Position numbers and translations under genes: made by a program
The notes under the pieces: model-generated
What the model was told of the DNA's origin: nothing
The model's input: only the letters and a program-made list of their open reading frames with translations
Databases searched by the model: none
Shown here: one piece after another, positions 1 through 64,000 of the stretch
How positions within the stretch are numbered: position 1 is the stretch's first letter
Layout: each line of letters begins with the position of its first letter
Virus record (IMG/VR): IMGVR_UViG_3300029288_000056
Coordinates: 96,001 to 160,000 of that record
Strand: one strand, 5' to 3'
Length of the DNA: 64,000 nt
Origin: a virus
Taxonomy: Duplodnaviria > Caudoviricetes

Positions 1-382
1 TTTGAGATAATGTGATGTTGTTTCCAGCTGCGAAGACTATTGCGCCAGTACTGCTGTTTAGAGACTGCACACCCGGTGCGACAGAGCCGGTCATTGTACT
101 TCCGCTTAATCCGAATGACAGGTTATTGGAGTTCGAAAAGACTACCGTTCCACTAAGGATCGTGGACGCACTATCTGCTATTCTCACCCCTGCACCCGTA
201 CCGACTATGGCATCTACGTAAGACTTGTTAGCAGCATCCATGTCACTAACGCATAGATCAACGTTGACGATCCGATGACTGTTAGCATTAATATAGGAGC
301 TTGACGAAGCGTCCGTGTTATATCTAACGACGGCGTCTCCGTCAAACAGATTGTGTAACGCTGATTGCTGCTTATCTAACAT
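1..382 (-). CDS. Tail fibre/adhesin-like protein, N-terminal part (runs off window edge)
   Basis: Not in ORF track. ATG at 382 with GGAG RBS; reads MLDKQQSALHNLFDGD...HRIVNVDLCVSDMDAANKSYVD...GTVVFSNSNNLSFGLSGST...VQSLNSSTGAIVFAAGNNITLSQ, open to position 1. DAANKxYVD neck motif and S/G/N/T-rich beta repeats are typical of fibres. Confidence 0.75.
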   Translation of the reverse strand, partial: MLDKQQSALHNLFDGDAVVRYNTDASSSSYINANSHRIVNVDLCVSDMDAANKSYVDAIVGTGAGVRIADSASTILSGTVVFSNSNNLSFGLSGSTMTGSVAPGVQSLNSSTGAIVFAAGNNITLSQ

Positions 383-1259
383 TAATCTCCGTTATCTGAT
401 AGATCTTGGAAGGATTGTAAATAAAGACCACACCGCCACCATCGTAGGCGTCGATACCTTCATCTATTATTCGTTTTGTATATTCTTGAGGCGACTCACC
501 GAAATGAGAGTCTCTTTGGTCGTATTCGCCGGCTACGTTACCTCTGAACTTCAGTTGAAGCACGGCGTATTTCTCGGTGTTAAATGGTTTTCCCGGGTTA
601 GTGAAATAATTGGTTGCGTTTTTAAGTGTGTGCATACAACTCACCGCGTAGTCGTTTACCCAACGCGGAGCTATCTTTGACAGCTGAAATCCGTTGGCCA
701 GTATCGACTCAACGTTTTCCCTTTTTGTAGTGTGATAAAGGGTCAGCGTTTTTGTTTCAATTTCCGCCGTTAGAAAGTTAAATTTGCTCGCCGCCATATC
801 ATCTAGACGAACGTTACCTTCTGGTCTATAAGGTTTGAGCAGGTCTTCAAGGTTAGCAGTTTCAGAAAGTGCCAACCAAGCCTCTGTAACGACATTCCAA
901 ACAACGCTTTGTATAGTATTAAAAGTGAGACCAGTCGCATCTTCCTTTTCTTTTATGTTATTTACTGTAACATCTACTAACTTGCCGGTATCGTTCCAAC
1001 TAAAAACTAACTGGGATGATTTTGTATTAAACCATTTTCTAATAAAGTCGGTCATAAAATTTTCCCCAGCCGTATTTAAAGCATATCCATTATAGTTACG
1101 CATTACACCGAAGAATAACGGGTCACCAATAAATGAAATAGCATGCATAACTTCAATACCTAAGACTAAATGGATAATTACATTTGTTGGTATATCATTC
1201 CAAGCACTCGCCCGATCACCAAAACTAGCGTTGGTTAAAAACTCTGTAAGTTTGTTCAT
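372..1259 (-). CDS. Tagged two-module protein with C-terminal ADP-ribosyltransferase-like (H-type) domain
   Basis: N-terminal MNKLTEFLTNA tag; internal AASKFNFLTA tag; then LYHTTKRENVESILANGF, resembling the LYHGT...I...GF strand-1 motif of PARP/DarT-like ARTs. Confidence 0.65.
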   Translation of the reverse strand: MNKLTEFLTNASFGDRASAWNDIPTNVIIHLVLGIEVMHAISFIGDPLFFGVMRNYNGYALNTAGENFMTDFIRKWFNTKSSQLVFSWNDTGKLVDVTVNNIKEKEDATGLTFNTIQSVVWNVVTEAWLALSETANLEDLLKPYRPEGNVRLDDMAASKFNFLTAEIETKTLTLYHTTKRENVESILANGFQLSKIAPRWVNDYAVSCMHTLKNATNYFTNPGKPFNTEKYAVLQLKFRGNVAGEYDQRDSHFGESPQEYTKRIIDEGIDAYDGGGVVFIYNPSKIYQITEINVR

Positions 1260-2038
1260 ATCTCCAATTGAGTCCCTTCCTTAACTTCTGTATTAGGAAT
1301 AAATTCAGCTGTGCCTTCGCCCTTATAAGGCTCTGTATGTTGAAAATCTTCCTCTGGTATAAGGTGGTTAATCGCATCCGGAGTTGACTCCCATTCGTCA
1401 GGGTTAAACTTCGCATTAGGATCAATGTTATCAGATTGTATGATCTCTCGAACTAGTTCCTCATCTCCGTCGGCCAAGTCCAATAGGCCTTCGTAGTTAG
1501 AGGCGGCGTCCAATGGGTGTTTAGACGCACTGATGCGTTCGTCTATATCTGATTGAATCTTTGGAACCATTTCATCCCACGCTTTTATACCGACGCCCGT
1601 TAGCTCGTTCTCGATCTGCTTGATGTCTCTAAGATATTCGTGGTACTGATCGTTCAGGCCGGCCTCTTCAATGAGCTTAACAAAGATAGGATCATCGGTG
1701 AATGAGACTCTAACCTTTTGAATATTAGACATTGCCGGGCTTAGGTGGAAGCCGAGGAGGGGAAAGCCGGCTTCGGCCAAGTAGGCTGTAATCGCTTTCA
1801 TAACTGCGTCTTCAAGTTTGTCGGTGTAGTGCAAGAATTCTCCCACACCCTCAGGATCCCAGTCTTCTTGGTCGTCAAAAAGAGGCTCTATATTGTAGGC
1901 CCGCGTAAAGTCGTCGGGTGTATCAATCCAAACCGAATTGATCCGCGCAGCATAGTTTCCGGACTCTAGAAACATCTCTAAGAAACTGAGTGCATCGTTG
2001 TTTATTGATGCGGTTAAAAATTCTGTAAGTTTACTCAT
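1256..2038 (-). CDS. Tagged acidic hypothetical protein
   Basis: MSKLTEFLTA tag, AAGGA RBS, coupled to the next gene. Confidence 0.8.
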   Translation of the reverse strand: MSKLTEFLTASINNDALSFLEMFLESGNYAARINSVWIDTPDDFTRAYNIEPLFDDQEDWDPEGVGEFLHYTDKLEDAVMKAITAYLAEAGFPLLGFHLSPAMSNIQKVRVSFTDDPIFVKLIEEAGLNDQYHEYLRDIKQIENELTGVGIKAWDEMVPKIQSDIDERISASKHPLDAASNYEGLLDLADGDEELVREIIQSDNIDPNAKFNPDEWESTPDAINHLIPEEDFQHTEPYKGEGTAEFIPNTEVKEGTQLEI

Positions 2039-2047
2039 GTTATCCTT

Positions 2048-2674
2048 TTAGGTATTAAAGATATATTCCGCTACCTGTTGAAATACTATATGGTAAGACT
2101 CGTTTAATAAAGCGAGCTCAAAATTACATTGTTTACTTATTCGCTCTATAAACTTTCGATTAGCTTCATAGGCCGAGCTAGTATCGATCTCGTCTGTTTT
2201 TGTTGTATAGCAATACCTCAATGAATCTTCCGGCCAGCTATGCCTATCACCAATTGGGTGAGCCTCTATGTTTGATGCAGGATTTAGACTGTCGTCATAG
2301 AAGCGATCCCATACTTCCCCCGCTTGAAAAGAGGTGTCCCCGTCAACGTCCGACGCTAAGCCGTATCCTTCTGACCCAGCCTCTTGCATTGCAATAATAT
2401 ACATAGGTGGCCCATATCCGTTTCCTCGTGTAAGAGCTAACTCAACTGTCTTAAACTCATCATAACTTTGTTCAACCACCAACATGGCGATTGACCTATA
2501 GTTAATAAAATCCGCCAAACTATCCACATCGTCGAATCTTTCGTCGGTAACTAATAAGTGTGGATCATAAAGGACATAACCTATATCATAATCATTAGGG
2601 CTAAAAGCTGCTAGTGCCAAGCCTTGTATGCTTTTATACGAAGCATCTAACAAAAACGACGTTAGTTTGTTCAT
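2048..2674 (-). CDS. Tagged GNAT-like repeat-family protein
   Basis: MNKLTSFLLDA tag; GYGPPMYIIAMQ...GLASD...TS..A..VWDRF family motif. Confidence 0.7.
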   Translation of the reverse strand: MNKLTSFLLDASYKSIQGLALAAFSPNDYDIGYVLYDPHLLVTDERFDDVDSLADFINYRSIAMLVVEQSYDEFKTVELALTRGNGYGPPMYIIAMQEAGSEGYGLASDVDGDTSFQAGEVWDRFYDDSLNPASNIEAHPIGDRHSWPEDSLRYCYTTKTDEIDTSSAYEANRKFIERISKQCNFELALLNESYHIVFQQVAEYIFNT

Positions 2675-3205
2675 TTATCTCCTATTATAAGTAACTTCGT
2701 ACTTGCCCGGATAGACAATACACTCTTTTTCTAATTCAATTGCATTAAGAATTTTATCTAATTCCGAATCCTCGTATAGTTGCTCTAAAAATTCTTGGTC
2801 GACATCTTCATCAATACTATCCATTAGATATTGAGAGAAGGCATACACATCGAGAGCGTCGGCTTTAGGATATTTTTGAGCGTCTAGCTCTAGCACGTTG
2901 TTCCCAAAGCCCAAACCTTCTATACCGTCTCCATCCTGAGTCCATGAGGTAAACTTAGCAGAACAATCATACAATGTCTTTTGACCGTTTTGCGTGGGGA
3001 TTGGAAAACAATAAGTCGTCAGTTCACCGTCGTCCACTGCTCTGTAGATGTTTGATTCTAAATCATAATGATATTTGCCGGCCCACTTCAACAGAAGATC
3101 GGTTGGCTTATCCTCACCACCTCTAACCCATGAACATAGGTCAACGAGAGCCTCTATAAATACGGAGGCTTTCTCCGCTAGTAAAAACGATGTTAGTTTG
3201 CTCAT
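2675..3205 (-). CDS. Tagged ADP-ribosyltransferase-like protein (R-S-E type)
   Basis: MSKLTSFLLA tag; IYRAV...FTSWT...ELEKECIV matches the R / S-x-[ST] / E-x-E arrangement. Confidence 0.65.
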   Translation of the reverse strand: MSKLTSFLLAEKASVFIEALVDLCSWVRGGEDKPTDLLLKWAGKYHYDLESNIYRAVDDGELTTYCFPIPTQNGQKTLYDCSAKFTSWTQDGDGIEGLGFGNNVLELDAQKYPKADALDVYAFSQYLMDSIDEDVDQEFLEQLYEDSELDKILNAIELEKECIVYPGKYEVTYNRR

Positions 3206-4137
3206 CCTTGATGATCCCTTAAGTAATCTTCTAATAATCTAGAAAGCTTAGGGTCTACGTACTTCTCGTAGTCCACGTGGTTCGGTGTAGTCATCATGTA
3301 GCCCCAATTCCCGCTGCCAACGTTGTATACGAAGTGTACATCTCTAACCTCTACACGCTTAACATAGGTGCCGCTGTCTGCGTACAACCTGTCCCAAACT
3401 GCTGTAGCGGCATCTCGTGTCGCCCCCCTATCGTCACTCGCAACCGGTAGTCCGTATTTGTTTGTAATATATTGGATTATCGCCAAATAAAGCCACGCTC
3501 CATAACCGTGCGGAGCAAAGGCGCTATTAACAAAGTAATAGCCGTCGGCCTTACAGCATTGAATATGGCCGATCTCGTTGTTTACGTTAAAGTCAGTAAT
3601 CTTCATGCTTTTAGGAAACAACGTCATTGTAACGTAGTACTCCGACTCTCCAAGTGCCATCACCATGCCGTCCGGCGGTGTGAGCGCGGCGCTCAGCGGC
3701 CCTAGTAAGAACTCGGTCAGTTTGGAGGCGGCAAATGCAAAGCCTCGCTCCGGTTGTTTGGGGACCAAAGAGAAGTCTTGCGCCATCCCGTCGTTTACAC
3801 TAATGACATCAAAATCGTCGCCTCGCGCCTCTACTAAGCCTTTCATGTCGTACAAGTACCACTTTGCGTTTTCACCCCAAATGATTGTTAGTTGATGGTG
3901 AAGGCGGCCCATTTGAATGGCTTCTTCCAAAAGCATGTCAGGTACGAAGTAGGAGCGTTCTTTCCATACCTTACCCGTATTGTCAGTCCACTGGCCCACC
4001 ATATCGATAAAACCCCAGCCGTTAACCTCAAGATCCTTTTCAAGATCTTTCCAGTTATCAGAAGCGATACAGCAGAACTTTTCACCTGAATTGAAGTGCT
4101 GTAGAATACGGCCTACGGATCCAGCGTTAAGCCTCAT
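3202..4137 (-). CDS. Tagged two-module protein: DUF3293-like domain + GNAT-like repeat
   Basis: MRLNA tag; ERSYFVP...AIQMGRLHHQLTIIW (DUF3293-like); internal AASKLTEFLL tag; GYGAWLY...VASD...TAVWDRL. Confidence 0.65.
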   Translation of the reverse strand: MRLNAGSVGRILQHFNSGEKFCCIASDNWKDLEKDLEVNGWGFIDMVGQWTDNTGKVWKERSYFVPDMLLEEAIQMGRLHHQLTIIWGENAKWYLYDMKGLVEARGDDFDVISVNDGMAQDFSLVPKQPERGFAFAASKLTEFLLGPLSAALTPPDGMVMALGESEYYVTMTLFPKSMKITDFNVNNEIGHIQCCKADGYYFVNSAFAPHGYGAWLYLAIIQYITNKYGLPVASDDRGATRDAATAVWDRLYADSGTYVKRVEVRDVHFVYNVGSGNWGYMMTTPNHVDYEKYVDPKLSRLLEDYLRDHQG

Positions 4138-5720
4138 ACTTCCTCCAATTTAATATCAAGTAAGCTAAATAATTCATCCCAACTATCGGTCGCGTTGGCC
4201 CGCGTGCCACCTAGTTCATGGAAGCGGTTTATCACAAGGTTCTTAAGGGCGGCGTTTTGATCATTCACGTTAACCGTTGCTACATAGCGGTTAGCAAATT
4301 CTCTAACGCTCAACTCCATAGTTTGCAAAAATCCTTTCAGCTGCTCACGGCCTTTCCGATAGCCGCCTAGCGGCTTTAGATCGAGGCCGAGGTTCTCGCA
4401 TATCTCAAACGCGACCGCGTCCGTTAAGAATTCCTCAATCTTGTTGTTCTCCGTTGCGTTCGGGTTTGAGCTCAGAACTCCGTGAACCATTTCGTGAAGG
4501 ATCTCTTGGGGTAGGCTGTTCTCCTTTACACCGATCTCTTGAGTCTCCTCGATGTAGTAACCTTTTACGCGGTTAGTAAGTGTTTCCTCACCGTTCTTTT
4601 TATTGATTGCGTCGCTCTTATCTAACCATTCTTGATAGTTCATCATATCTATACTGGATATCTTCGGCTTGATTCCGCCAAAGTAGTCGGCGATTGCGTT
4701 GATTAGATCCTGAATAGCGGGACAGTTCAAAGGAACAGGCCGCGCATTAAGCAGAAACTCTGTCAACTTGCTGGCCGATTTCCTTTCGGCTTTCCACTGA
4801 TTGTAGGTGTTCTTCGCATTCTCGATCTGATACTTAGTAAAGAACGGAGCCTTCATTGAGTAGGCGTACTTGAGCTGTATATCCACACCATAATCGGGAG
4901 CTGGTACCCAATCATTCCTTGATGAAATAGGAGTGTGTTCAATCCGCGGGTCGTTATAGAAGCGTTGCCAAAGATCTTGCGCGGCGCTTGATGTGTTTCC
5001 TTCACCTTCATCCGACGCTAAGTCTCCTAAGACCTGCATCGCGATAAGGTATGTAAGTGCGCCGTAGCCTCCTTCTGGTCCCCAACCGCCTTCAACAGAA
5101 TAGTAGCCTTCACGCGGGTAAGCCTCAACAACACCTACTCTAGTGTGTAAGTCTGTGTAGAGTTCAAAGATCGTATATCCGTCGGAGCCTTCGTAGATAC
5201 TTAGGCCGACCTCTTCAATCGAGGGCAGGGATGCGTTTAAGGTCGATCTACTCGCGGACACCCCATATTTCCATTCTTCATACTGGCTTTCCGCCATTTC
5301 AATTTCCTGTTCATCAAAAAACGGTGTTCTCATACTATAATAACATCTAAGCCATCGCGGTTGACTTGGATGCCAATCTTTCCTTTTCATTATAGGGGTA
5401 TGCTTAATTCGTGGATCGTCATAAAACTTCTTCCATAACGCTTCTGCACTGGGAGAAGTATTACCTTCCTGTCTATCAGATGCGATCCCTCCACGTAGTT
5501 GCATGGCGAGTAAGTAACAGAGTGCACCGTAACCGTGTTTTCCTTCACTAGTTTCAACAGTACCGTAATCGCCTTCCCCATATACTTCTACTATAGCTAT
5601 TTCTCTCATACTCTTCACGCCAAGCGCCGAATCATAAAGAGAGAAACGATAGTATTCTTGATCTGAATACCAGTCTAATCCTAAACCGTCTAATGATGCG
5701 AGGCTGGCGTTTAGTCTCAT
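4134..5720 (-). CDS. Tagged three-module protein: two GNAT-like repeats + HExxH metallopeptidase
   Basis: MRLNA, SASRSTLNA and SASKLTEFLLNA tags delimit the modules; LHEMVHG...EEFLTD zincin motif. Confidence 0.7.
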   Translation of the reverse strand: MRLNASLASLDGLGLDWYSDQEYYRFSLYDSALGVKSMREIAIVEVYGEGDYGTVETSEGKHGYGALCYLLAMQLRGGIASDRQEGNTSPSAEALWKKFYDDPRIKHTPIMKRKDWHPSQPRWLRCYYSMRTPFFDEQEIEMAESQYEEWKYGVSASRSTLNASLPSIEEVGLSIYEGSDGYTIFELYTDLHTRVGVVEAYPREGYYSVEGGWGPEGGYGALTYLIAMQVLGDLASDEGEGNTSSAAQDLWQRFYNDPRIEHTPISSRNDWVPAPDYGVDIQLKYAYSMKAPFFTKYQIENAKNTYNQWKAERKSASKLTEFLLNARPVPLNCPAIQDLINAIADYFGGIKPKISSIDMMNYQEWLDKSDAINKKNGEETLTNRVKGYYIEETQEIGVKENSLPQEILHEMVHGVLSSNPNATENNKIEEFLTDAVAFEICENLGLDLKPLGGYRKGREQLKGFLQTMELSVREFANRYVATVNVNDQNAALKNLVINRFHELGGTRANATDSWDELFSLLDIKLEEV

Positions 5721-6211
5721 CTTAACACTCTCTTTTTCATTCTGTCAATTGCATCATCTATATCTGATTGGGGAATAATAGGTTGTTTTAAACTATAAGC
5801 ATATTGTGTGGCTTCTATATAAGAATCATCATCGTTATAGTTGGCAGATTCCTCTAGCCAAGTTGGTATATCTCTGTCAGGTATCATGGTGTGTTCAATG
5901 CGAGGATCGTTATAGAACTTATTCCAAAGATCTTGTGCGGCTAAACTAGTTGTAGCATCGTTGTCTGACGCGATGGCCCCACAAATTTGCATTGCGATTA
6001 AATACAAGAGGGCGCCATAACCGTGTATACCTTCACTATTTTCAACAGTCCAATAGCCATCATGGTGTTTCAATCTCATGTCAGCAAAAGAATGAAGAGC
6101 TTCGTTGCGAAGGCTCATGTTTTTATGATCGTTACGATCATAAACATACAACAACAGTCCGTCCAACGAGGCCAATCCTGCATTAAGCAGAAATGAAGTT
6201 AGTCTATTCAA
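5717..6211 (-). CDS. Tagged GNAT-like repeat-family protein
   Basis: MNRLTSFLLNA tag; GYGALLYLIAMQ..IASD..TS..AQDLWNKF. Confidence 0.7.
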   Translation of the reverse strand: MNRLTSFLLNAGLASLDGLLLYVYDRNDHKNMSLRNEALHSFADMRLKHHDGYWTVENSEGIHGYGALLYLIAMQICGAIASDNDATTSLAAQDLWNKFYNDPRIEHTMIPDRDIPTWLEESANYNDDDSYIEATQYAYSLKQPIIPQSDIDDAIDRMKKRVLR

Positions 6212-7142
6212 AGCCCCACTCCTTTGCCCTTTGAACCGCGTCGGCGATTTGTTGTTCGGTGAAGACCGGAGACTTCAGTGTGTAATAGTATTTGTAAACA
6301 TCCGACGTACCATTCCGATCTATGGGCTTCTTGTGAATTCGCGGATCATTAATCATGTGCCTCCAAAGTTCAACAGCGTCACGTGATAAGACCCCACCGG
6401 GCGATAACCCACCAAGCATTTGCATCGCGATTAGGTAACAGAGCGCTCCGTAACCATGTTCACCCTCTGCCCTCTCAACTTCCCAATAGCCAAATTCGTC
6501 TGAAGCAATTATATAGGCGGTATCATGCAAACGGTCAACGTTCTTATTTTTGTAAATCTTAAACATCCCTCTATCCATCACCAAGGCAACCTCGTCGATA
6601 GACGCAATACCGGCACTTAAAAGGAAGTTAGTAAGCTTGCTCGCGGCTTTTGTCCAGCCGTTCTTCCAATTAATAAATGTACTCGTAGCTTCGTTGATTT
6701 GATCTATGGTGAAAAATGGTACTTTCATTTCGTATCTATATCTTAAATGTTCAACTTTCCAGCGCTTCCTCTCTGGTATAAGTATCTTATCGATACGCGG
6801 ATCGTCGTAGAAGCGCTTCCAAAGAGTAGATGCGTTATCGGAAGAGTCTCTATCTTTGTCTGACGCTATACTTCCAACGCACTGCATCGCGATCAGATAA
6901 CAGAGTGCCCCGTAACCGTGATCTCCATATCCACCTTCGACGGTCCAATATTCTTCACCCTCATTGTCTTCACCCTCGTTGTGTGCGCTCACACTCGCTC
7001 TATTCATTGATCTCATAGCCTCTTCTTTTGATGTAAACAACATAAATATCCTAGAGTATATACTGCCCGGATCAGCATATAGCCCCACGTCTTCGATTGA
7101 GGCTATACCAGCATTGAGTAGGAATGTCGTTAAATTATTCAC
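6204..7142 (-). CDS. Tagged protein with two GNAT-like repeats
   Basis: Start moved to GTG at 7142 (GGAG RBS, gives MNNLTTFLLNA tag); internal AASKLTNFLLSA tag; two GYGALCYLIAMQ motifs. Confidence 0.7.
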   Translation of the reverse strand: MNNLTTFLLNAGIASIEDVGLYADPGSIYSRIFMLFTSKEEAMRSMNRASVSAHNEGEDNEGEEYWTVEGGYGDHGYGALCYLIAMQCVGSIASDKDRDSSDNASTLWKRFYDDPRIDKILIPERKRWKVEHLRYRYEMKVPFFTIDQINEATSTFINWKNGWTKAASKLTNFLLSAGIASIDEVALVMDRGMFKIYKNKNVDRLHDTAYIIASDEFGYWEVERAEGEHGYGALCYLIAMQMLGGLSPGGVLSRDAVELWRHMINDPRIHKKPIDRNGTSDVYKYYYTLKSPVFTEQQIADAVQRAKEWGFE

Positions 7143-7629
7143 TCCACTCCTTATACCTTGCGATTGCGTCATCAATCTGTTGTTGCGTGAAGAACGGTGT
7201 CTTCATCCAATAACGGTATTTAACCGCTCGGGTGTGATGATCCATACCTCTTGACCAACCTACCCGTCTCTCTTCGATTGGTTCATGCGCAATCCGTGGA
7301 TCATTGTAGAACCGTTTCCAAAGGTCTTGCGCTGAACCTGACGTGGTTGCGTCTTCATCTGAGGCAAGTGAACCGCAGATCTGCATCGCAATTAGATAGC
7401 AGAGAGCCCCATAGCCGCCTTCAGGGCCCCAACCATCTTCTACGGTCCAGTAATTATCCTGAAGACGAACACCCGTCATGCCATTTGGATCTCTAGTTTT
7501 TACTCGTCTCTGAGTAGTGTATATTTCTATATATTTGTAGTTAGTTTCGTTCCCGTCGCCGTTTTTCACGGCTACACTCTCAATAGATGGTAGTCCTGCG
7601 TTCAAAAGGAACTCGGTTAATACGCTCAT
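7135..7629 (-). CDS. Tagged GNAT-like repeat-family protein
   Basis: MSVLTEFLLNA tag; GYGALCYLIAMQ..LASD..TS..AQDLWKRF. Confidence 0.7.
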   Translation of the reverse strand: MSVLTEFLLNAGLPSIESVAVKNGDGNETNYKYIEIYTTQRRVKTRDPNGMTGVRLQDNYWTVEDGWGPEGGYGALCYLIAMQICGSLASDEDATTSGSAQDLWKRFYNDPRIAHEPIEERRVGWSRGMDHHTRAVKYRYWMKTPFFTQQQIDDAIARYKEWSE

Positions 7630-7637
7630 GTACCCTC

Positions 7638-8072
7638 CTAGTGTAGTCCGGTGCCATCACATATACTGCAGTCTTCCGACTCGTCGTCGGTGAGCCCGGA
7701 TCCGAAACATGCTGGGCAAAGTCTAGCTAAAGTGTGTTTCTCACTCGCCAATGTGTCTCCCCATTTATGAAATGTATCGTTCATGTCCATCTGTACAAGA
7801 TCGCCATCGTCGGTTTGTCTCCAAACCTTGGCCGTCCTGTTACCGGAGCGCATGATACAATCCCAAATCGCATCCTCAACTGCTGGATAGCTTTCTTCAA
7901 TTGCTAGAATGACGTATTCCTGTGTCTCAGGGTTCCAAGTTATTACCTGTTTACCATCTACAAACACGTCGTTCCCGTCGTACACATAGTCGCCCGGTTC
8001 TGGGACTGGTTCTGCTAATAGGTCTGACGTCTCGTCAGTATAAGCAGCGTTTAAAAAGTCTGTAAGTCTCAT
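7638..8072 (-). CDS. Tagged acidic protein with C-terminal DnaJ-type zinc finger
   Basis: MRLTDFLNA tag; CPACFGSG...CSICDGTG. Confidence 0.75.
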   Translation of the reverse strand: MRLTDFLNAAYTDETSDLLAEPVPEPGDYVYDGNDVFVDGKQVITWNPETQEYVILAIEESYPAVEDAIWDCIMRSGNRTAKVWRQTDDGDLVQMDMNDTFHKWGDTLASEKHTLARLCPACFGSGLTDDESEDCSICDGTGLH

Positions 8073-8090
8073 AATATTCCTCCTTTTGTG

Positions 8091-8891
8091 TTAAATTCCT
8101 GTGCGCCAAAGACTGTCGTCAGCGTTCCAAGGAGATCCGTAAGGGTCCTCTATGTAGTCGTCATCGTCAAAAACTCTAATAGTTGTATCAACCGGTTTCG
8201 TCGGATCACCTGTCGGTAGATCGGATATCCTACCGCGGGCAAAACTACCCATCGGTCTTACAAACTCATCAGCCGTCCCATTCTGTCGCGCTTCATATAA
8301 GACTTGCGCGCTCTTTATTTCGTCTAACGGAATGAGTGGATGAAGCGCAGTTAGTTTATAGAGCATAGGATCGTCTTTGGCTAGCTCAAGTCTTTGAGCA
8401 TCCTTAGCTCTTTCTTGAATAAGTTCCCGTTTAACTTCGGGGCTTTTGAACATTCTCAAGAATGCGTTCTTTGCAGGAAAAGCGAGTGCGTTGTCGCTGA
8501 TGTCCATTGCTATTCCACCCTTATTCTGATAGAGCGTCAGTGCGACCCTAATTACGATGTCCACGTTTCCCGTGGCCCAGCCGATAATGAAGTGGTCCCC
8601 TTCTCGCGCTACTGCGATACCATCCTCTATTCTGCCTGAGCCGGCAGTTAGTAAGATGTACTCACCGATTCCAAAGTCTTTAAAGTGTAGGGCGAGTTCA
8701 CCCCAAGTACCGAGCCCCTCACCTTTTGTTACTGGTGTTGACGGAGGTAGAGCTAGTGCGCCTGTTGGTTGTATCTTATAATCAGGAAACTTTGCGGCCG
8801 TTAGAAACTCGGTCAGTAGGGACGGCTTTACTTCGCTGTACAACTCCGCCGGTATGACGGATTTCCTTGCTACGTATTCTAAACTTCTCAT
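8091..8891 (-). CDS. Tagged protein with degenerate GNAT-like repeat
   Basis: SLLTEFLTAA tag near N-terminus; GGIAMD...AKNAFLRMFKSPEV aligns loosely with the family. Confidence 0.6.
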   Translation of the reverse strand: MRSLEYVARKSVIPAELYSEVKPSLLTEFLTAAKFPDYKIQPTGALALPPSTPVTKGEGLGTWGELALHFKDFGIGEYILLTAGSGRIEDGIAVAREGDHFIIGWATGNVDIVIRVALTLYQNKGGIAMDISDNALAFPAKNAFLRMFKSPEVKRELIQERAKDAQRLELAKDDPMLYKLTALHPLIPLDEIKSAQVLYEARQNGTADEFVRPMGSFARGRISDLPTGDPTKPVDTTIRVFDDDDYIEDPYGSPWNADDSLWRTGI

Positions 8892-8899
8892 AATACTCC

Positions 8900-9562
8900 T
8901 TAATGATAAAAAAAGTTCCGCGTTGCTGAACCAAATTTAACTATTATTTCACTCTCGGTATACCACTGTTTCAAGTAGTCAACGACCTGTTGGTGTAAGG
9001 CCTTCTCTGCCGAAACGTCTATTTCTGGTCTTTTGACCTTATACGCAACACTCAACCAAGGGCCTCCATCAATATAGCCGTCCCCGCCGCATCGTTCGCA
9101 ATCTTCTTCGTCTCCGTCACAATCAGGACAAACCGTTTGTGGTGCGTCATATCTTTCTTCTCTTATTATATTTGAGTTAGGGTCTTGGCTATCTATAAGG
9201 AATCTGCGCCAAACTTCTGATGCTTCATCTGATGTTCTACCTGTTATATCAGAGGCTAACCCCTTCCCTCTCGCGGTACAATCTTGCATTGCCACAATAT
9301 AAAGGGTAGGTCCGTAACCTTGCTCAGCATAAGAGTATTCTATTGTATCCTCTTGTCTGTCCTCTTGATTGTCTGAATAAACAATAAGCATCGCTATCCC
9401 ATTGTTCTGAAGGATAGGCTCAAGATTTGCATGAGCCTTAAAAGCAGAATCGTAAGTGCCCGCCAAAATTGTGTCGGGATCGTACACAAAATAGAAGAAC
9501 TCCTCTCCACCGTGGTAGGTGAATAGGGCGAGTCCTGTTATATCGCGTCGGCCTGCTTGCAT
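8900..9562 (-). CDS. GNAT-like repeat-family protein with inserted zinc finger
   Basis: MQA short tag; GYGPTLYIVAMQ...GLASD; CPDCDG...CERCGGDG insertion. Confidence 0.7.
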   Translation of the reverse strand: MQAGRRDITGLALFTYHGGEEFFYFVYDPDTILAGTYDSAFKAHANLEPILQNNGIAMLIVYSDNQEDRQEDTIEYSYAEQGYGPTLYIVAMQDCTARGKGLASDITGRTSDEASEVWRRFLIDSQDPNSNIIREERYDAPQTVCPDCDGDEEDCERCGGDGYIDGGPWLSVAYKVKRPEIDVSAEKALHQQVVDYLKQWYTESEIIVKFGSATRNFFYH

Positions 9563-10168
9563 TTATCCGCCAGTTGAAAAGAATTGGTTCATTGCGTCTA
9601 ATAAAGCGCCTCTTATTTCGTCTTCGTCAAACCATTTCTTCAAATGAACGAAGACTTGTTCATTAAGAGTAGCTTCTGCGTCGACCTCAATGGTTGGGGT
9701 CTTGATCTTGTAATAGTGGTACTGCGGCTGTTCACTGTAAGGGTCTATAGTACCCCTACCGTCACAGTTGTCTCGATCAAAAGCCGTTATATTAGAGGTT
9801 GGGTCTTCACTGTCTTCAAGAAAACGGTACCAAACTCTCATAGCTTCACCTGAGGTCTGTCCTCTCTCGTCTGAGGCTAGGCCCTTACCCCTCGCCGTCG
9901 AGTCTTGCATTGCGAGGATATACATGGTCGGTCCGTAACCTTCTTTTGAGCGCGACAGCTTTATGGAATCGTAATTTCCACGATCAGTTGTGATTAGCAT
10001 ACCGATTCCGGCATGCATAAATGTGTTGCGCAAATCATTCCTAGAAAGACCGTAGAAGTTCTCACCAAAAAGGGAGGCGGATTCATAAGCATAATAGTAA
10101 TAGTAACCGCCCGTTGCGTAGTAGAAGTAGGCGAAACCCTTTATCTCTTGGCGTACCGCGTTTAACAT
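9563..10168 (-). CDS. GNAT-like repeat-family protein
   Basis: MLNA short tag; GYGPTMYILAMQ...GLASD..TS..A..VWYRF. Confidence 0.7.
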   Translation of the reverse strand: MLNAVRQEIKGFAYFYYATGGYYYYYAYESASLFGENFYGLSRNDLRNTFMHAGIGMLITTDRGNYDSIKLSRSKEGYGPTMYILAMQDSTARGKGLASDERGQTSGEAMRVWYRFLEDSEDPTSNITAFDRDNCDGRGTIDPYSEQPQYHYYKIKTPTIEVDAEATLNEQVFVHLKKWFDEDEIRGALLDAMNQFFSTGG

Positions 10169-10713
10169 TAATAGAATCTCTCCGTCACATCATTAAACGT
10201 ATCTGTTATCTCTTCAAGTGTAAACTGTTGACGTAGAAATTCCACTACTTTATTGTTATTTTTAATCTCAGTAGATACATCAACAATTTGTCTAGACACC
10301 ATAAATGCAGCCGATGCCGATGGGGCTTTAATTATACCAGAACCAGCCTTTTGACTATCTCTTTCAAAATGATCCCAAACTGATTGAGCTTCTTCCGACG
10401 TTTCTCCGTCGTCATCAGAGGTAAGCCCAACCCCTCGTTTAGTGGCTTCTTGCATAGCAACGATATATAGAGTGGGCCCATAACCCTCTACCTCAGATCT
10501 TGCCCACTCTACAGACTCGTAGCCACCATGATCTTCTACACCTAACATTGCGCATCCAACTTCACTAAGTGCATCATAAAGGGTAGATGTGTCACCAATA
10601 TCCTCAAGATTTAAATTTAATATTGGGTCTGGGTCGTATATATAATACCAAAAGTCATAGGTTTCTCCTATAAAAAGAGCCATACCCCTTATACTTCTTC
10701 TAGCTGCTTGCAT
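10168..10713 (-). CDS. GNAT-like repeat-family protein
   Basis: MQA short tag; GYGPTLYIVAMQ...GLTSD..TS..AQSVWDHF. Confidence 0.7.
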   Translation of the reverse strand: MQAARRSIRGMALFIGETYDFWYYIYDPDPILNLNLEDIGDTSTLYDALSEVGCAMLGVEDHGGYESVEWARSEVEGYGPTLYIVAMQEATKRGVGLTSDDDGETSEEAQSVWDHFERDSQKAGSGIIKAPSASAAFMVSRQIVDVSTEIKNNNKVVEFLRQQFTLEEITDTFNDVTERFY

Positions 10714-10714
10714 A

Positions 10715-11332
10715 TTACTCCTTTAAAAAATTACTCAAAGATGCTACCCTTCTTGGGCCACTGTAACTACGGCTAAACATTATATCCGCGAGAGACCACA
10801 AGAGATCCTCGTAGTTTAAGCTGGTACGTATAATGTAAGGCCCGTCTGTACCGTGGCAATTGGATATGTCGGTATTACCTTTCGCAGTCTGGTGGTTTGC
10901 GTAAGCTTGCGCGGTGTCAACCAGTTGGCGGTCGGTTTTAAACACGTAGTTAGCGCTCACAAAGACATTCTCTCTTCTTATATCCCTTTCCTTTGTGATA
11001 CCAGAATTAGGGTCGTTTGAGATTTCGTAGAACTTGTCCCAAACCCTCACCGCGGAAGGTGACGGTTGGCCGTCAGATTCGATACCCTCTGGGCTTTCTT
11101 GCATTGCAATCATATACATCGTAGGTCCATAGCCTTCAGCGGCGACAGGACCGTGGATATTGTTGTCTTCCACTTCAATCTTCCCAAAAACCGGCCGTTT
11201 GATGTGAGACCTGAAGTCTCGCGCGTTGATGATGTCTTGGATGATTGTGTGATCGTACAATACATACAAAGATCCTGACGAAAAGAACGGTCGCTTACAC
11301 AGGGCGAGATTAGATATATTGGTTTGTAACAT
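10715..11332 (-). CDS. GNAT-like repeat-family protein with C-terminal tag
   Basis: GYGPTMYMIAMQ..GIESD..SPSAVRVWDKF; ends in VASLSNFLKE. Confidence 0.7.
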   Translation of the reverse strand: MLQTNISNLALCKRPFFSSGSLYVLYDHTIIQDIINARDFRSHIKRPVFGKIEVEDNNIHGPVAAEGYGPTMYMIAMQESPEGIESDGQPSPSAVRVWDKFYEISNDPNSGITKERDIRRENVFVSANYVFKTDRQLVDTAQAYANHQTAKGNTDISNCHGTDGPYIIRTSLNYEDLLWSLADIMFSRSYSGPRRVASLSNFLKE

Positions 11333-11975
11333 TTCTCCACCATTTTACAAATTCGTCTCTTGATTGCCAATGGTTCGGTCGGTTAACCAACCCAACCCCA
11401 TCGGGTATATCCTCTAGTCTATCCATCAACCCTTTGTCGGCAAAGTGAACCGATTTGCCGCGGCCAACTGATAAAGAGAGATACAAATCGTCGTTGAAGA
11501 TCGCTTCACTGCGATACATCGGATTCTGTGCAATGAGACCAAGACTGACCTTGGCGAGCAGGTCCTTAGAAAGCATTACAAAGCGACCTTTGATTATCGG
11601 CACAAAACCCCACGCATCTAGTGCGGTGGAGTAAGGTTTGTCTCCAATAGAAAGGTTGCGGCCAAAGGCGCCAGTAAGAACGTCAGGGTGTCGTTGGTGC
11701 ACTTCAAACGCGTCCTTAAGAAAGTCGTCGTCCTTAGGTAAGAGGTCGTCATCCATAAATACGATAGTCTGGTACTTGGAGAAGGGCGCTAAAACGATTC
11801 GCGCTAGACAACCCATATTCCAAGTTGAGTAGACGGTCTGATCTCCTTCAACCAAGTCGTCCTGTCGGTTATTGATGACTATTATCTCATTCTCTATAGT
11901 TTGCTGTCGCAGTTTGTCAATCAGTTTGCGCAACTGTGCGGGCCGACTATAGTTGAGAAGTATTATCGATATCAT
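11310..11975 (-). CDS. GT-A fold glycosyltransferase (GT2/GT64-like)
   Basis: ISIILLNYSR, EIIVINN, FMDDD (DxD) and NDDLYLS motifs. Confidence 0.85.
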   Translation of the reverse strand: MISIILLNYSRPAQLRKLIDKLRQQTIENEIIVINNRQDDLVEGDQTVYSTWNMGCLARIVLAPFSKYQTIVFMDDDLLPKDDDFLKDAFEVHQRHPDVLTGAFGRNLSIGDKPYSTALDAWGFVPIIKGRFVMLSKDLLAKVSLGLIAQNPMYRSEAIFNDDLYLSLSVGRGKSVHFADKGLMDRLEDIPDGVGLVNRPNHWQSRDEFVKWWRNVTNQYI

Positions 11976-14937
11976 TTAATAAGAACCTCGTTAGTTTACT
12001 TGCTGCAATTGTCTCAGGAAGACCGTACTTCGTTCTAAAGTCTCGACAGGATCGTATTGCACTGTCAGATTGCATTTGTCCCATAAGCTCTAGAATCTTA
12101 GGAGTGCCGGCGAGGCGGATAACCTCAGGAATCTTCAGTTGATCTTCTTTTGTAGAATTAGGCTGTAAAGCCCACTTAGCGAATTGGTAGAATGTAAACC
12201 GGTTATAAACTATCAGCTTTGCCAAGGTCTGTGCGTTTAAATGGGAATAGATTATATATACTTTAGTGTCACCCATTGAACTTACACCGCCCGTATTCCA
12301 AATTCTGTCTGCGATATAGGGGGCGCTCCAATCTCGTACTGTCCAGATTTGCGGATTCATTTCTCCCGCTCTGATCCAGTCGTCTATACTAAGCGACTCC
12401 CACGGCAATGAGACTAGAGTCTCAGGATTGTTCAGGGCGATCTCTCGGGCAATTCGCTGACCGGTACTACCAATGTCTGTGCCCGGTGGTATATCCTTCA
12501 TGTACTCTTCCGCAATCGGCAAGAACAACGCTCTCGCGTCCGAATTGTACTCGAGAATGTAGAAGAATTGGTACCAACGATCGGGTTTCTCCATCAACTT
12601 CGGTTTAACTCGCGCAAAGAACAGATTCCAGTCTATACCAAAGGCCTTAAGGATGTTAACCCAACTAGAACTCTCCAACCTATCCATCACGTCATTATAT
12701 ATTCGTTCATCTACCGTGCCTATCATCCCGATATGAGTGATGACGAACAGATCTTTTATATCCATGGACAATTGTGCCCAATTTGCGGTCGAAAGTACAG
12801 TCTTCAACTTAGTCACCCTTGCGTCATCTGGGGCTATAGGGCCACTGGTGTTAACGAGTATATTAAGTATTGTAGAAGGACTGAAGGTGTCTGCAATTCT
12901 CGGATTCAATGCCGTTACTCGTGCTAACCAGCTTGGGTCAAGCGCGCCTTCTGGAATAGTAACGCCCGCCAACATAAGGTTGGCATAACTTGCGCCCGAA
13001 CGGCCCGCCATCATATATAGGATGTCTTGCGGAACCGTCTTGAGTATGTCGATCGTGGTTTGGGGTAACGTAGCGAAAGTCTCGGGTATAACCATTGTGA
13101 ATAGTATCTTAATCCAATTAGGGTACTGAGTAATGACGTCTTTAACGTCCTGACCATCGTACTCTACCTCGGTTCGTCTGTCACCCCTCGACACACTCCT
13201 AAATGCGTCCGCGTAGTTAGCGAGGACGGGGTGAGTCTTCATAAGTGTGAGGTACTTCTTAAGCAAGTAGTACTTGGCGGGTGTAACCGTCTTACCCTCG
13301 AGCTTCGGAATAAGGTACTGACCCAACTTACGACCGCTGACTACGAGGGTGAAGATTTGATCACCGGTCAACTCAACGCCCTGTTGAGTTAATGAGGCCA
13401 TGAAGGTCGTAAACTGTGTCTTATTCTTAATCGCATTGTCGGCTGCGTATAGGAAGTCGTCCATTGTACCAGCCTGTTGAATACTGCTCATTACGCGATC
13501 CATCATTTGATACTTAAGGGCTATGCTTAAGACGTAAGAGGAAGGTATCCTTCCGTTAGAAACCAAGTAGTCGAAGAGCTCTTTGGCTAAGTCGGCAATA
13601 TCGGGTAAGGAGAACAGTTGGTCAAAGGTTCGGTTCCAATCGCTGATTCGGTTACGACCAATGGTTTCAAAGGCCGCGTTCTTATCTAAGAGGTTGGCCT
13701 GTACTAGGTATAAGATGTCCTTAGGCTCACTGACCAATATACCCAAGTAGTTGCGTAGCTCGCTATTCATACCTATCAATCTTGTTATACGATCAACCGT
13801 CATATTACTAATGATGAATGGGTATCCTGAGTTCTGAGCAAAGTCGATCATTGAAGGTTTACGTGCTAATAACGTATCTACTAGATCATCCTTACGATTT
13901 TGAATAGCCCATCTTACCAAATCTCTCTGTGCCCTCTCCTGCATTGAGTCAAAATAATTGATATCCATTCCTACAAGTAACCCTAGATCGTCTTTTGATA
14001 GGTTGTTATAATCGATTTGATCCTTAAAATAAGGATTCCCGCTAGTTAATTGCTGCACCATATAAGTCTGTGGAATCGTATAGTTTCCTACACCTTTTCG
14101 GTTAAGAATCTCCCATAGGAAGGCGCCGCGCTCTGGGGTAGAATATAAGAAAGAACCAATCGGTGTAGACGGATTCATATTGTCTATGCACAAGGGCATC
14201 CATTTCCTCATATCCGCGGTGATTAGTTCGTTCCACATACCCGGTCCTAACAGCTTTATGATCTCAGGGGTTGGTTCAATACTTCCATCTATTAGACCGG
14301 CGAGAGTCGCAGGGTCGATGTATGTAACGGTGTAACTCGTATTCCCCAAGGTCCAATGCGCTCTACGTTCAACATTACTATAGGCACGACTGAAGAGAGC
14401 CCCAGCCGCGTCCTTAAGTTTGTCGTTGGTTATATCGGGGTGTTCCGCTTGAAGGCTTTGCCCAAGAGCGAGGGCGGCGTCCATCGGTTCAATGATGGTA
14501 GTAATGTAGTAGACGTAGTCTTTAGGGTTGTCAGCCTGCATTGTGTCGTCGGTAACGCGTTGAGTCGCTTTAACGGGGGATCCGGGCTGCCGAGAGTCCA
14601 AGAGGAATCTCGCATAGACCGGTTCAGCGTCACCGGAGGTTGAACCAGAAGCATCTGATGCAATCCCCTTCCCGTCTTGCCACGCCCTTTGAGCACCACA
14701 GACATAGGCCGTTGGCCCGATTTCGAGCCGTTTGTTTCCGGCCGAGTTCTGCACTGTATAGTAGTCGCCGCGTTCGTTGTACGACAACCGTACGTACCCG
14801 ACTGCATCTATACCGAAACGCTCCTCAGCGTTGTACCTCCATATAATAACGTAGATACTTCCAGCTAGACTCTGTCCAATGAACGACAGGGCAAATTCGT
14901 TACCTAGCGATCTTCTCGCTGCACTTAAACGATTCAT
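11947..14937 (-). CDS. Large tagged protein: N-terminal GNAT-like repeat + long helical region
   Basis: MNRLSA tag; IGPTAY...GIASD..TSGDAEPVYARF; C-terminal AASKLTRFLLN tag; GGAGG RBS. Confidence 0.75.
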   Translation of the reverse strand: MNRLSAARRSLGNEFALSFIGQSLAGSIYVIIWRYNAEERFGIDAVGYVRLSYNERGDYYTVQNSAGNKRLEIGPTAYVCGAQRAWQDGKGIASDASGSTSGDAEPVYARFLLDSRQPGSPVKATQRVTDDTMQADNPKDYVYYITTIIEPMDAALALGQSLQAEHPDITNDKLKDAAGALFSRAYSNVERRAHWTLGNTSYTVTYIDPATLAGLIDGSIEPTPEIIKLLGPGMWNELITADMRKWMPLCIDNMNPSTPIGSFLYSTPERGAFLWEILNRKGVGNYTIPQTYMVQQLTSGNPYFKDQIDYNNLSKDDLGLLVGMDINYFDSMQERAQRDLVRWAIQNRKDDLVDTLLARKPSMIDFAQNSGYPFIISNMTVDRITRLIGMNSELRNYLGILVSEPKDILYLVQANLLDKNAAFETIGRNRISDWNRTFDQLFSLPDIADLAKELFDYLVSNGRIPSSYVLSIALKYQMMDRVMSSIQQAGTMDDFLYAADNAIKNKTQFTTFMASLTQQGVELTGDQIFTLVVSGRKLGQYLIPKLEGKTVTPAKYYLLKKYLTLMKTHPVLANYADAFRSVSRGDRRTEVEYDGQDVKDVITQYPNWIKILFTMVIPETFATLPQTTIDILKTVPQDILYMMAGRSGASYANLMLAGVTIPEGALDPSWLARVTALNPRIADTFSPSTILNILVNTSGPIAPDDARVTKLKTVLSTANWAQLSMDIKDLFVITHIGMIGTVDERIYNDVMDRLESSSWVNILKAFGIDWNLFFARVKPKLMEKPDRWYQFFYILEYNSDARALFLPIAEEYMKDIPPGTDIGSTGQRIAREIALNNPETLVSLPWESLSIDDWIRAGEMNPQIWTVRDWSAPYIADRIWNTGGVSSMGDTKVYIIYSHLNAQTLAKLIVYNRFTFYQFAKWALQPNSTKEDQLKIPEVIRLAGTPKILELMGQMQSDSAIRSCRDFRTKYGLPETIAASKLTRFLLNDIDNTSQL

Positions 14938-14948
14938 ATTTCCTCCAT

Positions 14949-14975
14949 AAAAAAAAGAACGGTTATTTACCGTTC
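14949..14975 (-). terminator. Intrinsic terminator separating the early region from the virion-cargo operon
   Basis: Minus strand GAACGGT-AAATA-ACCGTTC followed by T8. Confidence 0.8.
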
Positions 14976-15001
14976 AATTATATCAAAAACCCTCGCTTAA
15001 A

Positions 15002-15157
15002 TTAACAGGGTTCTATTATGTCGGAAATTATTTTACGCACCTTTTCTTCGGGATCGTCAGCGCCGTCGAATGACTTGCAGAATAAGAGGCCTTCCTTATC
15101 TTTACAGATCTCGTAGCAGAATTCGTAAAAAGAGCACTTAGGACAAAGATCATTCAT
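15002..15157 (-). CDS. Small Cys-rich hypothetical protein (51 aa)
   Basis: Below ORF-track cut-off; ATGA-coupled; MNDLCPKCSFYEFCYEIC... Confidence 0.6.
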   Translation of the reverse strand: MNDLCPKCSFYEFCYEICKDKEGLLFCKSFDGADDPEEKVRKIISDIIEPC

Positions 15158-15822
15158 TCAAACATCTCCCCTAATGACTTAAAGAATGCGCGAATCTTAC
15201 TTCTTTTAGGAACCCACTCATAAGACAGATACGGCTCTAGAGAAAATTCACACACATAACCACCTCTGTGATGAGGGCAGGTGAAACAGTCCTTTTGAAC
15301 AGAGGTACACCATTGAGGATTCGGTTTGTCAGAGTAGCCGCGCTTTTTTACGGGGCGAAAGATGATGTCTTCAAACTTACACTTATGCTTTATCAGGAAA
15401 GGACAGTCACAACTCTCTATTGATCCGTCATCATTATAAGTCGCAATACATCTCCATTTATTACAGAGTTTTTGATCAGGCAGCGCAAGCCAATTGATCT
15501 TATCCGTCAGAGGCTCGGCTTGACCAGTGATAATGTTCTTCAGCTTTTGATCACTGTAGTACTTGGCACCCTTTCGGCGGTATTTTTCGTAGGCCTCTTT
15601 CCATTCTTGTTCTTTAGCCGCGCGCTCTACGCCGGTATACTGACTGGTCGACGGGTATGTTGACCATTCGCCCGAGTTTTGTCCAATGGACATCCTATAA
15701 CCCGGCATCTCTCCACTACATGCCATATTATTTCTCCTCGCAAGGTCTTTCCAATAGCCTTTTGGAAATACCCAATCCTGTAATTTGTGTTGATACCCCT
15801 TAGTTATTTGTATTGGGTGCAT
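15154..15822 (-). CDS. Cys-rich hypothetical protein
   Basis: Coupled ORF with multiple CxC/CxxC motifs. Confidence 0.7.
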   Translation of the reverse strand: MHPIQITKGYQHKLQDWVFPKGYWKDLARRNNMACSGEMPGYRMSIGQNSGEWSTYPSTSQYTGVERAAKEQEWKEAYEKYRRKGAKYYSDQKLKNIITGQAEPLTDKINWLALPDQKLCNKWRCIATYNDDGSIESCDCPFLIKHKCKFEDIIFRPVKKRGYSDKPNPQWCTSVQKDCFTCPHHRGGYVCEFSLEPYLSYEWVPKRSKIRAFFKSLGEMFE

Positions 15823-16256
15823 TATTCGTCGTAATCATCCTCGTCATCTATTTCTTGAAGATGTAAAATATCTTTAATCTTATCGCGCAAAACTTGACCC
15901 TTCTTCTGCTCACAGGCCAGCCGTTTTTGAGCTTGCTTAAGATCAAACTCTAACGAATTGATGTACCCCGCCATGTCAATAGCTTGGCACTTTTTAACCA
16001 AGTCTTTATCCGCAGATCCGAAGGACTTTAGAACTCCGCCTATCGCTTCCTCTAATGTAGCGCCCTCGTTAGCGAAGGTAACATCACATCCCCAATCACT
16101 GTGTGATGGGAACGTCTGGCGGCTCTCTTGCATATGCATACCATGTGGTAAACAACCCTGTTTAAACTGCCTAGAAGTATGTATTGTAATCGTAAACCTA
16201 TCCATTTGCAGGCTCCTCTGTGTGTTCGCCGTTTTTGAAATAGTGTATCTTACCAT
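15822..16256 (-). CDS. Hypothetical protein with HicB-like motif + coiled coil
   Basis: EGATLEEAI motif; real start may be MDRFT. Confidence 0.6.
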   Translation of the reverse strand: MVRYTISKTANTQRSLQMDRFTITIHTSRQFKQGCLPHGMHMQESRQTFPSHSDWGCDVTFANEGATLEEAIGGVLKSFGSADKDLVKKCQAIDMAGYINSLEFDLKQAQKRLACEQKKGQVLRDKIKDILHLQEIDDEDDYDE

Positions 16257-16512
16257 CTGACTTTTCCGGAATGGACGCCTTAACGCAAGACTCCTCCGAG
16301 TAGTCTAAGTCTGCAGCCTTTGTAAACATTTCGCCCAACGCTTTTAAAGCCTCTTTGTCGGTAGTCACGTGAAACTCGTTCACTATGTTGCCGAAAGCGC
16401 TGCTCAAAATCGCGATGACAGGACCGTAACCCCGGTCTTGAATCTTGAACGTAACACCACTATTACTGATGTGTAAGTAAAGTGAGTCTAAGGTTTTAAT
16501 TATTTTTGACAT
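16198..16512 (-). CDS. Hypothetical protein
   Basis: GGAG RBS, coupled ORF. Confidence 0.7.
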   Translation of the reverse strand: MSKIIKTLDSLYLHISNSGVTFKIQDRGYGPVIAILSSAFGNIVNEFHVTTDKEALKALGEMFTKAADLDYSEESCVKASIPEKSDGKIHYFKNGEHTEEPANG

Positions 16513-16732
16513 CTCTCTCCTCTGTTAACTGCTTAATAAAATCTATAATATCATTCAAACAACCAGTACTAAAGACGGCGCCGCCAATTGGAAGGAAGCA
16601 GTACTGTCGCCATGGAGCATACCATCTGACGTTGCCTAAATCCGACCCGCTGTTACTGGTGCAGGACCAGATCGTGGTCTTACCCGTGTCTTGGATCAGT
16701 TCAAAGTTGATATACTCGTAAAGAGTCTTCAT
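16496..16732 (-). CDS. Hypothetical phage protein
   Basis: LGNVRWYAPWRQYCF...CLNDI; coupled ORF. Confidence 0.75.
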   Translation of the reverse strand: MKTLYEYINFELIQDTGKTTIWSCTSNSGSDLGNVRWYAPWRQYCFLPIGGAVFSTGCLNDIIDFIKQLTEERDVKNN

Positions 16733-17145
16733 TCTTCTATGCCTTCATTCTCATCCAACTCTTCCGGCATAAATTCTTTCAAAGTGTTTTGCAATTCATA
16801 AATAGTCTTGTTTTGCTCATTGACAATCTTTTGGTAATCTATAATCTGATCGCGCAAACGAGAGATTTCTTCTCTCAATTTCCTCTCATTAATCATACCC
16901 TCAACACCGACATAAGGCAGGGTGAGGCCGTTAATACTGTCACCCAAAGCCGCAACCGCAGACTCCATCGTATCCCCTCTGGCATGAACCTGTAAACAGT
17001 ACTCAGGAACAAGGGTTTGGTCCCCATGCACCACTGTTAAGTCAAGGTATATCATTTCCACCATCCTAAAATAGCAAACAAAGCAAAGATGAATGTATAA
17101 CCGTAAAAGGAATAAACTGCAACTGTCGTCGTAAAAATGAGCCAT
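16729..17145 (-). CDS. Hypothetical protein with HicB-like motif + coiled coil
   Basis: RGDTMESAV motif; real start probably near 17055-17064. Confidence 0.6.
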   Translation of the reverse strand: MAHFYDDSCSLFLLRLYIHLCFVCYFRMVEMIYLDLTVVHGDQTLVPEYCLQVHARGDTMESAVAALGDSINGLTLPYVGVEGMINERKLREEISRLRDQIIDYQKIVNEQNKTIYELQNTLKEFMPEELDENEGIEE

Positions 17146-17297
17146 AGTGGAGCGCCCTTGTTTTCTAATATGTCATACAGTCTACGGTTCTTTTCTGTCC
17201 TGTATTTCACCCATGTGTAAAACCAAAAGCCACATGCAAGTGCTGCGAGGATATACATAATTATAGAGTAGTACGCAAGAGGATTCATGGGGTTCAT
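17052..17297 (-). CDS. Small membrane protein
   Basis: Two hydrophobic segments. Confidence 0.7.
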   Translation of the reverse strand: MNPMNPLAYYSIIMYILAALACGFWFYTWVKYRTEKNRRLYDILENKGAPLWLIFTTTVAVYSFYGYTFIFALFAILGWWK

Positions 17298-17647
17298 TCT
17301 TCCACCATCAGTCTCTTAGTAGGATCGTCCGTCTTAGACAGATCGTTAATCAGGGGCGTTAACGACTTCAGTGCATCGAGAAACCCGCGCTGATAAGCTT
17401 TTTGTTCGTTATCTAAGGTAGGGAGTTTCAAGGTAACCGTCTCAATTAACTCTGTAATAACCTTGAGAGAGGTGAGTATAACTCCGCCCATATCTCCTGC
17501 GCCTTTCCAATAAAACTTATTCTGAGTATCCGCGAATAACTGAGATGCAGTTGGTAGTAGGTTAGCAGCAATTCTTTCTTGCCCTGAGTCCTTGGGCTCA
17601 GTTCCTTCCTTCGGCTCTTCGCCCGTTCCTGCTGGTAAATCTTTCAT
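17294..17647 (-). CDS. Hypothetical protein
   Basis: Coupled ORF. Confidence 0.7.
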   Translation of the reverse strand: MKDLPAGTGEEPKEGTEPKDSGQERIAANLLPTASQLFADTQNKFYWKGAGDMGGVILTSLKVITELIETVTLKLPTLDNEQKAYQRGFLDALKSLTPLINDLSKTDDPTKRLMVEE

Positions 17648-17900
17648 TGAAACAACCCCTTATTAATTGGCTTCCCGCCGGTAGGCCCTCTTTTAACATT
17701 TGTCGCGCTATTGCACAGGCTTCGTTTTGTCGTTTAATGTATATCTCGCGCTGTTTTTCGGTCAGTTTTTCAGATATAGCGCAGACTTCCGTAACCGTCT
17801 TATAAGACGGATCTAGTCTGCGCGGTAGCCACTTTTCACCCTCAAGACAGTTTTTAATGATGTCCGCCAGCAAACATATTTCACCATCGGTTAAATCCAT
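17598..17900 (-). CDS. Hypothetical protein
   Basis: Coupled ORF. Confidence 0.65.
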   Translation of the reverse strand: MDLTDGEICLLADIIKNCLEGEKWLPRRLDPSYKTVTEVCAISEKLTEKQREIYIKRQNEACAIARQMLKEGLPAGSQLIRGCFNERFTSRNGRRAEGRN

Positions 17901-18226
17901 TACTCTACCTTCAGTTTGCCAATCTCATTTTCTAAGTGTTGAACACTAAACTCATATTCTACCCTCTCAGTTTCGATATCAGTTTGTAACTTACCGATGA
18001 GTTCTTCATAAGCAATATCGATGGCCTCGTCAAAACTGAGCGCCTTAACTTGTATTACCTCACCGTCGTCAATCTGAGACCAAAGATGCTCGCGGTACCC
18101 AGATATGTGTTTTCCTACATACACACAAACACTATCTATATCGAACCTTCCCAACACCGGTTTAGTGGAGTCCGGATTCGCCTTAACTTGGTAACCAGCC
18201 TTTAAAAGGATGTCGATCTTCTTCAT
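17900..18226 (-). CDS. Hypothetical protein
   Basis: Coupled ORF. Confidence 0.7.
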   Translation of the reverse strand: MKKIDILLKAGYQVKANPDSTKPVLGRFDIDSVCVYVGKHISGYREHLWSQIDDGEVIQVKALSFDEAIDIAYEELIGKLQTDIETERVEYEFSVQHLENEIGKLKVE

Positions 18227-18486
18227 TTACTTTCCTTATACTTAACAATTTTTTGATATCCTAGTCCCAAGTACGCATACTCATCCCAAATGCCTGTTGC
18301 GGGATCGAACGGGCCGTCGGGATCATTGCCGGGTCCATTGTCCAGCCAAACACCTTTTTTATCTACTTTTAAGATGTTTTTCTCTGCATAAGTTTTTATC
18401 CCAAAGGCGTCATATATCAGAGTTATAGTCTCTCCTGCCGACCAATCCGTCACAGAAGCGGTTGATTCTTTTTTCTTCTTACTCAT
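18223..18486 (-). CDS. Hypothetical protein
   Basis: Coupled ORF. Confidence 0.7.
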   Translation of the reverse strand: MSKKKKESTASVTDWSAGETITLIYDAFGIKTYAEKNILKVDKKGVWLDNGPGNDPDGPFDPATGIWDEYAYLGLGYQKIVKYKESK

Positions 18487-18731
18487 AATTCCACAGCCTC
18501 CATTCTGAATGAAAGATCGAGTAGTAAATTGCGCCTTGCGTATGCCATCAACCCGCTAAAGGCATCATCCCATGTTTTATAGCAATCATCACTATGGCGC
18601 AAATCATTGGTATAAAACCAATAGGTTCTTTCGTAGGGGTCAAGATGTGATTCGCAAGATACGATGTAACTCCCCTTGTCGGCTAACGCCTTAATAAGCT
18701 CTACTGTCTGATCTGCTGTTATCTTCATCAT
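18483..18731 (-). CDS. Hypothetical protein
   Basis: Coupled ORF, GGAGG RBS. Confidence 0.7.
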   Translation of the reverse strand: MMKITADQTVELIKALADKGSYIVSCESHLDPYERTYWFYTNDLRHSDDCYKTWDDAFSGLMAYARRNLLLDLSFRMEAVEL

Positions 18732-19018
18732 TCCTCCCCTTGTTCCTGTGTCAGTTCGGATCGGCGGGCTGCTAGGTCAATAGCCATGATAGTTTTGAAC
18801 TCATACCCGCCACGAATAAGAACTCTATCGCCAGCATGAACTAATTCTTGAATATGGTCATACTGCCAACCCTTCCAAATCACTCCATCATCAGCAATAA
18901 TCGTCCAACTAGAATAATCATCGCTATAAATCACTATGCTGTTCACAGTTACCCATTGCTCGGGGACAGGTTGCCCACACCCCACTATCAGCACCGCAGC
19001 CAGCAAGAGTCGGGTCAT
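18728..19018 (-). CDS. Putative lipoprotein
   Basis: MTRLLLAAVLIVGC signal peptide/lipobox. Confidence 0.6.
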   Translation of the reverse strand: MTRLLLAAVLIVGCGQPVPEQWVTVNSIVIYSDDYSSWTIIADDGVIWKGWQYDHIQELVHAGDRVLIRGGYEFKTIMAIDLAARRSELTQEQGEE

Positions 19019-19317
19019 GGCGTGACCTCGTCATCATCGGGTATATCCTGCCCAGCAGGTAAATAGGTTTGCATGACATTGATGGCGGCTGTCGTTGCCT
19101 TTGGTAATGGGCAAGTGTTAAAAGCCATCGGAATTGCAATTTCTCCTTTTTGTTCCGGGTTGACACAAACGGCACTAGCCATTTCTGGCTTGCAGCAATG
19201 CGGACACTTGCCATTGCACTCATAGAAAATCATTACTACTAGCCTTGCGTTGGCATAGTGATAATGCCGTGCTTTCTTTACTGCTTCGTTTAATGCGTCC
19301 ACCTTACTCCTCCTCAA
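19015..19317 (-). CDS. Cys-rich hypothetical protein
   Basis: Coupled ORF. Confidence 0.6.
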   Translation of the reverse strand: MRRSKVDALNEAVKKARHYHYANARLVVMIFYECNGKCPHCCKPEMASAVCVNPEQKGEIAIPMAFNTCPLPKATTAAINVMQTYLPAGQDIPDDDEVTP

Positions 19318-19639
19318 GTGTGAATTCGTTCAGTTTGCCCGATCCGAGACAGCGCGGGCAGGGAACAATCTTATCGTATTTAAGTTGCCCTCTATCTGTC
19401 CATCGTCCTGTTTTGATTTCACCTTTGCCATGACAGTCCAGGCAATCCACCTTGCGAATAGCCGTCAGGGGGATGGCGAGATATTCGGTGGCGGGAAGGC
19501 AGGCGGCTAATGTCCCGTTACTACCTATAAGGCAATCAGGCGGGCTGCCTTTTCTTTTACTGCGGTCGCCACATTCCTCTGCGGGTTTTTCCATCCAGTG
19601 ATTGAATCTGAAACATCTCCACAACCTAACTGCCATCAC
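19304..19639 (-). CDS. DnaJ-type zinc-finger protein (MAVRLW family, copy 1)
   Basis: CLDCHGKG...CPRCLGSG. Confidence 0.7.
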   Translation of the reverse strand: MMAVRLWRCFRFNHWMEKPAEECGDRSKRKGSPPDCLIGSNGTLAACLPATEYLAIPLTAIRKVDCLDCHGKGEIKTGRWTDRGQLKYDKIVPCPRCLGSGKLNEFTLEEE

Positions 19640-20019
19640 TCACCATCCTTGCCCGTCAAGAGGGCGGCGAGCTTGTCCAGGATAAAGCCGAGTTGGTGAT
19701 AATGGGCAGCTTGCATACCACTAGCGTCACAATTAAATGGTGTCCCCTTGCGAATATCAACCACAGCATCTATGGCTTTCGTTATCCCCTGCTCCAACTC
19801 CTTGACCCTTTGCTCCAGCTTCTCCTTGTCCACCCGGGCGGCTTGGGCGGCGCGGAGGGCGTTGTCAACCCTATTCCTAACAACCATGATGGCGGCTATT
19901 GGAATCAATCCAGTTGTATGCTCTAGCCATTCATCAATCTTTGCCAATGACTGCTGCAAATAAGCCCGTTCCAACTCACTCTCCCCTTGTGCTACCCGCG
20001 ATTCGTAGGTGTCAGGCAT
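19636..20019 (-). CDS. Coiled-coil hypothetical protein
   Basis: Shares a 70-bp block with 20512..21219. Confidence 0.7.
   Translation of the reverse strand: MPDTYESRVAQGESELERAYLQQSLAKIDEWLEHTTGLIPIAAIMVVRNRVDNALRAAQAARVDKEKLEQRVKELEQGITKAIDAVVDIRKGTPFNCDASGMQAAHYHQLGFILDKLAALLTGKDGE
19792..19861. repeat. 70-bp direct repeat, copy 1
   Basis: Identical to 20791..20860 except one base. Confidence 0.9.
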
Positions 20020-20021
20020 GG

Positions 20022-20213
20022 CTACCTCACCATCCCTTTGAACCCACCCGAATTATCAAATGCAATAACACAGGTTCTGAATATGTCCATTGCCGAATAA
20101 AGTAACTCCATAGCGTTCTTGAAGGTATCTGCCCCCTGCAATATGCTATCGCAAGCCTTATTCAGCACATCTTGTTGATATGGTGTTTGTTCCATAATCT
20201 CTCCCTTTCCCAA
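20022..20213 (-). CDS. Hypothetical protein
   Basis: GGAG RBS before MEQTPY. Confidence 0.6.
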   Translation of the reverse strand: MGKGEIMEQTPYQQDVLNKACDSILQGADTFKNAMELLYSAMDIFRTCVIAFDNSGGFKGMVR

Positions 20214-20234
20214 AGGCGGGGGTTAGCCCCGCTT
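20212..20234 (-). terminator. GC-rich hairpin, possible weak terminator
   Basis: AAGCGGGG-CTAAC-CCCCGCCTTT in an intergenic position. Confidence 0.4.
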
Positions 20235-20288
20235 GATTTTACCAACCATCAAACTCTGGTTTATTGTCAAATTCAGATTGCGTCATCT

Positions 20289-20522
20289 CTACTTGGTTGA
20301 CAATATAGCCTTTGCCCAAATATCCATTCGTGTCATCGGCTTCTCTATTGCAATCTCACCCTTCCCCCCGCACTCCGGGCACTCCACCTTGCGAATAGCG
20401 GAGAGGGGGATGAATATGCCCTCGGTGAGCGTATGCTTCATAATACCTCTTGGGTTAGGCTTGTTACGGCGAAACATAATATCGCCATCCGCGTATGTCA
20501 TCTTCCACAACCTAACTGCCAT
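20289..20522 (-). CDS. Zinc-finger protein (MAVRLW family, copy 2)
   Basis: Start moved to ATG at 20522 (GGAG RBS); IPLSAIRKVECPECGGKGEI. Confidence 0.65.
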   Translation of the reverse strand: MAVRLWKMTYADGDIMFRRNKPNPRGIMKHTLTEGIFIPLSAIRKVECPECGGKGEIAIEKPMTRMDIWAKAILSTK

Positions 20523-21219
20523 TGGATTCTCCTTTGGGGGTGATGAGATGGTCAAGGTGGATAGCAAGGGCAATGGCACTTGATACATTTTCTTCCATTT
20601 CCCTTAATCCCTGCGCGAAAACAATCCGCATTGCTTCTTCCTGATGTTGCTTTTCAAGATAATCTCGCACTCCCTCAATATACTTTATTGCCTCGTTATA
20701 CCGCTTTTCCCATAGGTCAACCTCGCCTTGCTTGGCTTGGAATTGACGGTGCATACTTAACGGCTCAAACTCCAATTCATGCACTCGTGCCTCCAACTCC
20801 TTGACCCTTTGCTCCAGCTTCTCCTTGTCCACCTGGGCGGCTTGGGCGGCGCGGAGGGCGGCGAAGGCAAGTTTAACCTCGGCGGATAAACCAGCTACTA
20901 GCCCGCAAACATTCTCACAATTCTTTGCTACCCAATGCGGACAAGCCTCACAATCCGCCTTATTGTAGATGGCTATTTTCTCCAGCGCCTCCCTTATCCT
21001 CTCCTGCGGGTTATCCATGAATGACTGCCAGGTGAGGAGAGTGGGGAGGAGTTTATCAATGCAATCCGATTCTATTGTCTTTATAGCGTCAGACTGCTCT
21101 TGACGAAGCCTTGAATCTGGGCTTTTGCCGTAACATTCAGCCGCTATTTTCGCGCACTCTTGTCGGCGTGCTATGACTACTATCAGCTCCGCCAAATCTG
21201 CTGCTGTGCTAGGTAACAT
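20512..21219 (-). CDS. Coiled-coil/Cys-containing hypothetical protein
   Basis: GAGG RBS; contains the repeat block. Confidence 0.7.
   Translation of the reverse strand: MLPSTAADLAELIVVIARRQECAKIAAECYGKSPDSRLRQEQSDAIKTIESDCIDKLLPTLLTWQSFMDNPQERIREALEKIAIYNKADCEACPHWVAKNCENVCGLVAGLSAEVKLAFAALRAAQAAQVDKEKLEQRVKELEARVHELEFEPLSMHRQFQAKQGEVDLWEKRYNEAIKYIEGVRDYLEKQHQEEAMRIVFAQGLREMEENVSSAIALAIHLDHLITPKGESNGS
20791..20860. repeat. 70-bp direct repeat, copy 2
   Basis: See 19792..19861. Confidence 0.9.
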
Positions 21220-21446
21220 TAGTCCACCTCAATTCCGAGTGCGGTTAGGGAAGCGAGGAGCCAATTCGCAAGGTCTTTAGTTTCTATCCTTGCCGATTCT
21301 GGGCAGCATGGACTACATGCAGTTATAAGGGGTGATGACATGTGGCATTCCACCTTATCAGGGCAATCGTGACAAGAACCAATCCCCTTATGCTTCTTCT
21401 TCCATTCCTTCAACTTCTCTACAACCTGTTCCCGTAGTGTTGTCAT
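21219..21446 (-). CDS. Cys-rich hypothetical protein
   Basis: Coupled ORF. Confidence 0.65.
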   Translation of the reverse strand: MTTLREQVVEKLKEWKKKHKGIGSCHDCPDKVECHMSSPLITACSPCCPESARIETKDLANWLLASLTALGIEVD

Positions 21447-21448
21447 GG

Positions 21449-21832
21449 CTAACCTATCCTTTGGGGTTTGGGTTGCCAGTGCTTCGGCACTTTACCAGTT
21501 AAATCATAATCACCTGGTTGTATTCCAAAGTGATACATGTGCCATGCGTAAATTGGGGAAGGATTGCTTTTCCCATCTCCAGCAGCGCAACTACCGTAAG
21601 TATCCCCACTATTATCAATCTGCTCTTGGGTCGGAATAACAACACAAGCAGCATAGGGATTGAGTCGTTTAAACTCTTTCAGCACCGCCATCGTCAATTC
21701 GTTTATCTCTTCCATCTCATTCATCCTTTGATAGTGGCTTCGGTTGAGGACGCACAGGATTATGCTTGTCACAACATCCCTCATATCCATCACGATATTT
21801 GCCACAATAGTTTTCACCATAATCACCTTCAA
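21449..21832 (-). CDS. Hypothetical protein
   Basis: Start uncertain (possibly MNEMEE). Confidence 0.55.
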   Translation of the reverse strand: MKVIMVKTIVANIVMDMRDVVTSIILCVLNRSHYQRMNEMEEINELTMAVLKEFKRLNPYAACVVIPTQEQIDNSGDTYGSCAAGDGKSNPSPIYAWHMYHFGIQPGDYDLTGKVPKHWQPKPQRIG

Positions 21833-21897
21833 GGCGGCAATTACAATTATTGTTATAGCAAGGTCTAACCCTCATCACTCCATCCTTTTATTGGGTT

Positions 21898-22104
21898 CTA
21901 ACGATTTCCGTCTTGATACCCGGCCGCGTAAGACTTAAAGATCAGTTGATACGTTTGCTCGTCTGGTTTGGAGTTACTAATACAACGCTCTGGGTTGAAG
22001 TCTTGATGCGCTTTGCCGTCTTTGTAACCACAGTCATAGTACCAGTCGTGCGCAGTTGCACAACTTAACATCAGAACTGCGATAATAATAAGAAATATTT
22101 TCAT
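21898..22104 (-). CDS. Putative lipoprotein
   Basis: MKIFLIIIAVLMLSC lipobox. Confidence 0.6.
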   Translation of the reverse strand: MKIFLIIIAVLMLSCATAHDWYYDCGYKDGKAHQDFNPERCISNSKPDEQTYQLIFKSYAAGYQDGNR

Positions 22105-22105
22105 G

Positions 22106-22684
22106 TTATCCTTCTTCTAGGTATTCTCCGCCTATTATATTCAATAGTGTCTCTAGTGCACATGCACCCTCGGAGTGATTATCATTCTTTAGGTAGTTTA
22201 TAATCATCTTAATCTTATTTACCGTAAGGTCCTCTGGCAAAGACGGTCGCCGCTTAGCTGCGGCTTCTGCGCTCTCTCGGATTGCGTAGTACGTATCACC
22301 GGAAGTGGGGCAGTTGTCGCATTTCCAAGCCCACTTAGTCTTGCTACCGGTGCCCACCGAGTAGATCCTTATTGCCGGTTCACCACAATGAACGCATACT
22401 ATCGGTATCTCGTCATTATAAGCATAACACTTTAATCCCCATCCACCAATTGTGGCTGTACATTCGTGACCGTTAACGTTTGTTTGACTACAATCCCCAA
22501 TATGTGGGCACTCATCGTTAATACATCTTCTTGCCATAGTACGCTCCTTTTCTTTTATCCATTTTATATACTGCGGGCAGTTTTCTGGAACACCGATACA
22601 ATCTGCGTATTTAGGATCTAATCCAACATCTGTAAATAGTTTATTATGCCAACAATCCGGTCTGTCTCTAAATGGGCATAACAT
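22106..22684 (-). CDS. Cys-rich protein with Lar-like zinc ribbon
   Basis: CVHCG...CDNC; many cysteines. Confidence 0.6.
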   Translation of the reverse strand: MLCPFRDRPDCWHNKLFTDVGLDPKYADCIGVPENCPQYIKWIKEKERTMARRCINDECPHIGDCSQTNVNGHECTATIGGWGLKCYAYNDEIPIVCVHCGEPAIRIYSVGTGSKTKWAWKCDNCPTSGDTYYAIRESAEAAAKRRPSLPEDLTVNKIKMIINYLKNDNHSEGACALETLLNIIGGEYLEEG

Positions 22685-23221
22685 CTATATCTCCTTCATA
22701 ATAGAGCTGTAACCTTTACAGCCATCCTTTTCTTGAACACAATGTCCCGGTGCTGCATACATTCCACTCCAACCTTCACATTCCTCAGTAGCGCAAGGTG
22801 CACCGGGTCTGTATTTTTCTTTTTGGTATAAGACCCACATCAAGTCGTTATAGTTCCCATCGTCAAACAGTCTTTGCTCAATAGACTCACTTTCGAGACT
22901 GTCGCAGAAGGCGTAGTTACATATTGCCATTATCCCTTTGAGCTTAAAGATCAGCGCAATTTGAAATGGTGTCAGGTCGGCAAAGGCGCCCATAATATCA
23001 AAGTTAGCAAGGGCGTTTTCGTTCCCGGCATAGTCCTTACCCTTAGTCTGCATAAGCTCTTGTCGCTCTTTGGTGAAGGCTTCGGCCATACTTAGGTACA
23101 GTTCGAACCGCTCCTTAGTAAGGCCGATCATTTCCGCCAAACTGTCGATCATAGACTGCAAATGTTGGTGCCGCTTTTCGGTAAAGTCGGCACACTTCTC
23201 GTTAAGTTGTTTGCGATTCAT
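22685..23221 (-). CDS. Nucleotide-modification-associated (DUF1599/Nmad1-like) protein
   Basis: KGKDYAG..ALANF...K......D..NY helical NTP-PPase-like motif. Confidence 0.6.
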   Translation of the reverse strand: MNRKQLNEKCADFTEKRHQHLQSMIDSLAEMIGLTKERFELYLSMAEAFTKERQELMQTKGKDYAGNENALANFDIMGAFADLTPFQIALIFKLKGIMAICNYAFCDSLESESIEQRLFDDGNYNDLMWVLYQKEKYRPGAPCATEECEGWSGMYAAPGHCVQEKDGCKGYSSIMKEI

Positions 23222-23322
23222 TGATCTTTAATATCTCCTTGAGTCTGTTTATTTTCTCAACATATGGTTTTATAAAATATTCTTCCGATTTTATTCTTTC
23301 TTTAATTTGCGTCAAAATTTTT

Positions 23323-23520
23323 TCATTCCGGCCTATGTTCGTTTAGTCTACAATCCCAATGAATCTCTGTAAGCGGGTTTGGGAGATCCGCGCCCATATC
23401 ACTGCAATAATGATGTCCCGGTATACAAATCAAGTCTTCTTCTGTGCCAAGTTCTAGTTCTTTCCAACGGATGTACTTGCACTGAATACAAAAGACTACA
23501 GGGTGTCCGTCAAACTTCAT
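23323..23520 (-). CDS. Small Cys-rich protein
   Basis: Coupled ORF. Confidence 0.6.
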   Translation of the reverse strand: MKFDGHPVVFCIQCKYIRWKELELGTEEDLICIPGHHYCSDMGADLPNPLTEIHWDCRLNEHRPE

Positions 23521-23725
23521 TTTTTGGCCTAAGAATGAGTTTAATTGGTATTTTCCCTTCGCCCTCTTTTTTACGTAACTGCTTAGATCGTTCTTCTTCC
23601 CAATACTTTACTCGCTCAGCAGCCCACTTAAACTTCTCTTCGGTTTCAGGGCGGACTCTCTTGACTGAATAGCGGTTTGTGATCCAACCGGTAAAATCGT
23701 TCCACAGCTCACTTATGAAGTTCAT
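23510..23725 (-). CDS. Hypothetical protein
   Basis: GGGAG RBS. Confidence 0.6.
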   Translation of the reverse strand: MNFISELWNDFTGWITNRYSVKRVRPETEEKFKWAAERVKYWEEERSKQLRKKEGEGKIPIKLILRPKNEV

Positions 23726-23894
23726 ATTTCTCCCTCAAGTTTTTATTAAACGAAGGTCGGTAGTCTACACCTACCGGAACTTTGTCGCTCATACACCAAA
23801 AACCGCACTCACAATCCATTTCCGCGTAGACCTCAAAGACGGTGTCTTTGTACACTACGACGTCGTTGTCTCTACCGCAGGCTGGGCAGATCAT
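23709..23894 (-). CDS. Zinc-ribbon protein
   Basis: CPACG...CECG. Confidence 0.65.
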   Translation of the reverse strand: MICPACGRDNDVVVYKDTVFEVYAEMDCECGFWCMSDKVPVGVDYRPSFNKNLREKYELHK

Positions 23895-24030
23895 TTAAAC
23901 ACCAATACACAGAGGCCTGCGACGATAAGTCCTGCAATAAACCCATAAAACAAAATCCACCTTACAAAACTCCAGAATGATTTCCCCACGATGTTAACTA
24001 GAGTAAAAGATGGTGGACATGGAAGCTGAT

Positions 24031-24381
24031 TCATTGTGAGTCCTCCGGCAGTAGACTAACCATATGTTTCTTGGCCTCTTGGATAGCCGCTTTTATTTTG
24101 ATCTGTTCCATTTCCTTCTCCGAGATCTTTGGTGATTTCTTCGGTGGCTTATATATCTCAGATTGACTGTAGTCGAAGTCCGACTCATAAGTATGTATTA
24201 TCTCTACTTCACACTTCTTGCATTTCATTATCACAGAGATGTAGGCGGAAAGACTGTATTCGTCAATTTCATGGTCTCTATTTTTCTCACTCAGTTCGCC
24301 GCCGCAGATGGGGCAGTTTTTTGCCCTATCCGACATTTTTATGTAGTCGCCTTCGTTATAGTCGCCTTCACGATATTCCAT
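24031..24381 (-). CDS. Zinc-ribbon protein
   Basis: CPICGG...CKKC. Confidence 0.65.
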   Translation of the reverse strand: MEYREGDYNEGDYIKMSDRAKNCPICGGELSEKNRDHEIDEYSLSAYISVIMKCKKCEVEIIHTYESDFDYSQSEIYKPPKKSPKISEKEMEQIKIKAAIQEAKKHMVSLLPEDSQ

Positions 24382-24649
24382 TTTGGAACCTTACCATTGG
24401 AGGAACCCAACCCGGAGGAGGTGGAAATCTAGTCTCTTTACCATCCTCAACAACGATGGTGGAACCGTCGCCACAACCGATGTACGAGATAGAGTGCCTT
24501 ACATCACTGAATGGATCTTTCTCGGGCAGAGGCTTTTCGTCCGGTTCTACCCAGCAATAACAGAGATTTGGCTGCGTCTCGGCTGTACATTTTTCATCAA
24601 CTAGAAGCTCACAGCCTTTACATGCGTCACATACCTTGGGTCGTTTCAT
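24368..24649 (-). CDS. Cys/Pro-rich hypothetical protein
   Basis: AGGAGG RBS. Confidence 0.7.
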   Translation of the reverse strand: MKRPKVCDACKGCELLVDEKCTAETQPNLCYCWVEPDEKPLPEKDPFSDVRHSISYIGCGDGSTIVVEDGKETRFPPPPGWVPPMVRFQNGIS

Positions 24650-24662
24650 TTTATCCTCCTAT

Positions 24663-24735
24663 TTCGGCGATCAAGGAGTTGAACCGAGATTTCACGCTCA
24701 TCGGGCGTGAGTTCTACCATTGAACTAATCGCCGA
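24663..24735 (-). tRNA. tRNA-Ile(GAT), atypical (C33, imperfect T stem)
   Basis: TCGGCGA acceptor, GTTC/GAAC D stem, CACGC-CCGATGA-GCGTG anticodon arm. Confidence 0.7.
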
Positions 24736-24880
24736 TACTTACCTACCCTCTATTATACAGTTGATGTTATAGGCTATTCCCCTTACCATAAAGTACAATA
24801 AGGCTATCCCGATCGCATCAGCCACGAGATAAAAGAATAAATTCAGTATCACGTTTCCAAAGTCTATCATAATTCACCTC

Positions 24881-24910
24881 ACTCTATCACACTTTTTTGA
24901 AAAGTCAAGC
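24881..24910 (-). promoter_or_regulatory. Sigma70-type early promoter
   Basis: GCTTGACTTTT...TGA-TAGAGT; one of 8 copies. Confidence 0.7.
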
Positions 24911-24916
24911 TCTTTT

Positions 24917-24989
24917 TATGGCTAGAAGGACTTGAACCCTCACGCCCGGGTTCGTAGCCCGGTGCTCTTTCCAATTGAGCTATAGCCAC
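24917..24989 (-). tRNA. tRNA-Arg(ACG)
   Basis: Full cloverleaf, CCGGG-CTACGAA-CCCGG. Confidence 0.9.
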
Positions 24990-25000
24990 ATAAGACGGGG

Positions 25001-25198
25001 TTAGATCCCGTCAGTAATCTTAAACCATTCCACGAGATACAACTTACGACCAGTGGTGGCTCCCGCTTGATAAGACACTATACGACTAGTTTCCTCAAGC
25101 TCTATCATATCGACGATGTATCCGTTTTTCTTCAGTGCGCGCTTAAATTTCTTTGCGACATCTTCAGAATAAAAATCGGTGCGACTATACTCTAACAT
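25001..25198 (-). CDS. Small protein, one SPOR-like/VEWF module
   Basis: FYSEDVAKKFKRALKKNGY...YLVEWFKI; AGGAGG RBS. Confidence 0.65.
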   Translation of the reverse strand: MLEYSRTDFYSEDVAKKFKRALKKNGYIVDMIELEETSRIVSYQAGATTGRKLYLVEWFKITDGI

Positions 25199-25227
25199 AT
25201 TACCTCCTTAAAGTTCTCGTTCTATTT

Positions 25228-25473
25228 CTATAACTGTTTTAGTACTGCTTTCCGTTCTTCATCCTTAAAAGCCAGCCAATATACCATGAACTCAGTTGAA
25301 AATTCTTTAACATCTATCTGGTCCTCTGGAATTTTTTTTGAGATCAACCATTCTACAAATCTCTCCGCTAGTTTTTGGCTAGCGAAACGCGCACCCTCTT
25401 GCGACGGAAGTTCTACTTTATCTATATAAGTCTGTTTCTTCGGTGGTTCCTTTACTTTCCTACTACCAAACAT
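25228..25473 (-). CDS. Hypothetical protein
   Basis: Coupled ORF with RBS. Confidence 0.7.
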   Translation of the reverse strand: MFGSRKVKEPPKKQTYIDKVELPSQEGARFASQKLAERFVEWLISKKIPEDQIDVKEFSTEFMVYWLAFKDEERKAVLKQL

Positions 25474-25474
25474 A

Positions 25475-25825
25475 TTATCCCTCCTCTATTCTAATTATAC
25501 CTTCTCTTACTAGGTTATCGCAGACCCTAATACACATATCAATGTTGATGTGCAGTTTATCCATAAGCTCATCGTAATAGACTGTGTCGCGGTGGGCCAT
25601 GTAATTCGTTATAAGCTTTTTTGCTTCTACATAGGTTATACTCTCGTCTATGTAGGTGATACCGGGTGCCCTTATGATTATCACCACAAGGAAGCCTGCA
25701 ACCCAACCCAGCAACATGTCGACAATGTAGACCCACTCTCCGTGTTGAGTGAGAGTCCACAATAATCCTAGTGCAGCCAGAATACCAATGGCCGCGATTA
25801 GCGCCAGTTTAAGTATCGTGTTCAT
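25475..25825 (-). CDS. Membrane protein with C-terminal winged-HTH-like domain
   Basis: Two TM segments, then ELMDKLHI...CDNLVREGII. Confidence 0.6.
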   Translation of the reverse strand: MNTILKLALIAAIGILAALGLLWTLTQHGEWVYIVDMLLGWVAGFLVVIIIRAPGITYIDESITYVEAKKLITNYMAHRDTVYYDELMDKLHINIDMCIRVCDNLVREGIIRIEEG

Positions 25826-25859
25826 GCTCCTCCTAACAAATTAAGGTCTTTTTTGTCCC

Positions 25860-26363
25860 TTAACTATTGTAAATTGCTGGTATTTTACAGTTTTCCAGCG
25901 CCCAATGCACCCAGAAATCCAACCAAATCAGCCGCGCGAGAACTCCGTCTAGGTCTTCATGAGGAAGACCATCACCCTTAATCGGTTTAGCACATTCGTC
26001 ACAATCACACCAGCCCGGTTTTGCGTCAGGATGATTCACTTTGTAGAAGTTCAGCGCTCTCCGTATCTTATTGGCGTGTTTCTTTGTTAAGAGGAAGCAC
26101 CCCGGATGCTGTGACATTATTCCCGTGTCCTTCTTGAAAAACAGATCGTGGAGAGTCATTGCCCTGACGGCTTCGTCCCACTGTAGATAGCCGGGATACC
26201 GACTATTACTATTTCCCGTCATCGAGTCACCGCGAAAAACGGGCGCCCCCTCTAACTCTAAGCTATGAACCGCGACCTTAAGTTCAGTGCCGTATTCATC
26301 AGCCTCTTCCTCTGCGTAGTGTTTATCTACAACAGCTTCTCCGATATGTATATTGAAGCTCAT
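25860..26363 (-). CDS. Hypothetical phage protein
   Basis: GAGG RBS; RLIWLDFWVHWALENCKIPAI C-terminus. Confidence 0.75.
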   Translation of the reverse strand: MSFNIHIGEAVVDKHYAEEEADEYGTELKVAVHSLELEGAPVFRGDSMTGNSNSRYPGYLQWDEAVRAMTLHDLFFKKDTGIMSQHPGCFLLTKKHANKIRRALNFYKVNHPDAKPGWCDCDECAKPIKGDGLPHEDLDGVLARLIWLDFWVHWALENCKIPAIYNS

Positions 26364-26391
26364 TTATCCTCCTATGGCATCAAAACAGATT

Positions 26392-26940
26392 TTATGGGCA
26401 AAGAACCAATTCGTATAATACTCTAGCTGCGTTATAGGCGTCGTCCCCGCCTCTGTGGGCCTGACCTTCGAAGTCAAGGTCGTAATAGGCCAGCGCGTCG
26501 GCCTCGGAATAAGACTCTTCCTTACCGTTGAAAAGCGAGAACAAGTACTTGATATTCAAGTGAGTCCGCCCAAACGGATACTGAACGTTTTCCCGCCTGC
26601 ACTGACGTTCGAACTGCACTCGGTCGTAATCACCGTAGCTCGCCCACGTGTAGTCCCTGTAGTTCGCCTTAATCCAATCACACAGACCGCGGAAGGTTAG
26701 GTTGCTACCATAGACTTCCTCATCCGTCAGATTGGTCAGCGACTTGCAGAAATCAGACAGTGGATAAGTGAGAGCCGGCTTTACGATTCGGCTTCCCTTT
26801 TCCTTTTCACCCGTTCTGATATCTAACAGGCAGTAGCCAAACTCGATTATCTCGCTTTGGTCGATGTTCTTTGACGGCTCCCAGCAAGTACTCTCGATAT
26901 CGACTACTAGGATCTTATTGAAGTTTTTGATTTTTCTCAT
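26392..26940 (-). CDS. DEDDh 3'-5' exonuclease (ERI-1/KapD-like)
   Basis: VVDIESTCW, WASYGDYD, HRGGDDAYN motifs. Confidence 0.9.
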   Translation of the reverse strand: MRKIKNFNKILVVDIESTCWEPSKNIDQSEIIEFGYCLLDIRTGEKEKGSRIVKPALTYPLSDFCKSLTNLTDEEVYGSNLTFRGLCDWIKANYRDYTWASYGDYDRVQFERQCRRENVQYPFGRTHLNIKYLFSLFNGKEESYSEADALAYYDLDFEGQAHRGGDDAYNAARVLYELVLCP

Positions 26941-27206
26941 GATCTCATGTCTATTGTTATGGTTTCCCTGCGAGGGCCGAAAGGTCCCTTTGGACCTCTC
27001 TTTTTTCGTGTGTAGTCATAGTTTACAAAATACATCTCAAAGTCTTTGAGTGTAATGTAGGAATAACAGGGACTAGTGTAGAATCTCTTAAGCCCATAAT
27101 TTCTTATCTTCTCGTGTACACACTGCCGAGAAAGACCCACTAAGCGCGGTATATCGGCAACCCTGACGCCCCTGATCTCCATAAAGTCTATCGTTAACTT
27201 ATTCAT
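26937..27206 (-). CDS. HTH DNA-binding protein
   Basis: Start moved to ATG at 27206 (GGGAGG RBS); VADIPRLVGLSRQCV. Confidence 0.65.
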   Translation of the reverse strand: MNKLTIDFMEIRGVRVADIPRLVGLSRQCVHEKIRNYGLKRFYTSPCYSYITLKDFEMYFVNYDYTRKKRGPKGPFGPRRETITIDMRS

Positions 27207-27642
27207 CGTTCCTCCCACATGCGTTGCAGTCAACTTCTGTGCTGTAGCTTCTATCGATCTTCTCGTAAGCTGCCCTGATTTCTGCGTCATTGATAAACTC
27301 AAGCAAGAGTTCGTCTGCGGACTCGTGAGAGTCTTCACTAAACCTATTCTTTGAGAGCCTTTTGAACTCTTTTATCAAATCCTCTTTAGTGATAGAAGGA
27401 TTTATGTATATCTTCTTGGTGGCGTATTCAATTACGTAATTCACGCCATTTATTGTGGCGAAATCCCAAAAGCCCTCGCCCCAATTATACAAGGTGTAAG
27501 ACCCGTCTGTCGCAAGATGAGTGATCTTGAGCCTCTCCACCATCGTGTCAGAGAAGTTCACTTCATCGAAGTGCTCTATACTGAATTCCTCACTTGCGTC
27601 GACTAACTTGTCTTTATTGATATACATTTCGTCTCCTTTCAA
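27199..27642 (-). CDS. Hypothetical protein
   Basis: AGGAG RBS before MYINK; directly after promoter. Confidence 0.7.
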   Translation of the reverse strand: MKGDEMYINKDKLVDASEEFSIEHFDEVNFSDTMVERLKITHLATDGSYTLYNWGEGFWDFATINGVNYVIEYATKKIYINPSITKEDLIKEFKRLSKNRFSEDSHESADELLLEFINDAEIRAAYEKIDRSYSTEVDCNACGRNDE

Positions 27643-27646
27643 TTAT

Positions 27647-27676
27647 ATTCTAACATAAAAATTAGAAAAGTCAAGC
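27647..27676 (-). promoter_or_regulatory. Sigma70-type early promoter
   Basis: GCTTGACTTTT...TGT-TAGAAT. Confidence 0.75.
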
Positions 27677-27728
27677 ATTTTCTTTCAAAAACACTAACTT
27701 TCCTAAGAATTTTGAGGCCTAAAGTTGA

Positions 27729-28529
27729 CTATTTTATTATTGTGTGGGACTTAATCCAATATCCCTGTTTTGGTTTTTCTATACCTAATTTCTTACATCT
27801 TTTTGCTATAGCTTTTCCGGTAACTCCGAATAACTCTCCAATTTTTGTAAGTGGCATTTTCCAAACCAACTCCTCAAGTTCTTCTCTAGTGGGGTTAAAT
27901 TTTCTACTAGCAACATATTTACATTTTGATGAACAATACATTGTTTTACTGCTTGTAGGTTTAAATATTTTATGACACTGCGGACACTTTATATCTTCTA
28001 ACACTATAGGTGTAGTATTGTGTATATGGTGATAATGTAGTTTGGAATGTTCACTATTGCTCATAATCATTAAGTTGCTAATCTCATTATTAAGCGTATT
28101 TCCGTCAATATGATGTACATGCTCACTCTTAGCGAGGTATCTTCCTAAATGTAGCTCCATAACCAGCCGATGAAGATAGACCGTGCTGTCACTTGCAAAT
28201 GGATGATCTGGTATATAGACAATAAGATATTCTTTTCCCTTCATAATACGGGAACAAATACCTTTGTTAGATATATCGTGAATTTCATCAAAATTGAGAA
28301 CAACTCTATTTTCCCGTTTATCTTTCATTGTTTTGCGGCGGGATTCCATCATCTTACTAACTCTCTTATCTGCCGATGTAAGGCCTTTATTCCAAGCATT
28401 ACCTTGTTGTTTAACAAAATTTGTTAAATTATCAAACGATCTACGGTTAGGGTTTAACTTACAGCGCAGTTCGTGCTGAATAAGGCTATTTTTGTTTTTA
28501 CATTCCTTCTCACAAAATTTACAATTCAT
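27729..28529 (-). CDS. HNH homing-type endonuclease with zinc fingers and C-terminal HTH
   Basis: YLHRLVME...VHHIDGNTLNNEISNL..H motif; AT-richer than flanks. Confidence 0.85.
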   Translation of the reverse strand: MNCKFCEKECKNKNSLIQHELRCKLNPNRRSFDNLTNFVKQQGNAWNKGLTSADKRVSKMMESRRKTMKDKRENRVVLNFDEIHDISNKGICSRIMKGKEYLIVYIPDHPFASDSTVYLHRLVMELHLGRYLAKSEHVHHIDGNTLNNEISNLMIMSNSEHSKLHYHHIHNTTPIVLEDIKCPQCHKIFKPTSSKTMYCSSKCKYVASRKFNPTREELEELVWKMPLTKIGELFGVTGKAIAKRCKKLGIEKPKQGYWIKSHTIIK

Positions 28530-28546
28530 TATTTCCTTCCTAATAT

Positions 28547-28620
28547 TGAGGCCGCCGGAACTCGGATCCGGAATATCCGCCTTAAAAGGGCGGTGCTTTA
28601 TCCAATTTAGCTACGGCCTC
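28547..28620 (-). tRNA. tRNA-Lys(TTT), C55 variant
   Basis: Cloverleaf, CCGCC-CTTTTAA-GGCGG; T loop TCCGAGT. Confidence 0.85.
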
Positions 28621-28623
28621 ATG

Positions 28624-28697
28624 CGAGAGAGGTGGGACTCGGACCCACATGCACCAAGTTAACGGCTTGGGGCTGTATCCAATTCAGCTACTCTCCC
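28624..28697 (-). tRNA. tRNA-Asn(GTT), C33 and C55 variant
   Basis: Cloverleaf, CCAAG-CCGTTAA-CTTGG; T loop TCCGAGT. Confidence 0.85.
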
Positions 28698-28698
28698 A

Positions 28699-29076
28699 TT
28701 ATTTGTAAATATACGCTATTCTTTCCTCCAAGTTATCCACCTTAGCCATGATCTGCTTGATATACTTCAGCTCTTCGTCTACTACGGCCTTGGTGTACTC
28801 CGGGTTCTTATCCGGATATATAACCTCAGCAAAAGAGGCGGTCTGCTGAAATAGCCATTTCTTCTCGCTCTCAAAAAACCATTCAAAGTAGTCATCAAAC
28901 CATTTCCATTTTGCCATTTCCGCCTTGGCGCCTTCGACGCCTAATTCCTTATATAGGTGATTCTTGCGATAGCGAATTTCATCATACGTCGCTTGTTCTT
29001 TTCTGAGCCTCAGAATCGTGGCTATAATACAGTCAAGATCGAGGCATTTTCCTATGTCGTTTTCGTCGTATTCCAT
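28699..29076 (-). CDS. Hypothetical protein
   Basis: ATG one base after the tRNA-like RNA. Confidence 0.7.
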   Translation of the reverse strand: MEYDENDIGKCLDLDCIIATILRLRKEQATYDEIRYRKNHLYKELGVEGAKAEMAKWKWFDDYFEWFFESEKKWLFQQTASFAEVIYPDKNPEYTKAVVDEELKYIKQIMAKVDNLEERIAYIYK

Positions 29077-29077
29077 T

Positions 29078-29151
29078 CTGACCCTGTTGGTCTTGCACCA
29101 ACCTCACCTATCCACCGCGGGTAAATAGGTACGCTCTATACGCTAGAGTCA
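29078..29151 (-). ncRNA. tRNA-like RNA with an 11-bp hairpin in place of the anticodon arm
   Basis: TGACTCT/AGGGTCA acceptor, GTTGG-TGCAAGA-CCAAC T arm, ACCTATTTACC-CGC-GGTGGATAGGT. Confidence 0.65.
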
Positions 29152-29155
29152 ATAT

Positions 29156-29228
29156 TGGGCACAGAAAGACTCGAACTTTCAGCTTACTGGGTGTAAACCA
29201 GTTACTCTACCAATTGAGTTATGCGCCC
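29156..29228 (-). tRNA. tRNA-Val(TAC)
   Basis: Cloverleaf, ACTGG-TTTACAC-CCAGT. Confidence 0.9.
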
Positions 29229-29230
29229 TC

Positions 29231-29337
29231 TAGCAGACCGCTCGCTTCCCACCCCGGTTTACGTTATTTTTAAAGGGAGTGACATTATACAGATAATTCT
29301 CCCACCGACTACGGGCCAAAGCCTCGTCCGTCTGCTA
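29231..29337 (-). ncRNA. Candidate rod-shaped structured RNA
   Basis: Nested helices TAGCAGAC/GTCTGCTA, GCTT/AAGC, CCC/GGG, TCGGT/ACCGG, GGGAG/CTCCC, ATTAT/ATAAT; abuts tRNA-Val. Confidence 0.5.
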
Positions 29338-29350
29338 TTTTGCTGTACAG

Positions 29351-29539
29351 CTATATGTATGCCGTTTCCGGCATAAACCAATAAGACACCAGTAACGCTA
29401 CGCCTATTCCCCAAAGAATCCAGCCCCACCACCATCGTGGTGACGATGGTGAATGCGTCCATGTAGGAATCAGCCATGTGCCTATAGCCGCGAGTAGAAA
29501 CGCGTCAGCTATGAAAGTGCTCAGTATTCGAATTGTCAT
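29351..29539 (-). CDS. Small membrane protein
   Basis: Two hydrophobic segments. Confidence 0.6.
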   Translation of the reverse strand: MTIRILSTFIADAFLLAAIGTWLIPTWTHSPSSPRWWWGWILWGIGVALLVSYWFMPETAYI

Positions 29540-29870
29540 TTTTCACCCAACCCCGTGGAAAATCCCAATCCCATTTAAAATGTAAATCAACCTTTTCAAC
29601 TCGGATGTTCATAACACCCATACCGTAATGCTCGTCATAAAACTCAACCAGTTCTCTAGCGGTGAATATAAATGATTCATGAATATCATAATCCCGACGA
29701 TATTCTGGGTATTGTTCCCAATAATGAACACTCTTTTCTGTGGCGGTTAATATATACCTTGGCCCCTTCCCTGAAATATCATTACACTTGATTTGTATAT
29801 TCCAATCATCAAGAGTAAGATTGGCGATAGCATAGCCAAGCATTAGATAACCGCTGTACTTTGCGTCCAT
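29505..29870 (-). CDS. Hypothetical protein
   Basis: Start moved to MDAKY (AAGGA RBS, downstream of promoter). Confidence 0.7.
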   Translation of the reverse strand: MDAKYSGYLMLGYAIANLTLDDWNIQIKCNDISGKGPRYILTATEKSVHYWEQYPEYRRDYDIHESFIFTARELVEFYDEHYGMGVMNIRVEKVDLHFKWDWDFPRGWVKNDNSNTEHFHS

Positions 29871-29899
29871 TTCATTTCCTTTCGTTTCATTCTCAACAT

Positions 29900-29930
29900 A
29901 ATATAACATAGATCGTCCAAAAAGTCAAGC
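29900..29930 (-). promoter_or_regulatory. Sigma70-type early promoter
   Basis: TTGACT-17bp-TATATT with TG extension. Confidence 0.8.
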
Positions 29931-29944
29931 AAAAAATTAAGGGG

Positions 29945-30499
29945 CTAATTAGCCCCTTTAAATTCTTCCTCGATATCAAGAAAAGGGGGCGCGACAATTT
30001 CCACGCGTTTGAAATTGAAGCTGTCAAATTCTCCTAAGACGGGAAGTTCAATTTGCTTAGCCATTCTTTCACAGACTTCACGCCATTCTTCTGCACTAAG
30101 TCCACGGTCAGCCTTAAGACGGTTAGCCCAGTGGCTTTCGACGTTGGGCTCAAAGGCAATCATAACGACAGATGAGACACCGTGTTCTTGGGCAATCTTC
30201 AACCATGATCTACGGTGTAGTCTGTTGAGGTTTGTTTCGTCGACGTACACGCTGAACCCTGCCTTTAGCCAGATCTCAACCAAAGCGTCAACGCTCTTGA
30301 AGATGCAGCTCTCGTAGTTCTGCGGGCTAAAACCGTAGTCTCCAGCCTTAATCATAGTGCGGAGATCATCGGGGCAAATCACCACGAGATCGCGATATTG
30401 GTCGGCAAGACGCCGCGCCAAAGTACTCTTACCGCTGCCGGGTATTCCGACCGGGAGGTAGAGTGTTTGTTCTTTATGAAACTTTATCCATTTATCCAT
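29945..30499 (-). CDS. P-loop kinase (AAA_33 / polynucleotide-kinase-like)
   Basis: GIPGSGKST, CPDDLR, VYVDETNL; start moved to ATG at 30499 because the upstream part is tRNA-Pro. Confidence 0.85.
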   Translation of the reverse strand: MDKWIKFHKEQTLYLPVGIPGSGKSTLARRLADQYRDLVVICPDDLRTMIKAGDYGFSPQNYESCIFKSVDALVEIWLKAGFSVYVDETNLNRLHRRSWLKIAQEHGVSSVVMIAFEPNVESHWANRLKADRGLSAEEWREVCERMAKQIELPVLGEFDSFNFKRVEIVAPPFLDIEEEFKGAN

Positions 30500-30573
30500 T
30501 TGGAGTGGGGGGAATCGGACCCCCGGCCACACGCTCCCAAAGCGCGTGCTCTACCAAGCTGAGCTACACTCCA
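30500..30573 (-). tRNA. tRNA-Pro(TGG), C55 variant
   Basis: Cloverleaf, CGCGC-TTTGGGA-GCGTG; T loop TCCGATT. Confidence 0.88.
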
Positions 30574-30577
30574 ATAT

Positions 30578-30652
30578 TAGAGAGAGCAAGAGTTGAACTT
30601 GCAAAATCTCGCGTCCGAGGCGAGTGCTTTGATCCAATTAAGCTACCCCTCT
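30578..30652 (-). tRNA. tRNA-Pro(CGG)
   Basis: Cloverleaf, CTCGC-CTCGGAC-GCGAG. Confidence 0.85.
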
Positions 30653-30656
30653 GTTT

Positions 30657-30734
30657 TAGGGATGATAGGGTTCGAACCTACATCTTCCGCCTAGGGCCCT
30701 AGACGGCTACGTCTTCCATTTGCGCCACACCCCT
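30657..30734 (-). ncRNA. tRNA-like RNA with self-paired/expanded anticodon loop
   Basis: AGGGGTG/CATCCCT acceptor, GTAGG-TTCGAAC-CCTAT T arm, CCGTC-TAGGGCCCTA-GGCGG. Confidence 0.65.
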
Positions 30735-31023
30735 ATTTATTGTACAATGTCGTTCTTTCCGGCACTTTTTCGTACCAATACACTAATCTCCAAAGAAAGG
30801 TTATGAAACGACGACCTCTCCGATAAAAAACTTTCACCTGCCCCGGTTCGCCCGGATGATGGAATCTGTAATCACAAAGATCCCACGATTCGTACAACTT
30901 CGTGTAGGCGCCACCATCAGGAACATCGGCGCAATTTCTGACTGCTCTATTGGCGAATCTTTTTCCCAACTTGTTACTAATACTTCTCCCTAGTGAATAG
31001 GGTGCTTTGTAACTTCTACTCAT
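30733..31023 (-). CDS. Basic hypothetical phage protein
   Basis: MSRSYK...KRFANRAVR...YESWDLCDY; AGGAG RBS. Confidence 0.75.
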   Translation of the reverse strand: MSRSYKAPYSLGRSISNKLGKRFANRAVRNCADVPDGGAYTKLYESWDLCDYRFHHPGEPGQVKVFYRRGRRFITFLWRLVYWYEKVPERTTLYNK

Positions 31024-31096
31024 GGTTTTCTCCTTTAGTGTCGTTAATGACACGTGAGAAAACCAGACCTCCCTATGAATTTGTGCATTTTATCTC

Positions 31097-31288
31097 CTAG
31101 TTCATTATTGTGTACTCACTCGAGTCTTTGATCCCGCCGCAACTTCCACTCGGTTGACAGAACCCCATAACTGTGAGTTCGTACTGAGCCTTAACATACT
31201 TCTTCACGTTAGGATCTTCGCGCAAAACCTTAATCTCTTCCTCTAATTCACGTTTCCTTTTATACCAATCTTCTCGATCGTCCATCAT
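31097..31288 (-). CDS. Hypothetical protein
   Basis: Coupled ORF. Confidence 0.65.
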   Translation of the reverse strand: MMDDREDWYKRKRELEEEIKVLREDPNVKKYVKAQYELTVMGFCQPSGSCGGIKDSSEYTIMN

Positions 31289-31653
31289 TTATCCCCTTTT
31301 AAATTCTTCCAACTCTTTTTAAAAGCACTATTCAAATTTCTCTTAAAAGCGTCTACCCTGCCATGCTCCGCCATTTCTTGAAGTATTCTATCAGCATCAC
31401 ACTCTTGGCGGATAGCGTCACTAAACAAGTAATACACCGCTGACTTCATTTGAGACTCAGAACATGAACCTATAAGGCTTAGATAATTAGATAGGCTTCC
31501 CGTAAACTTGCTGCGGCCTCGTTCAAAGTAACGAGGAATGTGATCTATATTATCACCCATGTTGTGCACTAAAACTGCCCAACAGCCTATTGCGTATTCG
31601 ATAAGATCGTCCTTATTCCAAGTCACCATAACATAGTTCCTTCTAAAAGTCAA
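31285..31653 (-). CDS. Hypothetical protein
   Basis: Start uncertain; 5' end overlaps a promoter. Confidence 0.55.
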   Translation of the reverse strand: MTFRRNYVMVTWNKDDLIEYAIGCWAVLVHNMGDNIDHIPRYFERGRSKFTGSLSNYLSLIGSCSESQMKSAVYYLFSDAIRQECDADRILQEMAEHGRVDAFKRNLNSAFKKSWKNLKGDK

Positions 31654-31655
31654 GC
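31625..31655 (-). promoter_or_regulatory. Sigma70-type early promoter
   Basis: TTGACT-17bp-TATGGT with TG extension. Confidence 0.7.
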
Positions 31656-31667
31656 AGTTTCATAATG

Positions 31668-31738
31668 AGCGGGTAATGAGGCTCGAACTCATACCTTCAC
31701 CTTGGCAAGGTGAGATGCTGCCATTATAACATACCCGC
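31668..31738 (-). tRNA. tRNA-Gly(GCC)
   Basis: Cloverleaf, TCACC-TTGCCAA-GGTGA, U73. Confidence 0.9.
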
Positions 31739-31741
31739 AAT

Positions 31742-31978
31742 TTATTCCTCCATCACACCAACAGCCGTGGACTGATATTCCCCAGACTCTTGGCGCTTTA
31801 ACAAAGGAGCTGACTCAAACTCCATTACGTCCTCAACCTCAGACCATTCTATCATGAGCTCGGAAATCGTTATATCAACAATAGGAACTCTTGCGCGTAA
31901 CTTTTCAAGGAACTTTAGCTGGTGTTCCTTCGTCTTAAAGACGTACCAGTGATAAACAAGCTCTCTTCGTACTTTCAC
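31742..31978 (-). CDS. Hypothetical protein
   Basis: AGGAGG RBS, GTG start. Confidence 0.7.
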   Translation of the reverse strand: MKVRRELVYHWYVFKTKEHQLKFLEKLRARVPIVDITISELMIEWSEVEDVMEFESAPLLKRQESGEYQSTAVGVMEE

Positions 31979-31987
31979 ATTTCCTCC

Positions 31988-32398
31988 TTAGAAAGGTATC
32001 TCGTCTTCCCTGAGTAAGCGAAACTTTCCACCATCTATCATCTCTTGAAATTCAGCATCGATCTTGCGTTGTTTTTCTTCCCTTTCACCTGCGATGTTGG
32101 CGATCATATAGCGCACTGCGTCAGCTTCCCAAACTCCACAACAGCAGGTAGCTCTTGTCTTTTCAAATTCAAGCTTAATCTCACACTTAACTTTATTCTT
32201 TTTGCAATAATAACTCCTGAATGTATCCATACTAAAGATCTCGCAAACCGGGCATTGATGTTGAATGTACTTTTTAACAAATAATTCATCGTTAGGCTGT
32301 AGACCGTGGTACAAACGACTGAGCTCGTTACAGCCTCGGCATCTCGGAGGCAACCCAGTTACACTGTTTACCTCGTCACCACAATAAGTACATTTCAT
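31988..32398 (-). CDS. Cys-rich hypothetical protein with SSB-like acidic tail
   Basis: CxxC motifs; ends in EDEIPF. Confidence 0.7.
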   Translation of the reverse strand: MKCTYCGDEVNSVTGLPPRCRGCNELSRLYHGLQPNDELFVKKYIQHQCPVCEIFSMDTFRSYYCKKNKVKCEIKLEFEKTRATCCCGVWEADAVRYMIANIAGEREEKQRKIDAEFQEMIDGGKFRLLREDEIPF

Positions 32399-32414
32399 TT
32401 TATCTCCTTATTTG

Positions 32415-32497
32415 CGGAGGAGGGGGGATTTGAACCCTCACGTCCTTTCGGACGGCGGTTTAGCGAACCGCTGCCATTCCAGTTAGGCGACTCCTCC
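32415..32497 (-). tRNA. tRNA-Ser(GCT), C33 variant
   Basis: Cloverleaf with long variable arm, GCGGT-TCGCTAA-ACCGC, G73. Confidence 0.9.
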
Positions 32498-32690
32498 AAG
32501 CCCTACGCTACCGGCCTTGCGGCCTTTACGTCGCAATCCTCATCCTTATCATCATATCCGTGATTCTTTAGATAACTACACTTCAATGTCTCGCTATTGA
32601 AGTCAGTGCACTTTGCGGCGCAGCCGTTAGGAAAATATCGGCAAACAACATCATGCTTGTCATAGAATTTCATTTATTCTCCTTTGTGGT

Positions 32691-32721
32691 ATACTATCAT
32701 AAGTGGTCTCAAAAGTCAAGC
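32691..32721 (-). promoter_or_regulatory. Sigma70-type early promoter
   Basis: TTGACT-17bp-TAGTAT with TG extension. Confidence 0.75.
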
Positions 32722-32726
32722 ACTTT

Positions 32727-32927
32727 TTATACGTCATAATTCCGTACACTGAGGACCAAATAGACCAAGACGCCCGCAAACGCGATCAACAGCCAAGTTG
32801 GGACCAACACAAGTCCCCATGGTAAGCACTCAAAGACTGCTAGCTTTAAAAATATCATACCGCCCTGTATAAGCCCGAAGTACCATAAAAAATTTATCTT
32901 AAGTAGTAATCTTCTCATCTTCCCCAC
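32727..32927 (-). CDS. Small membrane protein
   Basis: Two hydrophobic segments. Confidence 0.65.
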   Translation of the reverse strand: MGKMRRLLLKINFLWYFGLIQGGMIFLKLAVFECLPWGLVLVPTWLLIAFAGVLVYLVLSVRNYDV

Positions 32928-33130
32928 CTTATTGGAAGTTCACAATCATCAGGAAGTTCAACCAAATTATAATGCCAATTACTTGAGTATGGTCTTACAC
33001 CGTCAGGATCTTCCATTGTGCATCCAATACCTAGGAAAGCACAATAAACACAGGTGTTATTGGTAATTAGCCGTGTCTCCCGACAATAATGCCTAATATT
33101 CCTTGATTCTCGATCGGTTAAGTATCTCAC
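32915..33130 (-). CDS. Small Cys-rich protein
   Basis: CVYCAFLGIGC. Confidence 0.6.
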   Translation of the reverse strand: MRYLTDRESRNIRHYCRETRLITNNTCVYCAFLGIGCTMEDPDGVRPYSSNWHYNLVELPDDCELPIRWGR

Positions 33131-33632
33131 TTTTTGTCCTTAACAGCCTTTCCGCCACTTGCATAAGAGATATAGAATGCTCTTTACGGTGGCAGTCTAC
33201 GCAAAGAAGTGTCAGATTATCGTGGCTAAAGGCGTCACCACCGTCTTCTATCGGGACTATGTGATGAATGTTGTATAGATCGCTGTACTCTGCAGCCGCA
33301 AGACACCACCAGTCATATTCTGTGCCGCCCACCTCTAAGAACTCCTTGGACGGATGATATCCGTCTACAAACTTGTGCCCGCACTTCTGACAGGTCCCTC
33401 GATCGCGCCGAAAGATAAATCTCCTGATCGTCTTCCAATCGCACTCTACTCTAAAACGTTCAACTAACGCATCGACGCACGCGTCAGAACAGTAAGCCCA
33501 TCTTCTCGGTGTTAGGATCGGTTGGCCGCAATTATAACATATGTAACGGCCGTTTTCTTTCTTTTTGTGAATACCTTCTCTTTGTTTCCATGTTCCGAAG
33601 TCCATGGAGGAAGTCTTTCGTTTAGTGCGCAT
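33093..33632 (-). CDS. HNH endonuclease
   Basis: RDRGTCQKCG...HHIVPIEDGG...DNLTLLCVDCHRKEH. Confidence 0.9.
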   Translation of the reverse strand: MRTKRKTSSMDFGTWKQREGIHKKKENGRYICYNCGQPILTPRRWAYCSDACVDALVERFRVECDWKTIRRFIFRRDRGTCQKCGHKFVDGYHPSKEFLEVGGTEYDWWCLAAAEYSDLYNIHHIVPIEDGGDAFSHDNLTLLCVDCHRKEHSISLMQVAERLLRTKSEILNRSRIKEY

Positions 33633-33969
33633 ACATTTTAAAATCTTGAAGTTGATGCGGCGTCACAACCGTCAGTTCGTAACGACGATTGTTCTGCAGG
33701 TTAAGCACCTTATACACGTAAGTCTTTTCCTCTCGAAAATCCGTTACGTAGAGCAGTCGGTACTTAACCGGTGAACCGTCTTCATCCTTAACAAAGGCTC
33801 TGAACTTAGTGCCTTCTCCGACAGTTATCTCAAACTGACCGTTAAAGGCCCCGTCATCACACCAAACAATACTTACGAGTTCGGGCTCTACCAATAGGAC
33901 GTCGGCTGTCTCTTCATAAAAAGAAACAGATAGCGCGCTCACGAATAAAAATAGGATTAATAATTTCAT
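33622..33969 (-). CDS. Secreted hypothetical protein
   Basis: N-terminal signal peptide. Confidence 0.65.
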   Translation of the reverse strand: MKLLILFLFVSALSVSFYEETADVLLVEPELVSIVWCDDGAFNGQFEITVGEGTKFRAFVKDEDGSPVKYRLLYVTDFREEKTYVYKVLNLQNNRRYELTVVTPHQLQDFKMYAH

Positions 33970-34178
33970 TTATTATCGAGTTTACCCAACACTAGTACTA
34001 TTTGATTATCTGGAGTGATGTAGAGATGTTCATCTCCCATAGAAATCAAACCAAAATGCCATTTCATTCTCATGTGTGGCAATTTAGCTCGTTCCTCCTC
34101 AGTTAATTCCCGCAAATATTGTGTTACGAAGGTGATTTCCGAATAAGGCTTTGCGCCTTCTGTAAAGCTAGTTGCCAT
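33966..34178 (-). CDS. Hypothetical protein
   Basis: Coupled ORF with RBS. Confidence 0.65.
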   Translation of the reverse strand: MATSFTEGAKPYSEITFVTQYLRELTEEERAKLPHMRMKWHFGLISMGDEHLYITPDNQIVLVLGKLDNK

Positions 34179-34521
34179 CCTTCTCCTCCTCCGCTAAAAG
34201 CGCAGCATACTCTTCTGGATGCTCAACTTGCCATTTTTCGTATTCTGTAAACATACGATTCATTTCTTCTAGCGGCTTAAATATAGTCATAATCGCTAAA
34301 TCCATTATTCCTCCTAAGTGTAGTACTTTAAGAATATCACCCTTCTCTTTATTCCTCAATGCTATCATTCTACCATCCGGGAACTGAACAACGTCACAAA
34401 GATCACCATAATCTCGTCGCAATCCCCAAAGTTCTTCACCCGACACGGTCTCACCCGTAGTGGTTAAACCGCCGGGCACGTCTGTGAATCGATATGGCGC
34501 TATATCTCTTCCTTCTTGCAC
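34168..34521 (-). CDS. Hypothetical protein
   Basis: Coupled ORF. Confidence 0.65.
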   Translation of the reverse strand: MQEGRDIAPYRFTDVPGGLTTTGETVSGEELWGLRRDYGDLCDVVQFPDGRMIALRNKEKGDILKVLHLGGIMDLAIMTIFKPLEEMNRMFTEYEKWQVEHPEEYAALLAEEEKDGN

Positions 34522-34712
34522 TTATCTTCCTTTTCGTCTAAGTATTCAAAGTACTTATACATATCGATGAATCCCGTACTCAAACAAAGCGTGCACTCTT
34601 GTCTCATTCCTTGACAAGCGGCACAGGGCACAACTGTCTCGTCGTGAGCTAGATGGTAGTTATCGAGATAATCGTGCCACTGTTGCGTTCTTCTGCTCAG
34701 ATAATCATTCAT
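34500..34712 (-). CDS. Small zinc-finger protein
   Basis: CAACQG...CTLCLSTG. Confidence 0.65.
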   Translation of the reverse strand: MNDYLSRRTQQWHDYLDNYHLAHDETVVPCAACQGMRQECTLCLSTGFIDMYKYFEYLDEKEDKCKKEEI

Positions 34713-34983
34713 TTATCGGCTTAAAGGGTAGTTTAAAGTCTAATGGGACTAAAACGTTACCGTTCCAATCATACTCAAGGGGAAGCTTATTAAAGCAGTT
34801 TTTAAATCCACAGTGTATTTCATCACCATTCTTGCGAGAATATGGCATCAATTTACAATCAATGCAACAAGACCAATGCCTATGAAAAGTACAATACCAT
34901 TTGATCTGCATAGCCTCCCACTTAGACAATAGTCTAAGTTTAGGGCGCGGGTCGTTTCCACCGTGCCCCCACCATTTATCCAA
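34705..34983 (-). CDS. Small Cys-rich protein
   Basis: Coupled ORF. Confidence 0.6.
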   Translation of the reverse strand: MDKWWGHGGNDPRPKLRLLSKWEAMQIKWYCTFHRHWSCCIDCKLMPYSRKNGDEIHCGFKNCFNKLPLEYDWNGNVLVPLDFKLPFKPINE

Positions 34984-36436
34984 GAAGCCTTCCTCTGATC
35001 TCTTCTAGAGACTCTTCGCGGACTAACTCACCGTCGATGAATACGTCTTCCAGTAGGTCGTCCAATACCGCCGCTCTAGTCCCGGGGAACATACCATCTA
35101 TACAACGAGTCTGGCCTTCGAAGTCTCTCACGACGACCATTCCGCAATGACTCTTTTTAAACTTACCAGTGTCGGTTACGGGATCCTTAAACAGCTTTTT
35201 CTCTTCTCCACCAAAGACACCAAATGTCGTCTTGAGCGCGAAACCGAAAGTATCGCGGGTGTTGTATTGGTAAGTGAAGGACCCGATCCCATAAACCATG
35301 TTCGTCGAAGCAAACTTGTTTTCCAAAAGCCGTTGACAAATCTCTTCGCATCTCAAAAGCGTAATAGCGTCACCGTAAATACAACCGATATGTGAGTCGA
35401 GCTGTCGGTAGCCCTTCTCGGTTATAGTTCCACCAAAGATTTCCCAAAGGATCTGAAGAACACCTTTGCGCTCATTCTCGTCATCCGAGTTGGGGTCGCC
35501 GCAAATAATTGTAACTGGGTCGCCTGAGTCGGGGCGAATAACTACGCGCCCTTCTCGCGCCATAATGACGTCCTTCAAGGGACGGATAACTTCGTTCAAG
35601 ACTTTCCACAGGTTCCACGTATCAGAGACGATAGAAACGAAACCCTTAGGATAGACCTCGGTGATGAGCCTTTTATAAGACTCGAACTCGTTCTGGCCAT
35701 AGGCTTCCATAACACTATGTTCTGTTGCCGGTATTGAGGTGCCTACAAGGCTCTTCTCAATGTCAGCGCCGTAAAACTCTTCGAGATACATAATAGCCGG
35801 AATCGTGTCGGTCCCTGTGAACGAAAGAAGGTGCCCTGCGCCACTAGACTTACTTGCCTCAAGGCAAGACATACCTCTCATTGAAAAGTCGTGGCCTTGG
35901 AACTTTACAAACTCCATGTCCCCACCAGTTGAATCTGCATAGAAGTCTAACAGCTTCCGGTATTCGTATGCGATGGTCGCCGAAGTTGTAGGCTGCCAAA
36001 GCTCACAAGACATTAACGTCTCGATGTAGTTAGTCAGCCAGAAAAACTCAGGCTTAGTATTCTCGATCGTTAGGATAGGAATTCCAATAGGGATCCGGCT
36101 ACCTTCCTTAACCGCTCTGATTCGCAACGGCAAGTACCCGAGATCGTGCAGCGCCTCAATATGATCGGTTCGGGGGTTTCCGCCAAGAGTGTTTTGAATA
36201 ACTCTCCTATGTTCCCCCACCACTTCAGCCTTGGGACGACTAAAGAAATTCTCGTTAAAATAATCCATAAGGAACTTCTTGATGAAGGCCTGAAACCCAA
36301 AAGCTACAACCTTATCCACGTTTTTTAAACGGGAAATACGAGGAGTCCACGTAGAATAAATCATCTCTGTGTTCTTGGGATACTGCTCAAAATGGGACTG
36401 TTTGTAAAAGTCCGTTAGTAATGTAGGTGTAGTCAC
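34976..36436 (-). CDS. nadV: Nicotinamide phosphoribosyltransferase-family protein (NAMPT/NadV; probable Namat of NARP1)
   Basis: LLTDFYKQSH, HDFSMRG, IPATEHSVM, SIVSDTW, VIRPDSGDP, IYGDAIT motifs. Confidence 0.92.
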   Translation of the reverse strand: MTTPTLLTDFYKQSHFEQYPKNTEMIYSTWTPRISRLKNVDKVVAFGFQAFIKKFLMDYFNENFFSRPKAEVVGEHRRVIQNTLGGNPRTDHIEALHDLGYLPLRIRAVKEGSRIPIGIPILTIENTKPEFFWLTNYIETLMSCELWQPTTSATIAYEYRKLLDFYADSTGGDMEFVKFQGHDFSMRGMSCLEASKSSGAGHLLSFTGTDTIPAIMYLEEFYGADIEKSLVGTSIPATEHSVMEAYGQNEFESYKRLITEVYPKGFVSIVSDTWNLWKVLNEVIRPLKDVIMAREGRVVIRPDSGDPVTIICGDPNSDDENERKGVLQILWEIFGGTITEKGYRQLDSHIGCIYGDAITLLRCEEICQRLLENKFASTNMVYGIGSFTYQYNTRDTFGFALKTTFGVFGGEEKKLFKDPVTDTGKFKKSHCGMVVVRDFEGQTRCIDGMFPGTRAAVLDDLLEDVFIDGELVREESLEEIRGRLLG

Positions 36437-36448
36437 GACACGCTCCTT

Positions 36449-37303
36449 TTAGTTATTGCTCTTTATTAGGCTGCATACTTTGATTTTATCATGTGGTATA
36501 GTTAGTATACTATCTGTCGTAAATATCTTCGTTATTAGGTCTGATTCCAAAAGCTTACCCTGATGGACCGAGTCTTCACAGTGGCCGACAATCAAGTAAA
36601 TCTTGTCAGCGCCAAGAGCCTTAAGCTTTTCTGCGCCTAGTAAAAACGTAAATCCCTTAGATGCCAAGTCGTCTACCATTACGACATTAAACACTTCTGG
36701 CGGCTCAGCGTCCCCGCCCACAATTGTTAAACTAGTAATCTTTCCGGTGGCAAAGTCTCGGTGTTTGAATCCGACAAGGTGTCGAAAACCGGGAAACAAC
36801 TTGGCGTATCGTTTCTCTGCGCTAGCATCCGGAAAGTAAATGAAGTCTCGCTCGTTGTTAAACTCAAATTCACCTTTTTCGCGCATATCGTGGAAAACCC
36901 CCTCAACTAATCCCTTAACTCGACAATTATTTAGCAGCGCTACGCACACATCAGAGTGGGGCTCATTCACGGTAACCTCTTCAAACCCCAGTGAGTTGAT
37001 CAGCTCACAAACATACTTGAGCGTAAAAGCGAAGCCCGCCTCAGCTCTATCTAAACGTGAGTAGGGCATATAAAGAATATTGAGAATGATAGCGTATCCT
37101 TTAAAGACTTGGTCTATATACTTTTTCAAAAACATCAAATGAATAAGGTCGGAGTCGTCCTCGTATTTTAGGGTGAACTCGATGACTTTAACCAACATAC
37201 GATACTCATCAAAATCTAAGGGAAGATCTTCAACTCTAAAGAACAGTTCGCCGTTCGGATACTTTTGGAAATTCATCTTCTTACCGTTTAGTAGGATCAT
37301 CAT
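36449..37303 (-). CDS. prs: Ribose-phosphate pyrophosphokinase-like protein (probable Adps of NARP1)
   Basis: YPNGE, YMPYSRLDR, EPHS, FPDASA, KHRDFATG, MVDDLASKGFTF motifs. Confidence 0.88.
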   Translation of the reverse strand: MMILLNGKKMNFQKYPNGELFFRVEDLPLDFDEYRMLVKVIEFTLKYEDDSDLIHLMFLKKYIDQVFKGYAIILNILYMPYSRLDRAEAGFAFTLKYVCELINSLGFEEVTVNEPHSDVCVALLNNCRVKGLVEGVFHDMREKGEFEFNNERDFIYFPDASAEKRYAKLFPGFRHLVGFKHRDFATGKITSLTIVGGDAEPPEVFNVVMVDDLASKGFTFLLGAEKLKALGADKIYLIVGHCEDSVHQGKLLESDLITKIFTTDSILTIPHDKIKVCSLIKSNN

Positions 37304-37545
37304 TTCTCTTTTCGTTGAATAATTAGTTCACTACCACAATGAGGACACCATTTCCATATCGCATCAAAGTCAGGAGGATATGTAAATACCATAGCTAACA
37401 TTTGAGAATATGCACGCCTCCCCAACAATTTCAAAGCCGCTCTTATTGGCATCAAGCATCCATTAGGACAAACCGCCTCACACTTATCTCGCAATTCTAC
37501 ATCATGAATATCCTCGTCATTCTTAATCCTTAGATTATAATCCAC
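37300..37545 (-). CDS. Zinc-ribbon protein
   Basis: CPNGC...CPHCG. Confidence 0.65.
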   Translation of the reverse strand: MDYNLRIKNDEDIHDVELRDKCEAVCPNGCLMPIRAALKLLGRRAYSQMLAMVFTYPPDFDAIWKWCPHCGSELIIQRKEK

Positions 37546-37931
37546 TATTTCTCCAGTATCAAGTGTTTAGTATCCTCAATCTTATCTAGAATATGTTGAG
37601 CTAATTCTTTCACGTAGTCTATAGCTTGGTGAGCCGTTTTATTATGCCACTGCGAATTATAGAAGTTAGGATTCCTGATGAGAAAGTTGCGTATTAGAGT
37701 CTTAACATGACGATAAAATTCCTCTTCACACTGGGTAGTGGAATTCTTACGCCGGTTAGTTTCTTTATAGTGCGCTTTTCTCCATTTATTAATCATTTTA
37801 GTGGGAGGGCAACCTCCATCATAGAGTTTCCAACGGCTGTCCGGATTAGCGCAAGGAACCTTCTCTTCCGCATTATAAGGTGCATGAGCGCGGCAGCGCC
37901 TACACTTCTCTTCCCTACTAATCATTCCCAT
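37545..37931 (-). CDS. Hypothetical protein
   Basis: Coupled ORF. Confidence 0.65.
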   Translation of the reverse strand: MGMISREEKCRRCRAHAPYNAEEKVPCANPDSRWKLYDGGCPPTKMINKWRKAHYKETNRRKNSTTQCEEEFYRHVKTLIRNFLIRNPNFYNSQWHNKTAHQAIDYVKELAQHILDKIEDTKHLILEK

Positions 37932-38223
37932 TGAGTCTCTCCTTGATTATGGTACCTATCGTTTCCACGTTTTTTGTGTAGTAGGTTTTCATATTCGAAA
38001 TAACGTTGTTCGTTTTATCGTAGAAACAAACTTTCCGTTCCCCCACTGTCACAAAATGATTGCTTTTCTTAAACCGCTGTCTACCGTTAAGGTTCGTTTC
38101 GGTATCGTTCCTTATCACTTTCGAGGTGACCGCGGGTGTCTCGCCATCTGGCTCATAGCCATGTTGGAGAACTAAACTAACTACTTCATTTATTTTATCC
38201 ATTTTATATTTCACCCTCGACAC
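37918..38223 (-). CDS. Hypothetical protein
   Basis: Coupled ORF. Confidence 0.65.
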   Translation of the reverse strand: MSRVKYKMDKINEVVSLVLQHGYEPDGETPAVTSKVIRNDTETNLNGRQRFKKSNHFVTVGERKVCFYDKTNNVISNMKTYYTKNVETIGTIIKERLNGND

Positions 38224-38872
38224 TTAATTGTTCTGTCAGTTGATATTCTATAAAAGCCCTTTTGCGCCTTTCTATTCTATTGCTATTTCTATTTTTACTT
38301 TTGTACGTGGGCAATTGAGCGTCACAATTAGGGCAAACTAGTCTTAAATTATCAAGAGACCAATTAGAACCGTTACCGTTAATATGATCCAAAACTAACG
38401 GAGTTGGTTGACCCATCCACTCTGTTAATCCACAGACTTCACATTTATGGCCGCGTTTATAGATTAAATATTTTCTAACTGGATGGCTGTTTGAACCGCA
38501 ATTAAGCCATGGAAAACCATTGTTAGCCTCAATCTTCTCACAATTTAATTTCCATTGATTATCTTTGTGGCACTTATTACTACAATACTTAGTATCATAT
38601 CTCTCCAACTCAGTGCCACAGACTATACAATATCTCTTACCTTTTGTTTTATTGTTGATCTCTCTTTTACTATTATTAAATGTCGCGGAACAATGATGAT
38701 CACAAAACTTATTCCTTCTCTTGTTAAACGGTAAAGTCTTGCCGCATTGCAAACATACAGGCGGATTTTTTATGTAAGCTTCATACACTTTTTCAAATCT
38801 TGATTTAATAAAATCATCAAGATGAGCTTTTTGATATCCTAATTTACCTGCTTCTGAATGCGTCATAACCAT
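38204..38872 (-). CDS. HNH endonuclease with zinc fingers
   Basis: CEVCG...LVLDHINGNGSNWSLDNLRLVCPNCD. Confidence 0.9.
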   Translation of the reverse strand: MVMTHSEAGKLGYQKAHLDDFIKSRFEKVYEAYIKNPPVCLQCGKTLPFNKRRNKFCDHHCSATFNNSKREINNKTKGKRYCIVCGTELERYDTKYCSNKCHKDNQWKLNCEKIEANNGFPWLNCGSNSHPVRKYLIYKRGHKCEVCGLTEWMGQPTPLVLDHINGNGSNWSLDNLRLVCPNCDAQLPTYKSKNRNSNRIERRKRAFIEYQLTEQLSVEGEI

Positions 38873-38888
38873 AATAATTTCTCCTATG

Positions 38889-38975
38889 AGCCGGGGGTGG
38901 GATTCGAACCCACGTGACGATTTCTCGTAACCCGCTTACAAGGCGGGCCCAATCAACCAACTATGGGACCCCGGC
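38889..38975 (-). tRNA. tRNA-Thr(TGT) with long variable arm
   Basis: GCCGGGG/CCCCGGC acceptor, CCCGC-CTTGTAA-GCGGG, ACGA-GAAA-TCGT variable stem, canonical T arm. Confidence 0.85.
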
Positions 38976-38980
38976 ATATT

Positions 38981-39139
38981 CTAATACTCTGCTAAAAAGA
39001 ATCCCACTTGCTCGTTCCAGTCCCCCGCGCCCATCTCTAAAGGATAACTCTCAGGATCGTGACTGTTTTCCGCAAGCCAGTACTTCTCGAAAGCGTTTAA
39101 GGCTGCGCGTTGCTCAGCTAAATATTCGTCAAGTTTCAT
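38981..39139 (-). CDS. Small hypothetical protein (52 aa)
   Basis: Below track cut-off; ATGA-coupled; MKLDEYLAEQRAALNAFEKYW... Confidence 0.65.
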   Translation of the reverse strand: MKLDEYLAEQRAALNAFEKYWLAENSHDPESYPLEMGAGDWNEQVGFFLAEY

Positions 39140-39561
39140 ACTATCCCCCACTCCCTAGCCTCGTCAGCGGTGATACTTACGACCTCGTCCTCACTCATTA
39201 GGCCTTCGTTGCGTGCCCACACGTTAATGCCGTAGGCCTCGCAATACTCATCCCAAGCGCCATGATTGCAAATGTTTTGCACACTTACCCGGACCATTAC
39301 GACTTCAGGTTCTTCAGGACGCTCTCCACCCTTATCATAAGCATCACTTTCGTCTTTGGCCCGGTGACATCGTTCCCGGTTTTCGTGCTTAGCGCGTTCC
39401 TCAGCCTCTTTGCGCGCGATCTCTCGCTGTCTCCTGCACTCAGCGTCGCGTTTGATGGACTCTTGGCGTTCCTCTTGCTCACGCTCAAATTGCGCAATCT
39501 CCTCTAGAGCGCTCTCTATTGAGATGTTCCAACCAAGGCCCAAACAATTTTCTGGATTCAT
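39136..39561 (-). CDS. Charged coiled-coil hypothetical protein
   Basis: GGAGG RBS. Confidence 0.75.
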   Translation of the reverse strand: MNPENCLGLGWNISIESALEEIAQFEREQEERQESIKRDAECRRQREIARKEAEERAKHENRERCHRAKDESDAYDKGGERPEEPEVVMVRVSVQNICNHGAWDEYCEAYGINVWARNEGLMSEDEVVSITADEAREWGIV

Positions 39562-39569
39562 AATGCCTC

Positions 39570-39764
39570 CTATCCTAGAGAATTAAGAAATGCTATTGGG
39601 CTAGTCCCATTTTTATAGGCATCCCAAAGTTTATTAGTGCTTATGTGCCGCTCATTTATCACGTTAGTCAAGTCTTCTCCCACAACTGAAAGAGCGTAAT
39701 CCATATCAGATATCCAGTTGGAGAAATCATGATCCTCTCTCATTAATGTAGATAATAGACTCAT
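39570..39764 (-). CDS. Hypothetical protein
   Basis: AGGAGG RBS. Confidence 0.7.
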   Translation of the reverse strand: MSLLSTLMREDHDFSNWISDMDYALSVVGEDLTNVINERHISTNKLWDAYKNGTSPIAFLNSLG

Positions 39765-39773
39765 AATACCTCC

Positions 39774-40094
39774 TTATCGTAGTGTGCGAACATACTCCTG
39801 TAATTCTTTTAACTCCTCGACCTTCTTGCGAAAGCTCGGTATGCACTGTAGATATCGCTCGTAATATTCTTTGCCGTGTTCGTCTTTCATGTCCTTAAGA
39901 TAGCGGCAATGTTCGCCAAACATATGTGCGAAAATATCCCAATAACGATATGACTCCAGAGTTCTGTTCATCTTACAGAACCGTGCTGTCACCTTTTCTA
40001 GTTCCGCAATATATTCTTCTTTGTAGCTCATTAGAATTTTCCCAAGGTCGCAAGTATGGTGAATAGACCGAAAAAGCCCGCCATAACATACCAT
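39774..40094 (-). CDS. Hypothetical protein
   Basis: Start uncertain. Confidence 0.6.
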   Translation of the reverse strand: MVCYGGLFRSIHHTCDLGKILMSYKEEYIAELEKVTARFCKMNRTLESYRYWDIFAHMFGEHCRYLKDMKDEHGKEYYERYLQCIPSFRKKVEELKELQEYVRTLR

Positions 40095-40169
40095 AGTCCT
40101 CTAGTGAACGAGTTTCTTCGGCAAGTATTTCCTGCTATCGCGCACAGAACCATCATTAAAAAGAAGTAG

Positions 40170-40493
40170 TTATCCTGTGGCATCAGCGGTCTCCTTTGCG
40201 GCTTCTTCCTTCTTATAGTTGCGCGATTCTGCCTGAGAAATCAAGAGAGCCATCATATTCATAATCGCGTCGTGTGTACATTCCAGCTCAGAGATACGAA
40301 CGGCTAGTTCTTTGTTGTTTTCCCTGAATTTCCGCTCAGTCTGAATTTCAATAGCCGTCTTCAGTATTCTCTTGCGCTCTCTGATATGAGTAAAGAACTC
40401 ACCCCAGAACAGGTCGAGAGTTATCTGCAGTCTATCTTCGAGTGGTAATTTCGCGAGCCTTTCCAGTATCAATAATGTCGATGTGCCTTCCAT
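40170..40493 (-). CDS. Hypothetical protein
   Basis: GAGG RBS, directly after promoter. Confidence 0.7.
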   Translation of the reverse strand: MEGTSTLLILERLAKLPLEDRLQITLDLFWGEFFTHIRERKRILKTAIEIQTERKFRENNKELAVRISELECTHDAIMNMMALLISQAESRNYKKEEAAKETADATG

Positions 40494-40513
40494 TTTTCCT
40501 CACTTTCGTTAAT

Positions 40514-40544
40514 AATATAACATAAGACAAAGGAAAAGTCAAGC
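40514..40544 (-). promoter_or_regulatory. Sigma70-type early promoter
   Basis: TTGACT-17bp-TATATT with TG extension. Confidence 0.8.
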
Positions 40545-40564
40545 GTTATTTTACCATAAAAAAT

Positions 40565-40635
40565 CTGGCGGGAAAGGAATCGCACCCTTATTTCGAGGTT
40601 CAAAGCCTCGCGTCTTACTATTGGACGACCCGCCA
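40565..40635 (-). tRNA. tRNA-Gln(TTG), G55 variant
   Basis: Cloverleaf, CGAGG-CTTTGAA-CCTCG, U1-A72, T loop TGCGATT. Confidence 0.85.
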
Positions 40636-40644
40636 ATGTTACTT

Positions 40645-40675
40645 ATTATATCATAACTTTATTCAAAAGTCAAGC
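40645..40675 (-). promoter_or_regulatory. Sigma70-type early promoter
   Basis: TTGACT-17bp-TATAAT with TG extension; immediately upstream of tRNA-Gln. Confidence 0.85.
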
Positions 40676-40678
40676 ACT

Positions 40679-40918
40679 TTAAAATCTGTACCTCTCGTAA
40701 CAGCCGAATTCGTGCCAATCGCGATAATTCCTTATGTTACAGGCGGACCTACAGCCTTGGCAAGACAGGTTGTACTCTCCGATCTTCTTTACCACAATAT
40801 TGTGCATGTCCGTCACAAAGGCCAAGTCCAATAGTACGCCCAGCTTCTCGGCGTTCGGTACCCTGAACAGATGGGCGGTCGCTGGGATAAGACAGTTGTA
40901 AACGTTTTTACTGTTCAT
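40679..40918 (-). CDS. Hypothetical protein
   Basis: GGAGG RBS. Confidence 0.65.
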   Translation of the reverse strand: MNSKNVYNCLIPATAHLFRVPNAEKLGVLLDLAFVTDMHNIVVKKIGEYNLSCQGCRSACNIRNYRDWHEFGCYERYRF

Positions 40919-41582
40919 TATTCCTCCAATCTGTTATTGCTTGAGGATATTCCCTGTCAGCTTGGGTGTATCCTGCCTTGCCCCAAAAGGGGATGCCCTT
41001 GCAGGTTGCCATTTTTTTAAGATATGCCCGAATATCTAAACTTACGGGTCTTTTGCCACTACCCGTTTCTGCCCCTGCTACAATCCAGTGTAATTCACTC
41101 ACATCACCTAGAACATGTTCCAGCAACGGCTCGCACATCACCCACGGGTGCGCGGGGTTCGCCTCTAACAACAGAGGTACCCTTTCGTCCCAGCGCGCTT
41201 GATTCTCGGCGGTTACACCAAGCCAGATGTTTGGCAGATCAAAGATGTAGGATTGCATAAGCATTTCCTCTTTAAATTCCGCCAACCGTTCTGCACGCTT
41301 GGTCAGTATCAAGTAGATGTTCTGTTTGTGCAGATTCATCTCATAGAAGGTACGCCAAATCTGCTCGTGAGTTACGGCCTCGTGGAACAGGTCGTTCCAG
41401 ATCGAGATGATGCGCGGCTTACCCTTACCAAAGCGCGCCAATTGCTTTTCGTCAAAGCGCGGAGTGAAGTCTTTATGCCACCTACGCGTATCGGCTTCAC
41501 TCCAACAGTGAACACACCCCTCTGAAACTGGGGTGCATCCCGGAACCAACATGATACCGTCGTCCCACATCTTACCTGCCAT
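40908..41582 (-). CDS. DUF5131 (phage Gp37/Gp68-like) protein
   Basis: GCTPVSEGCVHCW, DLFHE, LILTKR, NIWLGVTAENQ, EPLL, WIVAGAETG. Confidence 0.88.
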   Translation of the reverse strand: MAGKMWDDGIMLVPGCTPVSEGCVHCWSEADTRRWHKDFTPRFDEKQLARFGKGKPRIISIWNDLFHEAVTHEQIWRTFYEMNLHKQNIYLILTKRAERLAEFKEEMLMQSYIFDLPNIWLGVTAENQARWDERVPLLLEANPAHPWVMCEPLLEHVLGDVSELHWIVAGAETGSGKRPVSLDIRAYLKKMATCKGIPFWGKAGYTQADREYPQAITDWRNNEQ

Positions 41583-41583
41583 T

Positions 41584-41985
41584 TTATCTCCCGTTCAAAA
41601 CATTAGTAACTTGCGTATCGTATGATGTCTCACATTCACAGCTTACCTCTTTTTTAACCACGTCGGCAATCTTGAACCATTCGACCTTAAACTTACCCTT
41701 GATATATTCAGTTACATCCGCGTCAAAACCTGCTTCTTTTAGTGCTTGTTTGTATGCGTTTGCCACCACTGATGATTTAAATTCATGGCTACCGCACTCA
41801 CTACTCTTCTCTTGACCTTTATTAAACCACTCTACTTCGTATAAATAAAATTCTTCTTCATGAAATTTACACTTGTCAGGTGCTATATCGGCGAAGAATC
41901 CTGCTTGATTCAACTTTTGCATAAACTCTTGTGCGAGATGTTGAGAATAAAAACATTTACTACCTATCTCCCTTAAGTTATTCAT
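41584..41985 (-). CDS. Protein with two SPOR-like/VEWF modules
   Basis: Two internal repeats ending in VEWF. Confidence 0.65.
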   Translation of the reverse strand: MNNLREIGSKCFYSQHLAQEFMQKLNQAGFFADIAPDKCKFHEEEFYLYEVEWFNKGQEKSSECGSHEFKSSVVANAYKQALKEAGFDADVTEYIKGKFKVEWFKIADVVKKEVSCECETSYDTQVTNVLNGR

Positions 41986-42313
41986 TATTTATCACCACCT
42001 TAGGATAAACTTTTCCTCTGTTCCAAAGCGACTTAACTATCGCATAATCAATCCTAGACTGAACCTCTACTGTCCTAGCGCCGCAGTCTTTGCAATAAAG
42101 CCAGAGATATTCGTCACATCTTACATCAAGGACGAAACCTTCTCCGTCGTATACTCCGTACTCATGGCCGTCGTTACCGTAGGCCGGCTTTTTGCGGCTA
42201 TGGCATACGGGACAGCGCTTGAAGGGCTTCTGCTTTTCAATAGCCCTAATCTCAGCGCTCGTTAAGTCTCTGCTTTTTAAGAACTTCTTATAGCGTTCCG
42301 AGAACTTTTTCAT
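41978..42313 (-). CDS. Lar-like zinc-ribbon protein
   Basis: CPVCH...CKDCGA...WNR. Confidence 0.6.
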   Translation of the reverse strand: MKKFSERYKKFLKSRDLTSAEIRAIEKQKPFKRCPVCHSRKKPAYGNDGHEYGVYDGEGFVLDVRCDEYLWLYCKDCGARTVEVQSRIDYAIVKSLWNRGKVYPKVVINNE

Positions 42314-42546
42314 TACCTCTCCTTATTTTCAGCAAACTCCGAACATTCCCAAACCGGCGTTACCATACCCGTCAAGACACAGAAGTTGTAAAGAAGCCGC
42401 GCACGTGGACAATTCTCACTCATATCTTCTGGCTTAGGGTGAAACTTGAGGCAACTAAAGCAAAGGCAGTGCTCGCGATGCTGACCCTTAAGATCCTCGC
42501 GCACAAAGTTGATACTACCGTAATGATCGTATGACACGAACTTCAT
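42313..42546 (-). CDS. Small Cys-rich protein
   Basis: GGGAG RBS; HCLCFSC. Confidence 0.7.
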   Translation of the reverse strand: MKFVSYDHYGSINFVREDLKGQHREHCLCFSCLKFHPKPEDMSENCPRARLLYNFCVLTGMVTPVWECSEFAENKER

Positions 42547-42923
42547 TTAAGTCTCCCTTGTATTCTAAATTAGCATGCCCTACTGTATACGTGGCTATCT
42601 GTTTCACAGCGCTAAGCTCCAAACCTGATAAAGCACCCAACAAGATCCAAAAATCATACCTAGCAGAAAGGCCACCATTGCTAGTAGGCCGAGAACTGCT
42701 AGTATCCTAATAAGAAGAAGTTCCCACCACTTAAAGTCGCTCATAATTCCTCCGTGATTGGAATGCGTTCGTCCGGTTCGTAGTTGTTACAAACCGATAC
42801 TTTGCCAATTAGCCGATCAAGATCACAATCTGAATCCTTGTTGTATCGTGGATTTTTTTTACAGTCGTAGCATTGTTCGTTTACCATAGTCTTTGTCTAA
42901 AGAGAAGGCCTCCTGCCTATCCT

Positions 42924-43124
42924 CTACGCTTCCACGGGCTCGTGCCAGTCCAAAACGGCTGGCTCACCAACTACGCCTTTAGAATCACAATTGTAAACCT
43001 CGATGTGTTTGTCGCGGATAAACACGATCCACTCCTTGTTTTCGGGCTCGATCCACCCCACCCAATCAATTCCTTCCGGGTAGGCCTGATATCTCCCAAC
43101 ATCGAGGCGCGGTAACTTAGACAT
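42924..43124 (-). CDS. Hypothetical protein
   Basis: Coupled ORF. Confidence 0.65.
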   Translation of the reverse strand: MSKLPRLDVGRYQAYPEGIDWVGWIEPENKEWIVFIRDKHIEVYNCDSKGVVGEPAVLDWHEPVEA

Positions 43125-43774
43125 TAATCCACCCCCTTCGGTATATACTTAAATTCGATTATAGCTTGAACGATAGGTTTAATCCATTCTACACAATAAC
43201 CTACTATCTGATAAAAAGTGCCAGACGACTTACTTATCGGTGTTACCTCAGAGATAAAACCCTTAGACTCTAGGTTTCTCGCGTAAATCTCGGCGATTCT
43301 CTTACTGTGGAAACTTCTCTTGCCTAACAGTATCTTGTCGCTTACCGGCGGTTTGTCTACTTTGTTAAATGTGTTCCATCCTTCCTGTGCTTCTCGAAAG
43401 GAATGATAGAATATATACGGATAAGTATGACATTTATTGCACTTAGGAAGATAAGTATCAGATCCAACCCAACTTACCGTTTCAATACGTATATCGTCGC
43501 TACCGCAGAGCTTGCACGGTCTTAAGATGGGGTGTTGATCCTCGGTCCACGCATAATAAGAGTCGTAGGGTTCATCGGTGCGTACGTCGTCTTCTGGCCG
43601 CCATCCCTTTTTGAATGGGCGCAATCCGTTTCTCTCTAATCGACAAATACACCGGAATGGATCTCCCTCATTACAATGGAATATACAGTCATCAATGGGA
43701 TTGTTCTTGTTCTTACACACACATTCATAGATTTTATTATACCAACCATCTTTCCAACTATTCAATTGATTCAC
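43124..43774 (-). CDS. Cys-rich + Lar-like + SPOR-like/VEWF module protein
   Basis: CKLCGS...CNKC...AQEGWN; C-terminal YCVEWIK module. Confidence 0.65.
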   Translation of the reverse strand: MNQLNSWKDGWYNKIYECVCKNKNNPIDDCIFHCNEGDPFRCICRLERNGLRPFKKGWRPEDDVRTDEPYDSYYAWTEDQHPILRPCKLCGSDDIRIETVSWVGSDTYLPKCNKCHTYPYIFYHSFREAQEGWNTFNKVDKPPVSDKILLGKRSFHSKRIAEIYARNLESKGFISEVTPISKSSGTFYQIVGYCVEWIKPIVQAIIEFKYIPKGVD

Positions 43775-44019
43775 CCCTCTTTAAAACAAACACAAACGTC
43801 GTTGGGATTCATATAATCATAATCGTCGTCAACAATAACCCAACAAATCTTTCTGTCACCCTGCGCGATCTCATCTGTTCCAAATGGGCCATGCCCTCTT
43901 CCCCAATGATAACACTTTGCACAACAAGCATCCGTCTGTATTAATATGTTTAATTGTTCAACTAGAACAGGCAGCTCATTGGCGGGCATAGATAAAAATC
44001 TAGGCTTATTTCCTATCAT
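43771..44019 (-). CDS. Small Cys-rich protein
   Basis: Start moved to ATG at 44019 (AAAGGAG RBS) to avoid tRNA-His. Confidence 0.65.
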   Translation of the reverse strand: MIGNKPRFLSMPANELPVLVEQLNILIQTDACCAKCYHWGRGHGPFGTDEIAQGDRKICWVIVDDDYDYMNPNDVCVCFKEG

Positions 44020-44034
44020 AGATCTCCTTTGATG

Positions 44035-44111
44035 GGTGAGCGATGGGAGTCGAACCCACAAAATTACTCGGGTCACAGCCGAGCGCTTTAACCAATTTAG
44101 CTACGCTCACC
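44035..44111 (-). tRNA. tRNA-His(GTG)
   Basis: Cloverleaf with G-1:C73, CTCGG-CTGTGAC-CCGAG. Confidence 0.9.
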
Positions 44112-44115
44112 ATAA

Positions 44116-44244
44116 ACCAGAACAGAATTGCAGAGACAGTTTTTCGGCAGGATTCGAACCTGCGACCTTCGGATGGACTCCGCTGCTCTAACCAACTGAG
44201 CTACGATTCAAATGGCTGAATGTAATCCCTACAGCATTTCTGGT
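44116..44244 (-). ncRNA. tRNA-domain-containing RNA on a long bulged stem (Y-RNA-like candidate)
   Basis: Canonical D arm (GCTC-AGTTGGTTA-GAGC) and T arm (GCAGG-TTCGAAT-CCTGC), only 3-bp acceptor, enclosed by ACCAGAA/TTCTGGT and TGTAGGGAT/GTCTCTGCA helices. Confidence 0.65.
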
Positions 44245-44251
44245 ATACTAC

Positions 44252-44282
44252 ATATTATCACAAGTCAGTTTAAAAGTCAAGC
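44252..44282 (-). promoter_or_regulatory. Sigma70-type early promoter
   Basis: TTGACT-17bp-TAATAT with TG extension; predicted start site about at the 5' end of the ncRNA. Confidence 0.75.
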
Positions 44283-44283
44283 A

Positions 44284-44469
44284 CTATTTATCGAGATAAA
44301 TCGCTTGAACAACCCACGGTTTCTCGGGTGCGCATATAGAATTTTCTTGATTATAGTTAGCAAAAAATCCCATCGTCTTTATACCAATACTTTTCATTTC
44401 TTTTGTCGCAAATTTAATATAACATTTTACTGCTTCTTCATTTACAAAATACTCAGTGTCGATTCGCAT
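44284..44469 (-). CDS. Hypothetical protein
   Basis: GGAGG RBS. Confidence 0.6.
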   Translation of the reverse strand: MRIDTEYFVNEEAVKCYIKFATKEMKSIGIKTMGFFANYNQENSICAPEKPWVVQAIYLDK

Positions 44470-44657
44470 TCTTCCTCCTTTTTAATATAATCAATATGTA
44501 GCTGCATATTTTCCCGCGACATGCCTTGCGGATATTCACAATACGTAGTCAGCTCCGGGTCCATACCGGCAATATCCTTTATGTTCTTTTCTGTAAGGAT
44601 TACACCAACTGGCTGATCCTCAGAACTATAGATTCGATTCCCCACTACTACTTTCAT
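44442..44657 (-). CDS. Hypothetical protein
   Basis: Coupled ORF. Confidence 0.7.
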   Translation of the reverse strand: MKVVVGNRIYSSEDQPVGVILTEKNIKDIAGMDPELTTYCEYPQGMSRENMQLHIDYIKKEEECESTLSIL

Positions 44658-45430
44658 ATTTCTATCTCTCCTTTTAAATACTTTTCAAAATTCTCATCAC
44701 ATTCAAAATGTGGATTAGGAGCTTCACTTAAAATTAAGTTTTGCTGTAGAATGATGACTCTCTTCTGACTAAATCTGTCGTTACCACCGTATCGTTGGAT
44801 ATGCCACGAAGTTGCTTTCGGACAAATGGCAGCCACAAATAGTTCAGCTTTGGCTGCGCTACTAAAAATAAATGATTGCACTATATTTTTATTCATAGCG
44901 TTATCATAAATAAAGACTACAGTCTGTTTACCGTTCCAACAGTCCCCTACTAGTTTTTTGAATTCATCGGTACCATAATCTATCTTAAGTCTACCGTCTT
45001 TAGTCTTGGGATAAACAAGATCTTCAACATCTAAACCCGACCATTTTTGGCACTTTTTAGCATAACTAAAGAACTCATCTGTAGTGGAAAGATTAACATC
45101 TGGAAAAATAACCCGATTTAGATGCGCCATTACTAAGGATTCCTTAGTCTTCGCTTTGATATTATACTCAGCCGCATACTCAATATAATCTTCGTATATA
45201 GATTGCCTCTCACTGTCGAATGATGCCTTATATATTAAATAAGCCACAAATTCGTGTAGGAAATCGTTTTTCATCTTTTCTATTTTTTCTAGCGAATCAC
45301 TGTTAAACCCCATATTGTGCTTTTTATCGTACCATTGGTATTCATACACTCGTGATAGCGGGTAAAATCCTTCCCCGCCACATAATGGTTGTTTACCATC
45401 AAGATTGTCTGTCTGAGTGATTACAAACAT
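44654..45430 (-). CDS. Hypothetical protein
   Basis: GGAG RBS, 258 aa. Confidence 0.75.
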   Translation of the reverse strand: MFVITQTDNLDGKQPLCGGEGFYPLSRVYEYQWYDKKHNMGFNSDSLEKIEKMKNDFLHEFVAYLIYKASFDSERQSIYEDYIEYAAEYNIKAKTKESLVMAHLNRVIFPDVNLSTTDEFFSYAKKCQKWSGLDVEDLVYPKTKDGRLKIDYGTDEFKKLVGDCWNGKQTVVFIYDNAMNKNIVQSFIFSSAAKAELFVAAICPKATSWHIQRYGGNDRFSQKRVIILQQNLILSEAPNPHFECDENFEKYLKGEIEI

Positions 45431-45832
45431 TTAATTCTCCTCTACCCAACACGACATTGTGTTGTTGGTTAAAATTATAGGCTTTAGGTCGTAAAAACGG
45501 CCTACATACCGAATAGGACTAGGCTCTTCTGGAAGCATTTTTGTAATCAAAAAAGTATCTGTATGAAAGACGATGGGGTTGCCGTCATCCTTCATGGGTT
45601 TAATATAACCCAGCCGTTGAAGAATGTCGTCCAATTCATTGATGTTATCGCAGATCACGTTATGCACAAATCTATACATTTTTCCGTCTAGAGTGAGCGC
45701 AAGATGAAGATCAAAAGGTCGTGTAAATTTTGATTTAAATATCCACTTACCCGTTTCAACTTCATACTCTTTACAATAATGATTAACATTTTGTCCCATT
45801 ACAGGAACAACGTCTCGACGATCAATTATCAT
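45431..45832 (-). CDS. Hypothetical protein
   Basis: Coupled ORF. Confidence 0.7.
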   Translation of the reverse strand: MIIDRRDVVPVMGQNVNHYCKEYEVETGKWIFKSKFTRPFDLHLALTLDGKMYRFVHNVICDNINELDDILQRLGYIKPMKDDGNPIVFHTDTFLITKMLPEEPSPIRYVGRFYDLKPIILTNNTMSCWVEEN

Positions 45833-46008
45833 TATCCCCGCCTATCCGAGACTAATGCCACCGAGTAGATAGCCTGTTTATCTCTTTTTCTTAATGTGGC
45901 TTTAGCATTAGTGAAAATAGATATGATCTTATCTAGTTCTCTATAATTAAAATCTATCCTACACCCGCGCTCTTTTTTATCAGCATTATAAAACGGCATA
46001 ATTTCCAT

Positions 46009-46425
46009 TTAACCCTCCTCTAAAAATCCAAATAAGTATCCTGCGTCCTCGAATTCCTCGATCTTCTCCGCAGAAAGGCCTCTAACATCCATAGTAACGT
46101 GAATCTTCCCTACTGGCACCCAAACGACGGGTCTAGTCTTTTCTACCGTGGCCTCTGTAAACCGAATGATGGTACCGTCCTCAAAGGCGACATATCCTTC
46201 ATCTCCACCGTGGCCACAACAAGCCGCCCGAACACCGGGAAGATGACCAAGACACGCATCCTCTCCACCCTCTAGGCCTTTTCTGCCGCAGCGAATACAG
46301 GCCGGTTCCGCGTCTATTTCTTCACCGTCTTTGGTGTACCACTTAACACCAAAGTTAGTGTAGATTTCTTGACCCCTCTTGAACATCACACCGGTCCCTC
46401 CTTGGACCACAATTGTGTCACTCAT
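46009..46425 (-). CDS. Cys/His-motif hypothetical phage protein
   Basis: CIRCG...DACLGHLPGVRAACCGHG. Confidence 0.7.
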   Translation of the reverse strand: MSDTIVVQGGTGVMFKRGQEIYTNFGVKWYTKDGEEIDAEPACIRCGRKGLEGGEDACLGHLPGVRAACCGHGGDEGYVAFEDGTIIRFTEATVEKTRPVVWVPVGKIHVTMDVRGLSAEKIEEFEDAGYLFGFLEEG

Positions 46426-46967
46426 ACCGGATCATCGAGACTGAATTCTTTACCCGCGCCTTTGCACCAAACATAGGAATCAAGTTGTGCCGGTGTTAGC
46501 CCAACCCTGTCCGCCTCTTTGATAAAAGCGTCCTCCAACTCCTTATACTTCTTGCCGGCTGGCGGCGTCGTTCTTGGCGCGTCATAGCCCATCTCTTTTA
46601 AGAAGCGTAGTATGTGAACATCAAGGGCTGCACACCTTACGTCGGGTCTGGTCCATAGCATAAAGAATCTCGCCGTCTTTGGACCTATTCCACTTATACT
46701 CTCCAGATCCTCGATCGTGCAAGTCTCAAGGTTGAAGTCTTTTTCGACAATTTCCCTTATAGCCTTTTCAATCTTGGTGTAGTTACCAGTTCGCGCCTCT
46801 TTAACTTTTTGACCGACAATATCGTCGTGCACCCAAGATTTTATCTCATTCTCAATATTACCGTTAGGGAACAACTTTGCCATAACATTATAAGCGAAGT
46901 CTGCGTTCTTCCCTGCGACGATCACACTGTAAATCAACTTATACAGCAGGTTATTTTCCACTACCAA
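46422..46967 (-). CDS. HhH DNA glycosylase, 8-oxoguanine glycosylase (OGG2)-like
   Basis: ISGIGPKTARFF HhH lysine, ALDVHILRFL, KKYKELE, LDSYVW. Confidence 0.8.
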   Translation of the reverse strand: MVVENNLLYKLIYSVIVAGKNADFAYNVMAKLFPNGNIENEIKSWVHDDIVGQKVKEARTGNYTKIEKAIREIVEKDFNLETCTIEDLESISGIGPKTARFFMLWTRPDVRCAALDVHILRFLKEMGYDAPRTTPPAGKKYKELEDAFIKEADRVGLTPAQLDSYVWCKGAGKEFSLDDPV

Positions 46968-48345
46968 ATCCTACAGATCTTATTTCTTTACAATAATCCA
47001 GATTATTAATCGCAAACGCTAGGTCCTCACTGCATACTACATCACGCTTATTTTTGTCTGAGTTAATAATAGCGGAGTGAGCTACTTCTTTAACAAGTGC
47101 CCCTGAGAACAACTTTCTACCCCTTATTTTACTGACAGCATCTTTCACTTCGCCAATATCAATCTGATGATCTCCAAGATTCTTATTTAAAATGCTTACC
47201 ATATGCTCTCCTGATGGTGGTGGCATTTGTATAACCTTATCAAACCGGCCCGGCCTTTGGCTTAATGCATGCTCAATTACGTCCAGTCTGTTTGTTGAAG
47301 CCACCAAGACGTAGTTGTTATGCTTTACGGTACCGTCAAGATGGTTGAGTAAGTCGTGCATTGCCGCGGGAGAGCAACCTCCAGAGTCCCTATCTGCGCC
47401 CACAAGATCAATGTCATCCCAAATTACTAGAACCGGGGACAGATAGTCTATCACCTCAAAAACAGATCTTACGTCAAAATTAGGATAAGGGGCAACTACT
47501 AAAACCCTCAGTCCCTTTTCTTTTGCTTTGTATATAATAGATCCTATCAACATACTCTTTCCGTTACCGGGGTCTCCATGTAGTAGGATTTTACGGCCGT
47601 TAGTTATACCGCGCTTAGCCAGTCTTTCACTGTTGATTAAGAAGTACATTGAATTATCAAATATGACTTCCTTAACATCTTTAGGGCAAAAAACATCTTC
47701 GTCAGATATACTTTTAACCTCTAAGAATTTAAGTGGTCGGTGTGAGTTACCCTCTATCTCCAAAACGGAATCCCATATACTATTCTTTCCTATGTAAGTC
47801 TGGAGTTCGTCCATCAGCTTTTGTACATTCGCAGTGTCGCGATTGTAATATATTTCCGTAACCAAATAACCATCATCAATGTAAGTACATATAATGTAGG
47901 TATTATCCTCAAATTGTACCTGATGGCAACCACCGATAAAGAATTCTTTTCCACCAATAAAATTCTTACTCTTATTATACAGATAGTTAATGGTGGAATT
48001 CTGCTTATCAATCTCAAGACCACAATATTTTTTTACAATGTCGTTAATCGCCACAATAGTTAGGTTAAACATTTGAGGACAAGTAGAGTAGTTGTGTCTA
48101 TCTATAGTATCAACATTATCAAAAAATCCCATCGCCACAAAATCAGCTTTAGCTTTATCACGTATACTTTTTTCGTGCTCACGGTTCCAGATTGCAGATA
48201 TCACGGTAGCTAAAAGCTTCGTGCCATACTGATCGTCAGTTGGAAACTCCACATCCGGCATTTTACCATATTTATCAAAATGTGACGGGTCTTCCATTCC
48301 CTTCACGGCTATTGGGGGTCTTGGGGGTCTGTCATCAAAACTCAT
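46951..48345 (-). CDS. AAA+ ATPase (paralog 1)
   Basis: GDPGNGKS Walker A, WDDID Walker B, STNR...RPGRFD SRH. Confidence 0.9.
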   Translation of the reverse strand: MSFDDRPPRPPIAVKGMEDPSHFDKYGKMPDVEFPTDDQYGTKLLATVISAIWNREHEKSIRDKAKADFVAMGFFDNVDTIDRHNYSTCPQMFNLTIVAINDIVKKYCGLEIDKQNSTINYLYNKSKNFIGGKEFFIGGCHQVQFEDNTYIICTYIDDGYLVTEIYYNRDTANVQKLMDELQTYIGKNSIWDSVLEIEGNSHRPLKFLEVKSISDEDVFCPKDVKEVIFDNSMYFLINSERLAKRGITNGRKILLHGDPGNGKSMLIGSIIYKAKEKGLRVLVVAPYPNFDVRSVFEVIDYLSPVLVIWDDIDLVGADRDSGGCSPAAMHDLLNHLDGTVKHNNYVLVASTNRLDVIEHALSQRPGRFDKVIQMPPPSGEHMVSILNKNLGDHQIDIGEVKDAVSKIRGRKLFSGALVKEVAHSAIINSDKNKRDVVCSEDLAFAINNLDYCKEIRSVGFGSGK

Positions 48346-48572
48346 TTTATTCCTCCGATTGAGTAACTACACCAATTTCCAGATACTAATTCTTTCAGCC
48401 TATCCGTAACTATGATATTCCCCTTTAAAATCATTCCATCAAAGCTCAAATCTGTTGCTTCACCAAGCACTTCCTTTACATCGCCGTTTTTGTCGTAAAT
48501 AACGACCGGTAACGATGTGGGTGTTTCTGTTAAAATGATAGGCGTATCAAATACCTTAATTTCAAATTTCAC
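48342..48572 (-). CDS. Hypothetical protein
   Basis: Coupled ORF. Confidence 0.6.
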   Translation of the reverse strand: MKFEIKVFDTPIILTETPTSLPVVIYDKNGDVKEVLGEATDLSFDGMILKGNIIVTDRLKELVSGNWCSYSIGGIK

Positions 48573-48751
48573 TTTTTAACCTTTTCATAGTCCCAACCGG
48601 GATCATTCGGGAAGATAGGAATATCTCCCACACCTTTCATATATATGAAGTAGACGTACTTACAGCCTATATCTTTACTATGTTGGCAGTCGGTACAGTC
48701 ATTAAAAGACACACAGTCGTTACTGATAATGGAAGCTTCGTCTTTATTCAT
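48569..48751 (-). CDS. Small Cys-rich protein
   Basis: CTDCQH..IGC. Confidence 0.6.
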   Translation of the reverse strand: MNKDEASIISNDCVSFNDCTDCQHSKDIGCKYVYFIYMKGVGDIPIFPNDPGWDYEKVKK

Positions 48752-48789
48752 TCATATCCTTTAACATGTTATTGATAGGGTATGTCCCA

Positions 48790-49086
48790 TTATTTTGGGC
48801 CATAGTACATCAAAAATAGACAAATATCAACGTCTTTAGCAATCTTAATCAGCTTATTTTCAACTTCACTGAACATCTCATTTAAGATCGTCTGTTTGTT
48901 AATAACATTCTGGTCTAAACTTTTGTTAGACTTGTTATCTTGCCGTATTCTAGTGATAGAATCAGTAAGCTCCTTAAGAGATTCTCTTGCGCTTACGGCT
49001 TTCTTATATAATTCGTCTGGGCTCATGATAGCCATTTTATTTTCCTTCATCTGTTTTAGTTTGTGACACTGTATCCGTTTCATCAT
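48790..49086 (-). CDS. Coiled-coil hypothetical protein
   Basis: Likely start MAIMSP. Confidence 0.6.
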   Translation of the reverse strand: MMKRIQCHKLKQMKENKMAIMSPDELYKKAVSARESLKELTDSITRIRQDNKSNKSLDQNVINKQTILNEMFSEVENKLIKIAKDVDICLFLMYYGPK

Positions 49087-49483
49087 CGATTTTTTGCATA
49101 GGATGTTCTAATCTTACCGCTTGAAATTTATGCCCGGCTAAAAGACCTACCATAAACCACGCATACCACATTGGCATACAGGGATCTTGAATTATAACAC
49201 CATCTTTTACTGATATATAATATTGTGCCACTCCCCATGCCAATACACTGTATACAAAATTATCTATTGGAGCGCCGACATTAACAGCACGAAAACTGTT
49301 ATAAGATATTTCCGCACCCATTTCTTCCTTGAGAAAACGTATTAAATCGCTCAGGCTTTCATTCTCTAAATACTCATCAGCATGTCCTATAAAAACATAT
49401 GCGTCATGCTCAATTTTAATAGGTTCTCTAGAATGCTGAAACTCGGATAAATATTTTGTGATTACATCTTCACCAATATCCAT
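49037..49483 (-). CDS. Hypothetical protein
   Basis: AGGAG RBS. Confidence 0.7.
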   Translation of the reverse strand: MDIGEDVITKYLSEFQHSREPIKIEHDAYVFIGHADEYLENESLSDLIRFLKEEMGAEISYNSFRAVNVGAPIDNFVYSVLAWGVAQYYISVKDGVIIQDPCMPMWYAWFMVGLLAGHKFQAVRLEHPMQKIDDETDTVSQTKTDEGK

Positions 49484-49484
49484 T

Positions 49485-50060
49485 TTATTCTCCTTTATGT
49501 TTTTGAACTATTTTAAACAACCTGTCATACAACCGATGATTGTATTCACTTGTTAATTCTTTTTCATATACACCTAACTGACGTAGAACGTAACTGGTAA
49601 ACTCAGCGATGTAGTCTTCACCGTCATCGCCTTCTTCTACTAGGTATTCATAGTAGTCTTCCCATTCATCATAGCCGTCGCTCATATACCGTTCTGAACT
49701 TATGTGAAAGGTGACATCGTACTCCCTACTCATTTGTACTAGCTTCTCTGCTATCTTTCTATATTTTACCATTCTATTTTGAATAATTCTGTTCAGCTCC
49801 GCCATGAGGCCGGGGAATTTTTCTCTTTCTATATCCTCAAGTTGCTTTTGCCACTTTTCATGCTCTACTTGATCCCGCATACTTCGTCTGCCCATCATTG
49901 CACCAAAGTCAGTTTCAAGGCCGGCATTTACAAAATGTCCAATAGAGTCTAAAAACATCTTTTCCGGTTGCATATTAGGATCATCAGCGTAGGGGTCCCC
50001 GTTTGCAAAAGGATCGTCGCCAATTGTTTTACGCATTATTTTTCCTTTCAAATAAACCAC
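49485..50060 (-). CDS. Acidic hypothetical protein
   Basis: Likely start MRKTIG. Confidence 0.7.
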   Translation of the reverse strand: MVYLKGKIMRKTIGDDPFANGDPYADDPNMQPEKMFLDSIGHFVNAGLETDFGAMMGRRSMRDQVEHEKWQKQLEDIEREKFPGLMAELNRIIQNRMVKYRKIAEKLVQMSREYDVTFHISSERYMSDGYDEWEDYYEYLVEEGDDGEDYIAEFTSYVLRQLGVYEKELTSEYNHRLYDRLFKIVQKHKGE

Positions 50061-50376
50061 AAGTTGAGACGCCTTCTATGACGGTCTCATGTTGTACACA
50101 ATAATTTTTCTCGCAAAACAGACAGTCAACGCAGGTATCCGCAGGTCTAATCTGTCTTGCACGGGCTGGCGACCACATTATCCATCCGTAAACCGAAAGA
50201 CCGATATACACTATCCACATCAGCGTGTAGGCGTACTCTTGCGCCATAAAAGTGAGAACTACCAGAATACCGTTCGATATTATCCAAACAATAAAGCACG
50301 CTCTTAGTTTGAATATGTTCAAAAAGTAAGCCCCTATGCTTCCCAGTGATGCTATCCAACTTAAAAGTATTAGCAA
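50029..50376 (-). CDS. Short PnuC-like (nicotinamide riboside transporter family) membrane protein
   Basis: Three TM helices with FIVWIISN and LSVYGWIMW motifs; C-terminal Cys cluster. Confidence 0.6.
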   Translation of the reverse strand: MLILLSWIASLGSIGAYFLNIFKLRACFIVWIISNGILVVLTFMAQEYAYTLMWIVYIGLSVYGWIMWSPARARQIRPADTCVDCLFCEKNYCVQHETVIEGVSTCGLFERKNNA

Positions 50377-50924
50377 TTTGACCTCTTGTTTTTGTAGCGA
50401 AGTGATCTTGCCTCAAGAACCATTTCCTCGATCGTGCTCGTTGTTTTAGAGATGGTCTGCATTAGTATCATACTGTTGGCAAATTTACAAAAAGATTCAA
50501 AGTCGTATATTATCTTTAGATCCGGTCGGTAGAGATTCGCATAAGACTCTATGATGTCCCGGTATTGAGCGTCGGGTTCCATCCCGATTACCGTCGGCTT
50601 TCTAAAAACGCAGGTGTGCCCAAAAAACATGAGGGAGTCCACATTAGGGGTGGTCTTCCCGAACCAACAGAAGATAAGCGACGCCTTGTTGAAACAGTAA
50701 GACTCCCACTTTACATGTTCTAGCATATCCTCCGTCGTGTGATCCTGAATTATCTTCTCATTGTAGTTGTTGTAGAAGACGGACTTCCATTGAAAGTCTT
50801 TTATGCGCTCATACAACTGGTCCTGCCAATGACTCTCATCTATTGACCCCAGTGCGAGTGTCATCATTGGGTAGGATCTCCTACTCAGCCGTCTACTTAT
50901 GTCTGGGGAGTGAATGTTTAACAT
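50370..50924 (-). CDS. Nucleoside 2-deoxyribosyltransferase-like protein (possibly inactive)
   Basis: LGSI...WQ...VKWE...ASLIFCWF...SLMFFG (usual SLxELG glutamate missing). Confidence 0.6.
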   Translation of the reverse strand: MLNIHSPDISRRLSRRSYPMMTLALGSIDESHWQDQLYERIKDFQWKSVFYNNYNEKIIQDHTTEDMLEHVKWESYCFNKASLIFCWFGKTTPNVDSLMFFGHTCVFRKPTVIGMEPDAQYRDIIESYANLYRPDLKIIYDFESFCKFANSMILMQTISKTTSTIEEMVLEARSLRYKNKRSNC

Positions 50925-51913
50925 TACTTCACCTGCAAAGCACCGGAAGCGGTCCTAGTTAAGAGCCATTCCCTGCTATCACTCTTAATCACTAGGGCTG
51001 GATGCTCTCCTAAGATCGCCTTGATCATTCCATTGTTGAGTTCGTAGTTCTTTTTAATATCGTTGAATCCTTTCATTTCCGCGCTCAACAATTCGCGCCT
51101 CTCCATAACCTCAATATGTTCCGGAGCTTGGCTGACTGACGGCTTACCCTCAGTGAATTCTTGTGGATGACAGCAGTGAAAGTAACTGCAGGTTGCGCAG
51201 GTCTGCCAAGTCTCGTGACGTTTCGGTGGATCTTCATTAAGGATATGCGCAATAACCGTTTTGGCCTTTTCGTTTATCTTGCGATACTCATCGGGCACAA
51301 ATGGAATCAACAAGTCTTTCGGTGTGAACTGTAAGGGGTTGAAGTATACAATCGCGGTCTCATACATAAAGTCGTCGCGTTGTTTTGGTAGATCAAATTC
51401 CTTAGTCAAGATCGACCTGAAGTCCACATCAGTCATTGCACCCATGTAAGACTGCATTTGAAAGAAGTAGCACTGACTCCAAAATTCTTCCGCAGTTAAG
51501 AGATCGTCGCAGCTCTTTGGTGCGCTCATACTCGTGACCTTAGAGTCCATAGGCTTGTCGTCCCACGGATCTTCTCTGAAGCGATAGCCGTCTATCTCAC
51601 AAGTGAGACAGTCCGTCTCAAAACGATAGTGACGCGCCACGACTCGCCAACCTAAAGTCTCCAATAGATCCAGCACGACCGGCTCCATAACTCTGCCGCG
51701 ATAGAATATAACCTTTGTATCGTCGCTGTGTTGAGGAACCGTACCGTTGTTAGAGTAGTACAGATACCGCATACACGGATGGCCAACGCTGCTCGCGTGA
51801 ATAAGAGGTTTTCCTGCGACCATTCTTGCGATATCTTTTGCGCGTCTTTCTTCGCTGTCCTTAACGTATTGCGTCAAGACGAAGTTCTTGAATTGTTCTT
51901 GTACTAAATCCAT
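50924..51913 (-). CDS. Cas4-like PD-(D/E)XK exonuclease
   Basis: HASS..C.R, EIDG, DSKV, QMQSYM, CATCSYFHCC Fe-S motif. Confidence 0.8.
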   Translation of the reverse strand: MDLVQEQFKNFVLTQYVKDSEERRAKDIARMVAGKPLIHASSVGHPCMRYLYYSNNGTVPQHSDDTKVIFYRGRVMEPVVLDLLETLGWRVVARHYRFETDCLTCEIDGYRFREDPWDDKPMDSKVTSMSAPKSCDDLLTAEEFWSQCYFFQMQSYMGAMTDVDFRSILTKEFDLPKQRDDFMYETAIVYFNPLQFTPKDLLIPFVPDEYRKINEKAKTVIAHILNEDPPKRHETWQTCATCSYFHCCHPQEFTEGKPSVSQAPEHIEVMERRELLSAEMKGFNDIKKNYELNNGMIKAILGEHPALVIKSDSREWLLTRTASGALQVK

Positions 51914-52558
51914 TTAGGCTCCTATTGCTATTTTAGATTTAAGACTATGGTACCGCTTCGTAAATTCGGTGTATACCTGCTCAAATGTGTATCCTATTTT
52001 AACGACCCTGTCAACCAAATCCTTACCACCGTTGTCGTGGGCCCTCTCTAAACATTGCTCCCAAGCCTTCAGTGAATCTCTTACGCACAGCCAAACGTCC
52101 TGATTGTAGACGTTACTCCACTCTTTAAACAGGATCTTCTCGGAACGCCACAAGATTTTGTCTTGCTTGTGAATCAATTCCCAGTCGGCATTGCCGTTTA
52201 TGTGTAAGGTGTCAAAGACGCCGATGTTGATTTTCTTTTGCAACTTCTTGTAGTCTGGTAGCAAGACTTTCACCGGCGAAGGTATGTCCGCAATAACGAA
52301 CTCGTCGCCATCGTGAAACAGAGCGCCCATCCTTGTGGCAAAGGGGTTGAACGGCCCGCCCAACAACATCTCACTGAGTATGTCTTCCATCACCACAGAA
52401 TGAAGTCCCGTACTATAGAACGGGCTCATATGCCCGGCACACCGTGGCATATTACATAGAGAAAAAATCATATCCGAGATTGTGATCTTCGGTTTCTCCG
52501 CTTGCGGATAAAAACGGTGGCCGCTTACAGTTCTGATGTAGATGTTATTTTTATCCAT
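51914..52558 (-). CDS. HD-domain 5'-deoxynucleotidase (YfbR-like)
   Basis: R..GH..FYSTGLHS, ALFHDGDE, DIPSPVK. Confidence 0.85.
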   Translation of the reverse strand: MDKNNIYIRTVSGHRFYPQAEKPKITISDMIFSLCNMPRCAGHMSPFYSTGLHSVVMEDILSEMLLGGPFNPFATRMGALFHDGDEFVIADIPSPVKVLLPDYKKLQKKINIGVFDTLHINGNADWELIHKQDKILWRSEKILFKEWSNVYNQDVWLCVRDSLKAWEQCLERAHDNGGKDLVDRVVKIGYTFEQVYTEFTKRYHSLKSKIAIGA

Positions 52559-52896
52559 TAGAGCATGCAGTAGTTATCTAAACGCCCCTCAACATGGGAA
52601 AGCCTTGCATCCAAATTTAATAGGAGTTTTGGGATGATATCTTCACTTAATAACCTAGGGTTACAGTCTAGACCGGAATCTAAAAGCTTGGTATATTCTT
52701 CAAGTTTCTCCCACAACTTTTCCATTAAGTATTCTTCACCACTCTCATTGATTCTTATTTGCTCCTCTAAAAGGCAAAGAATTATATCTGCTTGTTCAAA
52801 ATTATCGTCATTAATAAGTCGGCGAACGTGATCACTCAAGGTACATTTATATTCTTCTATGCTCTTAAGCCGTTCCTCTAGTCCTTGCTTATCCAT
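52558..52896 (-). CDS. Hypothetical helical protein
   Basis: Coupled ORF. Confidence 0.7.
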   Translation of the reverse strand: MDKQGLEERLKSIEEYKCTLSDHVRRLINDDNFEQADIILCLLEEQIRINESGEEYLMEKLWEKLEEYTKLLDSGLDCNPRLLSEDIIPKLLLNLDARLSHVEGRLDNYCML

Positions 52897-53348
52897 TTTA
52901 CTTCCCTTATCTCCCCATTAGCTATGAAGTATGTCGCCGGGCATATACCTCCGCAACCTCTATAATCAAGTTTAAATTGCGGCTCTGGTATCTGTTCAAA
53001 GTCATAAAAGCATGTTAAGCATACGATGCCTCGTGCAGGATCATTATAGACTTTCACATAATCAGCATTAACTAGCCTGCTTAATTTAATAAAAGACAGA
53101 ACTGCTTCTGATAAACTTTCTCTCGATACCAACTCACCGATCTCCGGTTTAGTTTCACGCAACAGATGACGCAGTCTTTGTATATCGGCCTTTGTAAGAA
53201 GACATTCGTCATATTCTATAGCACAATCCCCGCTCATGCGGGATAACATAACGTCGGTAACATTCCTGTCTTCTTCATCTCTTACAACACCGATAGAGAG
53301 AATAGTTCCTTCCTCTGTTCGGCCATAGGTGTGACACATTTGTAACAT
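52878..53348 (-). CDS. Hypothetical protein (IGVVRD family, copy 1)
   Basis: Paralog of 53975..54232. Confidence 0.7.
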   Translation of the reverse strand: MLQMCHTYGRTEEGTILSIGVVRDEEDRNVTDVMLSRMSGDCAIEYDECLLTKADIQRLRHLLRETKPEIGELVSRESLSEAVLSFIKLSRLVNADYVKVYNDPARGIVCLTCFYDFEQIPEPQFKLDYRGCGGICPATYFIANGEIREVKWISKD

Positions 53349-53350
53349 TG

Positions 53351-53704
53351 TTACTCCTTCTTTTCTCTTGGTATACGGCGACGTGGCTCCATTAAGATTA
53401 GTCCGCCACGAAATTGTTCATAAAGTGCATCGAATACATCGCGCAATTCTTCGATTTCTTCTTCCTTTTTGGCGAGTTTTTCGCGGCACGCTGCAAGTTC
53501 TACAGGTAGACTAATTTGCTCAAGGTCGGGCACTGATATTGTAGTTAAGGTTCTTAGTGCATCTTCAATCGTTTCAGCGAGATCGGTACCAACTCTAGTT
53601 GTATGGTACCCTATTTCACGTTTCATAAATTGTTGCGGCGGGCAAGTAATCTGAATACTTACAGAAAAGTCGTCGCGAGTCGGATATTGTACGTCTTCTT
53701 CCAT
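53351..53704 (-). CDS. Hypothetical protein with coiled coil
   Basis: GGAGG RBS; similar layout to 15822 and 16729. Confidence 0.7.
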   Translation of the reverse strand: MEEDVQYPTRDDFSVSIQITCPPQQFMKREIGYHTTRVGTDLAETIEDALRTLTTISVPDLEQISLPVELAACREKLAKKEEEIEELRDVFDALYEQFRGGLILMEPRRRIPREKKE

Positions 53705-53712
53705 AATTCCTC

Positions 53713-53997
53713 CTAAGGAATTTGATAATTTGAAATGTTGATAAAATTAGTCATCATGAAATGGCTTCCGCCTCCCATTTCCACATAACGATATCGTGGC
53801 TCCGCGACTGGGATTACATCTACAGGCTTAATGTCTTGTAACCGTGATAGAGTGATATTATCCGCCACCATCATCACGATTCTCATACTTCCGCAGTAAG
53901 CACACTTATCATCTACGATATCTCCTGCGCCGCAACTTGGGCACTTGGGAGGGTCGTAAACTTTGGGCGTCGTCTTATTTTTCTGTGGTGTGTGCAT
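53713..53997 (-). CDS. Zinc-ribbon protein
   Basis: CPSCGA...CAYCG. Confidence 0.7.
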   Translation of the reverse strand: MHTPQKNKTTPKVYDPPKCPSCGAGDIVDDKCAYCGSMRIVMMVADNITLSRLQDIKPVDVIPVAEPRYRYVEMGGGSHFMMTNFINISNYQIP

Positions 53998-54232
53998 TGT
54001 TATCCTTTATTTCTCTTAATAAATAGCGCAGTCTTTTTATATCTTCTTCGGAAAACATATATAATTCAAAATCATTAAAATCGTCTTTGTTGTTTAATTC
54101 TAATGTTACATATTCAACATCACTGTCTTCTTTATCACGAACTACACCAATATATAATTGACGATCACCGCGATGCTTTTTAGCTTCAGTATCGCCACTA
54201 GTATTGCCACCAACAACTTCCATTTGATCCAT
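53975..54232 (-). CDS. Hypothetical protein (IGVVRD family, copy 2)
   Basis: IGVVRDKED...DIKRLRYLLRE. Confidence 0.7.
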   Translation of the reverse strand: MDQMEVVGGNTSGDTEAKKHRGDRQLYIGVVRDKEDSDVEYVTLELNNKDDFNDFELYMFSEEDIKRLRYLLREIKDNNAHTTEK

Positions 54233-54233
54233 C

Positions 54234-54770
54234 TTAAATCTTCTTCCCGTGCCGATAAGGGCGCGTTTTGTTGTAGTCCATTTTAAGCCTCAAGGCCTCT
54301 TCTAACTTGATGCCGTTCACCATACAATACCCGTCCACGACCTTAACAATCATCATTAGGAAGTAGGCGTTAAAAACGGCTAAATTCGAAATCTTCTTAT
54401 GTAGCTCTTTGCATAGTGCAGAGAAGGTTGGAGGGATGGGTGCAAGAATGGTCTTCTTTATTAACGGTCTCTCCACGAAAGAGTACAGCAATCCCGGGTT
54501 GTCTTTGTAGATATCCCCCAAAAGATCGAATATTCTAACAAGTAGGTCCGCAAGTTCGACAGGGATTCCCTCGGGCTTCGGATTGTCATCTTTGTAATAA
54601 ACCAAGTCTAAGGGCTTGTGAGCGCGATACTCTTCAAAGGCTTCAGAAACCTCACTATGAAAAAGACAGATCAATTCGTCTTCTGCGCGAGGCTCGTCCC
54701 ACCATCCATGCTCGACTGCGGTTTGGTGGCACTCACTAATTAGTTGCTTATAGTCCATACTTCTCCTCAT
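54234..54770 (-). CDS. MazG-like NTP pyrophosphohydrolase
   Basis: HGWW, HSEVSEAFEEYR, ELADLLVRIFD, KMDYNKTRPYRHGK. Confidence 0.85.
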   Translation of the reverse strand: MRRSMDYKQLISECHQTAVEHGWWDEPRAEDELICLFHSEVSEAFEEYRAHKPLDLVYYKDDNPKPEGIPVELADLLVRIFDLLGDIYKDNPGLLYSFVERPLIKKTILAPIPPTFSALCKELHKKISNLAVFNAYFLMMIVKVVDGYCMVNGIKLEEALRLKMDYNKTRPYRHGKKI

Positions 54771-54969
54771 AAGACTTAATGGTCTTTTTTGCTTCCTCTA
54801 GCTCGTTGTAAAGGCGATTAAGTTCTTGAATCGCCTTATTACCGTCGCGATACCAGCTGCGATCTTCCGGCTCAGTTAAGACACACTCCCAGCCGTCTGG
54901 TCCTTTTAATATAGAATATTCACTGAAATACTCAGGATCACCATCAGCGATATAATATGCTTGTTCCAT
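54748..54969 (-). CDS. Hypothetical protein
   Basis: GGAGG RBS. Confidence 0.7.
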   Translation of the reverse strand: MEQAYYIADGDPEYFSEYSILKGPDGWECVLTEPEDRSWYRDGNKAIQELNRLYNELEEAKKTIKSYEEKYGL

Positions 54970-54977
54970 ACTTCCTC

Positions 54978-56408
54978 CTAATATCCTACTACACGGTTAT
55001 CCGAGCTCTTGAGCTCTCGTAGTGCGTTACGCACTTCTTCTACTTTGATCTTTTTGTTGTTATGCTTAATACTGTCGATGATGGCGGTATGTGCTACTTC
55101 TCTCACCATGGCTCCAGAGAGCTTAGTTTCTCTCATTATCTCTTCAGACACCTTCTCTAACTCTTCTGGAGACAGATCGAAATTGCGCAAATTCTTAAGT
55201 AGTATGTACTTAACACCTTCAAGATCTGGCTTGTTTATCTTGATCACACGGTCAAAGCGGCCCGGTCTCTGGCTGAGAGCGGATTCGATAAGCTCCAGTC
55301 TGTTAGTAGACGCAACTAGTGTATAGTCGGAATGTCTTCTAGCGCCATCCAGCTCCCCAAGAAGTTTACCTAAAATCGTGCTTCCAACATTTATATCACG
55401 GTCCAACATTATCATGTCGGCGTCGTCCCAAACTACAAGAACGGGAGAGAGGATATCTATAATTTCAAAGATAGCATCAATATCCACTCTGCTGCCTCGT
55501 GGATATATAACTAGAGTCTTAATGTTCTCGTCGTACGCGCTCTTGATAAGGTACTTTACCGTCATCGTTTTTCCGTTGCCGGGATCCCCATACATCAAGA
55601 TCTTACGTCCATTGTCGATACCCTTTTTCTTACACTTCTCACGGTTTTTAAGGAAGAATATCGTATTGCTGTAAATCATATCCATGGTCTTCTTGCTTAT
55701 GTACAGGGCGTCCTTGTCAATGAGTTGAACCTTGTCCATAAACTCAAGAGGGCTAGCGTACCCGCCGCCAAACGAAAGAACCGCGTTCCATATGGGGTTC
55801 TTTCCATAAAACTTCTTGATTTCCTCAAGCAGTTCTAAAGCGTCTACCGTGCTATCAGAAAAAATAATAACTTCCAAATCTCCGTCGCTATTAATTAACG
55901 TGCCGAGAACAAACAGCTTCTTGTTCCACTTTATTTTATTCAAAGTGAACGCCTTGAAGATGTGTCCCCCTGCAACCTCGTCACTGCCGGAAAAATCCAG
56001 TGATAATAGAGTGTCCGAGACTCTAGCGTCCTCGTGTTCTACAGTTTCTAAGAAGTCTTGTAAAGCTACCAAGAATAGATGATGGCAATATGCTGAGATT
56101 TCTTCGTTGTAATATTCGTATTCATGGTCTTTCTCTAGAAAACCGTGCTCTTGAAGCATTTCTATACAACGGTCTTCCCAGCGCGGACGTGGAGGTTTTG
56201 TTTGCCCCCATGTCTCATAAATAACTGCCTTAAAATACTCAGCAGCGTATTTAATCAAATTCTCAATGTTTGGTTGTGGTGGCATTTCTGGGTACAAAGA
56301 TTCATCCACAACTTCTAACTCTTCTTCGTCGTAGTCATCTCTAGTTGGTCTTCTCGACATAAGTTTCTTCAACCCCTTCGGTTTGTTGGGCGTACAATTA
56401 AGCTTCAT
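54978..56408 (-). CDS. AAA+ ATPase (paralog 2)
   Basis: GDPGNGKT, WDDAD, STNR...RPGRFD. Confidence 0.9.
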   Translation of the reverse strand: MKLNCTPNKPKGLKKLMSRRPTRDDYDEEELEVVDESLYPEMPPQPNIENLIKYAAEYFKAVIYETWGQTKPPRPRWEDRCIEMLQEHGFLEKDHEYEYYNEEISAYCHHLFLVALQDFLETVEHEDARVSDTLLSLDFSGSDEVAGGHIFKAFTLNKIKWNKKLFVLGTLINSDGDLEVIIFSDSTVDALELLEEIKKFYGKNPIWNAVLSFGGGYASPLEFMDKVQLIDKDALYISKKTMDMIYSNTIFFLKNREKCKKKGIDNGRKILMYGDPGNGKTMTVKYLIKSAYDENIKTLVIYPRGSRVDIDAIFEIIDILSPVLVVWDDADMIMLDRDINVGSTILGKLLGELDGARRHSDYTLVASTNRLELIESALSQRPGRFDRVIKINKPDLEGVKYILLKNLRNFDLSPEELEKVSEEIMRETKLSGAMVREVAHTAIIDSIKHNNKKIKVEEVRNALRELKSSDNRVVGY

Positions 56409-56985
56409 TTTTAAGTGTCTCCGCTCTAGCTATCGATTTAAGATCGTCATAGGCGATTCTAAAATCATCGTTCACTATTATATAGTTGCACTTCTGTGAA
56501 TACTCAAGCTCTTGTTCTACTGCCTTAAGGCGATTTTCAACTATATTATCAGTGTCGCCCCGTTTTTTCATTCTACTTCGCAAAGCCTCAGTGGTTGGTG
56601 TCCTAACAAAAACCGACACCGCTCTCTGTATTTGCTCCACATACTTTGGCGCACCTTGTGTGTCCCTCACGATAATGGCTGGTGCAGCAACTTCTAAATC
56701 GGACTTTAATGTGCCGTAGTAGTTATTCGCGTAAAGCATCCATTCAAAAAACAGATCGATATTTTGTTTGAAGTCTTCAGGTAAGATGAACCTGTACTCG
56801 CTCCGATCGTCCACTCTTGGCTCTCTTGTCGTTATGCTTTTTGGATTGCACCAAACCGGGTGCTCCAATAGAAACCGTCTCACGAGAGTCGTCTTGCCGC
56901 TACCACTACAACCCGTTACCACGATGAGGGGGCTGTTACGTCTTAGCATGAGGATTATCAAATTCTTCCGCGGTGCAAATCTCAT
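56398..56985 (-). CDS. gmk: Guanylate kinase
   Basis: GCSGSGKTT, SITTREPR, NYYGT, RMKKRGD, IIVND. Confidence 0.88.
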   Translation of the reverse strand: MRFAPRKNLIILMLRRNSPLIVVTGCSGSGKTTLVRRFLLEHPVWCNPKSITTREPRVDDRSEYRFILPEDFKQNIDLFFEWMLYANNYYGTLKSDLEVAAPAIIVRDTQGAPKYVEQIQRAVSVFVRTPTTEALRSRMKKRGDTDNIVENRLKAVEQELEYSQKCNYIIVNDDFRIAYDDLKSIARAETLKNEA

Positions 56986-57241
56986 GCTCCACTGCGTAAT
57001 CCCTAAAAGCTTTTTGTGCGTCTTCCTCTAAACCGGAATCTTGTAGGTGTTTCAGTATTGTTCTAAATATTATCAAAGTTTCAAGCCGTATAACGGCTTC
57101 TATACCAACAACATACTGATTAACAACGTCTTCAAAATACCTATAGCTCATCGCATAAGACTGTCCATCATCGAGAAACAGTTGAACTATCAGGTCCCTC
57201 GTTTTGTTCTCTAAAGGTACGTCGCTAACTACTACTTGCAT
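56936..57241 (-). CDS. Hypothetical protein (tandem paralog A)
   Basis: MQVVVSD...LIVQL...FRDYAVEHEI. Confidence 0.7.
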   Translation of the reverse strand: MQVVVSDVPLENKTRDLIVQLFLDDGQSYAMSYRYFEDVVNQYVVGIEAVIRLETLIIFRTILKHLQDSGLEEDAQKAFRDYAVEHEICTAEEFDNPHAKT

Positions 57242-57573
57242 TTTGAATCCCCATCAAACATACGGGTTTTAAAATTTAAACACTTCTCAATTTCCTTCTC
57301 TGTTCCGATTCTATGATCTAAAATATATACCCTAAACGTTTCGTACGCTATGTCCACCCTATTAAAATGAGTACTTCTTAGATATGCCATAATCAATCCG
57401 CTTAGATGCATAATCGTCACATTCTTAAGGGCCTTAATCTTCTTTTTATCATCTTCACCAGCTGTCGAGTATATACCACCTAACTGGTATTTAAAGCTAT
57501 TTTCAGACACCTCAAGACTCACTATAAGCCTCTTGTCTTTGCCCTTCTTTGAGTCTGTGACCACTACCCGCAT
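57232..57573 (-). CDS. Hypothetical protein (tandem paralog B)
   Basis: Start moved to ATG at 57573; MRVVVTD...LIVSL...FRVYILDHRI. Confidence 0.7.
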   Translation of the reverse strand: MRVVVTDSKKGKDKRLIVSLEVSENSFKYQLGGIYSTAGEDDKKKIKALKNVTIMHLSGLIMAYLRSTHFNRVDIAYETFRVYILDHRIGTEKEIEKCLNFKTRMFDGDSKCK

Positions 57574-57929
57574 TAGTCTCTCTTTATGTTGAACGGAACA
57601 TAGTCTATGCAGTACTCGGTGTCCCAAATGTGGCCCTTAGAACACGATGGAAGTAAGAAAGCATTATCGTCAGTGTCTAAGATTCGTTGCGTGCATAAAT
57701 TACAGTAAGACTTTTCAATCTCTTTCTCCTCGAGCCCGGGAACCGACTCCCCATCCCTAACCCGTGCCATAACATAGTCGGATATAGCCACACAGATATT
57801 TTGTGCTGTCTCTTCTGGTGTCCTTCCGTGAGTGTGTAGCTCCTCAATGCCGGGAACATAAGCTCGGTATTCCGCCTTACCTCCGTTTTCCACTATAATG
57901 GCGTTGATGTTAAATAAATAGGCTTTCAA
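57573..57929 (-). CDS. HicB-like antitoxin-domain protein with Cys-rich tail
   Basis: YRAYVPGI..LHTHGRTPEETAQNI..AI......GESVP. Confidence 0.75.
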   Translation of the reverse strand: MKAYLFNINAIIVENGGKAEYRAYVPGIEELHTHGRTPEETAQNICVAISDYVMARVRDGESVPGLEEKEIEKSYCNLCTQRILDTDDNAFLLPSCSKGHIWDTEYCIDYVPFNIKRD

Positions 57930-59632
57930 AATAGTTTTCCTTGTTTTTTATAAGGTTCTAATCTCTTGTTAATAATCTCAATATACTCAGGGTTGAGTTC
58001 GTAGCCGAGGTAGGATCTACCCAGTAGTAACGCCGTTAACGCACTAGTACCTGCACCCATGAAAGGATCAAACACTATACCGCGGCGTATTTCTCCGTTG
58101 CATTCGCAGGTCGGTCTGAATCCTACCGTCACGTGCTTAGTCGCAAAAGGCTTAGGCCCGGTTGCGTTATCATCATCGCCGTACAATCCGTCTTGCGCAC
58201 TGTTGTACAGCTCTTCGGCCTCTCTCTTAACGATCCTCACATGAGGCGCGCCGCAAACTGCACAAACGTTCTCGGGACAGGTCGCCAAGATACATGGGGC
58301 GATCAACTCAATTGGGTAGGTGGCAAAGTGTGAACCCTCAAAGTTAGCCGTAGCAACATTCCACACGTCCGCCTTATTGGTTGAACTCATTCCTAAAATC
58401 TCGTACATGAAATTGAGGAATCTTGTCAACCCCTCGTCTCCACCGGGAAAAGATCCGTCAGCAAAGTATCTTAGTATCTTAGTCTGTAAATCGGTTGTAG
58501 ACCAAACTGACCACTTGTTGTGGCCAGAAGGATTCTCAGCTTTAATCAGGCTAGTCTTTCCAGTATTACGAGACACTGGCAACGTACCCTCGCCATCAAC
58601 CCTTATCGCTTCGCTGTCAAAGTAATAGTCGTGACCTTCCCAAAGATTGAAGCGTTTCCATTCCTTAACTCTTACGCCGCAACTTTCCACGTAAGAAGTT
58701 TTCCAATCTGCCGGTTCCTCTTTACTCTCGTATCCGTTTGCGCTAATCCAGACATACTCAGGTTCTTGCTGTCTGTAGGTCCCCAGCTTGTCTCTGTGCG
58801 TGTAGAACAACGGCGTGCCTGCATGTTTCGTAAACTGAAAAATGTACTCGTGAGACTTTGTACATCTGTTAGTTACGCTTTCCGGCATCGGGGTGATCTT
58901 GCTCCAAATAACGTCACTTCTCAACCACCAACCCTGTCGGAAAATCTCATGTCCCGCCGCTTGTTCACACTCGGGGCAAATTAGTCTGCCGTCTGGGTAC
59001 TTACCCCACTTCATTTGGTGGGCCACATTTCCACAACCTACGCATCTAAGAAAAGGTTGCTGAAGCGCTAATGCGAGTCTCCACGGAACACCGCAAAGAT
59101 CTCCCTTTTTAAGGCCGGGGGTCTCGACGGGGTGAGTTCTACCCTCTAATGTCGTTCCCTGCCCATACTGACAAATCCTATTCGTATCTGTGCGGCCAAC
59201 TACGTTGTTTCCAGCATAGGTATCCCCGATGTTTAACCAAAAGACGCCGTCTTTTCGAAGTATGCGCCAACACTCACTAAAGACTTGGACCATGTGATGC
59301 ACGTACTCTTCGGGAGTGTGCTCAAGACCGAGTTGTTCATCAACTCTCTTGGCGCCACACTTGGGGCAAACAAACAACGCGCCTACGCCTATCGACCCAA
59401 TGTTACCAGATTGAATCGGTGACATCTTTTCTGGATCGTACAGACTGGTCTTATGTATACAGTTAGGGTCTCCACCTTCCCAAGTTGCAGTCCCGTAGTC
59501 CCGCAAGCTCCAGTAGGGTGGTGAAGTAACGATACAGTTTACAGTCTCGTCTGGAATATCTCCGAATCCGTTCAAAACGTTACCTTGAAAAACTTTGTTA
59601 GTCTCCAATTTACCTCGCAGTCCATGCGTCAC
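57926..59632 (-). CDS. DNA N4-cytosine/N6-adenine methyltransferase (beta class) with zinc-ribbon insertions
   Basis: VTSPPYW catalytic motif, HFATYP, FDPFMGAGT SAM motif, ELNPEY. Confidence 0.92.
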   Translation of the reverse strand: MTHGLRGKLETNKVFQGNVLNGFGDIPDETVNCIVTSPPYWSLRDYGTATWEGGDPNCIHKTSLYDPEKMSPIQSGNIGSIGVGALFVCPKCGAKRVDEQLGLEHTPEEYVHHMVQVFSECWRILRKDGVFWLNIGDTYAGNNVVGRTDTNRICQYGQGTTLEGRTHPVETPGLKKGDLCGVPWRLALALQQPFLRCVGCGNVAHQMKWGKYPDGRLICPECEQAAGHEIFRQGWWLRSDVIWSKITPMPESVTNRCTKSHEYIFQFTKHAGTPLFYTHRDKLGTYRQQEPEYVWISANGYESKEEPADWKTSYVESCGVRVKEWKRFNLWEGHDYYFDSEAIRVDGEGTLPVSRNTGKTSLIKAENPSGHNKWSVWSTTDLQTKILRYFADGSFPGGDEGLTRFLNFMYEILGMSSTNKADVWNVATANFEGSHFATYPIELIAPCILATCPENVCAVCGAPHVRIVKREAEELYNSAQDGLYGDDDNATGPKPFATKHVTVGFRPTCECNGEIRRGIVFDPFMGAGTSALTALLLGRSYLGYELNPEYIEIINKRLEPYKKQGKLF

Positions 59633-59831
59633 AAATATAATAAATATCCCCGTTTAATTCTAAGTCTCTTCCTATTCTAGGAACGCGGCATTGTATAGTG
59701 GTGTCCAACTCACAGGTCCACGGAGGGACCTCGGTCTTACCCTGTTTTACGTCCTCGTCCCAACCCTCACGAACAACCCAATGTCCGCAGTTTCCGCAGT
59801 GCTCAAGTTTTACATAGCGATAGTTGTGCAT
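59610..59831 (-). CDS. Small Cys-rich protein
   Basis: CGNCGHW...ICDAW. Confidence 0.65.
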   Translation of the reverse strand: MHNYRYVKLEHCGNCGHWVVREGWDEDVKQGKTEVPPWTCELDTTIQCRVPRIGRDLELNGDIYYICDAWTAR

Positions 59832-59848
59832 ACTCTCTATAACAAAAT

Positions 59849-60205
59849 TTACTCACCCGTGTCCCCTACCCAACGGCCATTCTCGTCTTTAACTTCTACT
59901 TTAATCTTAGTCATCTGTTCGTCAACTTCTTTTTCAATGTCTTTCAGAGTACCCATTCGTCTTGAGGCTTCGACTCTCAACCAAGCCTTGAAGGCCGGAG
60001 TCTGTGCCATTCGTTTGAAGGCGAGTCTCCTATTCTGCATCTGAGTTCGCTCGTCCTCAGCCTGTCCGCTCGCACCGCTGGGTTCGTGAATACAAACAAC
60101 AGCGGTCTCAACTTTGTTTCTGTTTTGACCGCCGGCTCCGGATCCGCGTTTAAATTCCCACTTACAATCTTTTTGGGTAACACTAAATAAAAGCTCTTTA
60201 CTCAA
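59849..60205 (-). CDS. Peptide chain release factor-like peptidyl-tRNA hydrolase (GGQ domain only)
   Basis: RGSGAGGQNRNKVETAV...HEPSG...ERTQMQNRRLA. Confidence 0.9.
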   Translation of the reverse strand: MSKELLFSVTQKDCKWEFKRGSGAGGQNRNKVETAVVCIHEPSGASGQAEDERTQMQNRRLAFKRMAQTPAFKAWLRVEASRRMGTLKDIEKEVDEQMTKIKVEVKDENGRWVGDTGE

Positions 60206-60659
60206 AATATGCTCCTTGCAATGAAGGGATGATTAGTTCAGGCTCTATCATATTAACCCACGGTTCGTCATTATTTTCAATTATTATATCGGCAAATTCT
60301 CTTTGCTTGAAGAAAATTTCACGAGCTAGCCATTCCCAAAAAGGTCTTTGATTGAATGGTATGAACAGCTTACCATCGTCTTTCTCTTCTATAACTTTCC
60401 TAAAAGGAAAACCCATCCAATATACATCATGTTTTCGTAAATCCATTGGTATGTAAACGATCTTATCGTAATGCGATATTCTTATACCATGTTCAAAACG
60501 CATGTGATCCTCATAAGTGGAGATAGTTGGCTTATGATCGAATAAAGCGAATATCTCGCCATAAACATACCACATCCACAGCCAATCCTTAATTATATTT
60601 AGTTTTCGCCCGGTGCTAAGTTCCATTAGTCCAACACATACTTCCAAGCGGCAGCCCAA
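60198..60659 (-). CDS. Hypothetical protein
   Basis: Likely start MELSTG. Confidence 0.65.
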   Translation of the reverse strand: MGCRLEVCVGLMELSTGRKLNIIKDWLWMWYVYGEIFALFDHKPTISTYEDHMRFEHGIRISHYDKIVYIPMDLRKHDVYWMGFPFRKVIEEKDDGKLFIPFNQRPFWEWLAREIFFKQREFADIIIENNDEPWVNMIEPELIIPSLQGAYFE

Positions 60660-60811
60660 GACTTTCTATGAGCCTCGTCAATTTCCTTAAACTTTTCGTC
60701 GAGTTGCTCATGCATGTAGTCGTGAAACGCCTGAACCTTTTCGGGTGTGTCTAAAATACCCTCTGCTTTTTCAAACTTATGGGTGACAATTAATTTTCTT
60801 TGTGTTTTCAT
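60626..60811 (-). CDS. Hypothetical protein
   Basis: Coupled ORF. Confidence 0.65.
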   Translation of the reverse strand: MKTQRKLIVTHKFEKAEGILDTPEKVQAFHDYMHEQLDEKFKEIDEAHRKSWAAAWKYVLD

Positions 60812-61149
60812 ATTTTTACCTCGTATATTTTAAGCCCAAGTTTTTGAGCAGTTAATAACATGTGTGCGCTTCCTCTACTGACACCGTTCCAAACTAAAAT
60901 AAGGGCCTCGGCATAATGCGCCATTTCTACATTTCTTATCAGGCCCGCCGCACGACCGAATTTGGCCCAATCAGCAGGGAACTCCTTAACCGGAATGCTG
61001 GCATCTATAGCCCATTTTCTACCTAGTTTGTCAACGCCTTCGGCCATGCCGCAGACTACCTCGGTGATTTCGAAACCAGATTTGAGGGTCGCATTACAAA
61101 CTACGCCAAAGTCCTTAATTGTGCGACTGCCTGCGATGATCGTTTTCAT
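60808..61149 (-). CDS. SLOG-family protein (YspA/DUF2493-like)
   Basis: IIAGSR, VVCGMAEGVD, FPADW..GRAAGLIRN, SRGSAHM. Confidence 0.85.
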   Translation of the reverse strand: MKTIIAGSRTIKDFGVVCNATLKSGFEITEVVCGMAEGVDKLGRKWAIDASIPVKEFPADWAKFGRAAGLIRNVEMAHYAEALILVWNGVSRGSAHMLLTAQKLGLKIYEVKI

Positions 61150-61634
61150 ACTCTTCCTCGTTCATATACGTCATTAATCCACCACATTATATGATTCATA
61201 GACTTCTCAAAACACTCGGGCGACGCGTCTAAACCGTGAAAGTCTACCCAGATAGTTCGCTGAATGTGGGGTTTGTCAAATTCATAGTGAATCTGTACCT
61301 TCCAAACACCATCTGAAAACAGAGAGGGAATATTTTTAATCGCTATTTTCAACAGCCTCGGTGAAAATCCTAAGCATAGGTGGCCATGACAGGATTCGGG
61401 TAGCGAACCAACCCTACCGTAGGTATCACCCTTCTTATGCCCAGTACACGATCCCATCGAAACTACCCCGTCGTAGCTGTTGATTTTAATCAGCCAAGGG
61501 ATGAGCTCTTCGTCCAATGAGTACGTTGCTTTCGCTTTGAGCTCTTTAGCTTGTGGAATGTCTTCTTCTAATCTTTTCTTTAACAGCCGTTGTAGCCATT
61601 TTGGTATCGCACCTGATTTAGTATAACTTTTCAT
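61146..61634 (-). CDS. Hypothetical protein, possible TYW3-like fold
   Basis: LDEELIP..KINS..GVVSMGSCTGH. Confidence 0.5.
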   Translation of the reverse strand: MKSYTKSGAIPKWLQRLLKKRLEEDIPQAKELKAKATYSLDEELIPWLIKINSYDGVVSMGSCTGHKKGDTYGRVGSLPESCHGHLCLGFSPRLLKIAIKNIPSLFSDGVWKVQIHYEFDKPHIQRTIWVDFHGLDASPECFEKSMNHIMWWINDVYERGRV

Positions 61635-61670
61635 CCGGTAATCCTCTCAACTTCTTCTTTACCTAACATT

Positions 61671-61741
61671 AGCCCATCAGAGGATTCGAACCCCCACAAA
61701 CTGAGTACGGATCAGTTATTCTACCATTAAATTAGACGGGC
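61671..61741 (-). tRNA. tRNA-Thr(CGT), C33 variant
   Basis: Cloverleaf, ACTGA-TCCGTAC-TCAGT. Confidence 0.85.
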
Positions 61742-61852
61742 GACTATCTATTCTCCAATAATACCTACCGTTTTCTTCCCAGTGAATCAAATAAAGATTG
61801 CGAACAAGATGATATGTTCGTAAAATTTTTGCCTCAATCATTTCCCTTTTGT

Positions 61853-62137
61853 CTAACAACAATATGTTCCCCAATCAATCTCAATAAACTTATTCAAATA
61901 AAATTTAAACGGTGCTGTTGTTAAGTATTGAACTAGCATTTCATTGATATTTATTGTTATAATCATTTCTTCGGTAGTTTTATCTATCCATTTATAAGCA
62001 ATTTCTCCGCCTAATCTTAAGATCTCACCATTAACTAAACAACAATTATCAAACCCTACATATACAACACATTGTCTTTTCATCTCCCACTTATGCGGAA
62101 GACAAAACCAATTAAACTGCTCTTGTGATGTAAACAT
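61853..62137 (-). CDS. Hypothetical protein
   Basis: ATG one base after the tRNA-Phe 3' end. Confidence 0.55.
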   Translation of the reverse strand: MFTSQEQFNWFCLPHKWEMKRQCVVYVGFDNCCLVNGEILRLGGEIAYKWIDKTTEEMIITININEMLVQYLTTAPFKFYLNKFIEIDWGTYCC

Positions 62138-62138
62138 T

Positions 62139-62209
62139 TGTCGGCCCCCAGAATCGCACTGAGATCTTCTGTGCTTCAGACAGATGTTCTTCTGTTGAAC
62201 CAGACCGAC
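62139..62209 (-). tRNA. tRNA-Phe(GAA), G55 variant
   Basis: Cloverleaf, TCTGT-CTGAAGC-ACAGA; T loop TGCGATT; D loop lacks GG. Confidence 0.8.
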
Positions 62210-62213
62210 TAAT

Positions 62214-62296
62214 TGTCAGAGGCGGGATTTGAACCCGCACGCCCTTTCGAGCGACAGAACCTCAGTCTGTTGCGGCTGCCATTACGCCACTCTGAC
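62214..62296 (-). tRNA. tRNA-Leu(GAG)
   Basis: Cloverleaf with long variable arm, ACAGA-CTGAGGT-TCTGT, A73. Confidence 0.9.
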
Positions 62297-62298
62297 AT

Positions 62299-62420
62299 TG
62301 GACACCAACAGGACTTTCACCTGCAATTGCTATTACTATGGCTCGCTCTCGCGTTTTACCATGTGTTCATAGTCGGAGCATTTACTTGACCCCGTGTTTT
62401 ATATTTTCACCATGGTGTCC
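62299..62420 (-). ncRNA. tRNA-like RNA (122 nt) with large structured insert
   Basis: GGACACCA/TGGTGTCC acceptor, GCAGG-TGAAAGT-CCTGT T arm, internal TGCT/AGCA and ACTATG/CATAGT helices. Confidence 0.6.
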
Positions 62421-62422
62421 TA

Positions 62423-62548
62423 AAGCACTGGCAAGGATTCGCACCTCACATAGACTAATTTTCATGTCGTCCTTCGTTATGCTTTCTGTCCGCTGGCTCA
62501 TAGCTCCAGCCGCGTGAGCGCCGACCATACTTGCATGCTAAGTCGTCT
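62423..62548 (-). ncRNA. tRNA-like RNA (126 nt) with large structured insert
   Basis: AGCACTG/CAGTGCT acceptor, Leu-like TGGCGGAATAGGTAGACG D region, GTGAGG-TGCGAAT-CCTTGC T arm. Confidence 0.62.
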
Positions 62549-62575
62549 ACCTATTCCGCCACAGTGCTTTTAAAA

Positions 62576-63067
62576 CTATGCGTCTTCTTCAAACAGGTCG
62601 CTTCCAAGATAAGTTTCTGCCATTTCGTAGTCTAGCCCGTTTAACAACATACTGTTTTCTGTAGTAACTAAATCAATGATCTCATATCTCGCGAATTCTT
62701 TATCAACTAAACCGTACTTATCCCATCTTGGGCGATAATAATAAAAATAAACGTTACCACTCCTGCTTATGTGTGCGTAAAGATCATAACAATATGGGCT
62801 AGTGCAAATCACATTTGGGTTGTCGTCGTTCATACGCTCATCCGTACCGCCTATGTTGCGCGGACATTTGTAAATGCATGGGTCTTTGAACCTGTTAATC
62901 ACGACCTTCTTTCTATCATCTGTCAATAGAATAGTAGGTATCGGTCGCTCTGACGGCTTTGATTCTATACGGCCGCCCTCAATCATTCCACCAACGTGCT
63001 GAGTTGCGGTATAAGACCCGCCTAAACTACGAGTTCCATACTCGTTCTGTGGGGACATCTGTTTCAC
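62576..63067 (-). CDS. Hypothetical protein
   Basis: GAGG RBS, GTG start. Confidence 0.7.
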   Translation of the reverse strand: MKQMSPQNEYGTRSLGGSYTATQHVGGMIEGGRIESKPSERPIPTILLTDDRKKVVINRFKDPCIYKCPRNIGGTDERMNDDNPNVICTSPYCYDLYAHISRSGNVYFYYYRPRWDKYGLVDKEFARYEIIDLVTTENSMLLNGLDYEMAETYLGSDLFEEDA

Positions 63068-63080
63068 CTCTCTTTCATTT

Positions 63081-63154
63081 TGCGCCCCGAGAGAATTGAA
63101 CTCTCAACCTCCCGCTTAAGAGGCGGGTGCTCTATCCAATTGAGCTAGAAGCGC
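63081..63154 (-). tRNA. tRNA-Lys(CTT)
   Basis: Cloverleaf, CCCGC-CTCTTAA-GCGGG. Confidence 0.92.
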
Positions 63155-63391
63155 TTACTTTTCTACTCCATACACATTTCTTAAAGCTTCAAAGAATTCT
63201 TCTTGATGCTGCTCATTCCAACTTAACACATCTTCTCTCAGTTGTTGAGCGCAAATCATTGTTGCTAAAAATCCTTTGAAGTCTGCAAAACTTTTCGGAG
63301 TATTCCCTTTTTGTTCGCAGAACTTCTTATAGTCCTCGTGCATCGGTTCTGCTATTTTCATTCTATCTAAAAATTCAGGATAGGACATCAT
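63155..63391 (-). CDS. Hypothetical protein
   Basis: AAGGA RBS. Confidence 0.7.
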   Translation of the reverse strand: MMSYPEFLDRMKIAEPMHEDYKKFCEQKGNTPKSFADFKGFLATMICAQQLREDVLSWNEQHQEEFFEALRNVYGVEK

Positions 63392-63393
63392 AA

Positions 63394-63819
63394 CTATCCT
63401 TTCATTTCATCGTACTTATTTTTCAAATCGCCCAACTTTTTATTCAATTGGTTAATCTCCTCTTCTCGGACAGCCACACGGAGTAGTTTAGTGAGTTTTT
63501 GAACCCATTCTCCGTTATGAAACTCAATCACATTAAATGCACGGCTATCACAACTATACCAATGAGTTGAAATTTCTCTCGCCTCGAGTAGTTTTTTATC
63601 ACCCTGAGTAACAATGACACCGTCCGCTTTTTCGATAAGAAGCCCATCAATCTCAAGGGGATAATCAGCGCGAATAAAACGCAGGGACTCGAATATTACT
63701 TTTGCAATCCACTTCCCTCTTTCGCGTAAATTATCAACTCTTGTCTCTTCTCGATCAACTTTCCACTTTTTGACAGTTAGTGGAAGATTCCTGATCGCGT
63801 TAACTATTAGTTCAATCAT
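63394..63819 (-). CDS. Hypothetical protein
   Basis: GGAG RBS, coupled. Confidence 0.7.
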   Translation of the reverse strand: MIELIVNAIRNLPLTVKKWKVDREETRVDNLRERGKWIAKVIFESLRFIRADYPLEIDGLLIEKADGVIVTQGDKKLLEAREISTHWYSCDSRAFNVIEFHNGEWVQKLTKLLRVAVREEEINQLNKKLGDLKNKYDEMKG

Positions 63820-63994
63820 TATTCACTCCCTCTTTCTTAGTCCCGATGTAAACACCTTTAGCAATCCGATGTACAATATAATCCCCAAGCTCTGTTTCGT
63901 CTTCCGTAAAAACTTCGCCATCCTTTTTGCGAATCGGTAGCCGCTGCTCGCGCATTCTTTTAAGGTGGGTCCATAGCGCGTGTATCTTATCCAT
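63812..63994 (-). CDS. Hypothetical protein
   Basis: Coupled ORF; may extend beyond the window. Confidence 0.6.
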   Translation of the reverse strand: MDKIHALWTHLKRMREQRLPIRKKDGEVFTEDETELGDYIVHRIAKGVYIGTKKEGVNND

Positions 63995-64000
63995 GAAGTC

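What the first reader, a model, noticed from the sequence alone, without database searches (positions are those of the whole stretch)
372..14937. Peptide-tagged effector array: a candidate capsid-targeting code shared by 16 of 17 consecutive genes
Seen: otherwise unrelated proteins start with the same short peptide. Full forms: MNKLTEFLTNA (1259), MSKLTEFLTA (2038), MNKLTSFLLDA (2674), MSKLTSFLLA (3205), MNRLTSFLLNA (6211), MNNLTTFLLNA (7142), MSVLTEFLLNA (7629), MRLTDFLNA (8072), SLLTEFLTA (near the 8891 N-terminus). Truncated forms: MRLNA (4137, 5720), MLNA (10168), MQA (9562, 10713), MNRLSA (14937). The 10715 gene has only a C-terminal copy. Conservation is at protein level, with synonymous codons varying, and the tag almost always ends in hydrophobic-x-Ala followed by a small residue. 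The operon continues into a tail-fibre-like gene. Established: T4 internal proteins carry a ~10-aa capsid-targeting leader (MKTYQEFIAE in IPIII) that the prohead protease removes after Glu, and they are injected with the DNA. Inference: this is an analogous but Ala-specific packaging/cleavage code that loads an enzyme cocktail (GNAT-like, ART-like, zincin) into the head for delivery at infection. It could also serve as a cargo-loading tag.
Basis: partly seen in the sequence, partly recalled or inferred. Interest (0 to 1): 0.92.

Follow-up and report, generated by a model that had tools for sequence, protein, structure and literature searches.

The report
Shared address tag on jumbo-phage enzymes
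An uncultured 297-kb phage puts the same ten-residue helix (S-K-L-T-x-F-L-L-x-A) at the start, middle or end of about 45 mix-and-match enzyme genes next to its virion genes. It is most likely a local version of the tag phage T4 uses to load proteins into its head, but packaging and cutting are untested.

Summary
The shared peptide is real and far beyond chance: about 48 copies against 0.4 in shuffles. It is conserved as protein, not as DNA. The finding covers only the upstream 15 kb of an 80-kb array (genome 32-111 kb).

- 12-13 of the 17 window genes carry a full tag. Three carry only a 3-5 residue remnant.
- Most window proteins are paralogues sharing a GNAT-like domain (F0), not unrelated proteins.
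- The tag also sits between domains and at C-termini, nearly always once per protein.

Across the array it joins at least 21 downstream and 11 upstream domain families in combinatorial architectures.

F0 has about 1,450 relatives elsewhere. Most start with a T4-like leader ending L-x-E-A, and 4 of 5 such phage records encode a T4-type head protease. This phage has a Mu-type portal and no such protease, and its tag is flanked by Ala, not Glu. The array lies in the early-promoter-poor block next to the virion genes.

Best reading (about 0.5): a position-independent head-loading tag. Ala-site trimming by a still-unproven protease is a weaker add-on. Packaging, cleavage and ejection are inferred.

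The scan has reported similar tag arrays in other jumbo phages. This is a new variant of a known kind.

The parts
14957..14975 (-). Terminator-like hairpin with a T-run just upstream of the first tagged gene; an extended -10-like TGATATAAT lies beside it. Marks the upstream edge of the array.
11947..14937 (-). 996-aa first gene of the array: N-terminal F0 (GNAT-like) domain, about 780 aa of unknown function, and a C-terminal tag.
11971..12000 (-). C-terminal tag copy (AA-SKLTRFLLND, then 7 residues and the stop). Upstream Ala present, no downstream Ala.
11310..11975 (-). Untagged family-2 glycosyltransferase gene embedded in the array.
10715..11332 (-). F0 paralogue with a degenerate C-terminal tag (VA-SLSNFLKE-stop at 10718-10741). 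The next gene starts MQA, so the gene boundary falls inside a former tag.
8900..10713 (-). Three F0 paralogues (10168-10713, 9563-10168, 8900-9562) that start with tag remnants only (MQA, MLNA, MQA).
8091..8891 (-). 266-aa protein of unknown family with the tag at residues 24-33 (8793-8822).
7638..8072 (-). 144-aa protein: N-terminal tag (8043-8072) plus a weak DnaJ-type CxxCxGxG zinc ribbon at the C-terminus.
7135..7629 (-). 164-aa tag-F0 protein (tag 7597-7626). In the AlphaFold model the first 5-8 residues are disordered and the rest is a confident GNAT-like domain.
6204..7175 (-). tag-F0-tag-F0 protein (tags 7110-7139 and 6612-6641). The true start is probably the GTG at residue 13.
5717..6211 (-). 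164-aa tag-F0 protein (tag 6179-6208, TTG start).
4134..5720 (-). 528-aa F0-F0-tag-F2 protein. Starts with the remnant MRLNA; internal tag 4743-4772 (SA-SKLTEFLLNA); C-terminal zincin-like domain with HExxH.
3202..4137 (-). 311-aa protein: remnant MRLNA, a DUF3293-like domain (just under the Pfam cut-off), internal tag 3697-3726, then F0.
2675..3205 (-). 176-aa protein: N-terminal tag (3173-3202) plus an unknown domain.
2048..2674 (-). 208-aa tag-F0 protein (tag 2642-2671).
1256..2038 (-). 260-aa protein: N-terminal tag (2006-2035) plus an unknown acidic domain.
372..1259 (-). 295-aa protein: N-terminal tag (1227-1256) plus a C-terminal region with a weak PARP/ART-like hit (E=0.085).
2..382 (-). 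Start of an untagged 1093-aa fibre- or decoration-like protein. The array continues beyond it down to genome 32 kb.

Best explanation
The peptide [A]-S-K-L-T-x-F-L-L-(x)-A is a self-contained, position-independent address tag. It is a short amphipathic helix (Leu, Phe, Leu, Leu on one face) on a flexible tether, carried once per polypeptide by about 45 late-block proteins.

It most likely docks them onto an internal component of the assembling prohead (scaffold or core, or the shell interior). A large, rapidly reshuffled set of enzymes would thus be enclosed in the head and leave it with the DNA. These enzymes are GNAT-like, zincin-like, ART-like, NUDIX and many of unknown type. This is the job of the T4 capsid-targeting sequence.

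A secondary and weaker claim (about 0.3) is that the Ala residues flanking the tag are trimming sites. Candidate sites are x-A|S-K-L-T upstream and L-x-A|G/S downstream. The cutter would be the phage's own prohead protease, with the 215-aa gene beside the portal as candidate. Its P1-Ala specificity would resemble that of herpesvirus assemblin rather than the P1-Glu of T4 gp21. Trimming would free the domains of the two-domain precursors.

Shown: the motif, its numbers, protein-level selection, one tag per protein at any position, modular architectures, disordered tether plus helix, kinship of the cargo family with leader-bearing proteins of T4-like phages, and location in the early-promoter-poor block.

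Inferred: docking partner, encapsidation, cleavage and ejection.
For: 1. Enrichment and confinement: 48 copies against 0.4 expected, almost all at genome 32-111 kb.
2. Protein-level selection: all synonymous codons are used at invariant positions.
3. The tag precedes 21 and follows 11 BLAST-distinct domain families. The same payload occurs as tag-F2, F1-tag-F2, F7-tag-F2 and F0F0-tag-F2, and likewise for F0, F3 and F4.
4. C-terminal copies sit on single-domain proteins. In two F1 paralogues whose domains are only about 40% identical, 8 of 10 tag residues are kept. The tag therefore works on its own and is not a linker.
5. Structure models: on F0 the first 5-8 tag residues are disordered. In F1-tag-F2 a disordered stretch (residues 161-176, pLDDT under 50 at 172-176) leads into a helix at 175-187 that holds the tag.
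6. The F0 profile finds 1,457 relatives. Of 99 short foreign ones, 65 start with a helical leader ending [LIV]-x-E-[AKM]-A, for example MKSLKEFVLLNEAA and MRFKEFITEMAM, which resemble the T4 CTS. The F0 profile matches that foreign family with hhalign probability 99.7%.
7. Other phage records show whole arrays with such leaders. Four of five encode Peptidase_S77. This genome has none and its tag lacks the Glu.
8. Ala grammar: upstream Ala in 15 of 22 internal or C-terminal tags (p=5e-10). Downstream Ala in 29 of 37 N-terminal or internal tags but 0 of 5 C-terminal ones (p=0.0015).
9. Forty-one of 44 strong sigma-70-like promoters lie at 111-297 kb and only 3 at 1-111 kb (p=6e-6). The array runs co-directionally into terminase, Mu-type portal and the tail genes.
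10. A 215-aa gene in the canonical protease position resembles prohead proteases by language-model features and by Atlas structure (TM 0.60 to DUF2213; S78, S80/S77 and Mu-like_Pro among the rows).
11. Precedents: the T4 10-aa CTS loads foreign proteins into the scaffolding core and is removed by gp21 (PMC10229621, PMC3012670). The P1 DarB N-terminal 30 residues target a reporter to the capsid (PMC9024508). Herpesvirus assemblin cuts YLQA-T and VQA-S and removes the scaffold's capsid-binding tail (PMC4498786).
Against: - No experiment and no cultured relative exists.
- The candidate capsid, scaffold and portal proteins carry no tag. Their [LIVMF]-x-A-[SG] sites (for example FTA|S at capsid residue 53-57 and ILSA|S near the protease candidate's C-terminus) are no more frequent than chance.
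- The protease candidate rests on Atlas similarity only. No Pfam or PHROG model hits it, and hhalign finds no likeness to S77.
- The capsid protein itself is assigned only by position and a strong terminator.
- On F0 the L-N-A end of the tag is already part of the confidently folded domain, so a cut after that Ala would fall in ordered structure.
- The Ala rule is equally explained if Ala belongs to the payload module.
- Remnant-only genes (MLNA, MQA) show the full tag is dispensable for some paralogues.
- One sigma-70-like promoter lies inside the array (81.9 kb), and one good tag lies in the early region at genome 243.6-244.0 kb.
- Five untagged glycosyltransferases and a fibre-like gene sit within the array.
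Confidence: 0.5

Rival explanations
1. The tag is a docking peptide for something other than the capsid interior, and it is not cleaved. It could plug interchangeable enzyme heads onto a tail, baseplate, fibre or head-surface adaptor. Alternatively it could gather the proteins into a cytoplasmic complex or onto a host target after infection.
For: - The tag is position-independent and occurs once per protein.
- It is a short helix on a tether.
- A fibre- or decoration-like 1093-aa gene and five glycosyltransferases lie inside the array.
- No tag occurs in the head proteins.
Against: - The payloads look like intracellular enzymes (GNAT-like, zincin, NUDIX, ART-like), not binders.
- The homologous F0 cargo in other phages carries T4-CTS-like leaders together with a gp21-type protease.
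- About 45 different proteins would need one external docking site.
Confidence: 0.2
2. The peptide has no addressing role. It is a junction or linker segment inherited within a fast-duplicating, recombining multi-domain gene family, and it is kept because it caps or spaces domains.
For: - Eleven of the 17 window proteins are F0 paralogues. The L-N-A end of the tag is the conserved start of the F0 fold.
- Gene boundaries fall inside tags, which shows fission and fusion.
- Remnant-only genes exist.
Against: - Codons are randomised while residues are invariant, so selection acts on the peptide.
- The tag sits at the extreme N-terminus of single-domain proteins and at the C-terminus of single-domain proteins, where there is nothing to link.
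- It is attached to at least 21 plus 11 BLAST-distinct families.
- It is better conserved than the adjoining F1 domain.
Confidence: 0.12
3. The tag is a recognition leader for another machine. Candidates are a modifying enzyme (for example the glycosyltransferases encoded in the array), a chaperone, or a host export or degradation system.
For: - Five glycosyltransferase genes (GT2, GT9, DUF5672) are embedded in the array and are untagged themselves.
- Short leader helices are how many modifying enzymes recognise their substrates (general knowledge).
Against: - The tag has no signal-peptide-like hydrophobic stretch, no lipobox and no twin-arginine motif (sequence).
- No known leader-dependent enzyme family was found next to the tags.
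- The T4-like leaders on homologous cargo point to head assembly.
Confidence: 0.08

Closest known systems
Phage T4 capsid-targeting sequence (10-aa N-terminal CTS of IPI, IPII, IPIII; Alt also processed) with prohead protease gp21 (PMC10229621, PMC3012670; CTS sequence MKTYQEFIAE from my own knowledge)
   Same: A ten-residue helical peptide is shared by otherwise diverse, fast-evolving proteins. The hydrophobic-x-x-F-hydrophobic core is alike (YQEFI against LTxFL). Cargo includes ART-type enzymes. The homologous F0 cargo in S77-encoding phages carries T4-like leaders.
   Different: There is no Glu cleavage site and no S77 protease. The portal is Mu-type, not gp20-type. The tag also works from internal and C-terminal positions. 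About 45 tagged genes, against a handful in T4. Packaging is untested.
Herpesvirus assemblin maturation (M) and release (R) sites, hydrophobic-x-A|S/T (PMC4498786)
   Same: Ala at P1 with Ser, Thr or Gly after it (here x-A|SKLT and L-N-A|G/S). The cut removes a short peptide that tethers a protein to the capsid interior. Phage prohead proteases share the assemblin fold (general knowledge).
   Different: Cleavage here is purely inferred. The protease is unidentified at sequence level. The herpesvirus sites are in scaffold proteins, not in cargo enzymes.
Phage P1 DarB N-terminal capsid-targeting signal (PMC9024508)
   Same: A non-T4 example in which an N-terminal segment suffices to load a large enzyme, or a reporter, into the head for delivery.
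   Different: The P1 signal is about 30 residues on one protein, not a ten-residue motif multiplied over dozens of genes. There is no sequence likeness.
Head ejection proteins and propeptides of phiKZ-like giant phages such as SPN3US (PMC10052503)
   Same: Tens of head-internal proteins, including paralogue families, are loaded and processed by a prohead protease.
   Different: In SPN3US the propeptides are long (20-254 residues) and dissimilar, and the cut follows Glu. No short shared tag is described.
Encapsulin cargo-loading peptides (own knowledge)
   Same: A short terminal peptide, N- or C-terminal, on a flexible linker docks diverse enzymes to the inside of an HK97-fold shell.
   Different: Encapsulins have no DNA, no portal, no protease step and one or a few cargo genes. 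No binding to the capsid protein candidate could be shown here.

Membership tests
T4-type capsid-targeting sequence / internal-protein system | Short conserved peptide shared by otherwise diverse proteins | tested here: met
   48 copies against 0.4 expected; at least 21 downstream families
T4-type capsid-targeting sequence / internal-protein system | Peptide is N-terminal and ends in an L/I-x-E site for the prohead protease | tested here: not met
   Tags end in L-x-A or L-A. Glu occurs only at the variable position. 22 of 42 strong copies are internal or C-terminal
T4-type capsid-targeting sequence / internal-protein system | Phage encodes a gp21-type prohead protease (Pfam Peptidase_S77) | tested here: not met
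   No PF03420 match at E<=1 in the 297-kb record. The 215-aa candidate shows no likeness to S77. Four of five foreign records with Glu-type leaders do have S77
T4-type capsid-targeting sequence / internal-protein system | Tagged proteins are enclosed in the head and ejected with the DNA | not testable with these tools
   Uncultured phage; no proteome available
T4-type capsid-targeting sequence / internal-protein system | Genes expressed with the virion (late) genes | tested here: inconclusive
   The array lies in the block with 3 of 44 sigma-70-like promoters and runs into the head module. No expression data
Assemblin-type hydrophobic-x-A|S maturation sites | Ala at P1 with a small residue at P1' at the boundaries to be cut | tested here: inconclusive
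   The Ala flanks are significant and position-dependent, but the pattern alone does not show cleavage
Assemblin-type hydrophobic-x-A|S maturation sites | Assemblin/HK97-fold serine protease in the head module | tested here: inconclusive
   Atlas features and structure point to prohead proteases for the 215-aa protein. No HMM or PDB sequence match
Encapsulin-type cargo-loading peptide | Peptide binds the inner face of the HK97-fold shell protein | not testable with these tools
   The capsid protein is assigned by position only. The complex job gave no verdict (see Tried and rejected)
MuF-type polymorphic head toxins | N-terminal Phage_Mu_F domain (PF04233) carrying a variable C-terminal toxin, gene next to the portal | tested here: not met
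   No PF04233 in the Pfam scans of the 17 window proteins, the portal or 5 further array proteins. Other array proteins were not scanned. One weak Atlas structural row only
GNAT acetyltransferase superfamily (for domain F0) | GNAT fold | tested here: inconclusive
   Nearly all of the top 50 VIA rows are GNAT or GNAT-fold proteins, Z 6.2-7.8 over 95-126 residues. Foldseek probability 0.95-0.99 but TM about 0.4. No Pfam hit
Zincin metallopeptidases (for domain F2) | HExxH plus a downstream Glu on a zincin fold | tested here: inconclusive
   HExxH is kept in 7 of 7 copies and the downstream E-G in 6 of 7. Weak fold matches to collagenase, M1, M78 and MA_2 peptidases

The most novel reading that the evidence does not exclude
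A non-T4, Mu-portal jumbo phage runs a second 'dialect' of capsid loading. A ten-residue helix works from the N-terminus, the C-terminus or between domains, and it is excised at flanking Ala sites by an assemblin-like protease with herpesvirus-type (x-A|S) specificity. The tag's terminal residue co-evolves with the protease family: Glu with S77, Ala here. About 45 enzymes, plus a second tag class (MKYFKN) on at least 16 more, would make the largest encoded packaged arsenal yet described, and a portable cargo-loading tag.
Probability: 0.25. Interest if true: 0.8.

Novelty: new variant of a known kind. Interest (0 to 1): 0.62.

Why it matters
If the tag loads proteins into the head, three things follow.

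- T4-style cargo addressing would not be a peculiarity of T4-like phages. It would be a general, evolvable code of large phages whose cut-site residue tracks the protease type.
- About 45 unknown proteins would be marked as candidates for delivery into the cell at the first moment of infection. Anti-defence and host-takeover functions are expected there.
- A ten-residue tag that works at either end of a protein would be a handy tool for loading cargo into phage or phage-like particles.

The combinatorial carrier-tag-payload architectures also give a clean natural example of domain shuffling around a short functional motif.

Tried and rejected
- **No close DNA or protein relatives among GenBank phages.** Tested with the array, the 164-aa tag-F0 protein, terminase, and two foreign F0 relatives.
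- **Word-based protein searches returned only the query's own cluster.** This held for the 164-aa F0 protein and for the 215-aa protein.
- **IMG/VR scans.** Terminase and the F1 carrier alignment found no relatives. The full F0 alignment was too diverse to scan with.
- **DNA pattern for S/N-K-L-T-E-F-L-L-x-A in IMG/VR.** It gave 3 hits, all chance matches in short non-coding frames. No second phage with this dialect was found.
- **Prp idea rejected.** I tested whether the tag mimics the ribosomal L27 / Staphylococcus phage 80alpha leader cut by the host Prp protease (recalled from memory). The phage has no PF04327, and the host is unknown.
- **Head-gene HMMs all negative in the genome:** S77, Phage_capsid, Mu-like_gpT and DUF2213.
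- **PDB sequence searches found nothing.** Queries were the protease candidate, capsid candidate, F0 and F1.
- **hhalign of the 215-aa protein against four S77 proteases:** no likeness.
- **F1 carrier domain:** no fold match.
- **Complex prediction.** A 38-residue C-terminal tag tail was tested against the capsid, scaffold and protease candidates. The result was 'no answer' (score 0.13, mark 0.34), which is not evidence either way.
- **Recombination-signal idea rejected.** DNA-level conservation of the tag is ruled out by the codon spread.

Full report
**Where the window lies.** The window is bases 96,001-160,000 of a 297,328-bp IMG/VR phage record estimated 94% complete. Almost all genes are on the minus strand. 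The finding (window 372-14937) is the upstream end of a much longer array that runs from genome 111 kb down to about 32 kb. Below it come small genes, then the large terminase (24.5-25.9 kb), a Mu-type portal (Pfam Portal_Mu, E=4e-41, with a ~540-aa C-terminal extension) and an HNH endonuclease. Next are a 215-aa protein, proteins of 143, 153 and 341 aa (the last with coiled-coil signals), a 140-aa protein and a 349-aa protein followed by a strong terminator. Tail-like large proteins follow, down to 2 kb. A terminator-like hairpin at window 14957-14975 marks the array's upstream edge.

**Corrections to the observation.**
- Twelve of the 17 window genes carry a tag of at least 11 bits. The degenerate C-terminal copy VA-SLSNFLKE makes 13.
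- MRLNA, MLNA and MQA are remnants of the tag's last residues. They occur on F0, on the zincin-like F2 domain (genome 62,315-62,869) and on a DUF3293-like domain, so they are truncated tags rather than an F0 peculiarity. They lack the K-L-T-x-F core.
- The window proteins are mostly paralogues. A search with one of them finds 19 copies of its domain in the genome, and clustering groups 21 segments as family F0.
- The tag is not only N-terminal. Among the 42 strongest copies, 20 are N-terminal, 17 internal and 5 C-terminal.

**Anatomy of the array.** I cut all array proteins at the tags and clustered the pieces. The families are:

| Family | Copies | Character |
|---|---|---|
| F0 | 21 | GYG..Y..AMQ..ASD..TS..A..W.RFY |
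| F1 | 8 | ~175-aa N-terminal 'carrier' |
| F2 | 7 | HExxH...EG |
| F3 | 5 | YHGT motif |
| F4 | 4 | LYRG...SWT...EYI, an R-S-E ART-like pattern |
| F7 | 2 | |
| singletons | many | |

- The architectures are combinatorial: tag-F0, F1-tag-F0, DUF3293-like-tag-F0, tag-F0-tag-F0; tag-F2, F1-tag-F2, F7-tag-F2, F0-F0-tag-F2; tag-F3, F1-tag-F3, NUDIX-tag-F3; tag-F4, F1-tag-F4; and F1-tag-stop, F4-tag-stop.
- In all, 21 families follow a tag and 11 precede one. Of 111 array genes, 45 are tagged. Nearly every tagged protein has exactly one tag.
- C-terminal tags sit on single-domain proteins. In the two F1-tag-stop paralogues, 8 of 10 tag residues are kept while the F1 domains are about 40% identical.
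- This argues that the peptide is functional on its own and is not a mere linker.

**Ala flanks.**
- Internal and C-terminal tags are preceded by Ala in 15 of 22 cases (background Ala 5.8%; p=5e-10).
- A downstream Ala (L-x-A or L-A) is present in 29 of 37 N-terminal or internal tags and in 0 of 5 C-terminal ones (Fisher p=0.0015).
- Ala thus flanks the tag on each side where a domain adjoins. This tested and confirmed an earlier first-reader note from this scan.
- It fits excision at Ala. It fits equally if Ala belongs to the payload module.

**Structure.**
- An AlphaFold model of the 164-aa tag-F0 protein (mean pLDDT 89) leaves residues 1-5 below pLDDT 50. The confident domain starts around residues 8-9.
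- The fold matches are nearly all GNAT or GNAT-fold proteins (VIA Z 6.2-7.8 over 95-126 residues; Foldseek probability up to 0.99, TM about 0.4), so 'GNAT-like' holds at fold level only.
- A model of an F1-tag-F2 protein (pLDDT 81) shows two confident domains. They are joined by a low-confidence stretch (residues 161-176) that runs into a helix (175-187) holding the tag.
- F2 resembles zincin peptidases weakly (collagenase, M1, M78, MA_2). F1 matches nothing.
- Pfam adds a significant NUDIX domain (E=3e-10) in one carrier position and a weak PARP-like hit in the 372-1259 protein.

**Relatives give the main clue.**
- No close relative exists among cultured phages. No other IMG/VR contig has this tag dialect.
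- A profile of F0 nevertheless finds 1,457 proteins (168 at E<=1e-10).
- Of 99 short foreign members, 65 begin with a helical leader ending [LIV]-x-E-[AKM]-A. Examples are MKSLKEFVLLNEAA, MRFKEFITEMAM, MKLLKEYIQLILQEKAV and MKVLRSFIRVALNEAA.
- These look like the T4 capsid-targeting sequence with its gp21 cut site. The T4 sequence MKTYQEFIAE is from my own knowledge. The function of the 10-aa CTS and its removal by gp21 are documented in PMC10229621 and PMC3012670.
- hhalign matches the F0 profile to that foreign family with 99.7% probability.
- Foreign contigs show the same phenomenon as here. One carries three tandem F0 genes plus unrelated genes sharing an M-x-K-L-L-K-E-Y-I leader, and one C-terminal copy preceded by Glu. 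A 273-kb record has about 17 consecutive genes starting MKNLRQYIRKILLTE.
- Four of five such records encode Peptidase_S77; the fifth is a 25% fragment.
- This genome has no S77 match, and its tag has the same hydrophobic core but Ala where the others have Glu.
- With only one Ala-type genome, this co-variation is suggestive, not proven.

**Timing.**
- A very regular sigma-70-like promoter (CTTGACTTTT, a ~10-base spacer, an extended -10) occurs 44 times on the coding strand. Forty-one copies are at 111-297 kb, where the replication and metabolic genes lie. Three are at 1-111 kb (p=6e-6).
- The tag array and the virion module together form the promoter-poor block.
- The blemishes are one such promoter at 81.9 kb inside the array, and one good tag on a 137-aa gene at genome 243.6-244.0 kb.

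**A protease?**
- The 215-aa gene beside the portal is in the canonical position. In the ESM Atlas it resembles prohead proteases by features (S80/S77, S78, DUF2213, YonD_N clusters, scores 0.92-0.95) and by structure (TM 0.60 to DUF2213; about 0.5 to S78 and Mu-like_Pro).
- No HMM, PDB sequence or S77 profile supports this, so it stays a lead.
- Herpesvirus assemblin shares its fold with phage prohead proteases (general knowledge). It cuts after Ala (YLQA-T, VQA-S) and thereby removes the scaffold tail that binds the capsid protein (PMC4498786). A P1-Ala head protease is therefore precedented.
[quoted passage not shown] At about one expected site per 300 residues they carry no statistical weight.

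**Verdict.**
- The peptide is a genuine short functional motif, under protein-level selection, on a large shuffled set of enzyme-like proteins in the late-type block of a jumbo phage.
- The best-supported mechanism is head loading by docking of the helix, as for the T4 CTS (confidence about 0.5). Trimming at the Ala flanks is a weaker add-on (about 0.3).
- The rivals are docking elsewhere on the virion or in the cell (0.2), an inherited junction segment without addressing function (0.12), and a leader for another machine such as the embedded glycosyltransferases (0.08).
- It fails two defining features of the T4 system, the Glu site and the S77 protease. I therefore file it as working like a CTS, not as a member of that system. 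It is a new variant of a known kind.
- The scan has already described comparable tag arrays in other jumbo phages, T4-like and phiRSL1-like. New here are the non-T4 head module, the Ala flanks, the position independence with one tag per protein, and the link through a shared cargo family to Glu-type leaders in S77 phages.

Noticed in passing
L010/L011 (genome 33,000-57,000; outside the window): A second N-terminal tag, M-K-Y-F-K-N-(A), starts at least 16 genes in the block next to the SKLT array and occurs internally in a few more. Two proteins carry both tags. First readers had noted it already.
   Followed up: partly
window 24,900-64,000 and on to genome 296 kb (first copies at window 24909, 27675, 29929): A very regular sigma-70-like promoter (CTTGACTTTT, ~10-base spacer, TGnTAnnAT) occurs 41 times at genome 111-297 kb (first copy at 120.9 kb) and only 3 times at 1-111 kb. 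This splits the genome into an early-type half and a late-type half.
   Followed up: partly
window 11310-11975; L012:2593-7572 (genome 56.6-61.6 kb): Five untagged glycosyltransferase genes (GT2, two GT9 heptosyltransferase-like, two GT2+DUF5672) are embedded in the tagged array. They could glycosylate virion or cargo proteins, or host envelope sugars.
   Followed up: no
L032 (IMGVR_UViG_3300020442_000005, 273 kb), locus 4,000-15,400: About 17 consecutive genes start MK(N/H/Y)LR(Q/N)YIR(K/Q)ILLTE. The record encodes a T4-type prohead protease (L036). It is a Glu-type counterpart of the array studied here.
   Followed up: partly
L016 (Logan contig ERR14949522_323821), 3225-13490: Three tandem F0 genes and several unrelated genes share an M-x-K-L-L-K-E-Y-I..L-x-E leader. 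One 366-aa protein ends with a C-terminal copy (DSEA-SLKEFVKLALKGN-stop).
   Followed up: partly
genome 243,600-244,013 (outside the window): One isolated gene in the early-type region carries a good tag (M-GKLNEFLNAA, 19 bits), near the Ro60/Y-RNA locus described by earlier notes.
   Followed up: no
L010:3572-6472 and L010:2932-3603 (genome 20.9-24.5 kb): The Mu-type portal has an unexplained ~540-aa C-terminal extension. An HNH endonuclease gene sits between it and the protease candidate.
   Followed up: no
L009:18184-19209 and L010:1219-1680 (genome 18.2-19.7 kb): The 341-aa and 153-aa head-module proteins share a segment (FGAENIIP...W.E(V/I)A), as if they were two scaffold paralogues.
   Followed up: no
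L013:3739-4728 (genome 75,739-76,728): One protein has a NUDIX domain, then the tag, then the YHGT (ART-like) domain. A foreign F0 relative (P0091) also joins NUDIX to F0, so the pairing of these enzyme types recurs.
   Followed up: no

What the first reader, a model, noticed from the sequence alone, without database searches (positions are those of the whole stretch)
765..12007. The same tag recurs inside and at the ends of proteins, exactly at domain boundaries: tag-punctuated polyproteins
Seen: internal copies are AASKFNFLTA (~765-794, just before the ART domain), AASKLTEFLLGPLSA (~3688-3732, between DUF3293-like and GNAT-like), SASRSTLNA (~5232-5258), SASKLTEFLLNA (~4744-4779, before the HExxH domain) and AASKLTNFLLSA (~6613-6648). 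C-terminal copies are VASLSNFLKE (~10718-10748) and AASKLTRFLLN (~11972-12007). In every non-N-terminal copy the initiator Met is replaced by Ala-Ser, which adds a second Ala|small-residue site. Every gene with an internal or C-terminal full tag except 372 and 6204 has only a truncated or no N-terminal tag. Inference: the KLTxFL core is a position-independent targeting element flanked by protease sites, so multidomain products are packaged as one chain and cut into free single-domain effectors.
Basis: partly seen in the sequence, partly recalled or inferred. Interest (0 to 1): 0.82.

Follow-up and report, generated by a model that had tools for sequence, protein, structure and literature searches.

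The report
Movable address tag joining phage cargo domains
An uncultured 297-kb phage puts one short peptide (K-L-T-x-F-L-L-x-A) at the start, at the joints between domains, or at the end of dozens of unrelated proteins; it most likely loads them into the virus head and marks where a head protease cuts multi-domain chains apart, but neither loading nor cutting has been tested.

Summary
Observation confirmed. All seven listed copies lie at the stated coordinates (±1 nt), on the minus strand. The 297-kb genome holds about 50 copies: 31 N-terminal, 12 internal, 7 C-terminal, plus two decayed internal copies in the window. In the 63-111 kb block, 35 copies match the tag pattern against 0.7 in shuffles.

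Shown:
- Internal tags align column for column with the N-terminal tags of single-domain paralogues.
- Five module families occur both free and fused, joined at the tag.
- AlphaFold2 places the tags in coil or short helices between folded domains.
- Selection acts on the peptide, not the DNA.
- Ala precedes 18 of 19 non-N-terminal tags. Ala follows 34 of 43 N-terminal or internal tags and 0 of 7 C-terminal ones.
- The commonest cargo is a GNAT-like domain with about 770 metagenomic relatives. Those carry T4-like leaders ending Φ-x-Glu, also before internal domains.

Inferred: this is a T4-CTS-like address that works at any position, with cuts after Ala by a candidate prohead protease.

First reading: partly supported. 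The architecture holds; cleavage and packaging are untested. New variant of a known kind. This scan already noted the same tags in neighbouring windows of this genome and tag-punctuated cargo polyproteins in other uncultured phages. Interest 0.6.

The parts
372..1259 (-). 295-aa two-module protein. Full N-terminal tag MNKLTEFLTNA (1227-1259). Variant internal tag AASKFNFLTA (765-794) between two modules that have no paralogues.
   Evidence: the C-terminal module has only a weak PARP hit (E 0.08)
3202..4137 (-). 311-aa two-module protein. Cut-down N-terminal tag MRLNA (4123-4137), a weakly DUF3293-like module, internal tag AASKLTEFLLGPLSA (3688-3732), then a GNAT-like module.
   Evidence: AlphaFold2: the tag is an isolated helix at 137-145 with pLDDT 44-58; the GNAT-like domain from residue 158 has pLDDT above 89.
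4134..5720 (-). 528-aa three-module protein. MRLNA start (5706-5720), GNAT-like module A, decayed tag SASRSTLNA (5232-5258), GNAT-like module B, full tag SASKLTEFLLNA (4743-4778), then an HExxH-containing helical module.
   Evidence: AlphaFold2: tag 1 lies in a coil (153-167, pLDDT about 60); tag 2 is the exposed end of helix 296-325 and is followed by a coil.
6204..7139 (-). 311-aa tandem of two GNAT-like modules. N-terminal tag fMet-NNLTTFLLNA from the GTG at 7139 (7107-7139) and internal tag AASKLTNFLLSA (6612-6647).
   Evidence: (a public gene call of 312 aa begins MNNLTT)
10715..11332 (-). 205-aa GNAT-like protein with no N-terminal tag and a C-terminal tag VASLSNFLKE-stop (10718-10747). 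The AAGGAG ribosome site and ATG of the next gene follow directly.
11947..14937 (-). 996-aa protein with an N-terminal GNAT-like module and a C-terminal tag AASKLTRFLLN (11974-12006). The start codon of the next, untagged gene (11310-11975) lies inside the tag's 3' end.
5717..6211 (-). 164-aa single GNAT-like module with N-terminal tag (TTG start) MNRLTSFLLNA. It is the split counterpart of the fused modules.
7135..7629 (-). 164-aa single GNAT-like module with N-terminal tag MSVLTEFLLNA. It is the split counterpart of the fused modules.
1256..3205 (-). Three single-module genes (1256-2038, 2048-2674, 2675-3205), each with a full N-terminal tag M[SN]KLT[ES]FL..
7638..10713 (-). Five further array genes. 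7638-8072 starts MRLTDFLNA. 8091-8891 carries a tag 22 residues in, with no Ala before it. 8900-9562, 9563-10168 and 10168-10713 are GNAT-like with only the stubs MQA or MLNA.

Best explanation
The peptide [M or A]-[S/N]-K-L-T-x-F-L-(L)-x-A is this phage's counterpart of the phage T4 capsid-targeting sequence (CTS). It is a short amphipathic helix. Its invariant Leu4, Phe7 and Leu8 would dock the protein onto the prohead core. Its alanines would be the cut sites of the head-maturation protease.

Unlike the T4 signal, it is used at any position in the chain. Tandem cargo genes that each carried the tag have repeatedly fused in frame or split again. A chain can therefore be [domain]-A|S-KLTxFLL-xA|-[domain], or [domain]-A|S-KLTxFLL-stop.

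One tag is enough to carry the whole chain into the prohead. Cutting after Ala, on whichever side faces a domain, then frees single-domain proteins that leave the capsid with the DNA.

Shown here: the architecture, the fusion/fission history, selection at the peptide level, tags lying outside the folded cores, the side-specific Ala pattern, and the match to T4-like leaders in homologues. Inferred: packaging, cleavage, and the identity of the protease.
For: 1. Abundance and place. About 50 copies, all but one on one strand in a 75-kb gene array that runs straight into the terminase, portal, candidate protease, scaffold and capsid genes. Counts against shuffles: 35 vs 0.67, and 18 vs 0.04 for the extended internal form.

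2. Domain boundaries. Internal tags of ORFs 6204, 4134 and 3202 align with the N-terminal tags of the single-domain paralogues 5717, 7135 and 2048. Split and fused neighbours differ only by reading frame and by the presence of a start codon and ribosome site.

3. Module shuffling at the tag.
- The HExxH-type module is once free with an N-terminal tag and five times behind an internal tag, after three different upstream families.
- The YYHGT module is four times free and twice internal.
- Another family carries the tag at its N-terminus, its C-terminus or both.

4. Structure. In both AlphaFold2 models the tags are coil or short helices of low to medium confidence, between or at the edge of confident domains.

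5. Peptide-level selection. All six Leu codons are used. Third-position identity among identical residues is 40%. The Ala-Ser pair is also encoded variously.

6. Ala pattern. Ala is upstream of 18/19 internal or C-terminal tags against 3/31 N-terminal tags (p 1e-9). Ala is downstream of 34/43 N-terminal or internal tags against 0/7 C-terminal tags (p 1e-4).

7. Register. MGKLTQFLNA and MKTYQEFIAE have their conserved positions at 4, 7, 8 and 10. In T4, residues 4 and 7 carry targeting and 8 and 10 carry processing (PMC9026906, read).

8. Homologues. The GNAT-like cargo family has 770 remote relatives. Φ-x-Glu lies just upstream of 64/86 N-terminal and 13/15 internal domains, against an 11% background. 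One IMG/VR phage has seven tandem copies, each with a leader ending in LLDEAA.

9. Protease. A 215-aa gene between portal and scaffold hits the PHROG family 'head maturation protease' at E 1e-3. Its ESM Atlas neighbours include the S80/S77, S78, DUF2213 and Mu-like prohead proteases. Capsid proteases of herpesviruses cut after Ala in YLQA-T and VQA-S (PMC4498786). [quoted passage not shown]
Against: - There is no experimental datum: no virion proteome, no cleavage assay, no host.
- The protease assignment is weak. Pfam finds nothing, and the Pfam models for T4 gp21 and gp23 found nothing, although their controls also stayed silent.
- The residue three places before the upstream Ala|Ser site is hydrophobic in only about half of the copies, so that site fits a Φ-x-A rule poorly.
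- Several internal tags sit in paralogous contexts (eight proteins share one upstream family), so the 19 copies are perhaps 9 to 11 independent events.
- The absence of Ala after C-terminal tags is confounded by the overlapping start signals of the next gene.
- In the 528-aa model the second tag continues a domain helix rather than forming a free loop.
- Some array members carry only stubs (MQA, MLNA) or no tag at all.
- No close relative of the phage could be found to show recent fusion or fission between strains.
Confidence: 0.5

Rival explanations
1. Uncut docking label. The tag is a position-independent peptide that binds the prohead core or shell and carries whole multi-domain proteins inside, as encapsulin cargo-loading peptides do. 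The flanking alanines would be helix caps or spacers, not cut sites, and the chains would stay intact.
For: Position independence and roughly one tag per chain. AlphaFold2 predicts the tag as a helix. The upstream x-A|S site lacks a consistent hydrophobic residue three places before the cut. Another follow-up in this scan judged a comparable tag to be uncut (unchecked).
Against: The side-specific Ala pattern. The stubs MRLNA, MLNA and MQA keep only the putative cut site. Homologues in other phages have Φ-x-Glu, the proven cut motif of T4-type proteases, at the same spot. The tag's register matches both the targeting and the processing positions of the T4 CTS.
Confidence: 0.22
2. A different address or a different protease. 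The tag directs proteins to some machine other than the capsid, such as a chaperone, export apparatus or compartment. Alternatively it is cut after injection or by another enzyme, for example the six HExxH-type modules of the array acting like the metallopeptidase domains of polyvalent proteins.
For: Packaging is only inferred. HExxH modules always lie directly behind a tag. Iyer et al. 2017 propose metallopeptidase-driven release of domains from virion-delivered polyvalent proteins (PMC5512222).
Against: The array adjoins the head genes on the same strand. The tag is close to the T4 CTS in its register. Pfam MPTase-PolyVal is absent from the genome, in a search whose controls did respond, and no Pfam metallopeptidase matches the module. 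Cutting after Ala before Ser or Thr is known for capsid proteases.
Confidence: 0.12
3. Functionless scars. Internal and C-terminal copies are leftovers of recent in-frame fusions, frameshifts and insertions between tagged cassette genes and no longer do anything.
For: The fusion/fission mechanism is evident. One internal copy is visibly decaying (SASRSTLNA), and one in-frame junction outside the window still keeps its Met. The truncated C-terminal copies look like breakpoints.
Against: Met to Ala needs two base changes, yet Ala is found in 18/19 copies behind at least nine unrelated upstream modules, and with varied codons. The core is as well kept as in N-terminal copies while synonymous sites have drifted. 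Chains with such copies usually have no other full tag. The same arrangement recurs with Φ-x-Glu in other phages.
Confidence: 0.08
4. DNA- or RNA-level element. The repeat would be a recombination site, a translation signal or an internal start, not a peptide signal.
For: Conserved sequences at cassette borders could promote shuffling. N-terminal copies lie next to ribosome sites.
Against: All six Leu codons are used and third-position identity is 40%. Internal copies have no start codon and no ribosome site. find-by-DNA searches (megablast) found nothing.
Confidence: 0.02

Closest known systems
Phage T4 capsid-targeting sequence (CTS, MKTYQEFIAE) of IPI-III and Alt, removed by the prohead protease gp21 after L/I-x-E
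   Same: A ten-residue leader shared by unrelated, fast-evolving proteins. Conserved hydrophobic residues at positions 4, 7 and 8 and a small conserved end residue at 10/11. The genes lie next to the head genes. Homologues of the main cargo family in other phages carry T4-like leaders ending in Glu.
   Different: The end residue is Ala, not Glu. About 50 carriers instead of a handful. The tag also occurs inside and at the end of chains, with a second Ala|Ser site on its upstream side. The head module is not T4-like by Pfam. Nothing has been tested.
Multi-site head-protein processing in giant phages phiKZ, 201phi2-1 and SPN3US (gp175, gp245)
   Same: Many head and ejection proteins are cut at a short motif, and some at several sites (PMC10052503; PMC9026906).
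   Different: Those cuts follow Glu. Apart from the protease itself they remove N-terminal propeptides. No repeated address peptide between domains has been described there.
Polyvalent proteins of phages and conjugative elements (Iyer, Burroughs, Anand, de Souza, Aravind 2017, PMC5512222)
   Same: Several effector-type domains in one virion-delivered chain, with shuffled architectures and proposed proteolytic release of domains.
   Different: Chains here are short (2-3 modules). They are punctuated by a conserved tag that also heads free-standing genes. The hallmark MPTase-PolyVal domain is absent.
Herpesvirus assemblin cleavage sites ((V/L)-x-A followed by S/T)
   Same: A capsid-maturation protease cutting after Ala before Ser or Thr, for example YLQA-T and VQA-S (PMC4498786). 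Compare LNA|S/G and xA|S here.
   Different: A different virus group. The substrates are the scaffold and the protease itself, not cargo. The link here is by analogy only.
Encapsulin cargo-loading peptides
   Same: A short peptide that suffices to load unrelated cargo into an HK97-fold shell and can sit at either end of the cargo (from general knowledge, not tested here).
   Different: They are not cleaved, there is no sequence likeness, and they are not viral.

Membership tests
T4-type CTS-bearing internal head proteins | Short shared leader on otherwise unrelated proteins encoded near the head genes | tested here: met
   31 N-terminal copies on at least 20 unrelated modules; the array adjoins the terminase and portal genes
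T4-type CTS-bearing internal head proteins | Targeting residues at positions 4 and 7; processing residues at 8 and 10, with Glu at the cut (L/I-x-E) | tested here: not met
   Positions 4, 7 and 8 match (Leu, Phe, Leu), but the end residue is Ala, not Glu (T4 rule from PMC9026906)
T4-type CTS-bearing internal head proteins | A gp21-family prohead protease (Pfam PF03420) and a gp23-type capsid protein | tested here: inconclusive
   No hit for PF03420 or PF07068, but the control genomes gave no hit either. The 215-aa candidate has a PHROG 'head maturation protease' hit at E 1e-3 and ESM Atlas leads to S80/S77/S78.
T4-type CTS-bearing internal head proteins | Proteins are found in the capsid with the leader removed | not testable with these tools
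Polyvalent proteins (Iyer et al. 2017) | Two or more effector-type domains in one chain of a phage with a portal-terminase packaging system | tested here: met
   2-3 modules per chain, with families recombined; portal and terminase present
Polyvalent proteins (Iyer et al. 2017) | Characteristic domains such as MPTase-PolyVal (PF18818) | tested here: not met
   No match at E up to 1, with responding controls; no Pfam hit for the HExxH module
GNAT acetyltransferase fold (the main cargo domain) | Fold likeness to solved GNAT enzymes | tested here: inconclusive
   Top Foldseek hits are RimI, KKT23, SpeG and GCN5 with probability 0.93-0.99 but E 0.02-0.24, using the whole 528-aa model as query. No Pfam hit.
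Assemblin-type cut sites | Cleavage after Ala before Ser/Thr by an assemblin-fold serine protease | not testable with these tools
   The sequence pattern is compatible.

The most novel reading that the evidence does not exclude
The tag is a two-sided 'address plus double cut' cassette border. One 12-residue peptide would carry both neighbours into the prohead and be excised at both of its ends. Any two cargo genes could then be fused, split or swapped without losing delivery, much as polymorphic toxins swap tips at a conserved junction, but here for capsid cargo. The switch from Glu to Ala at the cut would mark a retuned prohead protease in a jumbo phage whose head genes are not T4-like. The 770-member GNAT-like family with such leaders would be a widespread, unrecognised class of injected phage proteins.
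Probability: 0.3. Interest if true: 0.78.

Novelty: new variant of a known kind. Interest (0 to 1): 0.6.

Why it matters
Capsid-delivered proteins are a phage's first weapons in the cell. So far the loading signal is understood only for T4 and a few giant phages, and there it is always an N-terminal leader ending in Glu.

A signal that works at any position, and that also acts as the joint of cleavable multi-domain chains, would explain how a phage can build and reshuffle an arsenal of about 50 injected proteins. It would give a simple rule for predicting virion cargo in metagenomic phages. It would offer a compact tag for loading foreign proteins into capsids from either end.

The finding also makes a concrete prediction about protease specificity: cutting after Ala instead of Glu. 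This can be tested with two recombinant proteins.

Tried and rejected
- **Repeat or recombination site at DNA level:** rejected. Synonymous sites are scrambled.
- **Internal translation starts:** rejected. Fused junctions have no start codon and no ribosome site. The one exception to note is an ATG two codons before the tag in ORF 372, which has no ribosome site.
- **Close relatives that could show strain-level fusion or fission:** none found.
  - megablast of the first 12 kb of the window and two tblastn searches (one window protein, one foreign homologue) against 50,697 phage records found nothing.
  - The word-based protein search returned only the phage's own protein.
  - Scans of viral and metagenome contigs with window proteins or the terminase found nothing.
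  - The alignment was too diverse for a locus scan.
- **Pfam and PHROGs on the modules:** almost empty.
- **ESM Atlas on the 'SYYDW' upstream family:** nothing usable.


Full report
**Setting.** The window is bases 96,001-160,000 of a 297,328-bp IMG/VR virus record rated 94% complete. All genes of the finding lie on the minus strand. No phage in GenBank resembles the first 12 kb of the window at DNA level. Downstream on the same strand lie a large terminase, a portal, an HNH gene, a 215-aa gene, two scaffold-like genes, a 349-aa capsid-like gene and a tape-measure gene. The array therefore runs straight into the head module.

**Observation.** All seven have Ala-Ser where N-terminal copies have Met-Ser or Met-Asn.
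- Across the genome I count 31 N-terminal, 12 internal and 7 C-terminal copies, plus the two decayed or variant internal copies of the window. All but one lie between 33 and 108 kb.
- In the 59 ORFs of the 63-111 kb block the tag pattern occurs 35 times against 0.67 in shuffles. The extended internal form occurs 18 times against 0.04.

**Peptide, not DNA.**
- All six Leu codons are used at the two invariant Leu positions.
- Third-position identity among identical residues is 40%.
- The Ala-Ser pair is written with several different codons.
- Fused junctions have no start codon and no ribosome site. Split junctions have ATG, GTG or TTG behind AGGAG.

**Tags mark module borders.** A domain with the signature GYGxxxYLIAMQ...ASD..TS..A..W.RF occurs 13 times in the window and 20 times in the array.
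- In its alignment, the internal tags of ORFs 6204, 4134 and 3202 fall in the same columns as the N-terminal tags of the single-domain paralogues 5717, 7135 and 2048.
- There is a graded series of cut-down tags: MRLNA, MLNA, MQA.
- Neighbouring copies are either split or fused. In split pairs the upstream gene ends K-E-W-..-stop in another frame, and its AAGGAG serves as the ribosome site for the next gene. In fused pairs the two are in the same frame.

I cut all array proteins at their tags and clustered the pieces. This gave five families that occur in more than one state:
- The GNAT-like domain is free, upstream of a tag, or downstream of a tag.
- An HExxH-containing module is once free with an N-terminal tag and five times behind an internal tag, after three different upstream families.
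- A 'YYHGT' module is four times free and twice internal.
- A fourth family carries the tag at its N-terminus, its C-terminus or both.
- An eight-member 'SYYDW' family is always first in its chain and always followed by a tag.

**Structure.** Two AlphaFold2 models were built with alignments of paralogues and remote homologues.
- *The 528-aa protein.* The first junction (SASRSTLNA, residues 155-163) lies in a coil with pLDDT about 60, between two domains with pLDDT above 90. The second tag (315-326) is the far end of the last helix of module B (296-325). Confidence falls from 81 to 62 along it, and a coil follows.
- *The 311-aa protein.* The tag is an isolated helix (137-145) plus a short turn, with pLDDT 44-58. 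It lies just before a GNAT-like domain modelled at pLDDT above 89.
- Neither tag lies inside a confidently folded core.
- Foldseek places the repeated domain nearest to GNAT acetyltransferases, with probability 0.93-0.99 but E only 0.02-0.24. 'GNAT-like' is a reasonable lead, not a proof.

**Side-specific alanines.**
- Ala lies 2-4 residues before the tag's first Leu in 18 of 19 internal or C-terminal copies, against 3 of 31 N-terminal ones (Fisher p 1e-9).
- Ala lies within four residues after F-L in 34 of 43 N-terminal or internal copies, and in 0 of 7 C-terminal ones (p 1e-4).
- Sites therefore occur where a domain would need to be freed.
- Two cautions apply. Some copies share ancestry, so there are about 9 to 11 independent contexts. 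The tails of C-terminal tags overlap the start signals of the next gene, which could by itself explain the missing Ala.

**Link to known capsid targeting.** In T4 the first ten residues of IPIII (MKTYQEFIAE, sequence from general knowledge) suffice for head incorporation. Residues 4 and 7 carry targeting, and residues 8 and 10 carry processing. gp21 cuts after L/I-x-E (PMC9026906). The short form of the present tag (for example MGKLTQFLNA) has its invariant residues at exactly 4, 7 and 8 and ends at 10, but with Ala.

A profile of the GNAT-like domain finds 770 unnamed relatives among 1.8 billion representative proteins.
- The single-domain relatives begin with amphipathic leaders such as MKTFREIVLNE-AA or MKELREYVRLAIAE-AA.
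- Φ-x-Glu lies just before the first strand in 64 of 86 N-terminal domains and in 13 of 15 internal domains. The background in random windows is 11%. The Ala form there is at background level.
- One 119-kb IMG/VR phage has seven tandem copies, each with a leader ending ...LLDEAA. Other loci show different shared leaders on neighbouring unrelated genes.

So the same domain family is preceded, at N-termini and at internal joints, by the proven cut motif of T4-type proteases in other phages, and by Φ-x-Ala in this one.

**Protease.** The 215-aa gene between portal and scaffold has a weak PHROG match to 'head maturation protease' (E 1e-3). Its ESM Atlas neighbours include several prohead-protease families. 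Pfam and PDB sequence searches give nothing. Cutting after Ala before Ser or Thr has a precedent in herpesvirus assemblin (YLQA-T, VQA-S; PMC4498786). [quoted passage not shown]

**Comparison with the literature.**
- In SPN3US all mapped cuts except the protease's own remove N-terminal propeptides (PMC10052503).
- T4 Alt is also trimmed at its C-terminus.
- Polyvalent proteins are multi-domain virion-delivered effectors with proposed metallopeptidase-driven release (PMC5512222). Their hallmark domain is absent here.
- Two full-text searches found no description of a capsid-targeting peptide used internally or C-terminally.

**Earlier notes of this scan.** Unchecked notes report the same tags from neighbouring windows of this genome, and tag-punctuated cargo polyproteins with Glu-type sites in several other uncultured phages. 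I used these as leads only. The Ala pattern and the T4 register were re-derived here.

**Verdict.** The mechanistic part, meaning loading as one chain and cutting into single domains by the prohead protease, is the best available explanation (about 0.5). The main rival is an uncut docking label (about 0.2). Nothing has been tested at the bench.

Noticed in passing
genome 46133, 46943 and 50168 (about 46-50 kb before the window start), minus strand: The phage's second tag (MKYFKN) also occurs away from N-termini. It appears in frame inside a 523-aa ORF (..GETMKYFKNAS.., Met kept) and at two C-termini (..CMKYFNVD-stop, ..SKYKYFNVLRS-stop).
   Followed up: partly
genome 67-86 kb (10-29 kb before the window start), minus strand: An eight-member paralogue family (starts such as MIFLRSDRDPIPDKQSYYDW) is always the first module of its chain, never has an N-terminal tag and is always followed by a tag (internal in six members, C-terminal in two). 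Its function is unknown; Pfam and the ESM Atlas gave nothing.
   Followed up: partly
loci L009 (6132-10630), L011, L013, L016; proteins P0014-P0150: The GNAT-like cargo domain has about 770 unnamed metagenomic relatives with T4-CTS-like leaders ending in Glu. L009 has seven tandem copies. L013 and L016 show another shared leader (MKITxRQLxxLIxE) on neighbouring small genes. None matches cultured phages or PHROGs.
   Followed up: partly
genome 17742 (capsid-like gene) and 76728 (NUDIX fusion protein): The capsid-like protein and a NUDIX-plus-tag-plus-YYHGT protein share the start MEQL-x-x-EFI, found nowhere else in the genome. The NUDIX protein also has a run of seven Arg right after it.
   Followed up: no
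window 8091-8891, minus strand: In this 266-aa protein the tag (LLTEFLTAA) lies 22 residues from the start, is not preceded by Ala, and has no alternative start codon nearby. It is an odd case that fits none of the three classes.
   Followed up: no
genome 63775-64776 (about 31 kb before the window start), minus strand: An in-frame junction that still keeps its Met (..VRKMSKLNTFLNAAT..) and has no stop before it. This may be a fusion in progress, or two genes read in one frame.
   Followed up: no
window 2-382 (continues before the window, genome 93101-96382), minus strand: A 1093-aa untagged protein that looks on reading like a fibre protein (not tested) sits in the middle of the cargo array.
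   Followed up: no
window 11310-11975, minus strand: An untagged 221-aa gene starts at an ATG inside the C-terminal tag of the 996-aa protein. It interrupts the run of GNAT-like genes and looks like an insertion.
   Followed up: no

Follow-up and report, generated by a model that had tools for sequence, protein, structure and literature searches.

The window analysed here comprises 64,000 nucleotides (positions 96,001 to 160,000 of IMG/VR record IMGVR_UViG_3300029288_000056) of the 297-kb genome of an uncultured phage. Within its positions 2048-14937, an iterated HMM recovered 13 copies of a domain of ~150 aa in 11 genes, all on the minus strand (Table 1), with domain i-E-values of 5e-31 to 3e-47. 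All 13 of these clear copies had been listed in the initial annotation, and the HMM and the alignment show every one to be real. The degenerate copy it had placed in o8091 proved to be a weak match only (E 0.006 and 6.7 bits in a search of 19 proteins); its alignment to the family HMM spans beta5-alpha4-beta7, and G-N-V stands at the place of G-Y-G. Four residues (G74, Y78, Q83 and A100 in o7135 numbering) are invariant across the 13 copies, and G72, Y73, S90, S97, W104 and D110 are almost so.

The whole genome holds 22 copies in 19 ORFs by HMM, nine of which lie outside this region, at genome positions 36.2, 63.8, 65.9 (two copies), 77.4, 78.4, 80.7, 81.4 and 92.2 kb. The two spatially clustered subfamilies noticed earlier were recovered by a tree as a G-Y-G-A group (3202, 4134a/b, 5717, 6204a/b and 7135) and a G-Y-G-P group (2048, 8900, 9563, 10168, 10715 and 11947). 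When the 22 copies were placed in a tree with 96 copies from outside, they formed two groups separate from the outside copies, which bears out the suggestion that the expansion took place within the genome of this phage lineage.

The N-terminal half of o3202 is DUF3293-like (24.4 bits, just under the Pfam cut-off of 25; E 4.7e-5), and an internal tag, ASKLTEFLLGP, stands at residue 140 ahead of the module. In o4134, the second module is followed by an internal tag (ASKLTEFLLNA, residue 319) and then by a C-terminal domain of ~200 aa (4137-4766), which has no Pfam match and whose translation contains a zincin-type HEMVH motif (HExxH). For o6204, with ORF bounds of 6204-7142/7175, the codon view of the tag makes GTG at 7142 the likely start, yielding (M)NNLTTFLLNA; in its second module, beta5 has S-P instead of S-D. 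In the model of o8900, the beta6-beta7 loop contains a Cys-rich insert, and two further helices follow at the C-terminus. The remaining ~800 aa of o11947 have no family match in Pfam, and the C-terminal end of this protein carries the tag ASKLTRFLLND...

Table 1. Modules and genes of the array, in window coordinates
Feature	Position	Strand	Description	Evidence
o2048 (208 aa)	2048..2674	-	Tag MNKLTSFLLDA, then one GNAT-like module, G-Y-G-P	HMM i-E 2.7e-46; A1 alignment; tree
o3202, C-terminal-half module	3205..3726 (ORF 3202-4137)	-		HMM i-E 4.7e-37
o4134, first module	5247..5720 (ORF 4134-5720)	-	G-Y-G-A	HMM i-E 7.9e-47; A1 alignment
o4134, second module	4767..5246	-		HMM i-E 4.8e-41
o5717 (164 aa)	5717..6211	-	TTG start; tag NRLTSFLLNA and one G-Y-G-A module	HMM i-E 1.3e-42; A1
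o6204, first module	6642..7142	-		HMM i-E 6.5e-45
o6204, second module	6207..6641	-	Internal tag ASKLTNFLLSA ahead	HMM i-E 9.1e-36; A1
o7135 (164 aa)	7135..7629	-	Tag and module; first copy folded	HMM i-E 3.2e-47
o8091 (266 aa)	8091..8891	-	Tag at residues 24-36; possible degenerate copy lacking the G-Y-G loop	
o8900 (220 aa)	8900..9562	-	G-Y-G-P module	HMM i-E 1.3e-44
o9563 (201 aa)	9563..10168	-	G-Y-G-P module	HMM i-E 8.7e-47
o10168 (181 aa)	10168..10713	-	G-Y-G-P module	HMM i-E 4.8e-40
o10715 (205 aa)	10715..11332	-	G-Y-G-P module; tag-like ASLSNFLKE at C-terminus	HMM i-E 5.1e-35
o11947 (996 aa, 11947-14937), N-terminal module (175 aa)	14398..14937	-		HMM i-E 5.1e-31

Predicted fold and conserved core

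One member of each subfamily was modelled with AF2: o7135 for G-Y-G-A (pLDDT 85.6, pTM 0.82) and o8900 for G-Y-G-P (pLDDT 88.5, pTM 0.86, with an insert of low pLDDT at 137-167). The two models were compared with 48,161 PDB chains by VIA-align, and for each of them the best 50 rows were GNAT-fold proteins without exception (Z 5.9-7.4 for o7135 and 5.2-7.3 for o8900; 95-135 residues aligned), every Z-score being below 8, the range where the tool warns of a mere common arrangement. The matches include the GNAT domain of ICL2, TacT3, AtaT, NatD, Elp3 and AcrVA5, the last with Z 5.9 over 82 residues of o7135 and Z 5.3 over 86 residues of o8900. Foldseek returned weak matches in the PDB (E >= 2e-3), nearly all of them GNATs, and the best BFVD matches (E 8e-6 to 1e-3) were proteins from uncultured phages named 'NAT_SF domain'. 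Matches in the ESM Atlas fell in virus-only clusters (TM 0.70-0.73 across ~150 residues); PF00583 is present on 13-15% of the members of sister clusters, and another cluster is named GNAT. Language-model neighbours agree with this assignment, and the Atlas clusters nearest to o9563 are viral, some of their members bearing PF00583.

At the level of sequence, the domain is matched by no model in Pfam, NCBIfam or PHROGs, no profile in these or in the PDB links any copy to GNATs, none of the 22 copies was detected by the Pfam GNAT models, and hhalign against single canonical GNAT domains gave probabilities below 7%. An intermediate copy was found in P0055, where residues 653-722 are matched in one register by PF00583 (E 6e-8) and by the family HMM. 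The GNAT fold put forward initially is supported by the two predicted models, VIA-align, BFVD and the Atlas, and the predicted structures place the domain in an as yet unnamed branch of the acyl-CoA N-acyltransferase (GNAT) fold that is specific to viruses.

The beta4-alpha3 junction of GNATs is the place where the pyrophosphate of CoA is bound. In the phage domain, G72-Y73-G74 lies between beta4 and alpha3, and S97..A100..W104..F107 lies within alpha4, as do GNAT motifs A and B. Both predicted models thus agree with the earlier proposal of a G-x-G loop at the place of motif A, and the family alignment confirms that the Q/R of this motif is missing. A Trp occupies the place of the frequent catalytic Tyr of GNATs. 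Because the Q/R is absent and Trp replaces the catalytic Tyr, activity may be lost or changed.

Among ~100 distant members, the G, G, P, Y, A and W of the cofactor loop and alpha4 are kept at 93-100%. The kept core is the cofactor side (beta4, the G-Y-G loop, alpha3, beta5 with a terminal S-D, and the alpha4 motif S-x-x-A-x-x-V/L-W-x-x-F), whereas variation falls on the acceptor-side elements flanking it, namely beta1-beta3 with the helices in between and the beta6-beta7 loop, where indels are abundant. The N-terminal half had been called hypervariable, and it is indeed the more variable part, with column entropies of 2.7-3.5 bits in beta1-beta3 versus 1.5-2.1 bits in the core. It is nonetheless alignable, with L-A-L in beta1 and L-Y in beta2 conserved family-wide, and the variability extends beyond it to the beta6-beta7 loop, so that it lies on both sides of the core.

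The domain shares with the GNAT superfamily (PF00583 Acetyltransf_1 and its clan) the predicted fold, the G-x-G at the beta4-alpha3 junction, an alpha4 motif of S/N-x-x-A-x-x-hydrophobic-aromatic, and a conserved cofactor side next to a variable acceptor side. It differs not only in motif A and the Tyr position but also in topology. Two strands precede the helices in the o8900 model, where canonical GNATs have one; the G-Y-G-A subfamily lacks any alpha1/alpha2-like helices (A1 alignment and o7135 model); and an additional helix is present at the C-terminus.

The peptide tag and relatives in other phages

A peptide tag, (A/M)(S/N)KLTxFL, precedes every module, whole or as a piece. It is located at gene starts, between successive modules where a protein has several, and at the ends of some genes, and is common to unrelated neighbouring proteins, a feature overlooked in the initial annotation. 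Between 33 and 108 kb, the coding strand carries about 36 occurrences, in which the peptide is conserved and synonymous sites are free. The tag is modelled in o7135 as disorder or a weak helix (pLDDT 48). A conserved Glu is missing from the tag of this phage, which therefore shows no evident site for a T4-type L-x-E cut.

The wider family comprises 921 clusters at 50% identity (E <= 1e-3), a large set of relatives in other phages that had gone unnoticed. Up to 4 copies occur per polypeptide, another large phage fragment carries a 7-copy tandem array, and a 6199-aa ORF of a 178-kb provirus holds the domain. It is fused with ART-PolyVal and NUDIX in P0065, and with a canonical GNAT and a poly(A) polymerase in P0060. 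Fusions such as P0065, with the domain beside ART and NUDIX, agree with the initial annotation's remark that GNAT and ART domains recur in phage polyvalent proteins. Elsewhere, members are found in ART-PolyVal polyvalent proteins two genes past the large terminase. The polyvalent-protein GNATs described by Iyer et al. 2017 (PMC5512222) likewise form part of large multidomain proteins, next to ART-PolyVal and further effector domains, or stand alone close to late or structural genes; the two published families were described as RimI-like (PMC5512222). The present family, in contrast, is unseen by GNAT profiles, reaches 4 copies per polypeptide and 22 per genome, and has a leader of its own.

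In stand-alone members from outside this genome, the leader contains [LIVMF]-x-E-[AMSG] in 48 of 90 cases, with a motif density 6.7 times that of the rest of the protein and a peak at one fixed position. Certain members begin right at the post-leader M-P-A-K-T, and in IMG/VR arrays the leader reads ...L-L-D-E-A-A-K. The N-terminal leaders of the wider family usually end in L-x-E|A-A, resembling T4-type prohead-protease sites. Prohead proteases of the T4 family cut N-terminal propeptides off internal proteins, and x-E cleavage sites are known as AXE in SPN3US and S/A/G-X-E in phiKZ (PMC5694885).

The array itself is on the same strand as, and upstream of, the portal and terminase genes, all within a single long run of co-oriented genes. 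Neither a prohead protease nor a major capsid gene could be recognised in this genome, and no cultured relative was found.

Possible role of the modules

The best reading of these data, to which we give a probability of about one half, is that the array encodes a diversified set of acyltransferase-like effectors that are loaded into the capsid and injected. The tag would direct the module proteins to the assembling capsid and mark a processing site, as the CTS of T4 does for internal proteins and Alt. The modules would be freed, then injected along with the DNA, and in the host they could transfer acyl groups, or at least bind CoA or nucleotides, as effectors on differing host targets. Packaging, cleavage, cofactor, catalysis and targets are all steps that we infer. 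Like IPI-III and Alt of T4, the modules have a putative effector character and a short N-terminal peptide common to unrelated or fast-diversifying proteins (PMC3012670), and in the wider family the last residues of the leader are L-x-E, with Ala next, as at prohead-protease sites (PMC5694885). Unlike the T4 system, they show no sequence similarity to its proteins and are on a far larger scale, the tag of this phage is also internal and C-terminal and lacks the conserved Glu, and searches of this genome revealed neither a protease nor a capsid gene of T4 type.

It is conceivable, albeit doubtful, that the modules have kept a GNAT-derived fold as non-enzymes, and are packaged internal head or cargo proteins acting through binding. 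They might fill or organise the capsid interior, as with the paralog families of phiKZ and SPN3US, sequester a nucleotide-like host signal or block a host protein. The missing Q/R and the Trp in alpha4 would fit such a role, as would the loss of the beta5 S-D in 6204b and the possible loss of the G-Y-G loop in o8091; GNAT pockets hold an ADP-containing ligand, which would make binding alone plausible. Giant phages do have big families of head-protein paralogs of unknown function, e.g. the 20 members of SPN3US family B, and those of SPN3US and phiKZ (phiKZ_IP, PF12699) were detected in the head by mass spectrometry (PMC5694885). These resemble the present array in being big tandem arrays of diverged paralogs, but they are unrelated in sequence (family B by both HMM and hhalign; no copy matches PF12699) and are without an assigned fold or function, whereas a GNAT-like fold is predicted here. 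Moreover, conservation is highest exactly at the cofactor-loop and alpha4 positions, which is hard to square with a filler protein, and fusions in other phages join the domain to clear enzymes (ART, NUDIX and nucleotidyltransferase).

Rather unlikely, in our estimate, is that the modules are active GNAT-like enzymes made in infection and never packaged, with the tag serving to localise them, to assemble them with a shared partner, to regulate their turnover or to have them processed by a non-capsid protease. The unrecognised protease and capsid genes and the tag without the Glu of T4-type sites speak for it, as do Rac of phiKMV-like phages (PMC7824862) and AcrVA5, which work inside the cell unpackaged. 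However, the array is co-oriented with and upstream of portal and terminase, relatives lie in polyvalent proteins close to the large terminase, their leaders end in L-x-E|A-A at a fixed position, and tags between modules and at C-termini are expected of a processing or address signal. It is very improbable that the GNAT likeness reflects chance within a common alpha/beta sandwich, and that the domain is a new fold family of unrelated function. Z-scores that all stay below 8, a best Foldseek E of 2e-3 in the PDB, the want of a sequence-profile link and the odd N-terminal strand order would suit this; against it are the 100 of 100 best VIA-align rows with a GNAT fold from two independent models, NAT_SF-named BFVD matches down to E 8e-6, PF00583 in sister Atlas clusters, the P0055 copy that fits both profiles in register, and conserved motifs that land on the positions of GNAT motifs A and B.

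AcrVA5 and Rac are similar to the modules in that they are small phage proteins of GNAT fold, which disable host proteins through acetylation (Rac: PMC7824862). They have no sequence relationship to the present family, and are single-copy, untagged and unpackaged.

A paralog family expanded within one phage lineage

A previous reading of this DNA (hereafter the initial annotation) suggested that it encodes some 14 diverged copies of one GNAT-like domain. The motif on which that claim was founded is directly visible in the translated minus-strand ORFs between 2048 and 14937. An HMM made from these copies was run iteratively against every ORF of the genome. It recovered 22 domains, distributed over 19 ORFs; 13 of them (in 11 ORFs) lie in the window, with i-E-values of 5e-31 to 3e-47. 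Pairwise identity of the copies to o7135 (ORFs are named by their start in the window) ranges from 22 to 52%. The degenerate copy proposed at 8091-8891 scores only 6.7 bits and is devoid of the G-Y-G loop; it may at best be retained as a decayed copy.

A maximum-likelihood tree (quick search, SH-aLRT support) was calculated from the 22 own copies and 96 copies of other phages. The own copies fall into two groups, split from the 96 outside copies by a branch with 93% support, and only one outside protein joins these groups, a 99% identical one encoded on a sister contig. The copies have therefore multiplied within this phage lineage. One group contains 9 copies of the G-Y-G-A type and the other 13 of the G-Y-G-P type (both named after loop residues), so that the two spatial subfamilies of the initial annotation reappear as groups of the tree and are real.

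The IMG/VR record, of which bases 96,001-160,000 form the window, comprises 297,328 bp and is estimated to be 94% complete. Since GC skew is negative throughout the window and nearly all long ORFs lie on the minus strand, the window forms a single long block of one orientation. When 30 large ORFs upstream of it were scanned with Pfam and PHROG, only a portal, a large terminase and an HNH protein could be named. The nearest cultured terminase, that of an Acidobacteria phage, is just 28% identical, and the phage is thus without a close cultured relative; among 50,697 cultured phage records, no match was found to the whole stretch (megablast) or to two family members (tblastn). PF03420 (T4 prohead protease) and PF07068 (gp23) gave 0 matches in the genome, but their controls likewise matched nowhere, and the control of the Peptidase_S77 search gave 0 matches in any genome, so that these results carry no information.

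A GNAT-like predicted fold with a conserved core and variable loops

AlphaFold2 models were obtained for o7135 (13-copy alignment; pLDDT 85.6, pTM 0.82) and o8900 (92-sequence alignment; pLDDT 88.5, pTM 0.86), and were compared exhaustively with 48,161 PDB representatives (VIA). For each of the two models, the best 50 rows are exclusively GNAT-fold chains (100/100 rows), led by the GNAT domain of ICL2 (Z 7.4, rmsd 3.5 Å, 117 residues) and Elp3 (Z 7.3, rmsd 3.0 Å, 99 residues), with RimI (5isv) among many tied structural matches (Z 6.6 and 5.5). Although none of these Z-scores reaches 8, the value below which the tool advises caution, and some of the comparisons set one predicted model against another, the evidence carries weight because the 100 rows are homogeneous. 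Foldseek searches agreed weakly with the GNAT fold in the PDB, and in BFVD returned phage proteins named "NAT_SF domain containing" (E 8e-6 to 1e-3). A shape search of the ESM Atlas led to virus-only clusters (TM 0.70-0.73 over ~150 residues), in one of which 15% of the members carry PF00583 and another of which is named GNAT; a language-model feature search gave the same neighbours. The AlphaFold and Foldseek check thus bears out the fold that had been predicted, with a GNAT-like fold in the models of both subfamilies. At the level that prediction allows, this fold is established; the domain has very probably a GNAT-derived fold, and by that predicted fold the family belongs to the GNAT superfamily.

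Judged by sequence profiles, the domain fails the test for any named GNAT family. Pfam GNAT models gave 0 matches to any window copy at E <= 1, PF00583 matched nothing across the whole genome at E <= 10, and neither the window copies nor the 96 family members matched Pfam, PHROGs or NCBIfam. Profile searches of PDB sequences with an alignment of the window copies (A1) and a 96-sequence alignment of the family (A3) returned no GNAT and chance-level rows only. In 80 full-length representatives, PF00583 matches fall on separate canonical GNAT domains, with the exception of one intermediate copy (residues 653-722 of the outside protein P0055), on which PF00583 (E 6e-8) and the family HMM align in one and the same register. 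Alignment of A3 with two single canonical GNAT domains by hhalign gave the right register, but less than 7% probability. A search for canonical GNAT relatives of residues 985-1115 of P0018, another outside protein, found none, and no sequence link to the RimI-like GNAT clade could be made. An IMG/VR search with o7135 alone yielded no relative, and a word-indexed protein search yielded 4 matches only, all without names.

The invariant G-Y-G is located, in both models, in the beta4-alpha3 loop, where GNATs have their pyrophosphate-binding motif A. The Q/R of that motif is missing, as had been noticed at the outset, there being no Q/R three residues before G-Y-G; a Lys one residue ahead of G-Y-G is found in 58% of the family and is absent from this genome's copies. 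S-D closes beta5, and S-x-x-A-x-x-V/L-W-x-x-F on alpha4 mirrors motif B, which in the Pfam consensus reads N-x-x-A-x-x-l-Y-x-x-x-G-F. The most conserved residues over 96 members are, in o7135 numbering, G72 (93%), G74 (100%), P75 (93%), Y78 (100%), A100 (100%) and W104 (97%). Unlike canonical GNATs, the modules have Trp where many GNATs have Tyr, two strands before the helices and an extra C-terminal helix, and the G-Y-G-A subfamily is without alpha1/alpha2-like helices.

The acceptor site of a GNAT is built by beta1-beta3, the helices between them and the beta6-beta7 loop. Column entropy, calculated over the 22 own copies, is 1.5-2.1 bits in beta4-alpha3-beta5-alpha4 and 2.7-3.5 bits in beta1-beta3 and the intervening helices; it is also high in the beta6-beta7 loop (mean of 7 gapped sequences per column), exactly where the Cys-rich insert of o8900 falls. 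Because the core is conserved and the acceptor-side elements vary, the pattern suggests, on these models, a single cofactor site combined with many acceptor sites.

Shared tags and a proposed role

Almost all stand-alone relatives of the family carry a helical leader of 10-30 aa ending in L-x-E-A-A-(K-T), and a few start directly at M-P-A-K-T; in the IMG/VR arrays the leaders read L-L-D-E-A-A-K. The pattern [LIVMF]-x-E-[AMSG] occurs within 48 of 90 leaders, at 6.7 times its density in the remaining protein, and 20 of these sites share one alignment position. The T4 prohead protease itself follows the rule L/I-x-E. Its relatives cleave at A-x-E (SPN3US) or S/A/G-x-E (phiKZ), and T4-family prohead proteases cut N-terminal propeptides off internal proteins and Alt (PMC5694885).

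The counterpart of the leader in this genome is the tag (A/M)(S/N)KLTxFL(L)xA, which has no conserved Glu. It is placed at the start of o2048, o5717, o6204 and o7135, between the modules of o3202, o4134 and o6204, and at the end of o10715 and o11947, and it also opens unrelated proteins (ORFs 372, 1256, 2675, 7638 and others); in all, the coding strand carries it ~36 times between 33 and 108 kb of the genome. A short terminal peptide is similarly common to otherwise unrelated proteins among the T4-type CTS-bearing internal proteins. Since its synonymous codon positions vary freely, the tag is conserved as a peptide, not as DNA, and represents a peptide signal; a nucleotide-level recombination or RNA signal is ruled out by the same freedom. 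In the G-Y-G-P cluster (8900-11332), each gene closes with a piece resembling A-x-x-x-F-F/L, and its successor opens with M-(L/Q)-(N)-A, the L/Q-x-A part of the tag. At these junctions a stop and a start codon appear to interrupt the tag; this points to an older polyprotein that underwent fission, or else to fusion in the other cluster.

The array also contains other domains (see table). Two GNAT-like copies and a zincin-like domain share one ORF in o4134, and a DUF3293-like domain is joined to one GNAT-like copy in o3202. The candidate ART match is in line with the mention of ART domains in the initial annotation and is unproven.

Features in and around the array, with the named head genes (window coordinates unless marked genome)
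Feature	Position	Strand	Remarks
Tagged protein, C-terminal part	372-1259	-	Faint PARP/ADP-ribosyltransferase match, E 0.085
o3202, N-terminal part	3727-4137	-	DUF3293 just under cut-off (E 4.7e-5, 24.4 vs 25 bits)
o4134, C-terminal ~200 aa	4137-4766	-	After internal tag; HEMVH zincin-type motif; no Pfam match
o7638 (tagged)	7638-8072	-	C-terminal CxxC..CxxC; weak DnaJ_CXXCXGXG match, E 0.011
o8900	8900-9562	-	CxxC..CxxC element is the insert in the beta6-beta7 loop
Family 2 glycosyltransferase	11310-11975	-	PF00535, E 4.5e-6; untagged, inside array, overlaps both neighbours
Portal	genome 21.6-24.5 kb		Head gene named
Large terminase	genome 24.5-25.9 kb		Head gene named

We propose that the tags load the tagged proteins into the prohead and are cut, that the modules leave with the DNA on ejection, and that they then acylate different host molecules, or bind them via a CoA-type pocket. 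Such a way of working would be like that of the T4 internal proteins and Alt and of polyvalent-protein effectors. The combined reading, in which GNAT-fold modules are tag-loaded, cut, ejected with the DNA and act on different host molecules, is given a probability of about 0.5. Of its parts, packaging of the modules appears slightly favoured, and their being catalytically active acyltransferases is an even matter.

Other explanations have to be weighed against this. The modules may be packaged as non-catalytic binders or fillers; set beside a motif A short of its Q/R and a cofactor-side core conserved through the family, this seems unlikely. They may instead be enzymes that stay out of the capsid, the tag serving another purpose; weighed between a tag that has no conserved Glu on the one hand and its placement between modules and at gene ends on the other, this appears less probable still. 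A chance resemblance to the GNAT fold, to be judged by Z-scores under the caution line on the one hand and uniformly GNAT best rows on the other, is very improbable. The loading, cutting and co-injection proposed here may also be extended to a "beads-on-a-string" arsenal, in which dozens of modules with an address tag would be capsid-loaded, cut at the tags and co-injected; 22 of these would be diversified acyltransferases that share one cofactor site and differ in their acceptor sites. Every paralog would be directed at its own host defence or host variant and disable it, and in many uncultured large phages the virus-specific GNAT clade would serve as an evolvable anti-defence platform of general use; this extension is tentative and rather doubtful.

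Recurrence in arrays and polyvalent proteins

When 1.84 billion representatives were searched with the profile, 921 proteins scored E <= 1e-3, and 58 of these E <= 1e-10; this genome's own proteins were the best matches. The relatives are mostly stand-alone proteins of 180-230 aa, and some hold several copies of the domain, at most 4 per chain (P0018 and P0058 have 3-4 copies each). P0065 contains ART-PolyVal, NUDIX and the GNAT-like domain, and P0060 the GNAT-like domain, a canonical GNAT and PolyA_pol (poly(A) polymerase). The P0065 gene lies two genes after a large terminase gene; the 833-aa ORF between them was considered as a portal and rejected, being HNH or homing-endonuclease-like.

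GNATs are among the protein-modifying domains of injected polyvalent proteins (Iyer et al. 2017; PMC5512222). The present family is likewise found in multidomain phage proteins beside ART and similar domains and so fits the polyvalent theme, but GNAT profiles do not detect it. Relationship to giant-phage head proteins was also considered. Homology to the SPN3US head paralog family B was rejected (family HMM against gp138-154 and gp160, best E 0.39; hhalign, 0.06% probability), and PF12699 (phiKZ_IP) did not match the window copies at E <= 1; as far as sequence comparison can tell, the array is unrelated to known giant-phage head paralog families.

GNAT-fold effectors and packaged "polyvalent" proteins are already known as ideas, and a search of full-text literature found no paper describing this family. 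What is new here is a GNAT-like family specific to viruses, which bears tags, has grown to 22 copies and is strung in cleavable-looking polyproteins. It adds a large virus-only group (~900 clusters at 50% identity) outside every curated protein family library, with its own propeptide-like leader and with 22 diverged copies in one phage. Should the modules prove to be injected enzymes, they would make up a natural series in which the cofactor core is constant and the acceptor surfaces differ; this series could reveal the targets of phage acyltransferases at the first moments of infection. For an uncultured phage lineage, the tags are a candidate signal for loading of the capsid, and the family can help annotators with many proteins of large environmental phages that are now called "hypothetical".

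The distribution in IMG/VR was followed with a degenerate DNA pattern for K-G-Y-G-P-x-x-Y-x-x-A-M, which is carried by 32 loci. A contiguous 7-copy array was found in a 119-kb fragment, and 4-5-copy arrays in two further fragments. In an IMG/VR provirus of 177,880 bp (locus L034; G005:C1:66475-66744), one uninterrupted frame of 6199 aa encloses the domain, and six further IMG/VR contigs have comparable giant ORFs (2000-4000 aa).

A different leader, M-x-L-Q-E-R-x-L-R-L-A-W-G-L-S-G, distinct from (A/M)(S/N)KLTxFL, is borne by three neighbouring genes of another phage (Logan contig ERR4405439_5545; L014:10001-14536). Two of the three carry the GNAT-like domain, and they adjoin a Peptidase_C14 (caspase-like) gene, with a Tad6-family gene nearby.
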